Source: a virus
Strand: one strand, 5' to 3'
IMG/VR virus record: IMGVR_UViG_3300029305_000349
Coordinates: 4,246 to 68,245 of that record
Length of the DNA: 64,000 nucleotides
In this document: one piece after another, positions 1 to 64,000 of the stretch
Layout: each line of letters opens with the position of its first letter
Numbering within the stretch: the stretch's first letter is position 1
Program-made: the position numbers and the translations under genes
Notes under the pieces: generated by a model
What the model saw: only the letters and a program-made list of their open reading frames with translations
The model's database searches: none
Told to the model about the DNA's origin: nothing

Positions 1-1
1 C

Positions 2-1045
2 GGAAGATATGGCGGTGCTGGTACATTAGTATCTAGAGCTAAGGGTGAAGAGTCTGTGCTGAAAAGACAGGGTACTTATCGAATCAATGTACCAGAGATT
101 AATGGCAGACCCAACGAGTTCTATGATCCTACTAAACCATTAGGAGCCAAGATCTATAAGGTAGCCGATGATGTATACTATCCTGTTCGTCAGTACGATA
201 AGGAGACCAAGACCTTTACCTACACCACTACTGAGAAAGAAGGCCGGGGCTATAAAAAGATTACCTTCCGGGCAGATGATGCGGAAGCCCGTGCTAAGTA
301 TGACCCGGGTGATCCTATAGTGGACGCCGACGGTAATGTGACCTTCAAAAGTAAGGACGGCACTCTTACCTATAAAGGTAAGTCTAGGACACAGAAGAGT
401 ACTCGTATGGCCGAGGCCGACGACGCTTATAAACTGGTATCCACACACAGACACCCTATGGAACTTCTGTATGCCGACTATGCGAATAGTATGAAGTCCC
501 TCGGTAATGAGGCCCGTCTCGAAATGCTAAAGACCACCAAGATCAAACACGATGCTCAGGCTAAGAAAGTTTATCAGGCCGAGTACGATTCTCTTATGAA
601 TAAACTTCATGATGCCGAGAAGAACACCGTTCTGGAAAGAGCCGCCCTTCGAAAGGCAAATGTGACCCTCCAGGAGAAGAGTGCCGCAGACCCCTCTTTG
701 AGTAAGAAGGACCTCCAGAAAATAGGCACCCAGGCCATGACAGCGAGTCGTGCAGAAGTAGGTGCTCTTACAAGAAAACAGCGTAATATAGAGATTACTG
801 ATAGAGAATGGGAAGCCATACAGGCAGGCGCTATATCAGAGACTATATTAAAGCGAATTCTTAATAACACCGATATAGACAAGGTTAGAGAAAGGGCTAC
901 TCCTAGAACTACTACTGTTGTTACAGAAGCTAAGAAGACTAGAATACAGGCCCTTGCTAATAGTAACTATACATTGGAGGAAATAGCTAAAAAAGTGGGC
1001 TTATCTACAAGTGCTGTTTCTAAGTATTTGAAAGGAGCAAAGTAA
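2..1045 (+). CDS. C-terminal part of a large phage protein with terminal HTH (5'-truncated; possibly the phage RNA polymerase-like protein)
   Basis: Frame is open from base 2 (GRYGGAGTLVSRAKGEESVLKRQG...) and ends in an HTH-like YTLEEIAKKVGLSTSAVSKYL. The RNAP link is recollection only; no catalytic motif lies in the window. Confidence 0.6.
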   Translation, partial: GRYGGAGTLVSRAKGEESVLKRQGTYRINVPEINGRPNEFYDPTKPLGAKIYKVADDVYYPVRQYDKETKTFTYTTTEKEGRGYKKITFRADDAEARAKYDPGDPIVDADGNVTFKSKDGTLTYKGKSRTQKSTRMAEADDAYKLVSTHRHPMELLYADYANSMKSLGNEARLEMLKTTKIKHDAQAKKVYQAEYDSLMNKLHDAEKNTVLERAALRKANVTLQEKSAADPSLSKKDLQKIGTQAMTASRAEVGALTRKQRNIEITDREWEAIQAGAISETILKRILNNTDIDKVRERATPRTTTVVTEAKKTRIQALANSNYTLEEIAKKVGLSTSAVSKYLKGAK

Positions 1046-1312
1046 TTGACGAAACAATGTTTATTAACAACAATTGACAATCCTTACAATCCTTTCACAG
1101 ACTTTAAACAATGGTTTGTTTATGATGTTATGTGTGGTTACAACACTTGTGGAAAGATTGCAAGAAATGCAAATTATACATCTTCAATGATGCAATTTGA
1201 ACAAGAAGAAGAGTTTCAAAGAGCAATCGATAAAGTTATTGAATACGATTTTCTTGGTCAATACATAAAAGTAACTGCTGATTCTTATACAACAGCATCA
1301 GCTAATACATAA
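1046..1312 (+). CDS. small conserved phage protein
   Basis: RBS AAAGGAG, TTG start, LTTIDNPYNPF motif. Confidence 0.7.
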   Translation: MTKQCLLTTIDNPYNPFTDFKQWFVYDVMCGYNTCGKIARNANYTSSMMQFEQEEEFQRAIDKVIEYDFLGQYIKVTADSYTTASANT

Positions 1313-1390
1313 TTCAGGAGATTATTATGACTTTAAACATTATTCGTGCTCATGTTTACTTTAATGTACACCGTAAGGATAATGTTTGAT

Positions 1391-1470
1391 AGGGGGAGGG
1401 GGTCCCGAAAATGACACCCCCTGCCTTTATCGGCGCGGTCTTGATATTTTCTCCGGAGGGATATTTTTGA
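1391..1470. other. putative cos/packaging-initiation region
   Basis: Non-coding G-tract/C-tract GGGGGAGGGGGTCCCG...ACACCCCC...TTCTCCGGAGGG upstream of the terS/HNH/terL module, a typical position and composition for HNH-associated cos phages. Confidence 0.4.
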
Positions 1471-1495
1471 AAAACAGTTTAAGGAGGTGGACGGT

Positions 1496-3025
1496 ATGAG
1501 TCATGTTCATAGCATATACGATACCGATAATCACTACATAATTGATCCCGTTACAAGGACAATAAGCACTACTTCGGCTAAGAATGTCCTAATGCAGGGT
1601 GACCATAACTCAGAGCGATTTACCTTTGAAGTCCCAAGAACTATAGAGGGACACGACATGTTCCAGTGCGATCTCATTGAGATTCACTATGAAAACGCTT
1701 CCAGTGGTAGAGGCGATATTAGTGCCGATTTCTACCATGTAGATGACGCCCAGTTGTCTGCGGATGATCCTTCTGTGATGATATTTAGCTGGCTTATCTC
1801 GGGTAGTGTAGCTAAGTATGTTGGTAGGGTAGCATTCTCTATACGATTTGTGTGTACTAATGACGAGTCTGAGACAGTATATGTGTGGAACACAGCAAAG
1901 TACACCGGCGTTAAAGTAAAAGCTAGTCTTAATAATACAGAACAGGTTCTCGAGGACCATTCAGATTTCGTAGCTAGAATGGAACATATAGCTGAGTCAG
2001 CTATGGAGTCTATACATGATTACGAAGAGTTAGCTTCTAGGGCGGTAAGTGTATTCGACGGGAATACCGAGAAGTTTATTCAGGCAGAACAGACGCTTAT
2101 GCAGAATTACGAACAGATAGCAACCGAAGCTACTCAGAATTACGAAGAGGGCACGGACAAAATTGTTCAGGCGGTTTCTAATGTCGATGAATACCTCGAC
2201 GGTTATAAGTATAAGGAACTGGTATTAGATGTCGAGACGGGTGATTGGGTGGTCGTTATTGATAATTTATCGTGTAACGATCCGAGTTCAACATTGGATG
2301 GAAAATTCAGGTTCCCTAACATCTCGGTTCCTATTCTTGCCAATAACGGCGATTTAATTCCACAGACTGGTAGCTTAGTACAGTTGTATATTAATGGCTC
2401 TCTTGTTTCTAAACAACGATGGCAGGGATTCCCACATTCAGTAACATTCACTCACGAAGGGCGACAATTTGAAGTAGAGTTTGACGACACTGATCTGTTT
2501 ATGAAAATATATAGTGACGTCGATACACCGTTTACAATCAGCATGGAACTTTTTACGTATTCGACGGAGTGGACTCGTATTACTGAAGCCGATTTATCAT
2601 TCTTGTTTGATAGTTCTTCAGACCAAAACTTTGAAATTGAATTTGATTTATTCAGCACCTATATGGACGTATACAGTACATCTCGCGCTAAGGTCGATCG
2701 AAATTATGTTTGTCAGTCATTAATAAACGACGCAGCCACGGGTATGTTATATTGTATAAATTTATACGTAGAAGATTATATCGATTATACAAATAGCAAT
2801 GGCGATCAATGTAACTTAGGCGTTTCATTATTTATGAAGGCTTTTGGTTTGATGTCTGCCGCGTACGAAGATGGGAAGCATGTATTGAAACCTACGGATG
2901 GTTATACATTTCAGTTAGCGACCGATTACGGTTATGTAGAAAGAATGCGTATCTACAAAATCACTAATTCTCTGAAAGCTCGCGTGTCTGACGTTCTCGA
3001 TGATATTAATGGGGAGGTGGTTTGA
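1496..3025 (+). CDS. BppU-like baseplate/receptor-binding accessory protein
   Basis: N-terminal MQGDHNSERFTFEVPRTIEGHD resembles the BppU N-domain; RBS AGGAGG precedes ATG 1496. Confidence 0.55.
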   Translation: MSHVHSIYDTDNHYIIDPVTRTISTTSAKNVLMQGDHNSERFTFEVPRTIEGHDMFQCDLIEIHYENASSGRGDISADFYHVDDAQLSADDPSVMIFSWLISGSVAKYVGRVAFSIRFVCTNDESETVYVWNTAKYTGVKVKASLNNTEQVLEDHSDFVARMEHIAESAMESIHDYEELASRAVSVFDGNTEKFIQAEQTLMQNYEQIATEATQNYEEGTDKIVQAVSNVDEYLDGYKYKELVLDVETGDWVVVIDNLSCNDPSSTLDGKFRFPNISVPILANNGDLIPQTGSLVQLYINGSLVSKQRWQGFPHSVTFTHEGRQFEVEFDDTDLFMKIYSDVDTPFTISMELFTYSTEWTRITEADLSFLFDSSSDQNFEIEFDLFSTYMDVYSTSRAKVDRNYVCQSLINDAATGMLYCINLYVEDYIDYTNSNGDQCNLGVSLFMKAFGLMSAAYEDGKHVLKPTDGYTFQLATDYGYVERMRIYKITNSLKARVSDVLDDINGEVV

Positions 3026-4542
3026 TGAGCTGTATGGAAGATAAACTTGAGTATTTGAAGGAGACGAAGCGCCTAATCAAAGAAAAGCTTATCGAACACG
3101 GCGCTGATATTTCCGATGAAACTAGTTTCCGAAACTATCCAGCAGCTATCGAATCGCTTATGGCGCCTGGTACTAGCGGTCCGTTGAAGACGTTATTTGA
3201 TGCTACTGGTAAAACCGAATACTTCATGTACAATACTACAGTAGATGTCGATTTGTCAGAAGTATTGTTTTATGATGACACCGCTAATGTTACCAGTATG
3301 AAAAATATGTTTTATAAAACAGCGCAAACCTCTATTCCTGATATGAATACATCGAAAGTTACAGACATGTCATATATGTTTAACGGATGTGGTAATTTAA
3401 CAAACATACCGTCGTTAAACACTAGTCAAGTTACTAATTTCAGCAACATGTTTTCGTCTTGTAAGTCGTTAACTTCTATTCCCCAGTTAGATACGAGTAA
3501 AGCTACTAATGTGGGGAGTATGTTTAGCTATACGACCGCTTTAACTAGTATTCCAGAGTTAGACTTACCAGCAGTCAGTTCGTTATCATATATGTTCCGC
3601 GATTCGGGTATTAAAAACGTATCTCTATTGAACACTTCTAACGTGACTAACACCTCGTACATGTTTACATATAGTGCAGTAGAAGGAATAACATCTTTAG
3701 ATACTAGTAAAGTTACTAATATGGAAAGTATGTTTGCGTATTGTGATAGCTTATCAACGTTTCCAACAGTGCTAGATTTTAGTTCGGCAACCACTACGAC
3801 GTATATGTGTCGCAACTGTACATCGCTAACTAGTGTGCCGGATCTGGTTATGCCTAAGGTTACGAATGTTGGAATGATGTTTGCAGGATGCAGTAACTTA
3901 ACCAATGTAGGTAAAATAACTGCTAATTCGTTAAGTAACTATAATTCGATGTTTCAAGATTGTACGTCGTTAGTTAGCGCTCCTGAAATGTCATTTCCGG
4001 ATGGTAAATCAGTGCTCTTAGAGAGTTTGTTTTGGGGTTGTACTTCTTTAACGGATGCTTCTGCTATAGATATTACTAACGTTGTTTCGTTATACGGAAC
4101 TTTTGGATGTTGTACCGCATTAGAAACAACACCGTCGTGGGATGTTCGTAATGTTACATACTACGATAACATATTTACAAGATGCAGCAATCTTAAGAGG
4201 TGTAATTTTAGAAACATACGTAAGTCTATAAGCTTTGGTGATTGTACTAACTTAACTATCGGAAGTATCATAAATATAATTGGAGAATTGGTGAAATCAA
4301 ACGGTACCTATCAAACGTTAACCCTTCCTTCTAAGTTTCAGGATACGCTATCCAATGTTATGCTGGTCGTTGTATTAGAGGATGGAATTACTGATGAAAT
4401 GTTAGCTGAAGATGACCTCGCGATGTCTAAGTATCCAATAACCGATTGGGGGTACGGTGAAGAGTTTATGTATGAACATTTCGACGCTTGGTATTTAAAT
4501 AGTTATATGTCCACGAAGGGTTGGGAGATACGCTACTACTAA
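3022..4542 (+). CDS. BspA/DUF285-type leucine-rich-repeat protein (receptor-binding/adhesin-like)
   Basis: About 13 repeats of xDTSxVTNMxxMFxxCxxLTSIP. Confidence 0.8.
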   Translation: MMSCMEDKLEYLKETKRLIKEKLIEHGADISDETSFRNYPAAIESLMAPGTSGPLKTLFDATGKTEYFMYNTTVDVDLSEVLFYDDTANVTSMKNMFYKTAQTSIPDMNTSKVTDMSYMFNGCGNLTNIPSLNTSQVTNFSNMFSSCKSLTSIPQLDTSKATNVGSMFSYTTALTSIPELDLPAVSSLSYMFRDSGIKNVSLLNTSNVTNTSYMFTYSAVEGITSLDTSKVTNMESMFAYCDSLSTFPTVLDFSSATTTTYMCRNCTSLTSVPDLVMPKVTNVGMMFAGCSNLTNVGKITANSLSNYNSMFQDCTSLVSAPEMSFPDGKSVLLESLFWGCTSLTDASAIDITNVVSLYGTFGCCTALETTPSWDVRNVTYYDNIFTRCSNLKRCNFRNIRKSISFGDCTNLTIGSIINIIGELVKSNGTYQTLTLPSKFQDTLSNVMLVVVLEDGITDEMLAEDDLAMSKYPITDWGYGEEFMYEHFDAWYLNSYMSTKGWEIRYY

Positions 4543-4575
4543 TTCGAAATGGATTACACTCCGTAACACTATGTT

Positions 4576-4685
4576 TATCCTACCACTTACACGAGCTTAC
4601 AGGGTCAGCCCTCGATTAAAAAAACTGCCCGCTTTTCTCCTTTCGCATAAAGTTGGCTCTGTAAGTTCTTGCAAGTGGTAGGATA
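4576..4685 (+). ncRNA. long hairpin RNA with anti-Shine-Dalgarno loop
   Basis: 34-bp stem (28 Watson-Crick, 4 G-U, 2 mismatches) between 4576-4609 and 4652-4685; the 42-nt loop contains TTTTCTCCTTTCG. Confidence 0.6.
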
Positions 4686-4690
4686 TTTTC

Positions 4691-4765
4691 GGACCCTTAT
4701 CTCATGTTGGTTAGAGAACTCGCCTCATAAGCGAGAAGTCCCAGGTTCGATTCCTGGAGGGCCCA
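4691..4765 (+). tRNA. tRNA with CAU anticodon (Ile2-like or elongator Met)
   Basis: Cloverleaf: acceptor GGACCCT/AGGGCCC (one mismatch), D stem TCTC/GAGA, anticodon arm CTCGC-CTCATAA-GCGAG, T arm CCAGG-TTCGATT-CCTGG; discriminator A; CCA not encoded. Confidence 0.9.
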
Positions 4766-4796
4766 TTTAGTCGAGCATACGAGAGGAGGCGTAAGT

Positions 4797-5150
4797 ATGG
4801 CTAAAAGAGCAGCTACTTCTTCCGGATCAACTCGTACATTAAGAACCCCTATGACACAGGAGGCTAGAGAGAGCCAGCTAATCTCCCTTGCTTACGATTT
4901 GGTAGAGCAGCGATTATTAGATGGTACTGCCTCATCTCAGGAGACTACACATTTCCTAAAACAGGGCACTATGAAGTACAAGCTTGAGCTGGAGAAACTT
5001 AAAGCTGAAAACGCATTGGCTGATGCAAAGAGGGCATCTCTGGAAGATCAGAAGAACAGGGAAGAGACATACAAGGAAGCTATTAAAGCTATGCGAGTAT
5101 ATTCCGGTTATGGTGGGGATGATGAGTATGATGAAGAATACGACGATTAA
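4797..5150 (+). CDS. putative terminase small subunit
   Basis: Helical 117-aa protein upstream of HNH and terL; strong RBS. Confidence 0.5.
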   Translation: MAKRAATSSGSTRTLRTPMTQEARESQLISLAYDLVEQRLLDGTASSQETTHFLKQGTMKYKLELEKLKAENALADAKRASLEDQKNREETYKEAIKAMRVYSGYGGDDEYDEEYDD

Positions 5151-5565
5151 GACTTATTCCGAACTCATCACCATCCCAACTTTCATCGAGCGTTACAGAT
5201 ATTTAAAGCTTGGTGGAAAGGTCGGAGAAGAGACTTTCGGTTTCGATCGATACCTCAACCAATATTTCTACAATTCTAAAGAATGGCGAGATATTCGAGA
5301 TTATGTGATTGTAAGAGATAACGGTTGCGATCTCGCTCACCCTGATCAACCGATCCCAGACGGAGTTAGGATTTACATCCACCACATGAATCCGATTACA
5401 ATGGAAGACATCGTGAAACGTAGTAAATACCTGCTCGATCCAGAGTACTTGATCAGCACAATCAAATTAACACATGACGCTATCCATTACGGAGACGAAC
5501 ATCTCTTACCGAAAGCGCTTGTGACAAGAACAAAATACGATACTTGTCCGTGGAAGCGGGCATAA
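5128..5565 (+). CDS. HNH endonuclease (packaging-associated)
   Basis: RDNGCDL...IHHMNPI...THDAIHYG motif. Confidence 0.8.
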   Translation: MMKNTTIKTYSELITIPTFIERYRYLKLGGKVGEETFGFDRYLNQYFYNSKEWRDIRDYVIVRDNGCDLAHPDQPIPDGVRIYIHHMNPITMEDIVKRSKYLLDPEYLISTIKLTHDAIHYGDEHLLPKALVTRTKYDTCPWKRA

Positions 5566-5577
5566 GGGAGGGATGAT

Positions 5578-5976
5578 ATGGATAGTATACTGACATCGAT
5601 TAAGAAGTTACTTGGTATTGCTGAAGACTACAATCACTTCGACGTCGATCTTATCATTCACATCAACTCAGCAATCATGGTCCTGACTCAGCTTGGTGTT
5701 GGCCCATCAAGCGGCTTCGCTATTGAGGATGACTCTGCGACTTGGGAAGACTTCATTAGTGACGACATTACTAAGATGCAACTGGTTAAGTCTTACATAA
5801 TGTTAAAGGTAAGACTCCTGTTCGATCCACCTCAGAGTTCCGCACACATCGAGGCTATCAACCGTCAGATCTCAGAATTCGAATGGCGACTGCATGTGGA
5901 AGCCGATACACCTTTGGAAAACGAGGAAGATGACGACGAAGACGAGGAGGATGACTATGACAATTGGTACGATTAG
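5578..5976 (+). CDS. putative head-tail adaptor/connector
   Basis: MDSILTSIKKLLGI N-terminus, size and position typical of gp6/gp15-like connectors. Confidence 0.5.
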   Translation: MDSILTSIKKLLGIAEDYNHFDVDLIIHINSAIMVLTQLGVGPSSGFAIEDDSATWEDFISDDITKMQLVKSYIMLKVRLLFDPPQSSAHIEAINRQISEFEWRLHVEADTPLENEEDDDEDEEDDYDNWYD

Positions 5977-5993
5977 GAGGTGTGAAATTCAAA

Positions 5994-7523
5994 ATGGATA
6001 ATCAGGAATTAGCCCACTGGGGTATAAAAGGCATGAAGTGGGGTCGTCGAAGATGGCAGTACAAGGACGGCTCACTGACTCCAGAGGGTAAGAAGAGATA
6101 CGGCGACGGAGATGACGACGATCGCAGTGAGTCCAAACCGGAGAATAACGCACCTCGTGTCAAATCTGTTAGCGAGATGTCTAACAAAGAACTTCAAGAT
6201 GCGATTCAGAACTTGCAGTTACAGAAACAGTTCAAGCAGCTTCAGAAAGAACTTGCAGCTCAGGACGCACCGGCTCGGGAGCAGCAGAAACAGGGCGAGT
6301 CTTTTGTAAAAAAGTTCGCAAAAGAAGCGCTTGTTCCAGCAGTTACTAAAGTCGGTAAAGAATTTGCCGAGAAGAAGCTGAAAGAGAAACTTAAACTCGA
6401 TGTTAAAGAAAAGGACACTCTTGCTGAACTGGAGAAGGAGTATAAGTCTCTTAATCTCCAGAAAGACATTACTACTCTCAAAGACTTCTTCAAGAATTAC
6501 AAGGAAGGTAAACTGGAGTTCACACCTGGCAACGATGGTAAGAAAGATCGTTATCAGTATAAAGACAAGAAGTCTGACGAGCCTGATAACGGTGATGATC
6601 GTGACGAGGATGACGACATCGGGTATGATTTCAAACAAGACAAGAGTCGAGACCCTAAAGAGACAGCCCGTGAAAACATGAAAGACGGCGAAAAGATAGC
6701 GAAGAATAAACCCAAGCCGGCCGATTATACAGTCGATAACCCGGAACAGTATCGGGCCGATATCGTTAAGGGGAAAGCTTGGATTGACAAGTTATTAGAA
6801 GAGGTCGAGCATTCGGCGATGTCTGAAGACGAACTCTACCACTATGGGGTAAAAGGCATGAAGTGGGGTATAAGACGTTATCAGAATAAGGATGGTAGCC
6901 TGACCGATGCTGGTAGGAAGAGGTATAGAAATCAGAACCCTTATGAAGTTAGTAAATCCGAACATTTATCTGAAAAAACACGTAGGGGTAAATTAACGAA
7001 GGAACAGACGATAAAGGAGCTTAATGACCTATTAACAGTTCCTGACCATCCAGGATCGATCAAATTATTTAACGAGATCAATAAATTCAGTGGAAATTGG
7101 TACGATAGTAAGGGCGTGACCTCCGAGTTCAAAAAACGAGTTAAGGAATATAAGGATGAACGTAAATCCATAGATGACAAATACGAAGAAGACGTAAGAC
7201 GACTTTCTGACGAATATTACAAATTAAGGAATGAAATTATGAGGAGTCACTACAACCTAGCAAATCGATTATCTGTTGAAAAAACAGGTCGTGTGGTTGA
7301 CACGAAAAACTTCGATTCCGCGTATGATAAAGCCCAAAACAACCCTAGAGTGTTAGACGCTTATTCGGCACTCCGTAAACTATCCAGCGAACAGTCTAAG
7401 GCAGAGGGAGAATGCAGTCATCGATATGAGGATGATCTATGTGGCATTGTTCTTAACGATCTTGGCTACAAAGATAGTCCTGAAATTAGAGAGCTAATAT
7501 ACCCTTTCGTAGTTTGGGATTAA
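5994..7523 (+). CDS. head-associated protein with two HxGxKGMKWGxRR motifs
   Basis: HWGIKGMKWGRRRWQYKDGSLT and HYGVKGMKWGIRRYQNKDGSLT; RBS AGGAGG before ATG 5994. Confidence 0.75.
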   Translation: MDNQELAHWGIKGMKWGRRRWQYKDGSLTPEGKKRYGDGDDDDRSESKPENNAPRVKSVSEMSNKELQDAIQNLQLQKQFKQLQKELAAQDAPAREQQKQGESFVKKFAKEALVPAVTKVGKEFAEKKLKEKLKLDVKEKDTLAELEKEYKSLNLQKDITTLKDFFKNYKEGKLEFTPGNDGKKDRYQYKDKKSDEPDNGDDRDEDDDIGYDFKQDKSRDPKETARENMKDGEKIAKNKPKPADYTVDNPEQYRADIVKGKAWIDKLLEEVEHSAMSEDELYHYGVKGMKWGIRRYQNKDGSLTDAGRKRYRNQNPYEVSKSEHLSEKTRRGKLTKEQTIKELNDLLTVPDHPGSIKLFNEINKFSGNWYDSKGVTSEFKKRVKEYKDERKSIDDKYEEDVRRLSDEYYKLRNEIMRSHYNLANRLSVEKTGRVVDTKNFDSAYDKAQNNPRVLDAYSALRKLSSEQSKAEGECSHRYEDDLCGIVLNDLGYKDSPEIRELIYPFVVWD

Positions 7524-7540
7524 GTAGGTGAAAATTCAAA

Positions 7541-9304
7541 ATGGCATTATCTAACACCGCAGTTCCAAAATATTACGGTGCTTTTCGTGATGCAGTTTTA
7601 CGAGGCGAGATACCTGTATGCGAAGAAATCTCAATGCAGATGAATCGTATCGACGCTCGTATCGAAGACCCTAGATATTACTATGATGATCTTGCGGTTG
7701 AAGGCTTCGTAAAGTACTGTGAACGAGAACTCACCCTTACCGATGGCTCAGATCTAGTACTGCTCGATTCGTTCAAACTCTGGGCTGAGGATGTCTTCGG
7801 CTGGTGGATATTTGTCGATCGAACAGTATACGTTCCGGGTAAGAATGGTCGACCTGGACATTACAAAAGAAAGCGAGTTAAGAAACGTCTCGTTAAGAAA
7901 CAGTATCTGATAGTAGCTCGTGGTGGCGCTAAGACCATGTATGCTTCATTCATGCAGAATTTCTTCCTGAATGTTGATACAGCTACTACTCATCAGATTA
8001 CTACTGCACCTACGATGAAACAGGCGGAAGAAGTGTTATCCCCATTCCGCACTGCGATTACTCGAGCAAGAGGACCATTGTATAAGTTCCTGACTGAAGG
8101 TTCTATACAGAACACTACCGGCTCGAAGCGTAATCAACCTAAACTTCTATCTACCAAGAAAGGTATCGAGAACAAACTCACTGGTTCTTTACTCGAAGTT
8201 AGACCGATGACCATCGACAAGCTTCAGGGTTTACGATGTAAGGTTGCGACTATTGACGAATGGCTGTCTGGTGAACTTAGAGAAGATCCCGTTGCAGCTA
8301 TCGAACAGGGTGCGGCTAAGGAGCAATCCGGTACCGCGAATGACGATTACCTTATCATTGCAATCAGCTCTGAAGGTACCGTTCGTAATGGTAGTGGGGA
8401 TACAATTAAAAAAGAGTTAATGAAGATTCTCAGAGGAGAGTACGATGCTCCTCAGACTTCTATCTGGTGGTACAAGCTCGATTCTATTGACGAAGTTGGC
8501 GATCCGTCAAAATGGTTGAAAGCCAATCCGAATCTCGGTATCACAGTAACATATGATACCTATCAGTTGGATGTCGACAGAGCAGAACAGGCTCCAGCTA
8601 CCCGAAACGATATTCTGGCTAAGCGATTCGGTATTCCAATGGAAGGTTATACATACTTCTTCACATATGAAGAGACACAACCCCATCCGAAGAGGAGTTA
8701 TTGGGGTATGTCGTGTGCTCTTGGTGCCGACTTATCACTTGGAGACGACTTCTGTAGTTTCACGTTCTTATTCCCGTTACGCGGTGGCGCGTTCGGTGTC
8801 AAGACTCGAAACTATATTACCGAATCCACACTGTATAAATTACCGTCGGCTCTTCGTGACAAGTACGAAGAGTTCATTGCTGAAGGTAGTTTGATAGTCA
8901 TGAAGGGTACTGTACTCGATATGATGCAAGTATATGATGATCTCGATCAACACATTATCGATTGTGATTACGACGTTCGAGCATTCGGCTTCGACCCTTA
9001 CAACGCTAAAGATTTCGTAGCTAGATGGGAACAGGAGAATGGTCCGTTTGGTATAGAGAAAGTACCACAGGGTGCTAGAACCGAGTCAGTACCTTTAGGC
9101 GAGTTGAAGAAACTGGCTGAGGATAAGTTGCTGATCTTTGACGAAGAGCTTATGGTTTTCGCTATGGGTAACTGTATCACTCTTGAAGACACGAACGGTA
9201 ACCGTAAGTTATTAAAAGAGCGCTACGACAAGAAGATCGATGCCGTCGCTGCTATGATGGATGCTTATGTGGCATTCAAAGTCAATAGAGAATCTTTTGA
9301 GTGA
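7541..9304 (+). CDS. terL: terminase large subunit
   Basis: Walker A ARGGAKT, Walker B TIDEW, KANPNLG, nuclease GADLSLGDD and C-terminal KIDAVAA. Confidence 0.95.
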   Translation: MALSNTAVPKYYGAFRDAVLRGEIPVCEEISMQMNRIDARIEDPRYYYDDLAVEGFVKYCERELTLTDGSDLVLLDSFKLWAEDVFGWWIFVDRTVYVPGKNGRPGHYKRKRVKKRLVKKQYLIVARGGAKTMYASFMQNFFLNVDTATTHQITTAPTMKQAEEVLSPFRTAITRARGPLYKFLTEGSIQNTTGSKRNQPKLLSTKKGIENKLTGSLLEVRPMTIDKLQGLRCKVATIDEWLSGELREDPVAAIEQGAAKEQSGTANDDYLIIAISSEGTVRNGSGDTIKKELMKILRGEYDAPQTSIWWYKLDSIDEVGDPSKWLKANPNLGITVTYDTYQLDVDRAEQAPATRNDILAKRFGIPMEGYTYFFTYEETQPHPKRSYWGMSCALGADLSLGDDFCSFTFLFPLRGGAFGVKTRNYITESTLYKLPSALRDKYEEFIAEGSLIVMKGTVLDMMQVYDDLDQHIIDCDYDVRAFGFDPYNAKDFVARWEQENGPFGIEKVPQGARTESVPLGELKKLAEDKLLIFDEELMVFAMGNCITLEDTNGNRKLLKERYDKKIDAVAAMMDAYVAFKVNRESFE

Positions 9305-9315
9305 GGAAATTCAAA

Positions 9316-10263
9316 ATGGAAACTAAATTAAATTATGACGATATGCTTTTGGGCGAAGCTTTGATACACGCGGCTATGTCTAAAGAAGAACTTGAGCATC
9401 ATGGTATAAAAGGTCAGAAATGGGGAGTACGTCGATTCCAGAATAAAGACGGAAGTTTGACACCTCTTGGCAAAACTCGTTACAGTGGAGAATACAAACT
9501 CAAGTATGAATCGCCGATGACGGATACTGTCAAATCGTTCGCTAAGAATTTTGCGTCACACACATTAGCATCTTTAATACCTGGCTATGCTACTGTTCAC
9601 AACGCTTTCGTACTAGCATCTTACGCAACAACCATTCGAAATACAATTGATGGTAAAGATTACACTAAATCGGAAGGCTCTCTCGAGAAATTGTCAGATT
9701 TAAAGAAAAAATCAGACACCCAATCGAATGATATTTCTGTCGATGTTAAAAAAGTAAATCCTCGTTTCGGACAACAGGCTGGTAAAGTTAATAATTGTAT
9801 GTATTGTTCTGCCACTATGGAAATGAGACAGCGAGGGTACGACGTTATCGCTAGGTCTAAAGCTAAAGGTACATATACGAGCGCGTTTAAAGAATGGTTT
9901 GATGGTGTGGATATTGTCAAACCTAATGTACAGCGTAACCCTAAAGAATCTCGTAAAAACTATACCCAACGAGTATACAACCAAGTATGTAACGATATCG
10001 AGAAGTTTGGTAACGGTGCACGAGGCTTTGTAACGGTTGCATATGAAAAAGTAAATTCCGGCCACGCTATGTATTGGAAAGTCGATAACGGCCGTGTGTC
10101 TTTTTATGATGGGCAAAACGGTTCTACAAAAAACGATAGAATTTTCGGCCTTTCGAATGCTGCTAGTTACGCATACGGACGATTAGATAATTGTAAGTTG
10201 AAAGATGGAGTCACGGAAGTATGTCGAAGTAATCCGTTCAAGGAAAAGGAGAAGAAGAAATGA
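9316..10263 (+). CDS. HHGIKGQKWG-motif protein with C-terminal papain-fold toxin/deamidase-like domain
   Basis: N-terminal HHGIKGQKWGVRRFQNKDGSLT; NNCMYC...RGYDVIA, SGHAMYW and FYDGQNG give a Cys/His/Asp pattern of Tox-PL type. Confidence 0.7.
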   Translation: METKLNYDDMLLGEALIHAAMSKEELEHHGIKGQKWGVRRFQNKDGSLTPLGKTRYSGEYKLKYESPMTDTVKSFAKNFASHTLASLIPGYATVHNAFVLASYATTIRNTIDGKDYTKSEGSLEKLSDLKKKSDTQSNDISVDVKKVNPRFGQQAGKVNNCMYCSATMEMRQRGYDVIARSKAKGTYTSAFKEWFDGVDIVKPNVQRNPKESRKNYTQRVYNQVCNDIEKFGNGARGFVTVAYEKVNSGHAMYWKVDNGRVSFYDGQNGSTKNDRIFGLSNAASYAYGRLDNCKLKDGVTEVCRSNPFKEKEKKK

Positions 10264-10514
10264 CAGCTAAGGAAGCTTATAAGATCATTATAAATAAGAA
10301 TCCTACGATGTATACTCGTAGTTGTTTGGATTTTGGATCGTTTTTCGCGTTCTGTTTGGCTCCTATATATATTCCGGAAGACGAGGATTATTTGGCAGGT
10401 ACCGTGTTGGATGCAGTCGAGAAAAGAACAGGACGTGTTTTCGAACACGATTTCATGTCAGACATGTCTTTATTCGATCGGGCTAAATCCATAGATGTGA
10501 AAACTTTGGTGTAG
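10260..10514 (+). CDS. small protein, candidate immunity/partner of the upstream toxin-like gene
   Basis: 84 aa, overlaps the upstream stop codon (translational coupling). Confidence 0.45.
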   Translation: MTAKEAYKIIINKNPTMYTRSCLDFGSFFAFCLAPIYIPEDEDYLAGTVLDAVEKRTGRVFEHDFMSDMSLFDRAKSIDVKTLV

Positions 10515-10535
10515 TCGTAAGGAGGAAAATTCAAA

Positions 10536-11837
10536 ATGGAATTAAATTTTCGTTCCAGGCTTATGCATGGTTGGAACGCTTTCCGGGCAAATCGAGACCC
10601 GACACTGTTCATGAACGCCAGTTACGGTCAGTCTTCCTATCATAGACCTGATCGACCTAGACTTTCTTTAGGTAACGAGAAGTCTATTCTTACTACGATC
10701 ATGACTCGTATCGCTCTCGACGCTGCGAGTATGGAGATAGTCCACTGTCGACTCGACGAGAACGGTAGATTTGCAGAGCAGATCAATTCTGGACTAAACA
10801 ATTGCTTAACTCTCGAAGCCAATATCGATCAAACAGGTCGTGCATTTCTGTTCGATGTCTTTTTGTCGTGTCTTAATGAGGGTTGTATTGCAATTGTGCC
10901 AGTCGACACCGATATCGATCCGACTGATACTAGCAGTTATACAATCGAAACCATGCGAGTTGGTAAGGTAACTCAGTGGTATCCGAAACACATAGAAGTC
11001 TACTTATACAATGAAGAGACTGGCGAGAAGGAAACCGTTAAAGTACCTAAGAAGATGGCTGCTATTGTGGAAAATCCGTTCTACTCAATCATGAATGAAC
11101 CAAATTCCTCATTCCAGCGATTAAGAAAGACTTTAGCACATCTCGATTTGTACAACGATCGCAACAGTTCCAACAAACTCGATTTGCTTATTCAGTTGCC
11201 GTACACTATCAAATCCGACAAGCGTAAGGAGCAGGCTGAAAAACGACATAAAGAGATCGAAATGCAGCTTACTACATCCGAATATGGAATCGCTTACATT
11301 GATGGTACCGAGAAGGTAACACAGCTTAATCGACCGGTCGAGAACAATCTTCTGAAGCAGGCTGAATACTTAATGAATGAAGTATACACTCAGCTGTGTA
11401 TGACTCAGGGTGTTCTGGATGGTACAGCTGATGAGGCGACAATGCTAAACTACTATTCTCGAATAATCGAACCTTTAGTAGCAGCAGTTGTAGATGAGAT
11501 GAAGCGTACTTTCCTTAGCAAGACGGCTCGTACAAAGAAGCAGTCGATCGAGTTCTTCAGAGATCCGTTCAAGTTGGTACCGGTTGCTAATCTGGCAGAC
11601 ATTGCTGACAAGTTTACCAGAAATGAGATTCTGTCTTCCAACGAGTTGAGACAGATTATCGGATTCAAGCCATCTAAAGACCCTAAAGCCGATCAGTTGA
11701 TTAACAGTAATGTTCGTCAGCCGGAAGAAACTGATAAGAAGGAAGATGAAGAGGCTGAAGACGAGAAAGTAAAGAAAGAGGAACCGAAGAAGGTCCCTGA
11801 CAACAAAAAGAAGAAGGAGAAAAATCAAAATGGTTAA
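10536..11837 (+). CDS. portal protein
   Basis: 433 aa between terL and protease/capsid; HK97-like pattern ending in SSNELRQIIG. Confidence 0.9.
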   Translation: MELNFRSRLMHGWNAFRANRDPTLFMNASYGQSSYHRPDRPRLSLGNEKSILTTIMTRIALDAASMEIVHCRLDENGRFAEQINSGLNNCLTLEANIDQTGRAFLFDVFLSCLNEGCIAIVPVDTDIDPTDTSSYTIETMRVGKVTQWYPKHIEVYLYNEETGEKETVKVPKKMAAIVENPFYSIMNEPNSSFQRLRKTLAHLDLYNDRNSSNKLDLLIQLPYTIKSDKRKEQAEKRHKEIEMQLTTSEYGIAYIDGTEKVTQLNRPVENNLLKQAEYLMNEVYTQLCMTQGVLDGTADEATMLNYYSRIIEPLVAAVVDEMKRTFLSKTARTKKQSIEFFRDPFKLVPVANLADIADKFTRNEILSSNELRQIIGFKPSKDPKADQLINSNVRQPEETDKKEDEEAEDEKVKKEEPKKVPDNKKKKEKNQNG

Positions 11838-13590
11838 TTACGATTTTTCCGGATGGGCGACTAAATTCGACGTAAAGTGTTCTGATGGTCGTATCATTCG
11901 CAAAGATGCTTTTAAGCACCATGATGGCCAGAAGGTTCCGCTGGTTTGGAATCATTCCCATGATAATCCAGACAGAGTACTAGGCCAGGCAATTCTTGAG
12001 CATCGCGACGAAGGAGTTATGGCTTACTGTACATTCAACAATTCTGACTCGGCTCAGTATGCGAAGGAAGCTGTAATCCACGGCGATGTTACTGCTCTGT
12101 CTATTTATGCTAATCAGCTTAAACAGCAGGGTCCAAACGTTATGCACGGTAACATTCGTGAGGTCAGCTTAGTTCTGGCTGGCGCTAATATGGGTGCCAC
12201 AATCGTTGATGTTATCAAACACAGCGATACTTGTGATGGCGAGGCTATCATCTATTGTGATGACGATGAGAGTCTCGAGATGTACCACGCAGATGATGCG
12301 AGTGAAACAGACGATGAAGAAACCATCGCTGATGTTATAAACAGTTTCACTGAAAAACAGAAAACAGTGTTCTACGCACTGCTCGGTAAAGCTCTTAAAC
12401 ATGACGCTACCGATGATGACAATGAGGAGGATAATGAAATGAAGCACAATGTATTCGACAAGGAAGATCAGAAGAATTCTGTAGTTCTGAGTCATGCCGA
12501 TCAGAAGGCTATCATCGAGCTGGCTAAGAGCTCCGGAGTAGGTAGTCTGAAGGAGGCAATGAAGATTTACGCAAGTGAGCATAAGGATACCCTGGCTCAC
12601 GCTGGTTGGGAAGATATTACTCAGCTGTTCCCGGATTATAAGGATCTGCACTCCGGCGCTCCGGAACTGCTCGAGAGAGACCAGAGCTGGATTGGCGCTG
12701 TAATGAGAAAGACTCGTAAGAGCCCGATTTCCCGTATTCGTACCCGTCAGGCAGACGCCCGTGCGAATGAGCTGAGAGCAAAGGGTTATAACGACCGTGA
12801 GGTTGCTAAGAAGCTCTCTGGTTCCCTGAAGCTTATCATGAGAACAACCGATCCGCAGACTGTTTACCGTAGAGATGAACTGCATCGCGATGATATTATC
12901 GACATCACCGATTTCGATGTAGTTTCCTACCAGAAGACAGTTATGAAGCACAACATGGAAGAGGAGATCGCTCTGGCAGCACTTGTTGGTGATGGTCGTG
13001 AGGATACCGATCCGGATAAGATCCACGAGGCTCATATCCGTTCCGTATGGAATGACGATGAGATGTACACAATTCACTACGATGTAGACTATGCAGCAGC
13101 TGAGGCTGAGCTTCAGGGTACAGAGACCGGCGCTCACTTTGGTGAGAACTATATCTGGGCTGAGGCATTCGTAACTGCGTCCCTGTACTCCCGTGAGAAG
13201 TATAAGGGTAAGGGTCAGGTAGATATGTACTGTACACCGCACATGCTGAACGTCATGCTGTTGGCTCGTGACCTGAACGGTCGTCGTATCTACGATTCTA
13301 AGGCTGACCTGGCTAAGGCGCTGAACGTTGGTGAGATTCATACTGTTGAGCAGTTCGAGGGTCTGACCAGAACTACCGAGGATGGCAAGAAGAAGAAGCT
13401 CCTGGCTCTTATGGTTAACATGAACAACTACCAGTTCGGTTGCACTAAGGGTGGCGAGCTGACCAACTTCGAGGAATTCGATATCGACTTCAATAAGTAC
13501 AAGTATCTTATGGAGACTCGTCTGTCTGGTTCCCTGATCGACCTGTGGTCTGCTATCGCACTGGAAGAGGACGTTACCGACAACGCCTAA
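11830..13590 (+). CDS. prohead protease - major capsid protein fusion
   Basis: HK97-type protease motifs VPLVWNH, LSIYA, IREVSLV, then an acidic linker and capsid domain; internal RBS and ATG at 12439. Confidence 0.9.
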   Translation: MVNYDFSGWATKFDVKCSDGRIIRKDAFKHHDGQKVPLVWNHSHDNPDRVLGQAILEHRDEGVMAYCTFNNSDSAQYAKEAVIHGDVTALSIYANQLKQQGPNVMHGNIREVSLVLAGANMGATIVDVIKHSDTCDGEAIIYCDDDESLEMYHADDASETDDEETIADVINSFTEKQKTVFYALLGKALKHDATDDDNEEDNEMKHNVFDKEDQKNSVVLSHADQKAIIELAKSSGVGSLKEAMKIYASEHKDTLAHAGWEDITQLFPDYKDLHSGAPELLERDQSWIGAVMRKTRKSPISRIRTRQADARANELRAKGYNDREVAKKLSGSLKLIMRTTDPQTVYRRDELHRDDIIDITDFDVVSYQKTVMKHNMEEEIALAALVGDGREDTDPDKIHEAHIRSVWNDDEMYTIHYDVDYAAAEAELQGTETGAHFGENYIWAEAFVTASLYSREKYKGKGQVDMYCTPHMLNVMLLARDLNGRRIYDSKADLAKALNVGEIHTVEQFEGLTRTTEDGKKKKLLALMVNMNNYQFGCTKGGELTNFEEFDIDFNKYKYLMETRLSGSLIDLWSAIALEEDVTDNA

Positions 13591-13627
13591 GTTCTAAGGA
13601 TCGTAAATTCAAAATGGAGTGATAAGA

Positions 13628-13951
13628 ATGGCTAAATGGTTTGGAAAGATCGGCTATGCCGAAACGGTTGATACTGGACACGGTATTTGGGAGCCGCAGT
13701 ATTCGGAACGCTACTACTATGGCGATATGATCCCAGTGATTCGACGATTGGAGAGTTCTGGCTCAGTCAATGACAACATTGATATTTCGAATAAGATCAG
13801 CGTTGTTTCCGATCCATATGCCATTCAACACTTCCACGCGATGAAGTATGCTGAAATCTCAGGTGTGAACTGGAAGGTTACGAGTGTTGAGGTTCAGTAT
13901 CCAAGATTAATTCTCACATTAGGAGGTTTGTATAATGGACAGACAGGGTGA
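13628..13951 (+). CDS. head closure/head-tail joining protein
   Basis: Position after capsid; WKVTSVEVQYPRLILTLG beta-rich end. Confidence 0.6.
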   Translation: MAKWFGKIGYAETVDTGHGIWEPQYSERYYYGDMIPVIRRLESSGSVNDNIDISNKISVVSDPYAIQHFHAMKYAEISGVNWKVTSVEVQYPRLILTLGGLYNGQTG

Positions 13952-14237
13952 GTTGCAGACTCTATTCGAAGAGTTACTCGGAAGCTCCAATGTTTATTAT
14001 CAGCCTCCGGAGAATTTAAAAATGAAATACCCGGCTATTAGTTACTACAAAACTACGATTACTGTTCGTAGAGCTAATAACGCTGGGTATATTATACAAC
14101 CATGTTTTAGAGTCGTCGTGATAGATCATAAACCTGACAATGCAGTCATTGAGAAATTGATGCACCTGCCGTATTGTAATTACGAAACGCACTATGTTGC
14201 TGATAATCTTCATCACGACGCTTTAATATTATATTAA
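13935..14237 (+). CDS. tail terminator-like protein
   Basis: VYYQPP..MKYPAISY motif just before the major tail gene. Confidence 0.65.
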   Translation: MDRQGELQTLFEELLGSSNVYYQPPENLKMKYPAISYYKTTITVRRANNAGYIIQPCFRVVVIDHKPDNAVIEKLMHLPYCNYETHYVADNLHHDALILY

Positions 14238-14254
14238 CAGGAGGAATAATTACT

Positions 14255-14920
14255 ATGCCTAGATTAGAATGGGATAAGGTCGGCGAGCGTTTATACGAAA
14301 CCGGTGTCGATCGTGGTGTACTGTTTGTAATGGGTGCAGAGAATAAGTATGGCGCGGGTGTACCGTGGAATGGCCTGTCCGGCGTAACTTCTAGTCCGTC
14401 TGGAGCAGAGCTTACACCATTATATGCGAATAATCATAAGTACGTTAACATGCAGTCCGCAGAGGAATACGGATGTACTATCACTGCTTACACATCTCCG
14501 ACAGAGTTCGACGAGTGTGATGGTTCAGTAGCTCCGGTTGCAGGCGTTAAGCTGGGTCAGCAGAAGCGTAAGACCTTCGGCTTCTCTTACAGAACTCTTA
14601 TCGGTAACGATACCGAGGGTACAAAGCATGGATACATCATCCATCTCGTATATGGTTGTCTGGCTGCTCCGAGTGAGAGAGCTTACACGACTGTTAACGA
14701 CAGTCCGGAGGCACTTGAACTGTCTTGGGAAGTATCCACTACTCCGGTAGAGATTGCTGGATTTGAGCCGGTCGCTACAATCGACATCGAATCTACAAGT
14801 CTCGATCCTGATAAGCTTAAGGCGCTCGAGGATAAGCTGTATGGTAGTGAGTCTGGTACATCCGAGTTGCCGATGCCGGATGAGGTTCTGACTCTGTGTG
14901 GTTATACTACAGCAGCGTGA
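14255..14920 (+). CDS. major tail protein
   Basis: LEWDKVGERLYETGVDRGVL..GVPWNGL, TVNDSPEA; typical siphovirus tail tube. Confidence 0.85.
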   Translation: MPRLEWDKVGERLYETGVDRGVLFVMGAENKYGAGVPWNGLSGVTSSPSGAELTPLYANNHKYVNMQSAEEYGCTITAYTSPTEFDECDGSVAPVAGVKLGQQKRKTFGFSYRTLIGNDTEGTKHGYIIHLVYGCLAAPSERAYTTVNDSPEALELSWEVSTTPVEIAGFEPVATIDIESTSLDPDKLKALEDKLYGSESGTSELPMPDEVLTLCGYTTAA

Positions 14921-14936
14921 TCGATAATGTAATCTT

Positions 14937-14970
14937 AAGGGCCTCACTTCAAAATGGTGGGGCTCTTCTT
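14937..14970 (+). terminator. intrinsic terminator-like hairpin after the major tail gene with TTCAAAATG in its loop
   Basis: AAGGGCCTCAC-TTCAAAATG-GTGGGGCTCTT-CTT. Confidence 0.65.
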
Positions 14971-14990
14971 AAATCGAAAGGAGAAAAATA

Positions 14991-15386
14991 ATGCTTAAGA
15001 AGACTATTAAGTATGTAGATTTTAACGGTAAAGAAAGAGAAGAAGATTTCTGGTTCAATTTAAACAAGGCCGAGCTTATGGAAATGGAGATGAGTGTTTC
15101 CGGCGGTCTTGCAGCTACAATTCGGTGTGTCAGTGCGGCACAGGACACTCCGTCTATTATCAAGCTGTTTAAGGATCTGATCCTGAAGGCTTACGGTATT
15201 AAGTCTCTTGACGGTAGAGAGTTCGAGAAGTCCCCGGAGATTTCCAGAAAGTTCGCACAGACAAATGCATATTCCGAGCTGTTTATGGAGCTGGCTACGA
15301 ATGCTGACGCAGCGGCTGAGTTCGTTAATGGTATCGTACCGAAGGGTATGCAGCAGAATGGACCGGCACTGGTTCAGAAGCACTAA
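14991..15386 (+). CDS. tail assembly chaperone
   Basis: Follows the major tail gene; MLKKTIKYVDFNG..EDFWFNL. Confidence 0.65.
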   Translation: MLKKTIKYVDFNGKEREEDFWFNLNKAELMEMEMSVSGGLAATIRCVSAAQDTPSIIKLFKDLILKAYGIKSLDGREFEKSPEISRKFAQTNAYSELFMELATNADAAAEFVNGIVPKGMQQNGPALVQKH

Positions 15387-15411
15387 CTTTGAAAGTACTG
15401 GAGGCGAGTAA

Positions 15412-15954
15412 ATGTTAACCATTCTAGTTCCTGCGATTGAATATTGGGACGAGGTTAATGAGATATTTGTGTCAGGTGAAAAGACCGAGTTACATCTCGA
15501 ACATTCACTCGTCTCTGTTCAGAAATGGGAGTCCAAATGGGGTAAGGCGTTCTTAAGTAAAGCAGCTAAAACCGCTGAGGAAACCATTGATTATATAAAA
15601 TGTATGTTGCTAGAAGACGTTGAAATGAGCGTCATTCATCGACTTACTAAAGAAAACATCGACGCAATTAACGATTACATAGCGGCGCCTATGACAGCTA
15701 CCACATTTCCGGATAAGGGTTCTAAAGGCAACAAAACTGGTGAATTAGTAACTGCTGAAATCATCTATTATTGGATGGTATCGTTAAACATCCCACTCGA
15801 ATGTGAGAACTGGCACCTTAATCGACTGATAACACTTATTCGAGTATGCGATGTTAAGAGTCAGCCGGCTAAGAAGATGAAGGGCGCTGAACTTGCGAAG
15901 AGTAACGCAGCTATCAATAGAGCACGAAGAAAGAAGTACAACACGAATGGATAA
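15412..15954 (+). CDS. second tail assembly chaperone-like protein
   Basis: Position; LEHSLVSVQKWESKW, WHLNRLITLI. Confidence 0.55.
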   Translation: MLTILVPAIEYWDEVNEIFVSGEKTELHLEHSLVSVQKWESKWGKAFLSKAAKTAEETIDYIKCMLLEDVEMSVIHRLTKENIDAINDYIAAPMTATTFPDKGSKGNKTGELVTAEIIYYWMVSLNIPLECENWHLNRLITLIRVCDVKSQPAKKMKGAELAKSNAAINRARRKKYNTNG

Positions 15955-17377
15955 GGAAATGTTAATCGAAATAGCGAAAACCGTATACGCCGAGGCGGGT
16001 GTTATGCGTGGTTGCTATAACGCGTACGTAGCTGTAGCCCAATGTATCAAGAACATCTATGAAGATGAGATACACGACCTCGCAAAAGTACTTGAGGAGT
16101 GTTTTACAGAGGTTTACGACTACTACGATTACATGTCGTATCAGGCTGCGGTCGATGTTTTCTGCAGAGGAGTTGTTAGAATTCAAAATGGAAGAATCTA
16201 TCAGTTCCGAAGCTTCAAAAAATACTCAGATGGCAATGGCAATCCTGATTGGGACAAACTTGCTGATCTGAAGAAAAATTACGATTACCTGGGAAGTGAC
16301 TCTATCTCTAACGAGTGGGGTCACTTTTATTTTGGTAAATGGAAACAAGGAGCGATTGATATGTACATCAATGATTCTTATGTTAACAATAATAAAAACA
16401 ATTATACGGTGGCTTCCCGAGGTAAGGACGCTATCGATTATATTGTAATTCACTACACCGCGAATCCGGGTTCCACTGCGGCCGCTAATGCTAGTTACTA
16501 CCAGTCTGGAGATACGAATGGCGTTTCAGCCCATTATTTCGTCGACGAGAAAGGTATTTGGCGTGGCGTTCGTGAGAAAGATATTGCCGGTCATTGCGGT
16601 AAGTGGGCTAACTCTACTTATCTGACAGACTGTAGAAACGCTAACAGTATCGGTATCGAGCTGTGTTGCAAATCTATGTCTGGTATGAAAGCGAGTCAGC
16701 TGACGGGTAGAGAAACCGATCTGTACATTGAACCGCAGACGATCGATTATGCTGTCGAGTTGGTGAAAGATATTATGTCCAGATACGGAATTAAAGTCGA
16801 TCATGTCATTCGTCACTATGACGTTCACAGTGGTAGAAAGCTGTGCCCGAGACCATTCGTTGGCGACGACATCAACCAGTATTACAAGATTTCAGGTAAT
16901 GCTAAATGGAAGGACTTCCTTAAGCGTCTTGACAGTTCCACCGAATCTGAAGTGGTTCCGGAAGCGCACGTCCCAGCAGCACCGTTCTTTGTAAAGGTTT
17001 TGGTCCCGGATCTTAATATTCGCTCGACTCCTACGATGGCTGATAATATCGTCGGTCAGACCGGTAAAGGTATCTTCACGATTACTGAAGTATCCAACAG
17101 GGGTTGGGGTAAACTTGCTTCTGGAGCTGGATACATTTGGTTGGGTAACGCGAATTATTGTACGATTCTAGACACCCCACTCAAAGTACGAGTTAGCATC
17201 CACGATTTGAATATTCGTACGGGCCCAGGAACTAACTACACTAAAACCGGAGAAACTACTGGAGTTGGAACATTCACGATTACTGAACTTAAAGTCGGTA
17301 AGGGTTCTAACACTCTTTGGGGTTGTCTTAAGTCTGGTGCCGGTTGGATTTCTATGGACTACGCGACTATCGTTTGA
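15947..17377 (+). CDS. endolysin: SleB-like hydrolase domain, Amidase_2 and two SH3-like domains
   Basis: IAKTVYAEAG; YIVIHYTA, VSAHYFVD, NANSIGIE, VIRHYDV..K.CP; two LNIRxxP...WGxLxSGAGW repeats. Confidence 0.85.
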   Translation: MDKEMLIEIAKTVYAEAGVMRGCYNAYVAVAQCIKNIYEDEIHDLAKVLEECFTEVYDYYDYMSYQAAVDVFCRGVVRIQNGRIYQFRSFKKYSDGNGNPDWDKLADLKKNYDYLGSDSISNEWGHFYFGKWKQGAIDMYINDSYVNNNKNNYTVASRGKDAIDYIVIHYTANPGSTAAANASYYQSGDTNGVSAHYFVDEKGIWRGVREKDIAGHCGKWANSTYLTDCRNANSIGIELCCKSMSGMKASQLTGRETDLYIEPQTIDYAVELVKDIMSRYGIKVDHVIRHYDVHSGRKLCPRPFVGDDINQYYKISGNAKWKDFLKRLDSSTESEVVPEAHVPAAPFFVKVLVPDLNIRSTPTMADNIVGQTGKGIFTITEVSNRGWGKLASGAGYIWLGNANYCTILDTPLKVRVSIHDLNIRTGPGTNYTKTGETTGVGTFTITELKVGKGSNTLWGCLKSGAGWISMDYATIV

Positions 17378-17390
17378 AAGGGATAACGAC

Positions 17391-17768
17391 ATGATAAGTT
17401 TCAGACACAAGGGTGACTTTTCTAAGTCAGCTAATTACTTGACAAAAGTTAAGAACGCTGTTCGTCTTGGCGATCTGGATAAGTACGGACGTGAAGGCGT
17501 AAAAGCCCTTGCGTCTGCGACTCCGGTCGATACTGGATTGACCGCTGCTTCGTGGGAGTACAAGATTAGTCGGTCGCCTAATTCGATAACGATCAGTTTC
17601 AACAACACAAATATTCAAAATGGAGTTCCAATTGCCATAATTTTGTACTATGGTCACGGAACTAAAAACGGAGGATGGGTTCAAGGTAGAGACTACATCA
17701 AACCGGCCATTCGTCCGATATTTGACAGAATTACAGCTAGCGCCTGGGAGGAGGTAACTAAGTTATGA
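17391..17768 (+). CDS. HK97 gp10-like tail completion protein
   Basis: TPVDTG...YGHGT...YIKPAI motif. Confidence 0.75.
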
Positions 17769-20700
17769 GTACAACTATTGATCAAAGAATAGTCGAGATG
17801 CGGTTCGATAATAAGCACTTCGAATCGAACGTTAGGACGACTATGTCGACTCTCGATAAACTCAAGCAGAGTTTGAACTTATCAGGCGCTACTAAAGGCA
17901 TGGAGAACATAAGCGCTTCTGCTAGACGAGTTGATCTGAGTCCACTCTCTTCAGCGGCGAATACAGTGGGTCTTAAATTTAACGCTATGTACACTATGGC
18001 AGACCAGGCGCTTCGCAACATCACGAATAGTGTTCAGCGTCACGCTACCAACATGGCAAAGGCTTTAACAATAGACCCGATCAGTTCCGGCTTCAGCGAA
18101 TATGAAACTAAGATGGGTTCGGTTCAGACCATCCTTGCTAATACTCAGAAAGAGGGTAAGACCCTCGAGGATGTAACAGCAGCACTGGATGATCTTAATA
18201 CATACGCAGATAAGACCATCTACAATTTCCAAGAGATGACTCGTAATATTGGTACGTTTACCGCAGCTGGTGTTAGCTTGGATAAATCGACCACTGCTAT
18301 TAAGGGTATCGCTAACTTAGCGGCGGTTTCTGGTTCTACGAGTCAACAGGCAAGTACTGCGATGTATCAGCTTTCTCAGGCATTGGCCGCTGGTAAAGTA
18401 TCCCTTATGGACTGGAACTCGGTTGTTAATGCGGGTATGGGTGGTCAGGTATTTCAAGACGCCTTGAAGCGGACTGCTAAGCAGATGGGTAAAGATGTTG
18501 ACGGAATGATTAAGAAGTATGGTTCGTTCCGCGAATCTCTTACCCAGGGCGAATGGCTTACTGCTGAAGTATTGACGGAGACACTTACTCAGTTATCCGG
18601 AGCGTATACCGAAGCGGATCTTATCGCTCAGGGTTACACTGAAAAACAGGCTAAGGAAATCACCAAGCTTGCTGAGACAGCTGTTAACGCAGCTACTGAG
18701 GTAAAGACATTCACTCAGTTATTCGACACTCTTAAGGAGTCTGCTCAGTCCGGTTGGGCTCAGACTTGGGAGCTCATCGTTGGTGATTTCGACGAATCTA
18801 AGAAGTTCTTTACAGGATTGTCTGATTTATTCGGCGGTATTATCAACAAATCTGCTGAAAGACGTAATAATCTCCTCAAAGGTGCACTTGGTGATCCGAC
18901 TGTTGGTAAAGACGACTGGGGGTCTGTAGTTGATATTTTCGGCAGCGATAAGAATGCGGTAAAGATTCTTCCCGAAGTAGCTAAGAAACACGGCGTAGAT
19001 ATTGACGGTTTAATTAAGAAATATGGAAATCTCAAAGAGTCACTGAAAGGCGGTTGGCTTACAGACGACATACTCGAGGAATCGTTCAAGACACTCGATA
19101 AAGGTGCGTCCAAAGCCGAAGAATATACGATTCAAAGCGGCGACACATTAACCAAAATCGCTAAAGCGTACGGTACAACAGTCGACGCGCTTGTGAAGTT
19201 GAACAACATCGAAAACCCAGACCTCATATACACGGGTGATGTTCTGAAGTTAAATGAGGCTCTTGGCGAGAGTAGCGAACTTACCGAAGAACAGAGAGCC
19301 GCATATAAGAAGTTAATGGAGGAGCTCAATAGACCATCCGGTCGTGAGTTACTCGTCGAAACATTCATGAATGTTGTTAAATCAGCGATTGCAGTTTGCT
19401 CTGCGCTCAGACAGGCATGGGTTGATATATTTCCACCAATGACTTCAGATAACCTGTACAACATTATCGAAGCTGTACATGGCTTTAGTGAAGAACTGAA
19501 GATGAGTGGTAAGACATCGGACAAACTTGTACGAGTGTTCAAGGGTGTGTTCGCGGTACTTGACATCATTGGTACAATTGCCGGTGGAGTTGTTAAAATC
19601 GGTTTCGAAACTCTTAACATATTACTCGACACGTTCGGTATGTCCGCACTTGATGCCGCTGTATATGTTGCCGATTTGCTTGTAGCACTTCGCGACTGGA
19701 TCGACGAACATAATATACTGGTCAAAGGGCTCAAAGTTATTATCCCCGCGATTGTAGATTTTGTTAAGTGGGTTTACAGTTTATGCAAGGCTTTATGGGA
19801 ACTTCCAGCAGTTCAAAATGGAATTTCAGAGGTTGGTACTGTACTCAAAGCTGTATTCGGAGGTATTGGCAAATACCTTAAGGGTGGATGGACAGAAATT
19901 AAGAAGTTCTTCGATGTGTTGACTTCGATCGATTCCTTCACTCCTGAAAATCTGTTAGAGGTATGGAAGTATTTTGTTGAAAATGTAATTGGGTATTTTA
20001 CCAATTTAGACAATTTAATGTCTCATATACCTCAGGATATTCTTGACGGATTTGCAAATGGATTCTTAGCTGGCGCTAACAAGGTTATATCGAAAGTTAT
20101 CGAATTTGTTAAGAGTTTCGTAACAGCAGTTCTTGAGTATCTCGGTATTCATTCGCCGTCAACTGTATTCTACGATATAGCATACAATTGTATACTGGGT
20201 CTTGTCGAAGGTCTTAAAGCCGGCGGCAGTATGGTTATCGATCTGGTAGTTACACTGTTTAATAAGATTGTAGATATCGTAAAAGAAGTCGACCTGAGTG
20301 CTATATTTGCAGCGGCGTTCGGTATCGGCATGTTTACGATTCTTAATAAGATAGGAAATGCTCTCGATGCTTTTGCGGCTCCGTTTGAAGGATTCGGTGA
20401 AGTGCTTGAGGAGGGCGGTGAAGCCATAGAGCGAGTATCCAAATCGTTCTCTGGTGCGTTGAAAGGTCTTCGTAATTCTCTTAACGCTAACGCGGTACAG
20501 AAGATAGCTATATCGATTGCTATTTTGGTGGGAGCGGTTATAGCTTTAACGTTTGTTGACGCCAGAGACGCTTGGAATGCTGTTGGAATCATAGTGGTAT
20601 TGATGGGAGTATTCGGTGTTCTGGTAATAGCAATCAACCAGATGAGTGAATCGTTGACTGCCGCTGAAAGTGCTGGTAAGGCTATTAACTTCGCTAGTAT

Positions 20701-23700
20701 TGGTATTATGTTACTGGCTTTAGCCGGAGCCGTGGCTATTCTCATGTATGTCGGTAAGAAAGTTTCTGAAATGACAATACCGCAAATGATACAGGGATTT
20801 GTAGGAGTAGGATTGCTAATCGGAGCAATGGCTGGAGTTCTTATTGTGCTCGGCAAATTTGTGAAGGGTAAAACTGCTCAGAACATTAATAAAATTGGCG
20901 GATTCATTTTTAAGTTTTCCATAGCACTCGGTCTGTTGGTTGGAGTGTGTAAACTTGCAGGTATGCTCGAATGGGCGGAAATGGGTAAAGCTGGCGCTAT
21001 AGCTGGTGCTATGGTTATTTTAATCGGAGCTTTCGCCGCTATACAGAAATTCGTAGGACCTGTAGGTAAAATCGGATCTACAATTCTTAAAATTTCATTT
21101 GCGATGCTCTTGCTCGTTGGTGTATGCAAATTAGCTGGCGGTCTTGAACCAGGCGAACTTCAAAATGGAGCCATAGTCGCGCTAATGGCAGTATCACTGG
21201 TATTCGCCTTGGCGATGATAAGCAAAGCGGGCGGTAATGAATTACCTAAATTAGGTGGTACTTTACTGGGTATTTCCATAGCAATGGGATTACTCGTTGG
21301 TGTATGTAAACTGGCGGGTATGCTGGAGCTTGGAGATATTGGAAAAGGCGCTTTAGTTGCTGCTGGCGTGATGGCTATGGTTTGGGGATTAGCCTTGATA
21401 AGTAAGAAGTATGGTTCTGAGATACCAAAAGTAGGTTTAACGTTAATCGCTATATCGTTGGCTGTCGGCATACTTGCAGCCGTATGTATACTTATGGGTG
21501 CTTTGAAAAAAGAACACCTCACTAAAGGTCTTGTAGTTGTAGGTTTGCTCAGTCTGTTTGTGATGGGTATGATTGCGGCAACACGAAAAGCTAAAAATAT
21601 TAAGGGTAGCATTATTGCGATGTCTGTAGCTATTGGTATAATGGCGGCGTCGTTAGCGTTGTTGTCAATGCTTGACCCGACTAAATTGATCGGTCCGACA
21701 ATAGCAATGGGTACTTTAATGTATATGTTTAGCACCATGATTAAAGCTACTAAGAAGGCTAAATCATGTCTCGGCAATCTTATAGTTATGACCACGGCGA
21801 TTGCGGTTATAGCGGGTGCTTTATATTTATTGTCTGGAGTGGACCCAGGCGATTTGCTCGGTGCATCTGTGGCTTTATCGATGCTTATGGGCATGTTCTC
21901 AGTAATGGGTAAGTCTCTAAAAGGAACTCCTATAAACATTGTAAGTTTACTCGGTATGGTCGTAGTGATTGGACTGTTAGCCGGAATAGTAGCGCTGCTT
22001 GCACAGATCGATACTAGTAAAGCGCTAATTGGCGTAGTCGGTATCTCGGCATTAGTCTTGACAATGTCTGTAGCTCTAAAAGCATTAAGTCTCATCGGAC
22101 CAACCGCGATATCGGGTGTTGTTGCTTTAGGTGCTATTACGATAGTGGTTCTCGCATTAGTCGGTGTTCTTGCGTTATTACAGCTCATCAAGACAGACGG
22201 ACTTCTTGAGAAAGTAACGGCAATTTCAGTTATGCTATTAGCAATGTCTGGTGCTTTGGGTATATTAACACTCATAGGTATGGCCGGTCCTGCTTCCTTT
22301 GTCGGTATCGGTGCATTAGCAACTATGATTGTCGGTATCGGCGGTATTATCGCTGCTATTGGCGCTTTAGTTACCGAATTTCCTCAGTTACAGGAGTTTC
22401 TTAATACCGGTATACCTGTTATCGAACAGATAGGCACGGCAATAGGCTCGTTCTTTGGTAATATTGTATCTGGATTCGCAACTGGAGTATCTTCTGGTTT
22501 ACCGCAGATAGGTACAGACTTGTCAACATTCATGACTAACCTTCAGCCGTTTATTGACGGAGCTAAGACTATTGATGCTACAGCTCTCGACGGTGTTAAG
22601 TCTTTAGTTGAAATGATGATTGCGATATCAGCAGCGAGTGTGCTTGAGAATATTGCATCTTTCATTACTGGAACATCTTCGATTGAAACGTTCTCCACTC
22701 AGTTAGATTCCTTTGCAGATGCGATTGTATCGTTCTCGAATAAAGTAAATGGAACCGTCAATGCAGAAGCTGTTACTGCAGCAGCTAATTGTGGTTTATT
22801 ACTCGCGGAGGTTAATAACGCAATTCCATCGTCAGGTGGTTTATGGCAGTTACTAGCGGGCGAGAAAGACTTAGGCGAGTTTAGTTCTCAGTTGCAATCA
22901 TTCGCTAACGCAATCGTAAGTTTCTCTGGCACGGTGTCTGGTAATGTTGACGAAGGTGCTGTTACTGCGGCCGCAAACGCAGGTCTTGTGATGGCTGAGA
23001 TGACCAAAGAAATGCCAAGTACTGGTGGTTTACTTCAGTGGATTACTGGTGAGAAAGACTTGACTGGTTTCTCATCTCAATTAACATCTTTCGGCACAGC
23101 CATTGTAGGATTCTCCCAGACTGTGGCTGGTAATATCGACGAAGGCGCTGTAACTGCAGCGGCTAATGCTGGCGAAATCATGATCGCCATGACTAAGGAA
23201 TTACCGTCTACCGGCGGTGTTCTCCAGTGGATACTTGGCGAGAAAGATTTAACATCATTCAGTTCGCAGTTAACCGCATTTGGTTCAGCTATCGTGGAAT
23301 TCTCTAAGACAGTAAGCGACGGTGGAGTTAGCGAAGAGGCAGTCACTGCGGCTGCTAATGCTGGCGAAATCATGATCGCTATGGCTAAAGAGATTCCGAA
23401 TACTGGTGGACTTCTCGGGTGGATCATGGGCGATAACGACATGGAGACCTTTGCTTCACAGATGAAAGCGTTTGGCGAGGCTATTGTTGAGTTCTCAGAA
23501 ACCGTCGACGGTAACGTTAGTTCTGAGGCTGTAACAGCAGCGGCTAATGCGGGTCTTGTAATGGCTGAGATTCAGAAATCCATACCGGAAGAAAAATGGT
23601 TCGATGGTAAGATGTCACTCGACGAGTTTGGTAAGAAGATCAAATCGTTTGGTAAATCTATTGCCGGATATGCTGACGAGGTGTCGGAAATAGATGTGAC

Positions 23701-24889
23701 TACGTTAGAGGCATCAGTTAGTGCCGCAAGCCTAATCACCACGATTGCTAAGAAAGCAGCCGAAATAGATCCTGACGAAGTTGGTAACCTTGCCGATGCG
23801 ATTGATGAAATAAGTAGTATTGACTATGAATCTTTATCAGCAATTGGCGACATCGATCTAACATCTGTAAGTTCGACATTGACTTCGCTAAAAGCACTGT
23901 GCTCGGATATTTCTGGTGTAGATTCGACTGTAGTGTCAACATTCGTAGATGCGATTAACGAGCTCGGCGACATTGATATTTCGGGTATTACCGGTAACGG
24001 TGCCGAGGTTGCTAATGGATTTATAACCGGATTCGCAGATGCGTTATCTAGTGGAACACAGAAGATACGAATAATGTTTAATCTTCTGTTTATATCCATA
24101 ACAACTGCGGTTAGCTCTAAGAAACAGATATTCAACACTATGGGTATACATCTTATCAATAGTCTTATCTCGGGTATGACTAAGATGGGTGTTAGAGTAC
24201 CAGCTACCATGACTCGCATTCTGTCGTCAACTGTATCTACATTCCACTCTTACTATCCGAGGTTCTATTCTGCGGGAGCATATCTTGTAGAAGGATTTGC
24301 GAATGGTATTAGTGCGAATACATATAAAGCAGCAGCCCGAGCCGCGGCTATGGCAAGTGCGGCTGAAAGAGCTGCAAAAGCACAACTTAAAGAGCATTCA
24401 CCATCAAAGGCTTTCTACGACATCGGCGATTATGCAGGTCTTGGCTTCGTAAATGCATTATACGACTATGCGTCTATTGCATACAAAGCTGGTTCCGGTA
24501 TGGCTGAATATGCTCAGAAGGGACTTAGTGGCGCTATTGCTAGAATTGGCGATCTCGTAAACTCTGGTATGGATGCTCAACCTACGATTGCTCCAGTACT
24601 CGACTTAAGTAACGTTGAGAACGGTGTCGGGGCTATCAACGGTCTGTTTGCGAACGGTCCGTCTATCGGTCTCATGACAAACCTTGACGCGATCAGTTAC
24701 GGTCGTGCTCGTGCGGTTCAAAATGGAGCTAACGACGATGTCGTCTCTGCAATTGAAAAGCTCAGTGGTATGATGGGTACCGGTGGAGATACTTATCAGA
24801 TTAACGGAATTACCTATAGCTCTGGTACAGAAGTAGCAGATGCAATTCAGACACTCGTAAGAGCAGCAAGAATAGAAGGGAGAAAGTAA
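17765..24889 (+). CDS. tape measure protein with internal LysM domain
   Basis: 2374 aa; tape-measure domain [16 protein letters not shown]; many transmembrane-like segments; Lys[36 protein letters not shown]. Confidence 0.95.
22690..23690 (+). repeat. ~60-aa internal repeats in the tape measure protein
   Basis: Five copies of AVTAAANxG...GGLLQW..GEKDL..FSSQL..FG. Confidence 0.75.
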
Positions 24890-24892
24890 CGA

Positions 24893-27370
24893 ATGGCTAC
24901 CACATACACTGTGAAAAAAGGAGATACTCTCTCCCAGATCGCAACTACTTATGCTTCGTCTATTTCTGGCAGTACGCTTAACGAAAGGATTAATACCCTT
25001 GTTAAGTTGAATAATATTTCGAATAGGGACTTGATCTATGTAGGTCAGGTCCTTAAACTGTCAGGAACTGCGGATTCAGTTAAACCCAATACGAGTTCTA
25101 TGGCTACGGTAACTGCTTTTGGTTTCCAGTCGAATAGCGACAACACTCTGTTTGCTATTTGGACTTGGGATAAGAGTAATACCAATAACTATCAGGTTCG
25201 ATGGTATTATGCTACCGGAGATGGATATTGGTTTATCGGTACCGATAGCACTGTCGATTTGAAGCAGGCTACTTACAACATACCTTCGAATGCCACAAAG
25301 GTTAAGTTCTTTGTAAAACCTATCTCTAAGACTTATACGTCGAACAATAAAGAAGTTTCTTACTGGACTGCGAATTGGTCTACGGAGAAGATTTACAATG
25401 TAAGTGATAACCCTCCTAAAGAGCCATCAACTCCAAGTCTGGATGTAGAAGGGAACACTTTAACAGTACGAGTTGACAATCAGGATTTGAATGCTGAAGG
25501 TATTCAGTTCCAGATTGTTAAAAACGATTCGACTGTTTATAAGACTGGTAAAGCTAAACTTATAACCAGTTCTGCAGTTTACTCTTGTACTCTTGCGTCT
25601 GGTTCCGAGTATAAAGTGCGTGCTCGATCTTATCGTGGCGACCAGTATAGTGGCTGGTCCGATTACTCGAGTAATGTTAAACCCGTTCCTGCTAAACCTG
25701 CGAATATTACATCTCTTAAGGCTACGTCTGAAACCTCAATCCGAATCGAATGGTCTGAAGCTGTTGGAGCTGAAACTTACGAGATCGAATATACGACTAA
25801 ACAGGAATACTTCGATGGTTCTGATCAAGTAACATCACAGTCGGGTATTAAAACTACCTACTACGAGAAAACCGGTCTTGAAACTGGACAGAAATATTAC
25901 TTTAGAGTTCGTGCTGTAAATAGTGAAGGCGAATCAGCGTGGACTGCGGTCAAAATGGTTACGATTGGTGATGAACCAGCGGCACCTACTACTTGGTCAT
26001 CCACCACAACAGCTATTACTGGCGAGGCTCTGAATTTATATTGGGTACATAATGCGTCAGATTCGTCAAGTCAGACTTATGCAGAACTCGAATTAACGAT
26101 CGATGGGGTGAAAGAGACCTACACGATTAAGAATTCGGAAGATGAGGACGAGAAAGACAAGACCAGCGTATACTCAATAGACACGTCTAAATATTCAGAA
26201 GGAAGTAAGATATTATGGCGTGTACGTACAGCCGGTGTAACTCTGGCTTACGGCGATTGGTCTATACAGAGAACAGTTGATATTTACGCTCGACCAACAT
26301 TAACACTTCGAGTAACCGATGCTGATGGAACTGAATTATCGACACTCACCTCATTCCCGATTTATATTTCAGGTCTGGCTGGACCAAGTACTCAGGAACC
26401 TATCGGTTATCATTTAACTGTGGTAGCTAACGAGGCTTATGAGACAGTCGACCAGATCGGAAATACAAATCAGATAAATGCTGGTGAAGTTATATATTCA
26501 AAACATTTCGACACTACTGACCAGTTAGTGGTGGAACTGTCAGCTGGCGAAATCGATTTAGAGAACAACATAAGTTATACGATTAACTGCGTTGTTTCTA
26601 TGAATTCCGGTTTGACAGCAACGGATTCCTCGGACTTCAAAGTAGCATGGACCGATGTAGAATACGAACCAAACGCCTCGATTGTGTATGACAAAGATAT
26701 TTACGTTACACATATACGACCGTACTGCGAAGACAACGATGGTAACCCAATAGAAGGTATGACACTGTCTGTGTATCGTAGAGAGTTCGACGGCGCGTTT
26801 ACTGAACTGGCTAAAGGTCTTCCGAATGGTAATAACACATTTGTAACCGACCCGCACCCAGCTCTCGATTTCGCTCGTTACAGAATCGTAGCGATTGACG
26901 ATGCTACCGGTGCTGTAAGTTACTGTGATATTCCAGCGGTTGCGATCGGTGAAACAGCGATTATTATTCAGTGGGATGAAGATTGGAGTAATTTCGATTC
27001 CGATAGCGAGGATGCTCTGGTTAGCCCACCGTGGTCTGGATCGTTATTACGACTGCCATACAATGTCGATGTATCCGAGAGTACAAATCAAGATACGGAA
27101 TTGGTCGAGTACATTGGTCGTAAGTACCCGGTCGCATACTACGGTACACAACTCGGTTATGCGGCTACATGGAACGCTGTGATTCCGTATAACGACGAGG
27201 AAACTCTGTACGGGTTACGTCGTTTGGCTAATTGGATGGGCGACGTGTATATCAGAGAACCATCCGGAACTGGGTATTGGGCTAATGTTGGGGTATCTTT
27301 CAGTCAGAAACATCTCGATTTGACAATTCCGGTTCAGTTAAGTATTACACGAGTAGAAGGAGGTGCATGA
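24893..27370 (+). CDS. minor tail protein with N-terminal LysM and fibronectin-III domains
   Basis: YTVKKGDTLSQIA LysM; FN3 motifs YKVRARS and YYFRVRAVNSEGESAW. Confidence 0.8.
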   Translation: MATTYTVKKGDTLSQIATTYASSISGSTLNERINTLVKLNNISNRDLIYVGQVLKLSGTADSVKPNTSSMATVTAFGFQSNSDNTLFAIWTWDKSNTNNYQVRWYYATGDGYWFIGTDSTVDLKQATYNIPSNATKVKFFVKPISKTYTSNNKEVSYWTANWSTEKIYNVSDNPPKEPSTPSLDVEGNTLTVRVDNQDLNAEGIQFQIVKNDSTVYKTGKAKLITSSAVYSCTLASGSEYKVRARSYRGDQYSGWSDYSSNVKPVPAKPANITSLKATSETSIRIEWSEAVGAETYEIEYTTKQEYFDGSDQVTSQSGIKTTYYEKTGLETGQKYYFRVRAVNSEGESAWTAVKMVTIGDEPAAPTTWSSTTTAITGEALNLYWVHNASDSSSQTYAELELTIDGVKETYTIKNSEDEDEKDKTSVYSIDTSKYSEGSKILWRVRTAGVTLAYGDWSIQRTVDIYARPTLTLRVTDADGTELSTLTSFPIYISGLAGPSTQEPIGYHLTVVANEAYETVDQIGNTNQINAGEVIYSKHFDTTDQLVVELSAGEIDLENNISYTINCVVSMNSGLTATDSSDFKVAWTDVEYEPNASIVYDKDIYVTHIRPYCEDNDGNPIEGMTLSVYRREFDGAFTELAKGLPNGNNTFVTDPHPALDFARYRIVAIDDATGAVSYCDIPAVAIGETAIIIQWDEDWSNFDSDSEDALVSPPWSGSLLRLPYNVDVSESTNQDTELVEYIGRKYPVAYYGTQLGYAATWNAVIPYNDEETLYGLRRLANWMGDVYIREPSGTGYWANVGVSFSQKHLDLTIPVQLSITRVEGGA

Positions 27371-27371
27371 T

Positions 27372-28430
27372 ATGGCTGATTGGACTAAGTCTATGCAGCA
27401 AACATTCGAGTATTACACGGTCGATCCGGATACTTGGAAAGATGTCGATTTACTTACGAATGTGAAATCATGCACAATCGATCGTGATTTGGAAGCTGAG
27501 ACTCTTGGTTCCGCTACGATCGACGTTACTGAAACTGTCGGGGAATGTTACATACGAGTGTATCTCAAAACAATTCAAAATGGAATTACCGAGAAACACC
27601 CGTTAGGTACATTCCTCGTACAGACACCATCTTCGCCGTTCAACGGTAAGGTTCGTAATGTCTCTATGGACTGCTATACTCCGTTACTCGAGGCGAAGGA
27701 GAAACAACCATCCCTTGGATATTCTATTCTCAAGGGCGCCAACATCATGGATAACGTATTTCAGTTGGTTGATGAAGCAGTACGAGCTCCGGTTGTACCA
27801 GCTACTTGCGATAAGACACTTCACGACGACTTCGTAGCAAATGAACAGGACACTTGGTTGATATTTAACGCGGATCTTATGGCTAACGCTAATTATAGAT
27901 TTGACCTGGACGAATTAGGTCGAGTGTTATTTGCTCCGAATCAGAAAATAGAATCTCTACAACCAGTTTGGACGTATACTGACGACAATAGCTCCATCTT
28001 ATATTCTGATGTGACTACTGAACATGACTTATACGGCATTCCGAATGTTGTGGAGGTTTTATATTCTAGTGGTAATACGACTTACTATGCGAAGGTAGTG
28101 AACGACGACCCTGATAGTCCGACTTCTACTATTAGACGAGGTAGGGAGATTACTTATAGAATTAACAATCCGGATTTGTACGGAGAACCAGATCAAGATC
28201 AAATCGACGAATATGCGATTCGTGTTATGAAGGAATTATCATCGGTAGAGTATTCCGTTAGCTACAAACACGCTTATTGTCCGGTTCGTATTGGTGACTG
28301 TGTACGTATCAATTACGAGAGAGCTGGATTATTTGATGTGAAGGCTAAAGTTATATCTCAGTCGATTACTTGTAAGCCGGGATGTCCGGTAAGTGAAAAA
28401 GCGGTATTTACTGTTAAATTATGGGGGTGA
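27372..28430 (+). CDS. minor tail/baseplate hub protein
   Basis: Position; PLGTFLV, IPNVVEV, SPTSTIRRGREI, PVRIGDCV. Confidence 0.65.
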   Translation: MADWTKSMQQTFEYYTVDPDTWKDVDLLTNVKSCTIDRDLEAETLGSATIDVTETVGECYIRVYLKTIQNGITEKHPLGTFLVQTPSSPFNGKVRNVSMDCYTPLLEAKEKQPSLGYSILKGANIMDNVFQLVDEAVRAPVVPATCDKTLHDDFVANEQDTWLIFNADLMANANYRFDLDELGRVLFAPNQKIESLQPVWTYTDDNSSILYSDVTTEHDLYGIPNVVEVLYSSGNTTYYAKVVNDDPDSPTSTIRRGREITYRINNPDLYGEPDQDQIDEYAIRVMKELSSVEYSVSYKHAYCPVRIGDCVRINYERAGLFDVKAKVISQSITCKPGCPVSEKAVFTVKLWG

Positions 28431-28435
28431 GAACT

Positions 28436-31400
28436 ATGGGTTTATCTAGCGATTTGATATCTCAGTTCGCTAAGGTTACGACAAGCAATAAAGAAAAGAA
28501 ACCTACCGAGTCTACGTTATTTGGTACAGCTGTCGAGTATGACGGCAAAATGTACGTTAAACTTGACGGTTCGGAATTATTGACTCCGGTTTCTACAACA
28601 ACTTCGGTCGAGGATGGCGAGCGAGTTACCGTATTGCTGAAAAATCATAACGCTACCGTAACTGGTAACTTATCATCCCCTGCTGTGCGAAAAGACACAG
28701 TTGATAAAATCGATGGAAAAGTCGAAGAGATCGGTAATCAGATAACCGAGTTCGAGATAGTGGTAGCTGATAAGGTAAGCACTACCGAATTAGATGCTGA
28801 ACGGGCTCGTATAGAAACATTGATTGCTGAGGACGTCACAATCAGAGGGTTGATATCGGCGAATGAGGCTCTGATAAAGGAACTTGAAGCGGAGAACGCT
28901 ACGATTACTGGTAAACTCGAAGTTAATGAAGCAGAGATCGAGAACTTACAGGCTAATAAGCTCGAGGTTACGATCGCAAATGCTACGTACGCTACGATTA
29001 AGGAATTGGAAGCTACTAACGCTGATATTCATAACTTGGAAGCCGATTACGGCGAATTTGCAGATTTGACAGCTCAGAGATTTTCTGCTATCGATGCTGA
29101 TTTCAAGAATCTCGATTCGGTATATGCGACTATCACTCAGTTAGCGGCAGAACAGGCCCGTATCGATTTTCTCGAAACAAATTCCTTAACGGCTGATAGC
29201 GCGGTTATTAAGAACCTACAGACCGATGTGGCCGATATCGACACATTGATATTCGGTTCCGCAAGTGGTTCTGTAATTCAAACTTCATTCGCTAACGCTG
29301 TAATTGCTCAGTTGGGTAATGCTCAGATTAAATCAGCAATGATCGAAAATCTGAGTGCGAGTAAGATTACTTCTGGCGACATTATTACCAATAACGTACG
29401 AGTCTTATCCGAGGATGGTAAGTTATTGATATCTGATGAGACGATTCAGATCAGCGACGATACTCGAGTAAGAGTACAGATTGGTAAGGATGCCGATAAC
29501 GATTACTCGATTAATATTTGGGATGCTGACGGAAAACTCATGTTCAGCGAGGGCGGTATAACGGATAGTGCGATCAAAGAGGCTATTATTCGTAACGACA
29601 TGGTCAGTGATACCGCTAACATTTCTGCTCATAAGCTTGATATTTCAAGTTTGTTTGAGGAGATTAATGGTAGTACACATACGATCAAGTCGAGTAAGAT
29701 TTACCTCAGCGATCAGGAGCAGACTCTTAATGTGGCTTTCACTTCGATGATTACCGATTTGGAAGATTTAGAGGGAACTGTCACATCACAGGGTACCGAA
29801 TTGAGTGTGGTTCAGGGACAGATCGCAAGTAAGATTTGGAAGGAAGATATTGATGCTGTTAGTGGCGGTGCGTCGACTAAGTTTACCGAAATCGAACAGG
29901 AATTAGATTCGTTATCGGCTACGGTTGCAGAACATACCACTACGATCGGTAACAAGGCTGATTCAAGTGAAGTGACTGAAGTTAGCGATAAGGTGAGTGC
30001 TGTAGAATTGAGTCTCAATGGGTTCAAGTCTACCGTAAGCTCTACCTACGCTACAAAGACCGACTTGTCTGCTCTCACTACTCGAGTTAGTACTGCTGAA
30101 TCGGAAATCGATCAAAATGCAGATGCCATAGCGTTAAGAGTGACTAAGACTGAGATGGATAACACTCTAGCTGGATATTCTACGACTTCTGAAATGAACG
30201 CCGCTATCGAATTGAAAGCTGACGAGATTAATTCTTCGGTGGCGAGTATTTATGCAACTCAAACAGAACTTGCAAGTGTTGAAGATAAAACTGACAACGC
30301 TCAGAGTGACATCGATAATTTGGAGATTGGTGGTAGGAACTTGATAATTCTATCCACCATAATCGATGCTTATCGTTTAGGCGGTAATGGAGAGACATTC
30401 GGTTCACCGTATTCCAGCGTCACCAGTCACATATCGACTCGGTCTGAAAAGTATGTAACGTTAACCGTGTATACAGTTTACAAACAGTACGAAGTCGATA
30501 CGTATTTTCAGTTGGGATTCTATACCGAAGATGGGACTTTTATTTCTAGGCCGTTGATGACCGAAGCAAATGTGTCCGAGGAGCGTTCATCGTGGACTCT
30601 GGAAATACCATCTAACGCATCGTCAATGAGGGTGTCTTTTCCAACCTCGATCAAAAACAAGGTTAAACTTGAATATGGTAATCGAGCAACCGACTGGTCA
30701 CCGGCGCCTGAAGATATCTCAGAAGAGGTAAACAAACTTGAAACCAGAGTCACGACTGCTGAGACTAACATTACTCAGAACACCGAACAAATCGCATTGC
30801 GAGCTACCAAAACCGAATTAACAACCGTTCAGACTCAGGCTGCGAATGCTCAAAATGCGGCTGATGCGGCTCAGACCAGTGTTGATACTCTTGAAATCGG
30901 CGGTCGAAATTATTATAAGTCGACGAGTGCTATAACACAGCTTACTCAAGGTGAATATACTGATTCCGAAGGTAATGTGACATATCACGACGTTATAATT
31001 ACTCGTCCGCACGACGATTGTCCTAATGGTTTCCATATAACAGGTGCTCGAGTGTTGGGTAGTAATATGGGATCTATACGAATTCATGACGTTATAAATG
31101 GGGATGGCGACTGGACTGTTTCTTTCTGGATTCGCGGTTCGCAGTCCGTAGCAGTTCGTTTGTATGTTGATATTTGCGATAGTACACCGGTAGCAGTTCT
31201 CACCAATTCAGACAATTCTTGGAAAAGAGTAGAGATTACTGCGACTGTTAGTAACTACGAGGAAACTAGATATAATTTCGTCGATTTCAGTAGAATAGAT
31301 TGGGCTTATTTCTACATCAAAGACTTGAAAATCGAGAAAGGTAATCGTGCTACCGACTGGACTCCGGCTCCAGAAGATGTGGAGGACAAAATCGACAACA

Positions 31401-32311
31401 CCGCAAATGATATTCATCAGACGATCGCGTCTCAGTATACAGAGCTCGTTTCAACTTGTGAATCCATGATTCTCAAAGCTGCTGAGAGCTATACAAGTAT
31501 TTCCGAGTATGAAAGTTTCAAGCAGACTGTCGAATCGGAGTTGAAATTGTTGACTGATCAGTTAAGTCTTAAATTCACTCAGACTAACGAATCACTAACG
31601 AATATGAATAACAACTTGCAGTCTCAGCTCAATACCATCACTACATACTTTACATTCGACGTTGACGGTATGACAATCGGTAAGGTGGATAATCCGAATC
31701 AGGTAGTTATTGCTAACGACACGATTAGCATCCTTGTTAATGGTAACGTAGTACAGGAATTCGATGCAGACGGCAACGCTTTGACTCCGGCTTTGCAGAT
31801 TACTAAGTCACTTAATCTGTTTGGATATTTGATCGATGTTGATGTCAACGGTAACGTTAACTGTGAACTGGTAGATGATTATTATTTGCAGTTTGGTAGA
31901 AACTTGGTACTTAACAGCAACGTAGCAGTATCGAGTGATGCTTATTGTATAAAATCGGGTTATGAAATGTCAGATTATCTCGACGCCACTAAGAAATATA
32001 CTGTTTCGCTGTGTGTCACTCCCGCTGCTGGTGTTACATATTTCGGTATGTATCTTTCATCAGGATCTTCGGGTCATTCGGCAGCTCTGTATACAGACGG
32101 TACGACTAATAAGCAGATTATTACTAAGACGTTCACGCCGTTATACGCTTCCGACAAAACACCAGACGTGAGTGAATCGTATGGTAAACCTTACATTTAT
32201 CGGTTCCCGAATGATGGTACGGTGACTGGCGCATCCACGATCCATTGGATTAAGATCGAGCCTGGCGATACAGCAACTGGTTGGTCAGCAGCACCTGAAG
32301 ACAACACATGA
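28436..32311 (+). CDS. tail fibre/host-specificity protein
   Basis: Long coiled coil plus three modules bounded by GGRN..KLExGNxATDWxPAPED. Confidence 0.8.
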   Translation: MGLSSDLISQFAKVTTSNKEKKPTESTLFGTAVEYDGKMYVKLDGSELLTPVSTTTSVEDGERVTVLLKNHNATVTGNLSSPAVRKDTVDKIDGKVEEIGNQITEFEIVVADKVSTTELDAERARIETLIAEDVTIRGLISANEALIKELEAENATITGKLEVNEAEIENLQANKLEVTIANATYATIKELEATNADIHNLEADYGEFADLTAQRFSAIDADFKNLDSVYATITQLAAEQARIDFLETNSLTADSAVIKNLQTDVADIDTLIFGSASGSVIQTSFANAVIAQLGNAQIKSAMIENLSASKITSGDIITNNVRVLSEDGKLLISDETIQISDDTRVRVQIGKDADNDYSINIWDADGKLMFSEGGITDSAIKEAIIRNDMVSDTANISAHKLDISSLFEEINGSTHTIKSSKIYLSDQEQTLNVAFTSMITDLEDLEGTVTSQGTELSVVQGQIASKIWKEDIDAVSGGASTKFTEIEQELDSLSATVAEHTTTIGNKADSSEVTEVSDKVSAVELSLNGFKSTVSSTYATKTDLSALTTRVSTAESEIDQNADAIALRVTKTEMDNTLAGYSTTSEMNAAIELKADEINSSVASIYATQTELASVEDKTDNAQSDIDNLEIGGRNLIILSTIIDAYRLGGNGETFGSPYSSVTSHISTRSEKYVTLTVYTVYKQYEVDTYFQLGFYTEDGTFISRPLMTEANVSEERSSWTLEIPSNASSMRVSFPTSIKNKVKLEYGNRATDWSPAPEDISEEVNKLETRVTTAETNITQNTEQIALRATKTELTTVQTQAANAQNAADAAQTSVDTLEIGGRNYYKSTSAITQLTQGEYTDSEGNVTYHDVIITRPHDDCPNGFHITGARVLGSNMGSIRIHDVINGDGDWTVSFWIRGSQSVAVRLYVDICDSTPVAVLTNSDNSWKRVEITATVSNYEETRYNFVDFSRIDWAYFYIKDLKIEKGNRATDWTPAPEDVEDKIDNTANDIHQTIASQYTELVSTCESMILKAAESYTSISEYESFKQTVESELKLLTDQLSLKFTQTNESLTNMNNNLQSQLNTITTYFTFDVDGMTIGKVDNPNQVVIANDTISILVNGNVVQEFDADGNALTPALQITKSLNLFGYLIDVDVNGNVNCELVDDYYLQFGRNLVLNSNVAVSSDAYCIKSGYEMSDYLDATKKYTVSLCVTPAAGVTYFGMYLSSGSSGHSAALYTDGTTNKQIITKTFTPLYASDKTPDVSESYGKPYIYRFPNDGTVTGASTIHWIKIEPGDTATGWSAAPEDNT

Positions 32312-32331
32312 TATAGAAAGGAAAATTCAAA

Positions 32332-34485
32332 ATGGCAGTAAGTGGTACATTAAATACTAACTCGTATGAGGGTAGATATTATCAGTTCGCATGGACCGCC
32401 ACTCAATCCGCAGCGAATAACCGTTCAACTATATCGTGGACATTAAGTGCGGTTGGTGGGACATCGTCGTGGTACGCAGAACGAACCCTTATACTTAAGG
32501 CCGTTGGTACTACTTTATATTCTAAGACAGCTCGAGTAGAACGATATACCGGACAAATAACCTCGGGTACGTTCCATGTCGATCACGATAGTAATGGTGA
32601 TGCGAACTTTTCGGTTTCAATACAAGCTGCAGTATACGTTTCAACTGTTAACTGTACTAAGACGGGGTCGTTCGCATTAACCCGTATCGCTAGGGCTTCG
32701 GCTCTTACAGCTGCTAACGGTACGTTGGGTACGGCTCAGACTTTGACCATAACCCCGGCAAATAGTAGCTACAAACATAAGATTACTTATACTTGCGGTT
32801 CGGTTTCGGGGTATGCAGCTGGTAGCTCTACAGCATACGCCAGCTCAAATAGTATATCCTGGACCCCACCTGTAAGTTTGGCAGCGCAGAACACCACCGG
32901 TACGAGTGTTTCAGTAACTTTATATTTGAAGACTTTCGACGGTGACACCCAGATTGGATCGGTAAGCAAAACGCTTACTATGGCGATACCGTCGAGTGTT
33001 AAACCAACCGTATCAATAGCGGTATCGGACCCAACTGGATATTTGACTACGTATGGTGGTTACGTACAAGGCAAGTCGACGATTAAAATTGTAGCTACAG
33101 CAAGTGGTAGTCAGGGCTCGACGATCAAATCTTACAGCACAACCGCTAACGGTAAGACCTATACGACTGCTACGGCCACTACTGGAGTTGTAGCTTCGTC
33201 TGGAACACTTACTGTAAGTACCACCGTAAAAGATAGCCGAGCTCGTACCGCATCAGCGAGTGAAAGTATAACCGCCTTAGCATATACGAATCCGAAGATT
33301 ACTAAACTGTCCGCGGTAAGATGTAATTCGGACGGTACTCCTAATAACTCGGGATCATATTTGAAAGCGGTATTTTCGAGTTCGGTCACGTCACTCAATT
33401 CAAAGAATACTGCTACTTATGTGCTCAAGTATAAGAAGTCAACAGCTTCGACTTACACTTCAGTAACTCTTAGTGATTATACTAAAAACTATGCAGTAAG
33501 TGGTGGCAGTTACGTATTCGCAGCGGAGATTAAGTCCAGTTATGACATTACGTTGACTGTTACGGACGGATTTACCAACGTATCCAGATCGACTAAAGGT
33601 AAAACAGTAACTAAGTTCTGGAGTTGGCTGTATGGCGGTGTAGGATGGGCTTTTGGTAAATACGCAGAGGTCGAGAACGCTGTCGAATTTGGTATGAACG
33701 CTATATTCCACGAGAACGTACACGGTAATACAATCGGACTTGCTGAGTTACCCGCGATACCAGCAAATAGTGATTTGAACGATTATGTAACAACCGGTTG
33801 TTATGCGGTGAGACAAAATGTCACGGCCGCGACCATAGCTAACATACCATGTGCTCACGGTGGTCGATTGATAGTGACAAGTGCATTAGGTACGAAGATT
33901 AACGAAAGCGGTTGGACGTACTGGAAACAACAGTATATTCCGTATTCGAATGAATATCCCACATATACGCGATCTATAACTAGGAACGACAATAACGTAC
34001 TAACGTATGGCGCTTGGGTGTATGAAACGTTAACTAATCTCGGTTCTTGTACTACTTTAACGAATGCTATTGATAGTCGTATTAATACTAAATTTCCAAC
34101 GCTACACACAAACGCTATGGCTCAAAAAGTATTATGGACTGGACCTCGTTATATGACGGCTGATCATACAGCCAACCTATCCGAATTAGTAAGCTCTCAA
34201 AATACAGGTATAGTTTTAGTATGGTCCGAGTATTCGGATGGCACAGCACGTGACTATAGTTTCAACTTAACCTTCATACCGAAGCAGTATGTAACTACCC
34301 ATTCTGGCTGTGGTGTAACTTGTATTATTAGCTCAACATCATTCAATGCTATGGCTACCAAATATGTTTATATTTCAGACGACCATATAACCGGCAATAC
34401 CTATAACAACGCTTCGGGAACCAGTGATAGCGGTATTAAATATGGTAACAATTCTTACGTTTTACGTTATGTATGGGGTGTATAA
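32332..34485 (+). CDS. siphovirus minor structural protein (DUF859-like)
   Basis: QSAANNRSTISW, ALTRIARAS, GGYVQGKS, RCNSDGT, AFGKYAE. Confidence 0.7.
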   Translation: MAVSGTLNTNSYEGRYYQFAWTATQSAANNRSTISWTLSAVGGTSSWYAERTLILKAVGTTLYSKTARVERYTGQITSGTFHVDHDSNGDANFSVSIQAAVYVSTVNCTKTGSFALTRIARASALTAANGTLGTAQTLTITPANSSYKHKITYTCGSVSGYAAGSSTAYASSNSISWTPPVSLAAQNTTGTSVSVTLYLKTFDGDTQIGSVSKTLTMAIPSSVKPTVSIAVSDPTGYLTTYGGYVQGKSTIKIVATASGSQGSTIKSYSTTANGKTYTTATATTGVVASSGTLTVSTTVKDSRARTASASESITALAYTNPKITKLSAVRCNSDGTPNNSGSYLKAVFSSSVTSLNSKNTATYVLKYKKSTASTYTSVTLSDYTKNYAVSGGSYVFAAEIKSSYDITLTVTDGFTNVSRSTKGKTVTKFWSWLYGGVGWAFGKYAEVENAVEFGMNAIFHENVHGNTIGLAELPAIPANSDLNDYVTTGCYAVRQNVTAATIANIPCAHGGRLIVTSALGTKINESGWTYWKQQYIPYSNEYPTYTRSITRNDNNVLTYGAWVYETLTNLGSCTTLTNAIDSRINTKFPTLHTNAMAQKVLWTGPRYMTADHTANLSELVSSQNTGIVLVWSEYSDGTARDYSFNLTFIPKQYVTTHSGCGVTCIISSTSFNAMATKYVYISDDHITGNTYNNASGTSDSGIKYGNNSYVLRYVWGV

Positions 34486-34504
34486 ATAGAAAGGAGAATT
34501 CAAA

Positions 34505-34768
34505 ATGGATTTCATGGCTTTATTTGCAGAATACTTTGTGGCAGTGGTTGTGTTGGGATGTTGCGGTATTGGATATTTACTGAAACATTCCTTCGACATG
34601 ATCCCTAACAAGTTCATTCCTACGATCCTTGCAATTGTGGGGATTATACTTAACTTACTTGCAAGTGGAGTGTCCCTCGAATCAGTGATATATGGAATGA
34701 TGATGGGTCTTGCATCTACGGGACTTCATCAGGCATTTACTAGATTCGTAGAACAGACGACGGAGTGA
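34505..34768 (+). CDS. holin
   Basis: 87 aa, three hydrophobic helices, IPNKFIPTIL and GLASTGLHQAF motifs. Confidence 0.8.
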   Translation: MDFMALFAEYFVAVVVLGCCGIGYLLKHSFDMIPNKFIPTILAIVGIILNLLASGVSLESVIYGMMMGLASTGLHQAFTRFVEQTTE

Positions 34769-34773
34769 TATTT

Positions 34774-35070
34774 ATGGCGTTAAAAAAGAAGATTAAACAG
34801 CCGAACGGTGTCGAATTGGAGTATCACCGCATAGCGATGGTTACGATCGAAACTAATCAGCAGACTACTGTACTCGTACGTTCGTACGTGAACGCAGAAG
34901 GTCGTAAGTACGAATTGGATTATGCGGAAGGTAAAATTACTGGAGAACCGGTATTTCCGTACACATCCGGAGCTTACAGGTCATTTGAATACTCTGAAGA
35001 TATGGATATAACGAACGCGTACGAGTGGTTAAAGAAACAGCCTGACTTCGAAGGGGCTGAAGATATTTAA
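34774..35070 (+). CDS. hypothetical phage protein
   Basis: MALKKKI..NGV.LEYHRI...AYEWLKKQPDFEGAEDI. Confidence 0.6.
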   Translation: MALKKKIKQPNGVELEYHRIAMVTIETNQQTTVLVRSYVNAEGRKYELDYAEGKITGEPVFPYTSGAYRSFEYSEDMDITNAYEWLKKQPDFEGAEDI

Positions 35071-35087
35071 TTAAGGAGGACATACAT

Positions 35088-35357
35088 ATGTCAGACACAT
35101 TATTTGTCAAGAATACTATTCAGAGAGTAGGATTTACAGTTATCGACGGAGTCAAGGTTTTACAGCACACCTGCTCAATCGAGTCAGATAACCCGGAAAA
35201 GATGAGAGTCGTTACTACCAAGCTCAACGAGGAGATGTATAAGAATAATCGTAACGCTTGTAGAGCTGATATTGCAGAGTTCGAGGACGGTTCTTATCTG
35301 ATGCAGGAAGAGATACTCGCGAATGTTACTGCTCCGACTCCTGAAGCAAGCGAGTAA
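35088..35357 (+). CDS. hypothetical protein
   Basis: RBS AGGAGG and ORF. Confidence 0.6.
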   Translation: MSDTLFVKNTIQRVGFTVIDGVKVLQHTCSIESDNPEKMRVVTTKLNEEMYKNNRNACRADIAEFEDGSYLMQEEILANVTAPTPEASE

Positions 35358-35371
35358 GCAGGTGGTTCAAA

Positions 35372-35704
35372 ATGATTGAATATGTTATTACATTTATAGC
35401 TGCTATGGGAATCCCATCTACGATTATGGGGTTCCTTGTATGGTGGCTGAAACGGACGATTGATAAGAACGAGAAGAAACGAGAAGAACGTGAATCGGTT
35501 ACCGAACAGCTTATGTTAATAATTATGAAAAACAGCAGAGCTACCAATGTCCTGGCTGAAGCAACTGCTAAGGCGGTACAGCGTATCCCGGACGCGCATT
35601 GCAATGGCGATATGAAAGCCGCCTTAGAAGAAGCAGAAGCGATTCAAAATGAAGAAAAGGACTTCTTATTCGATCAGGGAATAAAGCATATATTTGGTGA
35701 TTAG
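35372..35704 (+). CDS. membrane protein (holin-like/lysis accessory)
   Basis: N-terminal transmembrane helix plus coiled coil, HCNGDM motif. Confidence 0.55.
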   Translation: MIEYVITFIAAMGIPSTIMGFLVWWLKRTIDKNEKKREERESVTEQLMLIIMKNSRATNVLAEATAKAVQRIPDAHCNGDMKAALEEAEAIQNEEKDFLFDQGIKHIFGD

Positions 35705-35754
35705 CGTCGGAAACAGCTCCTATTATGAGAAAATTATATTTAGGAGGGGTACTT

Positions 35755-36078
35755 ATGAAACCAATTGATCTGGGAATGGTTGCCGATATCGCAACGAAGC
35801 TGGGTAGGATAGTTATAAGTGTATGCGCGACCGGCGCGGCGTATAAAATGCTTTCTGAGACATCCGCGAATATCGTGAAATGTTCCGATTATGATGATGC
35901 GATCGGAGCTATCACTGATAGCGATATGTATTCAGGGGATAAAACGAGGGCGATCGCTATGGTCAAAAGACACGAGGAGGAAACCTATTACGCAGCTATC
36001 GTTCGTATTATGTCGGACAAAAGCACGTATTCTGGAGATAAGTTGAGGATGATTCAGCGAATCTCTTCTGAGCAATAA
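35755..36078 (+). CDS. cassette-encoded hypothetical protein
   Basis: Follows promoter motif and AGGAGG; internal repeat YSGDK; terminator at 36089-36121. Confidence 0.7.
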   Translation: MKPIDLGMVADIATKLGRIVISVCATGAAYKMLSETSANIVKCSDYDDAIGAITDSDMYSGDKTRAIAMVKRHEEETYYAAIVRIMSDKSTYSGDKLRMIQRISSEQ

Positions 36079-36188
36079 TTAGCATAGAAGGGCCGGTTTA
36101 ATTACTGGCTCTTTTGTTTTTCTCTAGCGTTAGAAACGAAAGAAGCAAAACGAATCGTTAGGGTGGTATTATATACCTCTACGATTAA

Positions 36189-36235
36189 AAAGAAAAAGCC
36201 TCCGTCACTACGACAGGGGCTCTTCTTTTTCTTTT
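36189..36235. terminator. bidirectional terminator
   Basis: A-tract, AGCCTC..GTC/GAC..GGGGCT hairpin, T-tract between convergent genes. Confidence 0.6.
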
Positions 36236-36353
36236 ATATTTTCTCTTTCTTAATTCGTTCCATCATCTTATAATATTCGGTGTCAGATATACAATCTTTA
36301 ATGAACATCTCTAGTAATCTTTCTTCTTTAGTCTTAGATTCCTTCTGGCTCAA
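36234..36353 (-). CDS. 39-aa protein resembling the integrase coiled-coil tip
   Basis: RBS GAAAGGTGG, TTG start; MSQKESKTKEERLLEMFIKDCISDTEYYKMMERIKKEKI; below the ORF-track size cut-off. Confidence 0.6.
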   Translation of the reverse strand: MSQKESKTKEERLLEMFIKDCISDTEYYKMMERIKKEKI

Positions 36354-36379
36354 GGGTTTCACCACCTTTCATAAAATCA

Positions 36380-36421
36380 GGTGTAACAGGGCGACGTGTG
36401 TCGATGATGTCCAGTTCCACC
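36380..36421. other. candidate attP
   Basis: 42-bp imperfect inverted repeat GGTGTAACAGGGC...GTCCAGTTCCACC centred on GT (36400-36401), directly after the integrase stop. Confidence 0.5.
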
Positions 36422-36427
36422 GTAGAA

Positions 36428-37792
36428 TTACGTAAAAAATATAACCTTTTCAACTCGCTTACCGTTGAACCTTATTTCCTTAATAAGGTCTTGCCAAAAC
36501 TCTTGTTTCTCTTCCTCATTAAGACCTGCATACATAGTTCTGAAATCGGTTTCGAGCAATTTCTTAAGATGATCCACATTCCGAGGTTTTGATATTTCGA
36601 GTTCTTTCTCGGCTTTAGATATAGCAAGTTTAATCTCAGCATCTTCTTTGTAATATTCTTCGTCAGTTTTATTCCCGGCCATAAACATTATATTTAGACG
36701 TCTCAACTGTTCCTTCAAATTCTTTATAGTTCTCTCGGCATTCGATTTATTTCTAGGTTCTCTAGCTTCGATCTCAACTTCAGCTATCGTGTCCAACATA
36801 AATTCGTCCAGACGTTCAAGCAATTGTTTCTCAGTTTTGGTTTCTGCCATACCGCTGTGATTACTACAACCTCTTCCTCGATGCGCGCATCTATAACTTT
36901 TATTCATTCGTCCATACCTCCTATCGACATCCCCGCACAATTTATTACCGCACTCGGGACATCTCATTAAACCTCGGAAATAGTATGCCACTCCAGTAGG
37001 CGTTCCTTTTATTGTATCTCGCTCTTGAAATTTAAGGAACTTATCTGGGGATACGTATGCAGGACAGAAATCCTGAACGCCTCTATGGATGCCGCAATAA
37101 AAATCACTTTGCGTCATACGTTTCCAAGTTTTCCAGTCTTTTACTATACCATAAGTATTAATCATGTGTCGAATGGCTTTGTTCATGTTATTAGACTCTA
37201 GTAGGATATCCCAAAATTCTTGAACCGCCTGTTGAGTATCGGGATCTTTAATCAATCGACTTATACCATTTGCATCTTTCTCTTTCTTGTATCCGAATGG
37301 TACCGCACGTCCTCCAAAACAAGCTTCTTTATTTTTACGCTTTTGTTCTAATACTACTTTGATACGTTCTGCTGTTCTATCACGTTCGTTCTGAGCAACG
37401 GCTAAGAAGATTGTGATAGCCATTTGACCGTTAGCGGTAGTAGTGTCGTAGTTTTCGTGAATGGTTTTCCACTCGACTCGATTATTGTCCAGAACGTCCT
37501 GTACTTTGAAATATTCTTTAACCGATCTAAACCATCTATCCAATTTGGTAAACAGAATCATATCGATTTTCCCAGCTTCCACGTCGTCTAGTAATCTCTT
37601 AAGCGCTGGACGTTTTAAAGGTGGTTTTGCTCCGGATATACCTTCGTCGATATATTCATCTACGATCTTAAGGTTGTTCTCCTTACAATATTCTCTTAAA
37701 TTAGCAATTTGCGTTTCGATTGAGAATCCATGTAAAGCTTGTTCCTCTGTACTTACCCTAATGTATAAAGCTACTCTGCGAATCCTGCTCAT
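36428..37792 (-). CDS. int: large serine recombinase (integrase)
   Basis: YIRVST catalytic Ser, DEGISG, KLDRWFR, PFGY, Zn ribbon CPECG..YRC; RBS AAGGAG before ATG 37792. Confidence 0.95.
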   Translation of the reverse strand: MSRIRRVALYIRVSTEEQALHGFSIETQIANLREYCKENNLKIVDEYIDEGISGAKPPLKRPALKRLLDDVEAGKIDMILFTKLDRWFRSVKEYFKVQDVLDNNRVEWKTIHENYDTTTANGQMAITIFLAVAQNERDRTAERIKVVLEQKRKNKEACFGGRAVPFGYKKEKDANGISRLIKDPDTQQAVQEFWDILLESNNMNKAIRHMINTYGIVKDWKTWKRMTQSDFYCGIHRGVQDFCPAYVSPDKFLKFQERDTIKGTPTGVAYYFRGLMRCPECGNKLCGDVDRRYGRMNKSYRCAHRGRGCSNHSGMAETKTEKQLLERLDEFMLDTIAEVEIEAREPRNKSNAERTIKNLKEQLRRLNIMFMAGNKTDEEYYKEDAEIKLAISKAEKELEISKPRNVDHLKKLLETDFRTMYAGLNEEEKQEFWQDLIKEIRFNGKRVEKVIFFT

Positions 37793-37850
37793 GATGTATA
37801 ACTCCTTAATTATATTTTGTAATAGGTACCAAAGTTGCATACAATTACCA

Positions 37851-37915
37851 TTGAAAACTAAGTATTCAGTTTTTTATAATAATTTACGCAAGTGACATTA
37901 GTCCTATTAATGTCA
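37851..37915 (+). promoter_or_regulatory. sigma-70-like promoter and palindromic operator in the int/early divergent region
   Basis: TTGAAA-N18-TATAAT (37851-37880); TGACATTA-N7-TAATGTCA (37893-37915). Confidence 0.5.
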
Positions 37916-37943
37916 TAATAACATATTTTCAGAGGAGTGGAAA

Positions 37944-38057
37944 ATGAAATCTAGAATAGAAGAAGTACTTAGTCGAATATTAAGTAGAAAACACGACGCT
38001 GATATTAAGATTAGTTTCAAGGAGAGAAAGTCATGTCAGAAAAAACAAAAGAAATAA
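37944..38057 (+). CDS. 37-aa protein divergent from the integrase
   Basis: RBS AGGAG; MKSRIEEVLSRILSRKHDADIKISFKERK... Confidence 0.5.
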   Translation: MKSRIEEVLSRILSRKHDADIKISFKERKSCQKKQKK

Positions 38058-38185
38058 TCAACGAACTGTGCAAATTGATATTAGTACAGGAACAGGAAAT
38101 CGAGAAGTTGCGGAAACGAAATAAGTTATGTGAGGAATACATAGAGATTTACGAAGAGTTCATCAAAGGGAGGTCTGAACAGTGA
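38033..38185 (+). CDS. 50-aa coiled-coil protein
   Basis: RBS AAGGAG; overlaps both neighbours. Confidence 0.5.
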   Translation: MSEKTKEIINELCKLILVQEQEIEKLRKRNKLCEEYIEIYEEFIKGRSEQ

Positions 38186-38601
38186 GTGTTACTGTCAGGG
38201 CCGAGGTAGTTACGACTAATAGATATTGGATTAGCAAACATCGGCATTACGAATTGAAACATTTCTGTTTACAGTATCCTATTTGGAAAAGGGATTATGC
38301 TAGTTTTAATGACGATAGTGTATCGCTTTCTACGATTGAGAACTCGCCAACGAGTAATTTACCGGGCGATCCTACAGCCAAACGTGCAATTATGAAAGCT
38401 GCGTTAATCGAGAAGATAGAATTAGTAGAGACAGCTGCTCGTGAAGCTGATAGATATTTATATGAATACATAATAAAAGGCGTTACCGAGAGTTTATCGT
38501 ATTCGGCTCTGAAAGCTAAGTATGATATTCCGTGTGGTAAAGATATGTACTATGACAGGTACAGACGATTCTTCTGGTTGTTAAGTGAAGCGCGTGGGTG
38601 A
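38182..38601 (+). CDS. putative ArpU/RinA-like transcriptional activator
   Basis: 139 aa; DPTAKRA, then a C-terminal helix-turn-helix-like LSYSAL..IPCGKDMYYDRYRRFFWLL. Confidence 0.5.
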   Translation: MSVTVRAEVVTTNRYWISKHRHYELKHFCLQYPIWKRDYASFNDDSVSLSTIENSPTSNLPGDPTAKRAIMKAALIEKIELVETAAREADRYLYEYIIKGVTESLSYSALKAKYDIPCGKDMYYDRYRRFFWLLSEARG

Positions 38602-38654
38602 TTCGCGTAAAATTCCACTCCTATTATGAGAAAATTATATTAGGAGGGCTTATT

Positions 38655-38867
38655 ATGGCTTGGAGTTTCAAAAAAAAGAACAGGTATGATGAAGATCCTA
38701 GAGAACTGTATAGAAAAGTCGTAGAAATGGATGATCGTGGGGTTCCCTACGATAGAATCGCGGAAGCGACTGGGTTATTACGGTTTCAGGTAATCGATAT
38801 CGTTCAGTGTGAATTTGGAAGGAGGAAAGTACAGGCAACAGCACAGAGATATAATCTCGACATTTGA
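38655..38867 (+). CDS. cassette-encoded small HTH protein
   Basis: GVPYDRIAEATGLLRFQVIDIV; terminator at 38866-38890. Confidence 0.6.
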   Translation: MAWSFKKKNRYDEDPRELYRKVVEMDDRGVPYDRIAEATGLLRFQVIDIVQCEFGRRKVQATAQRYNLDI

Positions 38868-38990
38868 GGGCTTCGGTCCTCTTTTGTTTTCTGTGTGAAG
38901 GAACTGATGACAGTCGAGAACGTAGTGAGGTAATTCGCGCCAGAAATAGTTCCTATTATGAGAAGATAATATATTTAGGAGGAGATTGTT

Positions 38991-39167
38991 ATGTTATTAA
39001 ATATTATGGTGGTAACATTAGCTGTATTTGTAGGGAATACGTTATTCTACGGAGCGTTATTTGCGCTTGCTATGAATAAGAAGTTTTTAAAATGGTATAC
39101 AAAATACACAATGAAAAAATCAGTAGAAATTGGTAACGAATTATTCGACGAAAAAGGTGTTATTTAA
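38991..39167 (+). CDS. cassette-encoded 58-aa membrane protein
   Basis: AGGAGG; MLLNIMVVTLAVFVGNTLFYGALFALAM...; terminator at 39174-39203. Confidence 0.65.
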   Translation: MLLNIMVVTLAVFVGNTLFYGALFALAMNKKFLKWYTKYTMKKSVEIGNELFDEKGVI

Positions 39168-39243
39168 AGAATCGACTCGGTGGAAACATCGGGTCTTTTC
39201 TTTCGCCTATAAAACACTTCCTTTAATGAAAGGAGGTATAAGC

Positions 39244-39363
39244 ATGGTTATGAAATTCATTAAATCGTTGCTCCGATATATTGTCGTGGTGATAATTATC
39301 GGGGCGATTTTATTGTTGGTAACTGGCATATTCAAACTGTTCACCGGCAGAAAGGGGCGTTAA
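39244..39363 (+). CDS. cassette-encoded 39-aa membrane peptide
   Basis: AGGAGG; single transmembrane helix; terminator at 39352-39380. Confidence 0.6.
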   Translation: MVMKFIKSLLRYIVVVIIIGAILLLVTGIFKLFTGRKGR

Positions 39364-39485
39364 TGCTCCTTTTTGTTTTTATATTTCTAATCTAGGTTAA
39401 AGAATCGACTAATCTAGATTAAAACCCGGACGCACTTGACGGAAAATGGTGATAATTTAGTAAAGTGAGAGAAAGGAGAAAAGAG

Positions 39486-39692
39486 ATGCTACAGTTCACA
39501 ATTGGAGTGGTTATTGGGTGTATCACAATGTTATTGATATTTCACTTCAGCAGCGCTCACGGCACACTCAAAGTTGACACAAGCGATCAGAATACAGACC
39601 GTTTCCGAATCGTGGTCGACAAGCTTGATACACTCGAGACGTACGATCGAATGATTCTACGCATCGTTCACGAAGACTTATCGCAGGAATAA
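39486..39692 (+). CDS. small membrane-anchored protein
   Basis: GAAAGGAG RBS; N-terminal transmembrane helix. Confidence 0.6.
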   Translation: MLQFTIGVVIGCITMLLIFHFSSAHGTLKVDTSDQNTDRFRIVVDKLDTLETYDRMILRIVHEDLSQE

Positions 39693-39744
39693 CAGGTCCT
39701 ATTATGAGGGGCGTATTAAGTCTCAAAAAGAAAGGAGAATAACA

Positions 39745-48782: not shown

Positions 48783-51700
48783 GTGTTTGATTTTTTAGAC
48801 ATTTCAACACGTCCCGCTGGTAAAAACGGTATAGATATTTATCCCCGCTTTAAACTATATCCTAAGAGTAAGGATTTAATGGTTCGAGGTGGGGATTTCT
48901 ATGCGGTCTGGCTCGAAGAACGCGGGCAGTGGTCTACGAATGAGGATGATTGTCTGCGTTTAATTGACGATTCGGTTAGGGAGTTCTTCAATGAATTCAA
49001 ACCGAAACATCCTGAATTGAGTATTAATGTTAAGTACATGAGAGATTCCGATTCGGGTATGATCGACGCGTGGCATAAGTTCGTACAGAAACAATCGAGA
49101 GATTCTTATCATGTGCTGGACGAAACATTGATATTCTCGAACGATTCTGTAGAAAAAGGACACTATTCGAGTAAAAGACTTCCGTATCCACTCGAGAAAG
49201 GTGAGATCCCAGCCTACGAGAAGATTATCTCAACTTTATATTCTGAAGAAGAGAGACGTAAGATCGAGTGGGCTATTGGTTCTATTGTATCGGGCGACTC
49301 GAAGCATATTCAGAAATTCGTAGTACTGTACGGAGATCCTGGTTCTGGTAAGTCTACGATTCTAAACATTATTCAGCAGTTATTCGACGGCTACTATTGT
49401 ATATTCGATGCAAAGGCGTTGGGTATGGCTAGTAGTCAATTTGCGTTGGAACCGTTTAGAGTCAATCCGTTAGTTGCAATTCAGCATGACGGCGACTTAT
49501 CTAGAATTGAAGATAATACTCGTATCAACAGTATCGCTTCACACGAGGAGATGACTGTGAATGAGAAACACAAGTCTACTTACACGAGTAGGTTTCAGTG
49601 TTTCATGTTCTTAGGTACGAACAAACCAGTTAAGATTACCGATAGCAAATCAGGTCTGATTCGACGACTAATCGATGTGCAACCGTCCGGTAAGAGACTC
49701 AGTCGTGGCGAGTATGATGCAGCGATGTCGCGTATTCCATTCGAGTTAGGCGGAATTGCGTATCACTGTTTAGAGGTTTATAACTCGAACCCCGGATTCT
49801 ACAATGATTATATTCCGTTGAATATGATGGGTGCGTCGAACGACTTCTACAACTTCATGATTGATTCGTATCATATATTTCTCAAAGAAGACGGTACTAC
49901 TCAGAAAGCTGCTTGGGAAATGTATAAGAATTACTGTGAGGATGCTAAAGTCGCTTATCCGTATACTCTGAGATTGTTCAAGGAAGAATTGAAAAGTTAT
50001 TTCCGGAAGTATGAATCGACTATTGAAGCTGAGGACGGTTCTAGGTTGAAGTATTACTACAGTGGATTTAAGACGGATAAATTCGAGAATGACTTTGGAC
50101 GTAAAGAAGAAGTATACGATCCGAATCTGATTCAGTTCAAGGTGCAGAAATCATTAATCGATGAATTATATTCTGCGCTACAGGCCCAATACTCGAATCA
50201 GGAAGGTAAACCTAGATTTGCTTGGGATGATGTGCGAACTACTTTGGCGGACGTAGACACTTCAATGGAACATTATGTACGACCGCCAGAGAATCATGTT
50301 GTTATCGACTTCGATTTGAAAGACGAGAACGGTAACAAATCATTTGAAAGGAACTTAAGGGCTGCTAGTAAGTGGCCGGCGACATATGCCGAACTCAGTA
50401 AGAGCGGGGCGGGTATTCATCTGCATTATATTTATACTGGAGATGTTACTAAACTGAGTCGGATATTCGAGGAGGATGTGGAGATAAAGGTGTTCTCAGG
50501 TAAGAGTTCGCTGAGAAGACGATTGAGTAAATGTAATGACTTACCGATTGCGACTCTTACTTCGGGATTACCTACGAAAGGAGACGAAGACGTGGTCGAT
50601 TTTAAAGGTATTGCTAATGAGAAGGCTATTAGAACTCTGATTAAAAGAAACATTAATAAAGAGTATCATGCCTCAACTAAATGTAGCATTGATTACATTA
50701 ATAAGATTCTTAACGATGCTTATAACAGTGGGATGGGTTATGACGTTTCTGACATGCGTAATGGAGTATTTGCATTTGCAGTGGATAGTACGAACCAGTC
50801 CGACTATTGTATAAAGTTGGTTAATCAGATGAAATGGAAGTCTGAGGAACCGAACCAGAGTGTTGATAGCGACATTGATATTCTGGTGTTCTACGACGTA
50901 GAGGTATTTCCGAATCTGTTCCTTGTTAACTGGAAGGTACAGGGTGAAGACAAACCAGTCGTACGAATGATAAATCCAACACCTAGTGAAATCGAAGGTC
51001 TGTTGAAGTTCAAATTGGTCGGTTTCAATAATCGCAGGTATGATAACCATATGTTATACGCTCGATTAATGGGATACACGAACGAGCAATTGTTCAATCT
51101 TTCACAGAAGATTATTTCAGGCGACAAGAATGCTTTCTTTGGTGAGGCTTATAACCTGTCGTACACTGATATTTACGATTTTAGTTCTAAGAAACAGTCT
51201 CTTAAGAAATTTGAGATTGAACTCGGTATTACTCATAAAGAGTTAGGTTTACCGTGGGATCAACCAGTACCAGAAGACAGATGGACTGAAGTTGCTGAGT
51301 ATTGCGACAACGACGTAATTGCAACGGAGGCCGTATTTGAAGCTCGTAAAGCAGACTTTGTGGCTCGTGAGATTTTGGCTGACTTAGCTGGCGGTATTGT
51401 AAACGACACTACCAACTCGCTTACAACCAAGATTATATTTGGTAATAATAAGAAACCTCAGAGCCAGTTTAACTACAGAGACTTATCTAAGCCTGTTTAT
51501 AATTTACCGACTACCACTTATAACTTCCTCAGAAAAGCTTGTCCTGAAATGATGAAGACCGCGCACGGACCATCGCGAGACAGCGTATTACCTTATTTCC
51601 CGGGTTATAAGTTCGAAGGTGGTAAATCTATCTATCGTGGCGTGGAAGTTGGCGAGGGGGGCTGTGTGTACGCTCAGCCGGGTATGTACGTCAATGTAGC

Positions 51701-52778
51701 GTTGCTTGATATTGCTTCTATGCATCCCCATAGCGTGATTGCTGAGTGCTTATTCGGTGTTGAGTTCACTACTCGGTTCAAGGAGATTGTAGATGGTCGT
51801 GTAAGCATTAAACACGAAGCTTGGGAAGCTGTTAACCAGATGCTGGATGGTAAACTTACTAAGTTCATTCAGAGAGTACTTAGAGGCGAGTTGACTTCTA
51901 AGGATTTGGCGAATGCTTTGAAGATCGCTATCAATTCGGTATACGGTCTGACTGCCGCTAACTTCGATAATCCTTTCCGTGATATTCGTAACGTAGATAA
52001 TATCGTAGCTAAGCGTGGTGCTCTGTTCATGCTGGATTTGAAGTACGAGGTCGAGAGACGCGGATATACGGTAGCTCATATCAAGACTGACTCGATTAAG
52101 ATTCCGGATGCTGACGATGATATTATTCAGTTTGTTATGGACTTCGGTAAGAGATACGGCTATACCTTTGAACATGAGGCTACGTATGAAAAGATGTGCT
52201 TGGTTAACGACGCTGTTTATATTGCTAAGTATAAAAATGGCGAGTGGACGGCTACAGGTACTCAGTTCCAGGTTCCATATGTATTTAAGACTCTGTTTAG
52301 TGGAGAACCTATCGAATTTGACGATATGTGTGAGACTAAGTCTGTAAGTACAGCTTTATATTTGAAGGATCTGGATTCAGACGAGACCATCATCGATTTG
52401 GAAACAGGTAAGGAATCTACGATTAAATTCGAGAATACCGTTCCGAAATTCGTAGGTAAAGTCGGTAGGTTCTGTCCTGTAAAACCTGAAGATGGCGGTA
52501 TGGAGCTGCTGAGGGAGAGTAAGGATAAAGATGGAAACATTAAATATGGTGCTGCTACTGGTACTAAGGGTTATCATTGGCTTGAGGCTGAAGTTGTAAA
52601 GGAACTTGGTCTGGAAGATAAGATTGACAAGTCTTATTACAACAAGCTGGTTGATGACGCTGTAGACTCGATTAGCAAGTATGGTGACTTCGAATGGTTT
52701 ACTTCAAATGAACCTTATATTTCACCAGACTTTATTAATCGACCAGAGACAGATGTTGTAGTATTACCATTCATTTGA
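48783..52778 (+). CDS. fused SF3-like helicase, primase-like domain and family B-like DNA polymerase
   Basis: Walker A GDPGSGKST; VIDFD and SKSGAGIHLHY primase-like motifs; exonuclease FYDVEV, GFNN..YD, YCDNDV; polymerase LDIASMHP, KIAINSVYG, KTDS. Confidence 0.85.
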   Translation: MFDFLDISTRPAGKNGIDIYPRFKLYPKSKDLMVRGGDFYAVWLEERGQWSTNEDDCLRLIDDSVREFFNEFKPKHPELSINVKYMRDSDSGMIDAWHKFVQKQSRDSYHVLDETLIFSNDSVEKGHYSSKRLPYPLEKGEIPAYEKIISTLYSEEERRKIEWAIGSIVSGDSKHIQKFVVLYGDPGSGKSTILNIIQQLFDGYYCIFDAKALGMASSQFALEPFRVNPLVAIQHDGDLSRIEDNTRINSIASHEEMTVNEKHKSTYTSRFQCFMFLGTNKPVKITDSKSGLIRRLIDVQPSGKRLSRGEYDAAMSRIPFELGGIAYHCLEVYNSNPGFYNDYIPLNMMGASNDFYNFMIDSYHIFLKEDGTTQKAAWEMYKNYCEDAKVAYPYTLRLFKEELKSYFRKYESTIEAEDGSRLKYYYSGFKTDKFENDFGRKEEVYDPNLIQFKVQKSLIDELYSALQAQYSNQEGKPRFAWDDVRTTLADVDTSMEHYVRPPENHVVIDFDLKDENGNKSFERNLRAASKWPATYAELSKSGAGIHLHYIYTGDVTKLSRIFEEDVEIKVFSGKSSLRRRLSKCNDLPIATLTSGLPTKGDEDVVDFKGIANEKAIRTLIKRNINKEYHASTKCSIDYINKILNDAYNSGMGYDVSDMRNGVFAFAVDSTNQSDYCIKLVNQMKWKSEEPNQSVDSDIDILVFYDVEVFPNLFLVNWKVQGEDKPVVRMINPTPSEIEGLLKFKLVGFNNRRYDNHMLYARLMGYTNEQLFNLSQKIISGDKNAFFGEAYNLSYTDIYDFSSKKQSLKKFEIELGITHKELGLPWDQPVPEDRWTEVAEYCDNDVIATEAVFEARKADFVAREILADLAGGIVNDTTNSLTTKIIFGNNKKPQSQFNYRDLSKPVYNLPTTTYNFLRKACPEMMKTAHGPSRDSVLPYFPGYKFEGGKSIYRGVEVGEGGCVYAQPGMYVNVALLDIASMHPHSVIAECLFGVEFTTRFKEIVDGRVSIKHEAWEAVNQMLDGKLTKFIQRVLRGELTSKDLANALKIAINSVYGLTAANFDNPFRDIRNVDNIVAKRGALFMLDLKYEVERRGYTVAHIKTDSIKIPDADDDIIQFVMDFGKRYGYTFEHEATYEKMCLVNDAVYIAKYKNGEWTATGTQFQVPYVFKTLFSGEPIEFDDMCETKSVSTALYLKDLDSDETIIDLETGKESTIKFENTVPKFVGKVGRFCPVKPEDGGMELLRESKDKDGNIKYGAATGTKGYHWLEAEVVKELGLEDKIDKSYYNKLVDDAVDSISKYGDFEWFTSNEPYISPDFINRPETDVVVLPFI

Positions 52779-52791
52779 GATAGGAGTTGTT

Positions 52792-53049
52792 ATGAAGAAA
52801 CTCAATTTAAACAGTCCCGTAAAGGTTAAACTGACACCGTTAGGAAAAGACATATATTATCATAAATACGATCAGTTAATTAGTATGGGTGCTAAAATCA
52901 CTCCGAGCTATCCAAGAGTAGACGAGGAAGGTTTTACGGAATTCCAGGTGTGGGACTTTATAAATATATACGGTCGCTATATGGGCATGGCAGCGCCTAA
53001 TGTAATTACCGATCTTACTTTTTATATTGATGAAAAGGAGTTGTTATGA
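52792..53049 (+). CDS. hypothetical protein
   Basis: NLNS.VKVKLT..G motif; RBS. Confidence 0.6.
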   Translation: MKKLNLNSPVKVKLTPLGKDIYYHKYDQLISMGAKITPSYPRVDEEGFTEFQVWDFINIYGRYMGMAAPNVITDLTFYIDEKELL

Positions 53050-53351
53050 AAATCCATGAAGTAATTGGAACCCAGGCAGTCTTGGAACAGGCTGCTGAAG
53101 AGTGTATGGAGTTGGGACATGCTTGTCTGAAGATGGCAAGACTGAAAAGAGGAGAGAACCCGACTCCGAAGACCGAAGAAGAGTGCTATATGGCGATGAA
53201 AGAGGAGATCGCTGACGTACTCATTTGTATCGGGGAGATTATGGAAGCATTCGGAATGTGTCCGGAAGATGTAGGACCAGATATTCAGTATAAGGTTGAT
53301 CGCTGGGAATCCAGAGTTAACGATTATTTTATTAAGAAAAAAGGAGAATAA
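53046..53351 (+). CDS. MazG-like NTP pyrophosphohydrolase
   Basis: EECMEL...EEIADV acidic motif. Confidence 0.75.
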   Translation: MKIHEVIGTQAVLEQAAEECMELGHACLKMARLKRGENPTPKTEEECYMAMKEEIADVLICIGEIMEAFGMCPEDVGPDIQYKVDRWESRVNDYFIKKKGE

Positions 53352-53353
53352 TT

Positions 53354-53836
53354 ATGAGACTTACAATTGCACCAAGAGGTATCTTACAGGTTGACGACGC
53401 TATCATTATCTTTAAGAATTTCGAAGGTAGAGGTGATAAGTACAATCGTCAGGGAGATAGAAACTTTGCATTATTGATTGAGGATGATGAAACTGCAGAA
53501 GCTCTTATTCGTGAGGGCTGGAATGTAACTGTTAAGCCGCCGCGTGATATGGACGACGAGCCTTTCAGATATTTGAAGGTAAAGGTGAAGTTCAACGACA
53601 GAGGACCGACTGTTTATGTGAAGTCCGGCGGTAACATGAGAAGACTGACAGAGGAGACTGTAAGTGCTCTGGACTATCTTGATATTGCGAGTGTGGATTT
53701 GGATATCAGACCTTACGATTGGACTATGAGAGATGGTAAGTCCGGTAGAACAGCTTATCTGCAGTCTATTCATGTAACCCAGAATATCGACAGATTTGCT
53801 GCGAGATACGCAGAGGAAGAGTATCCGACTGAATAA
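53354..53836 (+). CDS. putative single-stranded DNA-binding protein
   Basis: OB-fold-like, acidic C-terminus, located in the replication module. Confidence 0.55.
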   Translation: MRLTIAPRGILQVDDAIIIFKNFEGRGDKYNRQGDRNFALLIEDDETAEALIREGWNVTVKPPRDMDDEPFRYLKVKVKFNDRGPTVYVKSGGNMRRLTEETVSALDYLDIASVDLDIRPYDWTMRDGKSGRTAYLQSIHVTQNIDRFAARYAEEEYPTE

Positions 53837-53876
53837 TTCGCAAGGGAAACATCTCCTTTAATGAGGAGGTGATGAT

Positions 53877-54014
53877 ATGTGGAACACTATTAAGAACGTT
53901 GTTATGGTTATCTTATTATGCGTTTTATCATTCATTGGTGGTGTAGCTACCGTTATTGGATTGATATTAAGCATGATAGGCGAAGCGAAAAGCGGTGAAG
54001 AACATATCAACTGA
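53877..54014 (+). CDS. cassette-encoded 45-aa membrane peptide
   Basis: Promoter motif at 53837, AGGAGG, terminator at 54020-54058. Confidence 0.6.
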   Translation: MWNTIKNVVMVILLCVLSFIGGVATVIGLILSMIGEAKSGEEHIN

Positions 54015-54080
54015 AAGATTAAGAGTCTTGGCTAGAAATAGTCGAGGCTCTTTTTCTTTATATTTCTAGTCACTTAGCCA

Positions 54081-54506
54081 ATGGACACTACTAACAAAAG
54101 GATGTGTTTCATCATGGAAAGAACGATGAAGTTGTACGGAGACAAAGTATTTGGAGAAACAGTATCGAACTACGGATTAGAGCATGGATATTTAGATTAC
54201 TATACTCTAGCTCGAATTGTAGGTGATCGTATTCTCAATAATTCTATCAGAAGTGCTGGATATCCTGAGGATTGGGAATTGGTTAACGGTGACTATGAGT
54301 ACGACGAGGATTGTTATGTTGAGGTGTACCAAGATTACATTATTTCTGAGTATGGCTATAAAATCTTAGCTGAGTATACTGACGAATTAGTGTATTACAA
54401 CAATGAGCTGGATATTTATGTATGGGGTATCACTCATTGGGGTACATCTTGGGATTATGTGTTGACTGATGTCAGACTGGTGAGTGATGACGAACCGAAT
54501 GACTGA
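54081..54506 (+). CDS. acidic hypothetical protein
   Basis: EVYQDYII..YVWGITHWGTSWDYVLT; start uncertain. Confidence 0.6.
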   Translation: MDTTNKRMCFIMERTMKLYGDKVFGETVSNYGLEHGYLDYYTLARIVGDRILNNSIRSAGYPEDWELVNGDYEYDEDCYVEVYQDYIISEYGYKILAEYTDELVYYNNELDIYVWGITHWGTSWDYVLTDVRLVSDDEPND

Positions 54507-54538
54507 TATTAAGTTGGTCGAAGAATGAAAGGAGAAAA

Positions 54539-54796
54539 ATGGCGGGGAAGATAGGAACTTTATATTTTAAAGATGGTCGTACTGAGGAGATTACCTCTTA
54601 CGATCCTGGACCCGAATTTGGTAGATATATATTCGTAACCAAAGTTGGGCATCTGTATAAGAAATATTACGTTGATGAGTGTGGTCATTATCAGTCGGAT
54701 CTGTGGTTTAAATACAATCGCGGTAAGCATGTGTGGGAACCATGTACGAGGTTGATAGATCGTTACGAAATTAATAGTAAGTACGATGTTTTATAA
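54539..54796 (+). CDS. hypothetical protein
   Basis: GAAAGGAG RBS. Confidence 0.55.
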   Translation: MAGKIGTLYFKDGRTEEITSYDPGPEFGRYIFVTKVGHLYKKYYVDECGHYQSDLWFKYNRGKHVWEPCTRLIDRYEINSKYDVL

Positions 54797-54806
54797 GGAG
54801 GTTTTT

Positions 54807-55358
54807 ATGTCATTTTATAAGAGATGTGAAGGTTGTGCACACCAGCATTATAATGAGTTAGGTATGTGTATTAGATGTATAGATTTCGACAAGTTTGAGG
54901 AGTATCCGAGAAAGAAGGTTGATAATTCGATCGACAAGCTTACTAAAGCGGTGCTTAATAGTTGCTACGGTATGAAAGCTAAGGCTATTACTATAGATAA
55001 GAATACTTTCGAACCTAATAAGGTGGAACTCGGAATCAAGAAAGTCATCTTCAACGACCCGGCTACTGTTGTTATTTGGGGTGACGGTAATAAGACGGTC
55101 GTGAAATGTTCTGAATATGATAGTTACGATCCAGAGAAAGGTCTGGCTATGGCGATTTGTAAGAAGGTGCTGGGCGAGAAGCAGTATAAGAATGTGTTCA
55201 AGACCTGGTCCAGGCCGGAAGAAGAGAAAGAAATCGCTAAACAGAAAGCGGATTTTGAGAAGTTTATAGACGCTTGGAACGAGTGTGGATTAATAACCCC
55301 TTTAACTACGACCGGATCGACATTTAGCGAACCCGAGGATGGCGTAGATGCTTATTGA
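54807..55358 (+). CDS. conserved phage protein
   Basis: IKKVIFNDPATVVIWGDGNKTVVKC..YDPEKGLAMA. Confidence 0.65.
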   Translation: MSFYKRCEGCAHQHYNELGMCIRCIDFDKFEEYPRKKVDNSIDKLTKAVLNSCYGMKAKAITIDKNTFEPNKVELGIKKVIFNDPATVVIWGDGNKTVVKCSEYDSYDPEKGLAMAICKKVLGEKQYKNVFKTWSRPEEEKEIAKQKADFEKFIDAWNECGLITPLTTTGSTFSEPEDGVDAY

Positions 55359-56526
55359 TTTATACGATCATCAGCTGGATGCACTTGAGAGAATGCGTAA
55401 CGGCTGCATACTGTGTGGAGGCACGGGGTCTGGGAAATCTCGGACCTCGCTTGCTTACTATTTCACAAGGTATGGAGGGGTGATCGAACCGTATAAGAAG
55501 CCAGACAATCCCCCTGATCTTTATATTATTACGACTGCGAGAAAAAGAGACACACTCGAATGGGACGAGGAGCTAATACCTTTTCTATTAGACAATCAAG
55601 TGGTGATCGACAGTTGGAATAATATCGGAAAGTATAAGGATGTGAAAAACGCGTTCTTTATATTTGACGAACAGAGGGTTAGTGGTTATGGAACTTGGGT
55701 TAGGGTGTTTCTTAAAATCGTGAAGAGTAACGAGTGGATATTACTATCAGCAACTCCAGGAGACAAATGGGAGGATTATATTCCAGTGTTTATTGCGAAT
55801 GGATTCTACAGGAACAAAACGGAATTCATTCGAGAACATGTTATATATTCTCCTTATGTCAAGTATAAAATTGATAGATATGTAAACACTCGTAAGCTTT
55901 CTAGATTGAGAGATGAGATTCTGGTAGACATGGATTTCATTCGGACTACTACACCTCATCATGAAGATGTCTATGTCAAGTATGATGTAAGACTATTCAA
56001 AGACACGATTCGAAATAGATGGGACCCGTATGCTAACGAGCCGATTCGCGATGCTGCGGGTCTTTGTTATATTCTCAGACGGATCGTTAACTCTGATGAG
56101 TCGAGACAGACAGCTTTACTTGAGTTATTCGAGAAACATCCTCGGATTATTGTGTTTTACTCGTTCGATTATGAGCGTGATATTTTAAGGAGTTTGTATT
56201 ATGGTGAAGACGTTGAAATTGCTGAGTGGTCAGGACATTACCACGAACCAGTGCCTGACGGTGGGCGGTGGATATATATCGTCAATTACTCCGCTGGAGC
56301 TGAGGGGTGGAATTGTATTAAAACTGATACGATTGTATTCTTCAGCCAAACCTACAGTTACAGAACTCTTCAACAAGCCGTTGGACGAATCGACAGACTG
56401 AACACTCCATTTACCGATTTATATTATTATCACTTGAAAAGTCGGTCAGGTATTGATCTGGCGATTAGTAAGGCCTTGAGGGATAAGAAGAAATTTAATG
56501 AGCGGAAGTATTTGAAGTGGGATTAG
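55348..56526 (+). CDS. SF2 DNA helicase
   Basis: LYDHQ, GTGSGKS, DEQR, LSATP, QAVGRIDR. Confidence 0.9.
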   Translation: MLIDLYDHQLDALERMRNGCILCGGTGSGKSRTSLAYYFTRYGGVIEPYKKPDNPPDLYIITTARKRDTLEWDEELIPFLLDNQVVIDSWNNIGKYKDVKNAFFIFDEQRVSGYGTWVRVFLKIVKSNEWILLSATPGDKWEDYIPVFIANGFYRNKTEFIREHVIYSPYVKYKIDRYVNTRKLSRLRDEILVDMDFIRTTTPHHEDVYVKYDVRLFKDTIRNRWDPYANEPIRDAAGLCYILRRIVNSDESRQTALLELFEKHPRIIVFYSFDYERDILRSLYYGEDVEIAEWSGHYHEPVPDGGRWIYIVNYSAGAEGWNCIKTDTIVFFSQTYSYRTLQQAVGRIDRLNTPFTDLYYYHLKSRSGIDLAISKALRDKKKFNERKYLKWD

Positions 56527-56581
56527 CGATATTTTCAAATACTTTTATGAGAACAAGAGTTCTACAGGAAAGGAGAAAAAT

Positions 56582-57088
56582 ATGGCTATTAAGGAAACAA
56601 AAACATTTGGAGAATGGCTGAAGGAAGTTGATAGAAACACGATGGTTTATGTAGGAACTAAGCATGGCAGTTCGTGGTTGTTGATCGAAACAGCAGGTGA
56701 CTTGATCGATAATCTGGAGAAACTTGAAGACCGGTTATGCAAAGAGGCGCATTTGAAACGGGCAACTTATTATGAAGTCTTGGAAGAAGCACCAAGAGCG
56801 ATCGTTAGATGTGAGAATGAATTAGATTCAATCTCAGATATCGAAGATCCTAAGGTGGGAAAACTGAGAGAACGTATTTGGAAGCTCCGTGGAGAATTTG
56901 CTTCAGCGTGGACCGGATACAAAAAGTACGACAGAGCATTAATCAGTTGGGTTCGTCTGGAGGATCGATTTGTGAACGATGTGGTAGAACATTACCATGA
57001 TATTCCTGGAATCGGAGTGTTGATCGGAGGAATCGAAGCCGGCGACAAATGGATGAAACACGAGAAGGGTCGATTTGACCTGACTTAA
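56582..57088 (+). CDS. cassette-encoded hypothetical protein
   Basis: Promoter motif at 56523; terminator at 57104-57136. Confidence 0.65.
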   Translation: MAIKETKTFGEWLKEVDRNTMVYVGTKHGSSWLLIETAGDLIDNLEKLEDRLCKEAHLKRATYYEVLEEAPRAIVRCENELDSISDIEDPKVGKLRERIWKLRGEFASAWTGYKKYDRALISWVRLEDRFVNDVVEHYHDIPGIGVLIGGIEAGDKWMKHEKGRFDLT

Positions 57089-57160
57089 GAACTTGTAATC
57101 GAAAGAGGAGGTCTCTATACAGAGGCTTTCTCTTTTATATTTAGGCAAAAGGATACTTTA

Positions 57161-57848
57161 GTGGTGATTATAACAAACGAAATCATGCAGGTTAAACAAT
57201 TGGGCGATAACGTTGGTTACGGTCATATCATGATGATAGCTAGTGCTCTATGGAGAAAAAAGTTAAGAGATTCTGGTGAACCGACATGTGGGGCTTTTGT
57301 TCCAAGAATCGACGCAATGGATGACGATGATAGATTGTATGATCGATTAATAGAGGAGGCTTTAAATGACAAATAGAGAAGCTGCGGGACACTTAAGACT
57401 GTTATATAAAGCTATGAGTTCTTTTAAATCGTATACGGACTCTAAGAATTATTATAAGGCTTTGCTGGCAGTACAGAAGGCTATATATGTATTAGATAAT
57501 ACGAAAGACGAGGGAGGAAATAAAAATGAAAGCGATCGGAGTGTATGAATGTGTGAGGGATGCGACTAAAGGAATCGATGCGATTTACGAGGATTATATT
57601 TTAAAACTCGTAGGGGATTACGGTTTACGTGCTCTCTTAGAGGCGAAGTTACTCGAGACTTGTGGGGTTGTGAACGGAAGACAGCTTTACACACTTGTAA
57701 GAAGATTGGAGAAATGATGAAAGATATTTTAGAAAAGATTAATAAGTACGGGATCATAATGGTTATTTATCATGTTCATGTAGATTACAGCGATATGTAC
57801 GCTGTAGATCTGACTAGTGGTGAGTATTCCTATGGCGCGTTTTTCTAA
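57161..57848 (+). CDS. cluster of small overlapping hypothetical ORFs (57161-57376, 57366-57548, 57526-57717 and a short downstream ORF)
   Basis: Coupled starts and stops with RBSs. Confidence 0.5.
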
Positions 57849-57998
57849 GATGATGAATTTGAAAAGGGCTTCGAGGACTGTGTAAGAAAAGCAGTGGATC
57901 TCTTTATCGAACTCGTACTGGGAAGTGATGTGGAAGAAGGCGATTGATTCGCGTTAAATTCTCCTCCTTTAATGAGAAAATTCTAAGGAGGATATTTT

Positions 57999-58193
57999 AT
58001 GGAAAGAAAGATATTATCAGTGACACGTATATTCGTGATATATATGGTTGTGAATATCGTAGTGGGTGCTATATTTGGCATGAGGGTGGTAGCGCCCTTT
58101 GCGATGTTTACGCTATTCGCGAGTGTGTTGTCACTGATATATTTGTTTGAGGACGATTATATCGATCCAAAGAAAAGAAATAAGAGAGCCTAA
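57999..58193 (+). CDS. cassette-encoded two-helix membrane protein
   Basis: Promoter motif at 57948; terminator at 58183-58211. Confidence 0.65.
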   Translation: MERKILSVTRIFVIYMVVNIVVGAIFGMRVVAPFAMFTLFASVLSLIYLFEDDYIDPKKRNKRA

Positions 58194-58277
58194 TCACGGG
58201 CTCTTTTGTTTCTGTGAGAAGGAACTAATGACAGGTGAAGTAAGTGCTGACAGGCAAAGTAATGAAAGGAGAAAAAA

Positions 58278-58574
58278 ATGAAGAAGGTATTTATTTCTGT
58301 AGGAATGCGCGGTAGAACTAACGAGGAGATCAAGACTGATATTGATAACGCCACAAGACATATTCGTAGTTTATTTGGTGATGATGTGGAAATCGTTGAT
58401 AACTTTGTTGAAAGACCGGAGGGTAATACTCAGCGATTGTATTGCCTGGGGGAATCGATTAAGAGGCTTGGTGAATGCGATTATTGTTATTTCTGTTACA
58501 ACTGGAAAGCATATCACGGATGTAATATTGAATATAACGTTTGTCTTCGTTACGGTATCAAGAGACTGAATTGA
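58278..58574 (+). CDS. DUF4406/nucleoside 2-deoxyribosyltransferase-like protein
   Basis: KVFISVGMRG...CD..YF..NW..GCNIE. Confidence 0.65.
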   Translation: MKKVFISVGMRGRTNEEIKTDIDNATRHIRSLFGDDVEIVDNFVERPEGNTQRLYCLGESIKRLGECDYCYFCYNWKAYHGCNIEYNVCLRYGIKRLN

Positions 58575-58614
58575 CATACTGTTATGGTGTGATCGTAAAG
58601 AAAGGAGAAAAATA

Positions 58615-59203
58615 ATGGAGTTACCAATCGGGTGGGTATTAGCCACTGAAAAAAGACCGTGTTACATAATGTCAGGAACACCTAATAAACCGCAGGAGTA
58701 TAGAGGGTTGTTTCATACTTGGGTTACCACAACTAATGGAAACGTATACGGATTAATAGAGTTAAAGAGCGGTAAAGTGATATTAGTTCATACGTCCGAT
58801 ATACGTTTTGTACCCGTAGCATTTGAAGATTATGACTGGGAGGATAGAAAAGATGGCAGCGGCGAAGAAATGTGATGTATGTGGAAAGTTTTATGACGTC
58901 TATAACCACAAGCAAGATCCGAACAATCCGAATGGGATTATGTTTGTGAATATAGATGGTAAGGGGGATTACTACAGAGGAACCCCTACTGATTTGTGTC
59001 CGAGTTGTTTGACTCACGTTAAGAGTTTCATAGCTCAATTGAGATTGTATAATGGAAAACTCGGGGAAGCGTATGAGACTATAATTAATGCTGGTAAAGC
59101 GTGTGCAAACTGTATTCATCGTGACTGTAAGGGCGGGGAAGAACCATGTCACAGCTGCGATGAATATGATAATTGGGAGGCAATGACGGATGGTTTGTTC
59201 TAA
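58615..59203 (+). CDS. two hypothetical ORFs (58615-58875; Cys-rich 58853-59203)
   Basis: RBSs; CDVCG, DLCPSC and CANC motifs in the second. Confidence 0.55.
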
Positions 59204-59402
59204 GTGTGGTGGGGAGACCCGAACGAGAGGCACTCGTGATGATATTCAGAATTTCGAGGTTCTGAGAAAAAGAGTTTGTAAGGATTGCGGGTATACATTC
59301 GGAACTGTCGAGTTTGAAGTCGAACTTACCGAGCGGTTCGAAAAGACATATAGAGAACTTGAATCTAGAAGAGTGATGAGTTATAGAAAGCGTATGAGGT
59401 AA
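59190..59402 (+). CDS. Zn-ribbon protein (NrdR-N/Ogr-like)
   Basis: CSKCGG..TR..RKRVCKDCGYTFGTVE. Confidence 0.65.
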   Translation: MVCSKCGGETRTRGTRDDIQNFEVLRKRVCKDCGYTFGTVEFEVELTERFEKTYRELESRRVMSYRKRMR

Positions 59403-59406
59403 AGAT

Positions 59407-64000: not shown

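What the first reader, a model, noticed from the sequence alone, without database searches (positions are those of the whole stretch)
4576..4685. Hairpin RNA displaying an anti-Shine-Dalgarno loop, directly upstream of the tRNA
Seen: a 34-bp stem whose four G-U wobbles favour folding as + strand RNA, with a loop containing UUUUCUCCUUUCG (4633-4645). This is the perfect complement of GAAAGGAGAAAA, the RBS of at least six phage genes (14976, 39471, 54527, 56568, 58264, 58600), five of them in the early half. The hairpin ends 5 nt before the tRNA, so RNase P processing would release it. Inference: a late sRNA that silences AAAGGAG-type RBSs on early phage or host mRNAs, analogous to C-rich-loop sRNAs of Firmicutes.
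Basis: partly seen in the sequence, partly recalled or inferred. Interest (0 to 1): 0.72.

Follow-up and report, generated by a model that had tools for sequence, protein, structure and literature searches.

The report
Phage hairpin RNA with anti-RBS loop
A long folded hairpin at the head of this gut phage's particle-building genes shows in its loop the same eight letters the ribosome uses to dock on messages; it belongs to a widespread, undescribed phage family and probably acts on translation, but it has never been seen as RNA.

Summary
The hairpin is real: 32 pairs over 34 positions, four of them G-U, z = -7.2. It is one member of a large family not found in Rfam or in my paper searches. 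A covariance model finds it on the gene-sense strand in 67 of 81 related viral loci, in 15 of 20 genome-contig loci, and once each in 22 of 23 phage records. Stems differ between lineages but stay paired: 26 of 26 pairs show double changes, and 90.5% of cells pair against 65.7% when shuffled. The loop core CTCCTTTC is exact in 60 of 66 distinct copies. G-U pairs outnumber A-C mismatches 74 to 8, so the + strand folds as a single strand, most simply as RNA.

New here: the hairpin lies 3.1 kb inside the cohesive end rather than about 50 nt inside it. It is followed by a tRNA found in 0 of 101 related loci. Diverged copies occur in cultured Arthrobacter phages.

RNase P release is not a family trait. 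Silencing of early genes is untested, though two genome-wide statistics lean that way. No RNA data exist.

The scan noted this family before on other DNA (e1-5853124, e1-5853137, e1-5870153, e1-5973333).

The parts
4576..4685 (+). Long hairpin: arms 4576-4609 and 4652-4685, 42-nt loop 4610-4651
   Evidence: Fold. Model R1 scores 71.5 bits, E 7e-14, at 4574-4688 on the + strand, the only copy in the window. X1 and X11 contigs span it with 0 differences.
4637..4644 (+). Loop core CTCCTTTC, the anti-Shine-Dalgarno motif; in this genome it extends to TTTTCTCCTTTCG at 4633-4645
   Evidence: Four of its eight columns are invariant and the other four at least 90% conserved in alignment A1. Exact in 60 of 66 distinct full-length family members.
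4691..4765 (+). tRNA-Met(CAT), 5 nt after the stem; no encoded CCA
   Evidence: ARAGORN; Rfam tRNA 58.2 bits. Absent from all 101 related loci scanned.
4543..4552 (+). TTCGAAATGG, a one-mismatch copy of the late-region motif TTCAAAATGG. It lies right after the stop of the 506-aa gene and 24 nt before the hairpin.
   Evidence: In relatives L117, L055 and L030 the same motif precedes the hairpin.
4780..4789 (+). Shine-Dalgarno region CGAGAGGAGG of the next gene. It can form 10 pairs (2 G-U) with loop UCUCCUUUCG.
   Evidence: Read. Its duplex energy with the whole loop ranks 3 of 86 heuristic genes and 7 of 95 with a 24-nt loop piece.
4797..5150 (+). 117-aa gene (phrog_4259, function unknown). 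It is the first gene of the conserved module: HNH endonuclease, virion proteins, large terminase, portal, protease.
   Evidence: Same gene order as orf4-orf10 of Lactococcus phage 1706.
1440..1480 (+). Probable physical left (cohesive) end at 1440, with the conserved end motif CTTGATATTTTCTCCGGAGGGATATTTTTGAAAAA
   Evidence: A contig boundary falls exactly at 1440 in 4 of 4 runs. This is the homologous position at which many relatives' contigs start, and at which the records of cultured phages 1706, GantcherGoblin, ClubPenguin, Burley and Caterpillar start.
1487..4542 (+). Two accessory genes (512 aa; 506 aa with leucine-rich-repeat-like phrog hits) lying between the end motif and the hairpin
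   Evidence: In L008 and L009 the homologue of the 512-aa gene lies downstream of the hairpin instead.

Best explanation
The hairpin is this phage's copy of a conserved + sense RNA element. It is carried once per genome at the head of the virion-module operon in a large group of cos phages related to Lactococcus phage 1706 (gut Clostridia phages and some Arthrobacter phages).

A 25-45-bp stem holds out a large loop whose invariant CUCCUUUC is identical to the core of the 16S rRNA 3' tail (the 16S sequence is recalled, not from a call). I propose that the loop base-pairs with GAAAGGAG-type Shine-Dalgarno sequences and so lowers translation initiation. The element would act mainly in trans, after being cut out of the leader. 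A stem this long is a natural RNase III substrate. In this genome RNase P cutting at the adjacent tRNA would also free it. The likeliest targets are the phage's own strong ribosome-binding sites, which are commoner in the non-structural arm, and possibly host messages.

Shown: the structure, its conservation, the folded strand, the loop motif, and one copy per genome. Inferred: transcription, processing, pairing, targets and timing.
For: Structure and family:
- An alignment not fitted to structure gave 26 consensus pairs, 25 with compensatory changes.
- 90.5% of cells pair, against 65.7% when shuffled (0 of 500 shuffles reach it) and 37-48% when partners are slid. All 26 pairs change on both sides.
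- Model R1 hits the + strand in 67 of 81 viral loci and 15 of 20 genome-contig loci. It hits one place each in 22 of 23 virus records.

Folded strand:
- 74 G-U pairs against 8 A.C mismatches, taking one hairpin per cluster from 23 clusters.
- A mirrored test gave 73 G-U in 738 pairs on the + fold against 15 in 593 on the - fold, and the + strand energy is better in 18 of 23.

Loop:
- CTCCTTTC is exact in 60 of 66 distinct copies. CTCCTTT occurs only 4 times on the + strand of the whole 64-kb window.
- The motif is more constant than the Shine-Dalgarno sequence of the gene that follows it.

Autonomy:
- The hairpin lies 3.1 kb from the end motif here but 15-60 nt from it in most relatives.
- In 8 loci, genes are inserted between the hairpin and the 117-aa gene. 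Here a tRNA separates them.

Targets:
- Pyrimidine at position +1 after GGAG is 25-48% in 6 genomes whose loop has G before CUCC, against 7-35% in 11 genomes with U (one-sided p = 0.002, relatedness ignored). On the TerL tree the G-type genomes sit in at least two separately supported pairs: G004 with the non-G G013, and G006 with G010. The backbone is unresolved.
- Exact GAAAGGAG precedes 235 of 1151 right-arm genes against 117 of 903 left-arm heuristic genes (p = 9e-6). The right-arm share is higher in 19 of 21 genomes.
Against: - No transcript has been seen.
- No promoter or terminator consensus flanks the hairpin, so a discrete sRNA needs processing that is only inferred.
- An 8-bp generic anti-SD gives no target specificity and would need high copy number to compete with ribosomes.
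- The window's 12-nt match is not conserved: relatives' own 12-mers occur 0-1 times in their own genomes.
- Loops with A before CUCC show no excess of U at position +1 of the ribosome-binding sites (G007 10 of 54, G008 3 of 21).
- The loop's 3' flank shows no significant covariation with the sites' 5' flank (p = 0.16).
- The and statistics use heuristic gene calls, and ignores relatedness.
- The next gene's Shine-Dalgarno region is among the better matches to the loop (median percentile 0.14; 15 of 16 genomes below 0.5). That fits a cis role equally well.
- The element is missing or degenerate in 6 of 9 cultured relatives tested, so the shared packaging module does not need it.
- In the MFE fold the motif is at least 6 of 8 nt unpaired in only 39 of 60 copies.
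Confidence: 0.45

Rival explanations
1. A cis-acting leader element. The loop pairs with the Shine-Dalgarno sequence of the first gene or genes downstream, or the stem serves as an RNase III or stability site. Either way it would set how much of the first virion-module proteins is made.
For: - The hairpin ends 23-112 nt before the next start codon in the 32 distinct copies first collected.
- The next gene's Shine-Dalgarno region ranks in the top 10% of loop matches in 8 of 16 genomes, median percentile 0.14. It ranks 3 of 86 in the window.
- Short-leader Streptomyces relatives without the long hairpin show local CACTCC...GGAGTG or ACTTTC...GAAAGG pairing with the gene-1 Shine-Dalgarno sequence (seen by eye).
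- L033 pairs a variant loop CTCCCTTTC with a variant SD GAAAGGGG.
Against: - The gene that follows the hairpin differs between lineages (117-aa gene, 505-aa gene, 110-aa gene).
- Here a tRNA, which is normally excised, sits between hairpin and gene.
- The loop stays CUCCUUUC where the downstream SD is GAAAGAGGA or GGAAGAGGA (L068, L053).
- A strong SD matches any anti-SD, so the ranks do not discriminate.
- A simple local hairpin would be enough for sequestration.
Confidence: 0.25
2. A DNA-level signal beside the cohesive end: a terminase-recognition (cosB-like) site, a single-strand replication-priming site, or a cruciform.
For: - In most relatives the hairpin begins 15-60 nt inside the conserved end motif, where lambda keeps cosB (position; the lambda layout is recalled).
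- There is one copy per genome.
- G.T pairs are also tolerated in single-stranded DNA, so the strand bias does not exclude a + strand DNA hairpin.
Against: - In the window it lies 3.1 kb from the end. At least ten other loci have a gene or a terminator-like hairpin directly upstream rather than the end motif.
- Double-stranded protein-binding repeats should show no G.T against A.C bias, and should conserve sequence rather than pairing.
- Loops of 40-90 nt disfavour cruciform extrusion (general knowledge).
- It is absent from 6 of 9 cultured relatives that share the same end motif and packaging genes.
Confidence: 0.08
3. A protein-recognition hairpin. One option is a decoy of the 16S rRNA tail for a factor or toxin that acts on that tail. 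The other is a nascent-RNA signal (anti-termination or start-up) for the phage's own RNA polymerase at the head of the late operon.
For: - The loop core equals the 16S tail core (recalled) and is as invariant as an rRNA segment, across phages of two bacterial phyla.
- This phage group encodes a putative RNA polymerase next to the end (passages of bioRxiv 10.1101/842583).
- A strand-specific late-region motif precedes the hairpin here and in some relatives.
Against: - No candidate binding protein was identified.
- The base before CUCC is never C in the 60 copies tabulated, unlike the 16S tail (where a hairpin holds two motifs only the last was tabulated).
- The correlation with ribosome-binding-site flanks is expected for RNA-RNA pairing, not for a protein decoy.
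Confidence: 0.12
4. A chance inverted repeat or an assembly artefact at a genome end.
For: Inverted repeats can arise as fold-back artefacts near physical ends.
Against: - z = -7.2.
- Contigs from two different runs span it with 0 differences.
- It is conserved with covariation in dozens of independent assemblies and in cultured phage genomes.
Confidence: 0.01

Closest known systems
C/U-rich-loop base-pairing sRNAs of Gram-positive bacteria (RsaE/RoxS, LhrC of Listeria, hairpins of S. aureus RNAIII)
   Same: They present an unpaired pyrimidine motif in a hairpin loop that is complementary to the Shine-Dalgarno sequence, and they repress initiation by pairing. LhrC: abstract seen in the listing (PMC4132741). 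The others are recalled.
   Different: Those are chromosomal genes with their own promoter and terminator, have short stems and use UCCC/CCCC motifs. This element is phage-borne, has no terminator, has a 25-45-bp stem, carries the exact 16S-tail core CUCCUUUC, and sits in an operon leader. No Rfam family matches it.
c4 antisense RNA of phages P1 and P7 (Rfam RF01695)
   Same: A phage RNA encoded upstream in the same operon as its target. Its loops pair around a ribosome-binding site (passages of PMC12197685). Its precursor is cut by RNase P (recalled), which parallels the tRNA junction here.
   Different: c4 targets one specific message (ant) through specific sequences and decides immunity. 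Here the motif is a generic anti-SD. There is no Rfam match, and the host range and fold differ.
T4 RegB endoribonuclease (functional analogue only, recalled)
   Same: A phage device that switches off early messages by attacking the GGAG of their Shine-Dalgarno sequences.
   Different: RegB is a protein nuclease. Here an RNA would mask the site rather than cut it. Nothing about it was tested here.
phi29 packaging RNA (pRNA, Rfam RF00044)
   Same: A structured RNA encoded next to the left genome end, upstream of the packaging genes.
   Different: There is no Rfam match. This phage has a classical large terminase, an HNH endonuclease and a portal. pRNA has no anti-SD loop (recalled).
Lambda cosB (terminase small-subunit sites between cosN and the first gene; recalled)
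   Same: It occupies the same place in most relatives, between the cohesive end and the first gene, and has inverted symmetry.
   Different: Here pairing, not sequence, is conserved. There is a strong G-U against A-C strand bias. The element is displaced 3.1 kb in this genome.

Membership tests
Left-end anti-SD hairpin family (defined here by model R1; not in Rfam) | Long unbranched stem kept by compensatory changes | tested here: met
   The window copy scores 71.5 bits, E 7e-14. For the family, 26 of 26 pairs change on both sides and 90.5% of cells pair against 65.7% when shuffled.
Left-end anti-SD hairpin family (defined here by model R1; not in Rfam) | Loop carries CUCCUUUC on the strand of the virion genes | tested here: met
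   Window 4637-4644. Exact in 60 of 66 distinct members. That count leans on a model that contains the motif. A motif-blind inverted-repeat search found the arms first.
Left-end anti-SD hairpin family (defined here by model R1; not in Rfam) | Lies just inside the cohesive end and upstream of the phrog_4259-HNH module, once per genome | tested here: inconclusive
   It is single-copy and upstream of the module. But it is 3.1 kb from the end motif, with two genes between them.
RsaE/RoxS-type C-rich-loop sRNAs | Match to the family's covariance model | tested here: not met
   Apart from the tRNA, nothing reached a gathering score in window 4000-5200 at E up to 10, and no match overlapped the hairpin. 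In six relatives' loci at E up to 1 the only hit was a plant miRNA model at E 0.87.
RsaE/RoxS-type C-rich-loop sRNAs | Free-standing gene with its own promoter and intrinsic terminator | tested here: not met
   No promoter-like or terminator-like site at the hairpin. No T-run follows the stem in relatives.
RsaE/RoxS-type C-rich-loop sRNAs | Pairs with Shine-Dalgarno regions of target messages | not testable with these tools
   Only complementarity and genome-wide statistics could be computed.
c4 antisense RNA (RF01695) | Match to the covariance model | tested here: not met
c4 antisense RNA (RF01695) | Processed out of the leader of the operon it regulates | not testable with these tools
   The sequence shows a tRNA 5 nt downstream. 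No RNA data were available (one search listed no RNA holder).
phi29 pRNA (RF00044) | Match to the covariance model, together with a phi29-type packaging system | tested here: not met
   No Rfam match. A large terminase (phrog_9), an HNH endonuclease and a portal are present.
cosB-like terminase-binding repeats (double-stranded DNA) | Fixed position next to the cleavage site | tested here: not met
   The end motif is at 1440-1480 and the hairpin at 4576. The feature is met in most relatives.
cosB-like terminase-binding repeats (double-stranded DNA) | Constraint on the duplex, hence no strand bias among arm mismatches | tested here: not met
   74 G-U against 8 A.C; 73 against 15 in the mirrored test.
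Intrinsic terminator | Short GC-rich stem, small loop, U-tract | tested here: not met
   Not reported by the scan. The loop is 42 nt and the tail is ATATTTTCGG.

The most novel reading that the evidence does not exclude
The hairpin is a phage-made mimic of the ribosome's 16S rRNA tail. Cut out of the late-operon leader, it would accumulate late in infection and compete with 30S subunits for strong GAAAGGAG-type ribosome-binding sites. Its loop flanks would be tuned to the phage's own, mostly non-structural-arm, sites. That would make it an RNA-only early-to-late translation switch, conserved from gut Clostridia phages to Arthrobacter phages.
Probability: 0.25. Interest if true: 0.85.

Novelty: new variant of a known kind. 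Interest (0 to 1): 0.66.

Why it matters
If the loop really pairs with ribosome-binding sites, this would be a common, so far unnamed way for tailed phages of two bacterial phyla to steer translation with a single RNA. It would be a non-protein counterpart of T4 RegB.

The family is large. It has one copy per genome, and model hits in 67 of 81 viral loci and 15 of 20 genome-contig loci. It has a clean covariation signal and is not matched by any Rfam family.

Diverged copies sit in cultured, genetically tractable Arthrobacter phages (GantcherGoblin, Zeina, Caterpillar). The question can therefore be taken straight to the bench.

The copy in this window is the informative exception. It is displaced from the genome end and uncoupled from the next gene by a tRNA. 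That argues for an autonomous RNA rather than a packaging signal.

Tried and rejected
Expression data. The look-up of sequencing runs listed no RNA holder. All 17 runs were DNA kept as contigs, so nothing can be said about transcripts, ends or processing.

Read laying. In read laying, window 1000-1439 had no cover in any of the 4 runs, and X12 had none over 4507-4673. The tool states that such holes are not evidence, and I did not use them.

Extended antisense targets. Beyond the six 12-mers (one extends to 13 nt), the 43-nt loop has no longer complement in the window. A 9-nt AAGCGGGCA match before gene 5578 is within chance by my rough estimate.

Own-loop against own-genome matches. The 12-mer and 11-mer cross tables show no general enrichment.

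Loop 3' flank against ribosome-binding-site 5' flank. No significant covariation (p = 0.16).

Minus-strand gene start in the loop. The - strand GAAAGGAG is followed by no ATG, GTG or TTG at a usable distance (read).

A 36-aa + strand ORF (4571-4681). It has no Shine-Dalgarno sequence. The family conserves pairing and an 8-mer, not a reading frame, so I rejected it without a formal coding test.

Sigma-70 promoter before the hairpin. A good TTGAAA-17-TATATT is seen by eye in L051 and a fair one in L075, but none in the window or in many others. Left open.

Papers. Five searches found no description of a phage hairpin with an anti-SD loop beside a cohesive end. I saw only search listings and abstracts, plus passages of 10.1101/842583 and PMC12197685. 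Supplements were not consulted and may hold annotation of non-coding regions. The subscription-only paper on phage 1706 (Garneau et al. 2008, recalled) could not be read.

Faecalibacterium phage records. They matched the 117-aa protein (2 records) but never appeared in the listed rows, so I did not examine them.
Full report
WHAT IS THERE

Window 4576-4685 is a long hairpin. It has 32 pairs over 34 positions per arm, four of them G-U, one A.C and one C.U mismatch, and a 42-nt loop. MFE is -46.8 kcal/mol, z = -7.2, and none of 200 shuffles folds as well. The loop holds TTTTCTCCTTTCG (4633-4645). Its 12-nt complement GAAAGGAGAAAA occurs six times on the + strand, against 0.03 expected, and each copy lies 1-5 nt before an ATG. 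A tRNA-Met(CAT) gene starts 5 nt after the stem. The only correction is that, for this one sequence, the - strand folds nearly as well (-46.1).

CONTEXT

The window is bases 4246-68245 of a 68,245-bp viral record. Nearly all genes are on the + strand.

Downstream of the hairpin come a 117-aa gene (phrog_4259, function unknown), an HNH endonuclease, virion proteins, the large terminase, the portal and a protease. This is the gene order of orf4-orf10 of Lactococcus phage 1706. A preprint describes this phage group as shared between Firmicutes and Actinobacteria and as encoding a putative RNA polymerase near the genome end (passages of bioRxiv 10.1101/842583).

Upstream lie two accessory genes (512 aa and 506 aa). 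Before them, at 1440-1480, is a motif CTTGATATTTTCTCCGGAGGGATATTTTTGAAAAA. Several observations mark its first base as the probable physical left (cohesive) end:
- Contigs from 4 of 4 independent DNA runs have a boundary exactly at 1440.
- Many full-length contigs of relatives start at the homologous base.
- The records of cultured phages 1706, GantcherGoblin, ClubPenguin, Burley and Caterpillar start there too.
- One relative's contig (L059) carries what I recall to be sequencing-adapter sequence fused to that base.

I take this as likely, not proven.

THE HAIRPIN IS A FAMILY

I fetched 80 viral loci that encode relatives of the 117-aa protein. A motif-blind inverted-repeat search found long arms with unrelated sequences upstream of the gene in most of them. 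Folding showed 30-45-bp stems with large loops.

I collected 32 distinct hairpins that enclose the pyrimidine motif. Two with fewer than 12 contiguous pairs were dropped. The other 30 fall into 23 clusters at 80% arm identity.

I aligned one hairpin per cluster with MAFFT, without fitting to structure. In the loop core CTCCTTTC, four columns are invariant and the other four at least 90% conserved, while mean column identity is 34%. RNAalifold gave 26 pairs, 25 with compensatory changes. For that structure, 90.5% of cells pair. That compares with 65.7% when shuffled (0 of 500 shuffles reach it) and 37-48% when the partners are slid by 1-3 columns. All 26 pairs change on both sides.

A covariance model R1 built from this alignment gave these results:
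- One copy in the window: 71.5 bits, E 7e-14.
- A + strand hit in 67 of 81 loci. The 14 without a hit include two with almost no upstream DNA (L029, L070), two whose hairpins I could see by eye (L043, L062), and others in which genes fill the 3-kb flank.
- A + strand hit in 15 of 20 loci from bacterial genome bins. Most of these bins are labelled Oscillospiraceae, Lachnospiraceae or Clostridia. Binning of phage contigs is unreliable.
- One place each in 22 of 23 whole virus records.
- Wherever both strands are listed, the + strand scores higher.

Among 66 distinct full-length hits, 60 carry exact CTCCTTTC and 6 carry close variants. That count leans on a model that contains the motif. Even so, CTCCTTT occurs only 4 times on the + strand of the whole 64-kb window.

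Rfam has no matching family. Five paper searches found no description.

Earlier notes of this scan describe the same family in other genomes. I treated them as leads only and reached the points above independently.

WHICH STRAND, AND DNA OR RNA

If the arms were a double-stranded protein-binding repeat, transitions should create G.T and A.C mismatches about equally often. Taking one hairpin per cluster, I count 74 G-U pairs against 8 A.C mismatches. A mirrored procedure that folds each strand separately gives 73 G-U in 738 pairs on the + strand against 15 in 593 on the - strand. The + strand is more stable in 18 of 23, and in 50 of 68 upstream regions. So the + strand folds as a single strand. 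Because that is the sense strand of every neighbouring gene, RNA is the simplest reading. A + strand DNA hairpin cannot be excluded by sequence alone.

WHAT THIS WINDOW ADDS

In most relatives the hairpin begins 15-60 nt inside the end motif and 25-110 nt before the 117-aa gene. Neither link is strict.
- In eight loci (L004, L005, L008, L009, L027, L076, L078 and GenBank MT835495), genes are inserted between the hairpin and the 117-aa gene.
- In the window, and in about ten other loci, the hairpin follows a gene or a terminator-like hairpin rather than the end motif.
- The homologue of the window's 512-aa gene lies downstream of the hairpin in L008 and L009, but upstream of it here.
- The tRNA is unique to this genome: no tRNA is found in any of 101 related loci.

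A displacement of 3.1 kb from the end argues against a packaging-site role. A tRNA between hairpin and gene argues against an obligatory cis link to that gene's ribosome-binding site.

CULTURED CARRIERS

Model R1 detects diverged, GC-richer copies in three Arthrobacter phages:
- GantcherGoblin: 27.8 bits, E 3e-5. It is the second of two tandem long hairpins in a 437-nt leader.
- Zeina: 28.1 bits.
- Caterpillar: 16.4 bits, E 0.026, a weak hit.

The loops of GantcherGoblin and Caterpillar, which I read, carry ACTCCTTTCAAGAGCG; Zeina's loop I did not read.

Lactococcus phage 1706 has only a degenerate version, a roughly 15-bp stem enclosing TTCTCCTTTACA. Its model score of 5.2 bits is not significant.

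ClubPenguin, Esketit, ReqiPoco6, ReqiPepy6 and Burley have none in the stretches searched. So 3 of 9 cultured relatives carry it.

(a) The 12-nt match is peculiar to this genome. The window's 12-mer occurs 6 times in its own genome. The corresponding 12-mers of five relatives occur 0, 1, 0, 0 and 1 times in theirs. Only the 8-nt core is general, and it equals the core of the 16S rRNA tail (recalled). The loop would therefore pair with any strong GAAAGGAG site. There are 14-23 such + strand sites per genome.

(b) The loop is more constant than the Shine-Dalgarno sequence of the gene behind it. That gene's site does rank high among loop matches: 3 of 86 here, and a median percentile of 0.14 over 16 genomes. 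But strong sites match any anti-SD, so this does not separate cis from trans action.

(c) The base 5' of CUCC in the loop correlates with the base 3' of GGAG in the phage's own ribosome-binding sites. Pyrimidine there is 41, 48, 46, 28, 35 and 25% in six genomes with G-type loops. It is 7-35% in eleven genomes with U-type loops (one-sided Mann-Whitney p = 0.002). Relatedness is ignored in that test. Three of the six G-type genomes are one lineage. On a poorly resolved TerL tree the G-type genomes sit in at least two separately supported pairs: G004 with the non-G G013, and G006 with G010. Two results go the other way: A-type loops show no predicted excess of U, and the other flank shows no covariation (p = 0.16).

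(d) Exact GAAAGGAG precedes 20.4% of heuristic genes in the right, non-structural arm (235 of 1151) against 13.0% in the left arm (117 of 903). The odds ratio is 0.58 and p = 9e-6, with the same direction in 19 of 21 genomes. This fits a device aimed at non-structural genes. It could also merely reflect translational coupling among late genes.

MECHANISM I COMMIT TO (confidence about 0.45)

The element is a + sense RNA hairpin transcribed with the virion-module operon. A 25-45-bp stem is a natural RNase III substrate, so the top of the hairpin is probably released in all carriers. Here RNase P at the tRNA would cut 5 nt behind it. The free loop then pairs with GAAAGGAG-type sites and damps initiation, mostly on the phage's own non-structural messages. 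Structure, strand, motif and copy number are shown. Transcription, cutting, pairing and timing are inferred.

The rivals are a cis-acting leader (0.25), a protein-recognition hairpin or 16S-tail decoy (0.12), a DNA-level end signal (0.08) and an artefact (0.01).

COMPARISON WITH KNOWN SYSTEMS

It would work like the pyrimidine-loop sRNAs of Gram-positive bacteria and like the c4 RNA of P1 and P7. It is a member of neither family: it matches no covariance model, has no promoter-terminator unit of its own, and has a different architecture. It is not a pRNA, not a cosB-type repeat and not a terminator (see the membership rows). I class it as a new variant of a known kind. The family is undescribed in Rfam and in the papers I could search.

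Noticed in passing
window 5988-34508 (14 exact copies); variant at 4543-4552: TTCAAAATGG(A) is the commonest 10-mer of the window. It has 14 exact and 8 one-mismatch copies, all on the + strand, and 20 of the 22 fall in the structural region. About half lie with their ATG as a start codon behind a Shine-Dalgarno sequence, and about half lie inside long ORFs. It is also + strand only in relatives G001-G005 (2-7 copies each). Its role is unknown; a late promoter for the phage's own RNA polymerase or a processing site are possibilities.
   Followed up: partly
window 1390-1480; L085, L087, L090, L164, L166 positions 1-40: The genome-end motif C(C/T)T..AAAAT(T/A)TCCCCGG.GGGA.TTTTT is conserved from gut Clostridia phages to Lactococcus, Arthrobacter, Streptomyces and Gordonia phages. 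In the window a G-rich terminator-like hairpin precedes it. It is probably the cos site of the whole supergroup.
   Followed up: partly
window 4691-4765: The tRNA with anticodon CAT has a G1-C72 pair, an A3.C70 mismatch in the acceptor stem and no GGG/CCC anticodon stem. It does not look like an initiator. I did not determine whether it is an elongator tRNA-Met or a lysidine-type tRNA-Ile. No CCA is encoded (read).
   Followed up: no
window 1487-4542; L008 280-1797: The 512-aa gene and the 506-aa leucine-rich-repeat-like gene form a movable accessory cassette. The 512-aa homologue sits on the other side of the hairpin in L008 and L009.
   Followed up: partly
L087 45-167 and 181-317; L166 44-144, 396-504, 626-760: Arthrobacter phages GantcherGoblin and Caterpillar carry two or three tandem long hairpins in unusually long (437-830 nt) left-end leaders. 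Pyrimidine CUCCU-type motifs occur in more than one loop.
   Followed up: partly
L059 1-32: One relative's contig begins with what looks like sequencing-adapter sequence (identity recalled), fused directly to the CTTTATATTT end base. That would be expected if an adapter was ligated to a physical DNA end.
   Followed up: no
window, whole: CTATTATGAG(A) occurs 9-10 times in the window and is a second over-represented word. I did not look at its positions or strand.
   Followed up: no
G025 (a Clostridia genome bin), contigs C1, C2, C23, C98: One genome bin holds four separate copies of the hairpin on four contigs. That implies several related phages or prophages in one bin.
   Followed up: no

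Follow-up and report, generated by a model that had tools for sequence, protein, structure and literature searches.

An oriented ten-nucleotide word under selection in the late transcription unit of a family of gut siphophages

Why does a phage carry the same ten-nucleotide word over and over along one half of its genome, always on the same strand? The question is raised by the 64,000-nt window analyzed here (positions 4,246 to 68,245 of IMG/VR record IMGVR_UViG_3300029305_000349), for which the original prediction had listed 14 exact plus-strand copies of TTCAAAATGG. Counted on both strands, the window contains exactly these 14 matches, spanning 5988-34499 on the plus strand, and 0 on the minus strand, with a mean of 0.12 and a maximum of 2 in 100 dinucleotide shuffles; the complete 68,245-bp record again gives 14 versus 0 by strand. 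Eight copies with one mismatch are present in the window, all on the plus strand. They comprise the five predicted between 6 and 35.6 kb (8506, 11824, 25949, 35366 and 35643) and three more at 4543, 39086 and 51009. The early half of this phage lacks exact matches, and the two one-mismatch copies in 36-64 kb (39086 and 51009) are compatible with chance, because the shuffle mean for at most one mismatch to TTCAAAATGG is 5.0 for both strands together. The refined motif, WTCAAAATGR, has 17 sense and 0 antisense copies in the 68-kb phage. In the family it recurs about every 1.3-2.6 kb between the region directly following terS and the lysis genes, in any reading frame, and is read as nucleic acid in one orientation. 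The features are as follows.

2..1045, + strand: 3' part of a YonO-like two-barrel RNA polymerase gene (991 aa; genome 2315-5290)
5988..5997, + strand: TTCAAAATGG; ATG 5994, preceded by AGGAGG, starts the gene of a 509-aa DUF7211 protein
7535..7544, + strand: TTCAAAATGG; contained ATG starts terL (7541-9304)
8506..8515, + strand: GTCAAAATGG inside terL, reading P-S-K-W
9310..9319, + strand: TTCAAAATGG; ATG starts the gene of a 315-aa DUF7211/Gln_amidase protein
10530..10539, + strand: TTCAAAATGG; ATG starts the portal gene (10536-11837)
11824..11833, + strand: ATCAAAATGG; ATG starts the capsid-protease fusion gene, overlapping the portal 3' end
13608..13617, + strand: TTCAAAATGG, intergenic, 3' of the capsid gene
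14938..14966, + strand: 11-bp hairpin 3' of the major tail gene, containing TTCAAAATGG at 14948-14957
16182..16191, + strand: TTCAAAATGG inside the amidase/lysin ORF, frame xTT-CAA-AAT-GGx
17614..17623, + strand: TTCAAAATGG inside the ORF just before the tape measure gene
19812..19821, + strand: TTCAAAATGG, first of three copies within the tape measure gene
21159..21168, + strand: TTCAAAATGG, second of three copies within the tape measure gene
24717..24726, + strand: TTCAAAATGG, third of three copies within the tape measure gene
25949..25958, + strand: GTCAAAATGG, a weak variant, inside the gene of an 825-aa tail protein
27574..27583, + strand: TTCAAAATGG inside the gene of a 355-aa tail protein
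32326..32335, + strand: TTCAAAATGG; ATG starts the gene of a 717-aa tail protein
34499..34508, + strand: TTCAAAATGG; ATG starts the holin gene
35366..35375, + strand: TTCAAAATGA; ATG starts a 110-aa gene (35372-35704)
35643..35652, + strand: TTCAAAATGA inside the 35372-35704 gene, the final copy ahead of the first early cassette promoter (35721)

As had been noticed, eight copies embed a start ATG: six exact ones (5988, 7535, 9310, 10530, 32326 and 34499) and two variants (11824 and 35366), each behind a Shine-Dalgarno (SD) sequence, and the copy at the portal start is found again in relatives. The intergenic and hairpin-loop copies are likewise where they had been described. The GG of the 13608 copy forms, with a following AG, the SD for the gene that comes next, whose ATG is at 13631, an arrangement (TTCAAAATGGAGTG) shared with the relatives G001 and G018, and the 10-mer at 14948 supplies the 7-nt loop UCAAAAU and closing pairs of a hairpin with a weak U-tract (MFE -20.4 kcal/mol, z -2.65). 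The six intragenic exact copies (16182, 17614, 19812, 21159, 24717 and 27574) all read xTT-CAA-AAT-GGx, or xQNG; the 17614 site recurs in G005, G012 and G019, and a site similar to 27574 in G011 and G017. The proposed xQNG reading is correct for these six copies and fails as a rule, since relatives use all three frames: the 102 exact copies of 12 genomes include 33, 17 and 4 intragenic copies per frame and 43 embedded in starts, so that about half are intragenic and some 40% lie at start codons.

The phages that carry the word form a family of gut Clostridia siphophages, ~55-68 kb in size and with a YonO-like single-subunit RNA polymerase, including the cultured Faecalibacterium phage FP_oengus, and we found no description of it in the literature searched. 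In 28 related records it occurs 171 times on one strand and once on the other, and 12 full genomes hold 102 exact sense copies and 0 antisense copies. It is unchanged among phages whose proteins are only ~40-60% identical and whose GC content ranges from 36 to 52%; the only tolerated changes are T1>A (30 copies) and G10>A (21 copies). Selection acts on the nucleotides and not on the peptide. Synonymous variants encoding QNG are at background (TTCAGAATGG, 2 copies; TTCAAAACGG, 1 copy), and relatives keep the nucleotides of intragenic copies. This result, like the lack of antisense copies and of exact copies in the early half, goes against the outcomes that the original prediction had named as refuting it. 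At the terL site, 10 of 12 genomes share ATC-AAA-ATG-GAR unchanged, a level of codon identity that just 16 of 265 invariant degenerate columns attain. This site (alignment position +864), kept in 10 of 12 genomes, is lost here, and the 8506 copy is its probable replacement; its GTC variant GTCAAAATGG is found in 6 sense and 0 antisense copies when the 12 genomes are pooled. Similarly, the first S-K-W of a ~180-aa protein is encoded as TCA-AAA-TGG in 9 of 13 genomes, and a second S-K-W, four codons on, uses five Ser codons. Both the terL and the ~180-aa protein sites show turnover.

Placement is also non-random. The copies are spaced more evenly than random, with a gap CV of 0.63 versus 0.89 in simulation and values below simulation in 13 of 13 genomes, and the non-start copies are uniformly spread along ORFs (KS p = 0.24). 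Purines predominate in the 3' flank (+10: A 70, G 38 of 119; +11: A 56, G 46 of 119). In all 13 genomes the polymerase gene and terS precede the sites, and the predicted restriction to the structural half is essentially right in that they occupy the late structural and lysis block. It does not extend to the F. prausnitzii subgroup, which has a few additional copies at the starts of early genes; in FP_oengus, G001 and G018 several sit at early-gene start codons, adjoining the integrase. This oriented, evenly spaced word, conserved across a phage family, is therefore a real control signal and more than start-codon context, as had been argued: WTCAAAATGR acts in cis and is under selection within the late transcription unit.

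What accompanies the word is the polymerase, encoded just upstream of the late operon in 28 of 28 motif-bearing records. It carries GADFDGD, matches phrog_4291 at 1100 bits and has a double-psi beta-barrel at residues 440-544 (Z 9.6-10.7), including alignment to the Pol I/II/III barrels. The 991-aa protein resembles YonO of the Bacillus prophage SPbeta (PMC5467207), as well as the HTH-flanked RdRP-like protein that the actinophage/1706/FP_oengus supercluster encodes (bioRxiv 10.1101/842583), in having a DxDGD loop in the barrel and HTHs at both ends and in being encoded ahead of the late genes; in the available portions of these two sources, neither counterpart has a known cis signal. The SPbeta late operon lacks the motif, as do Lactococcus phage 1706 and Gordonia phage Duffington by pattern count and 1706 and Arthrobacter phage Circum by k-mer search. 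1706, Circum and Duffington are lytic relatives. Both polymerase HTH domains are conserved in the motif-less 1706 and Circum. The polymerase family thus has no general need of the word, because relatives sharing it and SPbeta lack the word, and we regard the polymerase as associated context and as a putative reader. No clade-specific protein tracks the motif perfectly, the best candidate (11 of 12 genomes) having no known fold or family, and no binding protein for the word was identified.

We tentatively favor, with low confidence, a per-length co-transcriptional elongation signal of the late transcription unit. The word would act on the sense strand, as non-template DNA, in the RNA-DNA hybrid or in the nascent RNA, and might serve as a pause, reset or processivity site during transcription of the ~31-kb late operon; its reader may be the phage polymerase or a factor travelling along with it, and it would be neither a promoter nor a repressor operator. 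Start codons serve as cheap places to embed it, because it contains ATG and the spacer from SD to ATG is otherwise free. RNA-DNA hybrids are about as long as the conserved core of 8-10 nt, and pause or initiation sites of other polymerases are often a pyrimidine followed by G, comparable to T8, G9 and the ensuing purines. This reading is opposed by the copies at early-gene starts in FP_oengus, G001 and G018, by the absence of the word from relatives that share the polymerase and from the SPbeta late operon, and by the lack of a protein that tracks it perfectly. The interpretation in the original prediction is supported in part, and antitermination or stabilization of the late operon, or directional packaging marks, may also apply.

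Dispersed late promoters of the phage polymerase are an unlikely alternative, in which WTCAAAAT would be an AT-rich recognition or melting element and transcription would start at the following G-G-R-R. T7 class II/III promoters and the 8-bp T4 late promoter (TATAAATA) are indeed short, oriented, phage-specific words that are repeated, with no copies on the opposite strand, in the late region of phages supplying transcription machinery of their own, and T7 promoter density resembles that of our sites. The polymerase in every motif genome, the short, oriented and invariant word, its confinement to the block transcribed in SPbeta by polymerases of this kind and its purine-rich 3' flank fit as well. 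T7 and T4 late promoters, however, lie ahead of the genes they drive and have mapped start sites, whereas the operon head between cos and terS is free of copies in 13 of 13 genomes. Nor do non-start copies gather before the next gene (19 observed against 18.5 expected at up to 200 nt from the ORF 3' end; 2 against 9.2 at up to 100 nt), which disfavors T7-style promoters ahead of it. The word follows the SD and takes in the ATG in 43 of 102 copies, and an RNA starting at G9 would therefore be unable to translate the gene. Relatives with the same polymerase and SPbeta lack such a dispersed word, and the part of PMC5467207 on this operon describes the SPbeta late genes as transcribed by YonO as one operon with one TSS. 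It is very unlikely that the sites are stoperator-like roadblocks, at which a prophage repressor would halt polymerase entering the late operon in lysogens. By the accessible part of PMC9283540, Cluster A mycobacteriophage stoperators (L5 gp71; the TipsytheTRex repressor) are short, asymmetric, phage-specific words in more than 12 copies, strictly transcription-oriented over tens of kb and, in L5, as dense as ours, so that the original analogy stands for anatomy (asymmetric, oriented, dispersed). Integrase is present in 16 of 29 records, making many members temperate; two accessory genes directly upstream of the late operon here occur in 0 of 12 relatives, and in the F. prausnitzii phages the first early genes, which adjoin the integrase, contain copies. 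The same part of PMC9283540 places stoperators at promoters and short intergenic spaces in both arms, read by an immunity repressor and varying among immunity groups, in phages using host polymerase. WTCAAAATGR differs in being intragenic in half of its copies, with synonymous constraint, confined to the late block of phages with their own polymerase, and invariant deep across the clade, where immunity specificities would diversify (partly PMC9283540). The analogy also fails in that this phage's early promoters carry no copy, and no repressor candidate was found in a search that covered small ORFs non-exhaustively. Motif load is independent of integrase (6.6 copies with and 6.1 without detectable integrase in near-complete relatives, the latter being 8 records at ≥92% completeness), which disfavors a lysogeny-linked stoperator.

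A polar DNA signal outside transcription seems quite unlikely: strand-specific nicks as in T5 or tf, marks read by a terminase as it travels rightward from cos, or micro-homology linkers through which modules would be exchanged. The nick sites of T5, phiKMV-like phages and tf, as well as ops/RfaH, Chi and KOPS, are one-strand oriented short consensus words, and our word is one-stranded, evenly spaced and oriented in the packaging direction inferred from the cos end; an HNH endonuclease gene adjoins terS. The A/T-rich left-end word of cos resembles the motif (CTTCAAAAATTC in G005, TTGAAAATTC in others), but this likeness is low-complexity and cos words differ among genomes. Blastn blocks end near sites in 4 of 68 cases versus 1.3 expected (P = 0.06), which is non-significant and confounded by gene boundaries. 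Nicking, priming or packaging gives no rationale for restriction to the late half. T5 tolerates the loss of nick sites, and sites of that kind would not be expected to hold fixed intragenic positions under such strong synonymous constraint. The ops element usually has one leader site; Chi and KOPS are host-genome-wide, unlike our motif, which stays at background in host chromosomes outside prophages, and a host Chi-type signal is accordingly disfavored. An operator at the RNA level is improbable too. A protein binding UUCAAAAUGG in the late mRNA would tune initiation at the embedded AUG (RegA- or SAS-like) or cut or stabilize the long transcript, and intragenic copies would act on decay or processing. 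The sense-only word, the AUG exactly at an SD-preceded start codon in 43 of 102 exact copies, the mostly start-associated early-region copies of F. prausnitzii phages and the copy displayed in a hairpin loop agree with this. Intragenic copies without an SD, however, share the same synonymous constraint, and single-strandedness in native flanks equals that of random insertion (0.524 versus 0.525, p = 0.60). Stops after an off-frame AUG are not selected to come early (median 9 versus 11 codons, p = 0.13-0.15), which also disfavors mini-ORFs. RNA-RNA pairing is disfavored, as 16S rRNA, the hairpin RNA, tRNA-Met and the 42-kb RNA region pair with the word no better than shuffles.

The start-codon register of ~40% of copies could instead reflect a translational role. 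Here a close counterpart is the Start-Associated Sequence of Cluster K mycobacteriophages (GGGATAGGAGCCC), which the available part of PMC3203893 describes as oriented, start-linked, present in 11-19 copies in one genome half, absent from the host genome, conserved across subclusters and of unknown function. According to that part, the Cluster K word contains the SD, lies 3-7 bp upstream of the start, and is found virtually always at gene starts and in the non-structural half (PMC3203893). WTCAAAATGR, in contrast, follows the SD, includes the ATG, is at starts in only ~40% of copies and occupies the structural half.

The 10-mer TTCAAAATGG occurs 14 times in the window by exact matching, exclusively on the + strand between 5988 and 34499, whereas dinucleotide-preserving shuffles of the window contained 0.12 copies (mean of 100 shuffles). 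The full 68,245-bp record likewise holds 14 copies against none, and with one mismatch permitted, eight further sites appear in the window, again only on the + strand. The original prediction had described 14 oriented copies, located at start ATGs, between genes, in a terminator loop and inside genes as xQNG peptides; the count on both strands (14 vs 0) upholds the former, and each of the settings was recovered. A start ATG preceded by a Shine-Dalgarno (SD) sequence lies within six of the exact copies and within two variants. Of the other exact copies, one falls between genes, one forms part of an 11-bp hairpin with the loop UCAAAAU, and six are inside genes in the frame xTT-CAA-AAT-GGx. The block that bears the word is the late module, which comprises terS, HNH, connector, terL, portal, a capsid-protease fusion, major tail protein, amidase, a 2374-aa tape measure, tail proteins and holin. 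Immediately past the last copy, at 35721, begins a set of ten near-identical early promoters, none of which carries the word.

A 19-mer that joins the ribosome-binding site to the word is matched exactly by at least 112 IMG/VR contigs, and many of these have a length of 55-67 kb. Across 28 full records, which were picked via these matches so that at least one copy each was guaranteed by selection, the 10-mer is present in 2-12 copies per record, grouped within a block of about 20-25 kb and adding up to 171 on one strand vs 1 on the other; the reversed-sequence control gave 7 in total. A set of 12 genomes, made up of the genome of the window's phage and 11 of the 28 records taken whole (GC 36-52%), contains 102 exact sense copies and no antisense copy. 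Within this set, single substitutions are tolerated only at position 1 (T>A, 30 copies) and position 10 (G>A, 21 copies), and the motif can therefore be written WTCAAAATGR, flanked by A-rich sequence on the 5' side and by purines at +10 and +11. In this generalised form the window's phage has 17 sense and 0 antisense sites. The cultured Faecalibacterium phage FP_oengus carries 19 sense and 2 antisense copies, 14 from terL to the tail genes and 5 among the first early genes, and a 69.8-kb human-faecal record carries 10 sense and 1 antisense.

The word can also be followed into bacterial genomes. At least three copies, on a single strand only, were found at 24 of 60 genome-contig loci, nearly all of them in Lachnospiraceae, Faecalibacterium, Eubacterium and allies; prophage copies are mostly in Clostridia. 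On a complete F. prausnitzii chromosome, 13 of 21 copies fall in one 27-kb prophage block and the remaining 8 are split 4 and 4, and in four other host assemblies the word is near the control level outside prophage clusters. In practical use, a strand-specific cluster of WTCAAAATGR is a simple marker by which such prophages and their late modules can be located and oriented, in metagenomes as well as in genomes of Clostridia. The capsid protein, used as a query for related loci in genome contigs, returned none. Among lytic relatives, the word is not above the control level in Lactococcus phage 1706 and Gordonia phage Duffington; no 9- or 10-mer reaches at least five copies in the late regions of 1706 and Arthrobacter phage Circum, and the 39.7-kb YonO-dependent late operon of SPbeta has no comparable word. 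A literature search for the exact 10-mer yielded no paper on phages among the matches listed. The main texts of two relevant reports (bioRxiv 10.1101/842583; PMC5883640) do not mention promoters, on which their supplements, and that of PMC5467207 with its TSS figure, may bear. The word is real and family-wide, and no earlier description of it was found in the papers searched.

Copies are separated by a mean gap of 1.3-2.6 kb in the 13 genomes (the 12 and FP_oengus), and within the main cluster the gaps are more even than random in 13/13 genomes (mean CV 0.63 vs 0.89 simulated), although the genomes are related and neither this tally nor the Wilcoxon figures for spacing represent independent samples. 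With ORF calls that are crude heuristics, 54 of the 102 exact copies in the 12 genomes lie inside ORFs and 43 at starts, where the word includes the ATG; the SD (G-rich, -9 to -5) stands upstream of the word and not within it. The start-codon register may reflect economy, since the ATG already provides three letters and the spacer between SD and ATG is free; a copy embedded in this way would constrain only the first base of codon 2. Non-start copies are spread uniformly along ORFs (KS p = 0.24) and are not enriched at ORF 3' ends (19 vs 18.5 expected within 200 nt; 2 vs 9.2 within 100 nt).

Codon comparisons indicate that selection on the word is exerted at the nucleotide level. Intragenic copies use all three reading frames (33, 17 and 4 copies), and the synonymous versions of Q-N-G, TTCAGAATGG and TTCAAAACGG, occur 2 times and once, respectively, vs 33 copies of the word in that frame. 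In a codon alignment of terL, the stretch ATC-AAA-ATG-GAR (I-K-M-E) is identical in 10/12 genomes, while neighbouring invariant residues use many codons; codon identity in 10/12 genomes is seen in only 16 of 265 invariant degenerate columns, three of which fall at this site. FP_oengus has the same site; the window's phage has lost it (ATT AAA AAA) and carries GTCAAAATGG about 100 nt downstream. A comparable case is a protein of about 180 aa with the peptide L/I-S-K-W-E-S-K-W, whose first S-K-W is written xTT-TCA-AAA-TGG in 9/13 genomes and whose second uses TCC, TCA, TCG, TCT or AGC. Three F. prausnitzii phages keep the S-K-W residues with other codons, and copies of the word are found elsewhere in or near that gene. 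The conserved terL copy (alignment codons 288-291, window ~8405) also places an in-frame ATG at about residue 290, roughly in the middle of the 587-aa TerL; no SD lies ahead of it, and the window's phage has K where M stands.

Few regulatory codes that span a whole genome are known in phages, dispersed oriented words being among them, and the closest described kinds are stoperators, the Start-Associated Sequences (SAS) of Cluster K mycobacteriophages, and the dispersed promoters of T7 and T4. With all of these the present word shares orientation, copy number and phage specificity, yet it departs from each in a defining feature: location in the case of stoperators and SAS, placement relative to genes in the case of promoters. 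It is set apart from them in three further respects, as it is kept within genes by synonymous choice, is evenly spaced and remains invariant across phage genomes of 36-52% GC. The original prediction had likened it to stoperators, and this analogy holds in part: like those of Cluster A, the sites are asymmetric, numerous and oriented with transcription (17 vs 0), but whereas stoperators are described from promoter regions and short intergenic spaces (PMC9283540), 54/102 copies here are intragenic and none is at the early promoters. SAS resemble the word in having one orientation, in marking one genome half and in being absent from the host; however, virtually all SAS are reported 3-7 bp upstream of a start and contain the SD core (PMC3203893), whereas here 43/102 copies are at starts, with the ATG within the word and the SD upstream of it. 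The half marked is structural, whereas that of SAS is non-structural.

Downstream of the cos end and upstream of terS, in the position from which the late operon would be read, no copy of the word is found in 13/13 genomes. This bears on internal promoters, a rival explanation that gains from the fact that the phage, as in T7-like systems, encodes its own RNA polymerase. Unlike T7-like dispersed promoters, however, the word has no copy at the head of the unit and is not enriched upstream of the next gene, so that both a head promoter and a T7-style promoter before the next gene were rejected. A scan for sigma-70-type promoters over 4-23 kb gave 40 matches vs 37.3 expected. Stoperator-like roadblocks, for which orientation and copy number speak, face the discrepancy in location. 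Stoperators have as their reader the immunity repressor of the prophage, with a helix-turn-helix and a stoperator domain, and no candidate repressor that might read the word was found among the annotated proteins of the phage. No tie of the word to lysogeny is apparent: a tyrosine or serine integrase was detected in 16/29 records, with a mean load of 6.6 words, and the 8 records at least 92% complete without a detected integrase have a mean load of 6.1, although other integrase families or modes of lysogeny could escape such detection.

An operator acting at the RNA level would accord with the single orientation of the copies. Pairing with 16S rRNA, with the anti-SD hairpin RNA, with tRNA-Met or with the structured RNAs at 42 kb was nevertheless rejected: duplex energies did not surpass those of 300 shuffles for each candidate, and hardly any reverse-complement 7-mers occur. 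Selection for single-stranded display was not seen, as the unpaired probability is 0.524 at 178 native sites vs 0.525 at 712 in-silico insertions, and off-frame ATGs at 70 sites are not followed by unusually early stops that would define mini-ORFs (median 9 vs 11 codons, p = 0.13 and 0.15). DNA-level marks for nicking, packaging or recombination constitute the remaining rival; the model for nicking would be the strand-specific sites of T5 and tf, at whose consensus one strand of the virion DNA is interrupted. In a test for recombination linkers, which drew on no more than 36 HSPs, 4 of 68 block ends lay near sites, with 1.3 expected (P = 0.06). A polar motif of the host of the Chi or KOPS/SRS kind was ruled out, as host chromosomes are at background outside prophages and show no chromosome-wide over-representation or skew. 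A phylogenetic profile returned no gene that is present in 12/12 genomes with the motif and absent from 1706 and Circum; its best candidate (46892-47476, in 11/12 genomes) has no Pfam match, and its atlas result was uninformative.

What remains, as far as sequence comparison can tell, would be a signal needed once per 1.3-2.6 kb, in one orientation, and read by something conserved in the clade. We tentatively suggest, as a possibility that we would not put at even chances, that the word is a co-transcriptional elongation signal of the late unit: a pause, reset or processivity site along the operon, with the phage polymerase, or a factor that accompanies it, as the presumed reader. Such a role would fit both the core size and the T/G junction with purines after it, by analogy with pause signals.

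The polymerase in question is a 991-aa protein encoded just upstream of the late operon (genome 2315-5290; ORF end at window 1045). It contains GADFDGD at residues 516-522 (DFDGD at 519) and helix-turn-helix (HTH) domains at about 80-124 and at 958-990, matches phrog_4291 'RNA-dependent RNA polymerase' with 1100 bits and has a weak Pfam RdRP match (E 0.0016, residues 510-643). An AlphaFold2 model built from 10 orthologs reached a pLDDT of 63.7, with residues 231-384 below 50. Foldseek with the whole model gave nothing at E <= 0.001, the weak top matches being QDE-1 (E 0.046-0.079) and double-psi beta-barrel (DPBB) domains. VIA-align placed residues 440-544 onto DPBB domains, namely the p97 N domain (Z 10.7, rmsd 2.0, 81 aligned) and the catalytic barrels of Pol I, II, III and ASFV RNAP (Z 9.6-9.8, 88-96 aligned, 19-21% identity). 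The predicted structure recovers one such barrel with the DFDGD loop, where the YonO family has two. Homologs are present in 28/28 records, just upstream of terS in 13/13 full genomes, and in about 250 cultured phages, which form the lineage of the capsid-protease fusion.

The polymerase assignment was proposed earlier for the supercluster (Koert et al., bioRxiv 10.1101/842583). For SPbeta, YonO is shown to transcribe the late genes as a single operon; its one start lies upstream of a non-coding RNA, and the promoter is described as not known (Forrest et al., PMC5467207). The word is no general feature of this polymerase family: it is missing from 1706 and Circum, although both phages have the polymerase with its two HTH domains, the anti-SD leader and the cos end. 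The word does not covary with the HTH domains, and the anti-SD hairpin leader was ruled out as a co-varying partner. It is possible, at less than even chances, that the YonO-type two-barrel polymerase itself reads the 10-mer directly, whether for a pause or reset of hybrid length or for internal entry. If it did, the word would give this ancient class of single-subunit polymerases its first defined cis-signal, and would be a clade-specific 'late-operon code' written into coding sequence through synonymous choice. The word occurs in a prevalent gut phage lineage, the relatives of FP_oengus, a group reported from up to 40% of the virome samples analysed (Cornuault et al., 2018; PMC5883640). Because this lineage carries a YonO-like polymerase without known promoter or control signals, the word offers a concrete, mutable handle on what guides minimal polymerases of this kind through an operon of 30 kb.

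Several other elements of the genome were recorded alongside the word.

Further features of the genome (window coordinates unless stated)
1487-4542: two genes from cos to the late operon, one for a 512-aa protein of unknown function, the other for a leucine-rich-repeat (LRR) protein of the DUF285/BspA type, 506 aa long
4691-4765: tRNA-Met (CAT), between the anti-SD hairpin leader and terS
5994-7523 and 9316-10263: two genes flanking terL, with an N-terminal DUF7211 tag in both
48783-52778: 1331-aa protein with an N-terminal DUF5906 NTPase
63863-64000 and genome 1-130: 21-bp tandem repeat

A second word confined to the sense strand, TGATATTT, occurs over the whole genome, for example at 1441, 13779, 18930, 23973, 36589, 49128 and 62577; in the genome of the window's phage it counts 20 vs 0, and TTGATATT counts 19 vs 0. 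The 13 genomes pooled hold 236 copies, with 36 vs 2 in FP_oengus against 0.7 expected. In most relatives it is concentrated in the early/replication half, complementary to WTCAAAATGR; its distribution in the window's phage is mixed, one relative (G010) lacks it, and GATATT alone counts 113 vs 11.

The stretch at 1425-1475 (GGTCTTGATATTTTCTCCGGAGGGATATTTTTG) is a probable cos site. Six 'linear' relatives start at the homologous CTTTGAAAATTCTCCGGGGG, one of them preceded by an Illumina adapter remnant, and the published left ends of 1706 and Circum resemble it. The virion map would then read cos, hairpin RNA, terS, late genes, lysis, int, early genes, polymerase, cos. The 123-bp 'direct terminal repeat' of the record consists of the 21-bp tandem unit ATTATTTTTTGTAGCAGATTA, with 6-7 units per assembly end; since cos lies elsewhere, this array is more likely internal and iteron-like, at the point where a circular assembly was opened. 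The two genes past cos are present in 0/12 relatives and are thus likely to be accessory genes (morons) whose position lets them read into the late operon.

The early 'cassette' promoter (35700-43200, 61992) consists of TTCGCG, a 14-nt spacer, TATTAT and GAG, and shares its unusual layout and much of its sequence with CGCGTAAATTACA-GGGC-TATAAT of Circum (L236 24968-31590). That it is conserved across phyla points to a reader encoded by the phage, possibly the HTH-flanked polymerase. TTCGAAATGG (4543-4575), which follows the LRR gene's stop and precedes the hairpin RNA by about 24 nt, is probably not a copy of the motif; taken together with its flank (TTCG..ATTACACTCC), it is similar to the cassette promoter's upstream half (14/20 positions by eye). 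The tRNA-Met, likewise inspected by eye, is without initiator features, having no three G-C pairs in the anticodon stem and a paired 1:72. The second of the genes flanking terL also encodes a glutamine deamidase domain of the papain fold (Pfam Gln_amidase, E 1.7e-9). The 1331-aa protein is conserved in 12/12 relatives, 1706 and Circum, and its orthologs in FP_oengus and Circum are annotated as DNA polymerase.

Follow-up and report, generated by a model that had tools for sequence, protein, structure and literature searches.

The coiled coil of the large serine integrases has a hydrophobic tip, and the tips touch one another in synapsis and again in the locked product dimers, according to the available portion of PMC11722253. 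The same portion places the binding of recombination directionality factors on the zinc-ribbon domain and the inter-hinge segment. The predicted protein that we describe here, a product of 39 aa encoded beside a phage int gene, resembles the coiled-coil insert of the LI, SPbeta, Bxb1 and phiC31 integrases in being a helix-turn-helix hairpin with a shared residue pattern, but it consists of one hairpin and possesses neither the long helices nor the zinc-ribbon domain. Like the directionality factors, it is a small phage protein that could bind the C-terminal region of the integrase; the factors, however, attach to the zinc-ribbon domain and to the coiled coil at its base, and their target is no hairpin of similar kind (PMC12286644 and PMC11722253, as far as the available text of each goes). 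In the literature within our reach, outside which most subscription papers lie, we found neither a coiled-coil-like small protein for serine integrases nor a description of serine integrases that target sirtuin genes.

The sib element of phage lambda is an RNA structure that destabilises the int mRNA. With respect to its position, sib is comparable to the gene described here, since it lies beyond attP, on the int transcript of the phage DNA, and is removed by integration. The difference is that a protein-coding gene occupies this place in the present locus and that the recombinase is a serine, not a tyrosine, recombinase. Retroregulation of int by sib is mentioned in the available part of PMC6379469.

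A further comparison is with SHOCT (PF09851), a motif of about 30 residues in which two amphipathic helices are joined by a short turn, an arrangement that is predicted for the present protein as well. SHOCT is a C-terminal appendage, whereas the protein described here is free-standing. According to the available portion of Eberhardt et al. (2013; PMC3581485), SHOCT has a strongly conserved glycine and glutamate, is found with many unrelated domains and has no known function, and its oligomerisation was unsupported by the paper's own test.

Results

Organization of the int locus

The window is the whole stretch of 64,000 nt that was analysed, and all positions refer to it; the parent virus record is complete, with 68,245 bp and direct terminal repeats. 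The features of the int locus are listed in Table 1. The start and stop codons of the small ORF, its RBS, the terminator and the end of the integrase gene, as laid out in a preliminary description of the locus, were all found in place; the ORF has its own RBS, equivalents of which are kept in relatives, and a terminator behind it.

Table 1. Features of the int locus, in window positions
Feature	Position	Strand	Remarks
Large serine integrase	36428..37792	-	454 aa from ATG 37792
Integrase segment matched by the peptide	36631..36723	-	Residues 357-387 of the 454-aa form; coordinates computed from residue numbers
Candidate attP, 42-bp imperfect inverted repeat	36380..36421	.	Predicted crossover AC (gene strand) at 36400-36401
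RBS AAAGGTGGTG	36360..36369	-	6 nt upstream of the TTG start
39-aa ORF (type 1 small protein)	36234..36353	-	TTG 36353; stop TAA 36234-36236
Hairpin with T-runs on both strands	~36187..36222	.	Intrinsic terminator of the int/small-ORF transcript

The integrase matches the Pfam families Resolvase (E 5.9e-38) and Zn_ribbon_recom (E 7.3e-07). Its longest ORF, of 470 aa, begins at ATG 37840; the record's own protein (P0017) has 454 aa and begins at ATG 37792, as do the relatives, and we number the integrase in this form. An alternative, longer form of the small ORF has 43 aa and starts at GTG 36365. In the library of the word-indexed protein search, the integrase of the window is represented by one entry (P0017) and the small ORF by none. 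The terminator, for which a terminator search gave a minus-strand core at 36216-36202 followed by a T-run, is common to the int/small-ORF transcript and the convergent late/lysis genes. A promoter consensus scan of the minus strand between 36354 and 37142 found no sigma-70-like site. Of the two marks of a cargo gene ("moron"), an own promoter and a terminator, the second is present at the small ORF, and for the first the consensus scan, the one method applied, gave no sigma-70-like site.

On the opposite strand, a 117-aa ORF (35725-36078, +) ends facing the terminator and has no Pfam family above threshold. It contains a 27-nt direct repeat, with the copies 99 nt apart and 74% identical, which gives two Y-S-G-D-K-x-R-x-I stretches.

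The small ORF is conserved at its place behind int

Viral and metagenome contigs were scanned with the small-ORF alignment, and a further locus (L102) came from an integrase-first scan. The order of int stop codon, inverted repeat, purine-rich RBS, ORF of 37-45 codons and terminator hairpin was found in 9 further distinct loci (L003/L006/L101, L004, L005, L007, L008, L009, L010, L011 and L102). The contig of L009 begins just 80 nt upstream of the small ORF. In the 9 loci with enough upstream DNA (8 distinct sequences), the integrase stop codon lies about 75-80 nt upstream of the small ORF, and the integrases of these loci are 57-84% identical to that of the window. The purine-rich RBS stands at an equal distance from the start codon in all 10 oriented rows (9 distinct sequences, the window included), and of 10 distinct sequences, 5 begin with TTG and 5 with ATG. 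A hairpin with a T-run follows in all of the aligned rows, behind the small ORF itself or, in L003, L006 and L007, behind a second small ORF. The latter, a conserved ORF of 40-42 aa (M-K-K-T-Y-K-F-E-N-A-T-...), overlaps the end of the first (L003:4122-4250; L007 after 1810; L102:3046-3168); it was seen in three to four loci, the window not among them, and matches no family.

Across a 28-codon core of 9 sequences, pN ranged from 0.01 to 0.31 and pS from 0.08 to 1.1; pN was the smaller of the two in every one of the 36 pairs, and omega was 0.04-0.56 in the 16 pairs with unsaturated dS. This pattern indicates that the small ORF is under purifying selection. At the protein level, a word-indexed search returned 4 relatives of 76-86% identity, and a search of 1.84 billion representative proteins with the family HMM returned 12, all of 30-78 aa. 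The small protein of the window had no match in Pfam and none in PHROGs at E<=0.01, and the phage GenBank collection gave no DNA match for 35000-39000; the closest protein to the integrase in that collection is 36% identical. In a protein atlas the nearest clusters are unnamed, and a cluster at rank 29 (score 0.77) has DUF4368 in 13% of its members, which can serve as a lead only. On this comparative evidence, the small ORF is a real, conserved accessory micro-gene.

The gene is dispensable for closely related integrases

To describe how often the slot behind attP is filled, we used an integrase-first sample of viral contigs, which gave 31 loci with integrases of at least 43% identity, 29 of them with at least 200 nt of downstream sequence. 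The slot holds the window type of small ORF in 2 of the 29 loci, a two-unit type (see below) in 5, an unrelated ORF of 41-44 aa in 3 and no small ORF in 19, so that the small-protein family, in one form or the other, accounts for 7 of the 10 filled slots. The presence of the ORF downstream of related integrases, which the preliminary description had put forward as a check, was thus confirmed at the 9 further distinct loci, but 19 of the 29 sampled loci have no such ORF. Loci without it include four with an 81% identical integrase and the same downstream sequence (L097-L100), L104=L002 (74%), L103 (66%) and L105 (62%), and at all of these loci the terminator comes immediately after the repeat. 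Because relatives as close as these do without it, the small protein is not required for integrase function or recombination. The hairpin sequence of the integrase, L-R-R-L-N-x-x-Y-M-A-G-N-..., is identical in loci with and without the small ORF, and we therefore see no sign of co-evolution.

The unrelated ORFs of 41-44 aa are themselves conserved and lie past an attP-like repeat behind integrases of 46-47% identity (L123:2986-3111; L124:2980-3114; L125:2980-3111). Small genes therefore recur in this slot.

Relatives of the phage integrate into sirtuin genes

The inverted repeat behind the int stop codon is kept in all related loci. Its best centre falls on AC at 13 of the 16 loci with a small ORF (36400-36401 in the window), and the attP cores are alike across loci (...TC(A/G)-AC...). 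A genome scan with the integrase alignment recovered integrases of 54-63% identity in MAGs, and at two of these (L013:11356-12059 and L014:11359-12249) an attR was seen, in which int and the P arm are followed by Sir2 coding sequence (E-S-G-I-P-D-F-R...) with the junction exactly at the central AC. The Sir2-family genes at the two junctions match Pfam SIR2 with E values of 2e-39 and 1e-45. The genome of L014 also contains an attL about 25 kb away (L093, reverse strand, about 1441-1620), where the start of the sirtuin, ...F-F-G-G-A-G-V-S-T, is followed by AC and the P' arm. L013 and the free phage L107 have equal P arms. A clade of serine integrases 54-58% identical to that of the window inserts into the G-A-G-x-S-T-E-S-G-I-P-D-F stretch of the host Sir2 gene; the crossover takes place at an AC within a threonine codon, and both junctions are seen in one genome.

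These junctions of relatives at the central AC support the earlier placement of attP between int and the small ORF. An attP of a large serine integrase is expected to be an imperfect inverted repeat of 40-50 bp about a central dinucleotide, the place where phage-host junctions form. The 42-bp repeat of the window, which has the central AC, is a credible attP, for which host junctions are known from relatives, and similarity of the attP cores makes a sirtuin target likely for the window's own phage. The sole attL, that of L093, comes from a phage that lacks the small ORF, and an attL of the L107 type was not found in G001. A scan of genome contigs with the small-ORF profile for lysogens that carry the type 1 ORF gave 0 matches, as did a search of 401 genomes of the order of G002; the small ORF of L012 was found in its own genome only. 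Contigs from 4 sequencing runs contain the uninterrupted phage form and no host junction. The 12 contig rows with the phage are all DNA, and 11 of the 12 are from feces metagenomes. In run X3 there is a loose end at 36390 that looks like the attP of a related phage: a low-depth contig (window 36341-36390) has the start region of the small ORF with 3 differences and then diverges into a different attP-like sequence, and a related phage therefore coexists in that sample.

Two side observations concern the junction regions. Near the prophage-host junction of L014 (11360-11620), a segment of the P arm with its flank is present three times around a masked stretch of N; either the assembly is at fault here or part of the att region has been duplicated in tandem. 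In some sister phages, a mini-gene of 54 codons stands between int and attP (L012:7536-7700; L015:1369-1533; L096:2811-2975, the same as L109:2869-3033; L110:2869-3033). Its product reproduces a sirtuin N-terminus (Pfam SIR2 23.4 bits, cut-off 24), and its reading frame continues into attP; the crossover would join it in frame to what remains of the host gene and so rebuild a sirtuin ORF with a duplicated S-T-E-S-G-x-P-D-F-R stretch.

Integration would rewire transcription of the small ORF

On circular phage DNA, the small ORF would be the second cistron of the int transcript, because it has an RBS and no promoter of its own. Since attP lies between the two genes, integration would uncouple the small ORF from the int transcript and move it to the opposite end of the prophage, behind the truncated 5' part of the host sirtuin gene. 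In a lysogen, its transcription would then start at the host promoter and be separate from that of int. The recombination-state switch of the preliminary description, understood as transcriptional uncoupling, is well founded by the position of attP; the step itself we infer.

To predict the truncated host frame, we let the AC supply the first two bases of the threonine codon, which is its place in the verified attB. The stop of this frame would lie upstream of the start codon of the small ORF, at a distance of 15 nt in the window, L004 and L005 and of 14 nt in L008 and L102; in L003 and L007, frame and start codon would overlap. An in-frame fusion of the host sirtuin to the peptide was ruled out for the window, where a TGA lies four codons before the TTG. 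We also considered whether the attP repeat might terminate transcription ahead of the small ORF, a reading that proved inconsistent across loci.

A two-unit sister protein links the family to SHOCT

Phages with 53-58% identical integrases have, at the same place after attP, an ORF of 51-52 aa that is composed of two tandem units (type 2; L012, L015, L096=L109, L107, L111=L112 and L114). When the type 1 and type 2 families were compared with hhalign, the type 1 family aligned to the second unit over 21 columns (probability 88%, E 3.2e-6). The window protein is probably a one-unit form of the two-unit sister. Four of 5 scanned type 2 proteins match Pfam SHOCT below the cut-off (17.1-26.3 bits versus 27), and further weak Pfam matches of the type 2 proteins are to small phage and other proteins (Phage_XkdX, GvpG and VbhA).

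The window family itself remains below the Pfam gathering threshold, with a SHOCT match in 0 of 13 members at E<=10. It differs from SHOCT at both of the conserved positions. The strongly conserved glycine is replaced by D or A in 13 rows and by N, E or A in further members, and a glycine at the SHOCT-equivalent position of the turn is present in P0016 only, the correspondence of the columns being judged by eye from the type 2 alignment; the column of the conserved glutamate varies (E/Q/D/T/H/R). Our verdict is that type 1 probably represents a new family of SHOCT-like accessory micro-proteins, the sister proteins providing the link to SHOCT.

Similarity to the coiled coil of the integrase

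The similarity that had drawn attention to the small ORF was an ungapped alignment of 25 residues to the integrase, in which we counted the same 11 identities as the preliminary description. In the window pair, BLASTP aligned 18 residues with 9 identities (E 0.007, as a single comparison), and the Smith-Waterman score was 45, a value that 36 of 5000 shuffled peptides attained. The integrase was the best of 66 window ORF products of at least 100 aa, the next of which scored 39. For this pair the similarity appears to be marginally above chance. The same comparison of the peptide with its own integrase was not significant in sister loci, where the score was reached by 59 (L003), 64 (L007), 215 (L004) and 697 (L008) of 1000 shuffles. 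The hhalign comparison of the small family with the integrase family placed peptide residues 4-34 on integrase residues 357-387 with an E value of 0.031 and a probability of 1.6%, and the type 1 family HMM retrieved no integrase, either among the 1.84 billion representative proteins or among the loci. The invariant turn residues of the integrase, M-A-G-N-K, are unmatched by the I-K-D-C-I of the peptide. Homology to the coiled coil is unsupported, because the pair scores are weak and the type 1 HMM retrieves no integrase.

The two-unit proteins were compared in the same way. That of L012, aligned with its own integrase over the same segment, scored 56, which none of 1000 shuffles reached, and hhalign of the two-unit family with the integrase family gave E 0.006 and a probability of 6% (integrase 329-381). 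Searched against 33,836 stop-to-stop ORF segments, the type 2 HMM had 32 matches at E<=1, consisting of 9 type 2 rows, 10 type 1 rows, 1 other short ORF and 12 serine integrases. Among segments of at least 300 aa, the matches comprised 12 of the 113 integrase-like ones (8 of 100 distinct) versus 0 of 490 others; a Fisher value of 1e-9 overstates the independence of these counts, because the matched integrases are related proteins. Some of them are only 36-39% identical to the integrase of the window. In six printed integrase alignments and in the rows of the domain table, the strongest match falls at about residues 343-427.

The residues in common can be written as aromatic-x-x-(G/D)-x-(I/L/K)-(S/T)-x-x-E-aromatic. 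This pattern occurs in 16 of the 100 distinct integrases in the loci, always at a relative position of 0.80-0.83, and its density is 3.35 per 10,000 residues in integrases versus 0.05 elsewhere, a difference of about 67-fold; we composed the pattern only after inspecting the sequences. By profile and pattern, one motif class, SHOCT-like as well, is common to the small proteins and the hairpin of the integrase, either by descent or by convergence. Of the original proposal that the peptide is a mimic of the integrase coiled coil, the shared motif survives by virtue of the type 2 HMM and the pattern, whereas homology went undetected by the type 1 HMM and by hhalign.

Predicted structures

The AF2 model of the peptide (pLDDT 84.4) consists of two helices, 9-21 and 24-37, with a two-residue turn, and Foldseek found no match to it in the PDB. 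The model of the integrase (pLDDT 79.8, 454-residue numbering) matches solved complexes of serine integrases with DNA (9dxh_A, E 2.7e-19; Bxb1 9iu2_A, 6.4e-19; 4kis_A, 1.3e-11). It has zinc-ribbon strands at 284-302, a helix at 317-344, a loop, a helix at 352-371, the turn A-G-N-K-T at 372-376 and a helix at 377-401. The segment aligned with the peptide begins near the end of helix 352-371, passes through the AGNKT turn and reaches into helix 377-401 of the coiled-coil insert, which agrees with its earlier assignment to the coiled coil after the zinc ribbon. In the model, the matched segment is a helix-turn-helix hairpin within this insert, and we read from the topology that it would be the very tip of the coiled coil. 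A prediction of the complex of integrase residues 270-454 with the peptide, made with alignments, scored 0.01 in two runs, a value that, with the controls not folded, speaks neither for nor against binding.

Discussion

Our explanation of the locus as a whole, of which we are somewhat more convinced than doubtful, is that the small ORF is a promoterless gene for a SHOCT-like accessory hairpin, with integration-dependent wiring, in a clade of phages from feces metagenomes; relatives of their integrase insert into a sirtuin gene. A protein-binding role is the most plausible one, because the product is predicted to be a bare amphipathic hairpin, and the small protein would therefore act by binding another protein. 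The chances that this partner is unrelated to the integrase are about even.

One such explanation is a lysogeny-associated cargo gene: its product, directed at a host or phage protein and not at the integrase, would be made in lysogens from the promoter of the interrupted sirtuin gene, and its motif likeness to the coiled coil would be without functional meaning. We consider this reading to be nearly an even call. It accords with the variability of the slot, which is empty in 19 of 29 loci and has a different small ORF in 3, with the weak matches of the type 2 proteins to Phage_XkdX, GvpG and VbhA, and with the occurrence of SHOCT-like motifs beside many unrelated domains (PMC3581485, available portion). 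It fits less well with a gene that, unlike typical cargo genes, has no promoter of its own, or with the finding that 7 of 10 filled slots hold the small-protein family, and no candidate target is known.

The leading single candidate for a partner would be the tip hairpin of the integrase coiled coil. We regard it as the best candidate because the two have the same motif, two diverged forms of the small protein are tied to int-attP and the gene would be co-expressed with int; it nevertheless has a minority chance, well below even, of being the true one, because the pair scores are low, relatives do without the gene, integration would be ill served by an inhibitor made together with Int, and SHOCT-like units occur with many unrelated proteins. 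We infer every step of this binding. At the tip, the small protein would compete with the coiled-coil contacts that hold the integrase dimers in synapsis and in the locked product state.

A specific form of binding to the integrase is the decoy of the preliminary description, a free copy of the coiled-coil tip that would bind the tip and block or redirect its contacts, so that recombination would be controlled through the linkage of the small gene to int. The hydrophobic tip of the coiled coil does make activating and locking contacts (PMC11722253, available portion), and the motif common to the peptide family and the coiled-coil hairpin, the retention of two diverged forms at exactly this place beside integrases of 53-100% identity, and co-transcription with int on the circular genome, with no promoter between the genes, all speak for a decoy. 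The similarity, however, is marginal in the window pair and lacking at L004 and L008, a search with the family HMM brings up no integrase and the M-A-G-N-K turn is unmatched. Furthermore, the small ORF is missing beside 81% and 74% identical integrases without co-variation, and an inhibitor expressed together with int would hinder integration. On balance, the decoy is doubtful.

Alternatively, the peptide might be a recombination directionality factor that binds the junction of the zinc ribbon and the coiled coil and switches the integrase to excision. The known factors share no fold, and some are predicted to have helices only, according to the available portion of PMC12286644; the small gene adjoins int, but adjacency is no argument here, given that the same portion finds no consistent synteny of these factors with int. 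Made together with Int on the infecting DNA, such a factor would block integration, and in the lysogen it would be expressed from a host promoter, not on induction; it is, in addition, absent from close relatives. We think that this role is improbable, and less likely than binding to the integrase tip because the timing of expression is the wrong way round. Least probable of all, and very unlikely, is a chance ORF or a non-functional remnant of the integrase gene, the decayed fragment to which the preliminary description would have turned had the ORF not been conserved: the ORF is short, without a database family and lost in several lineages, but its protein is kept though synonymous sites are near saturation, pN is below pS throughout, the RBS, start codon and gene order are conserved, and 12 relatives of alike length exist in the library of 1.84 billion proteins.

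The locus adds to what is known of these phages a conserved micro-gene family that is missing from Pfam and PHROGs, and integration may rewire the transcription of this gene. Because the integrase clade targets a conserved sirtuin motif, its attB sites are predictable. It is unlikely, in our estimate, that a free copy of the tip tunes synapsis or product locking, its supply being switched by recombination, and that the two-unit sister does likewise. If this were true, large serine integrases would be controlled in a third way, in addition to the identity of the sites and the directionality factors. These integrases are widely used tools of genome engineering, and their direction is set by the contacts of the coiled-coil tips; a peptide that binds the tips, if that is what the small protein does, would offer a new and very small handle for their control.
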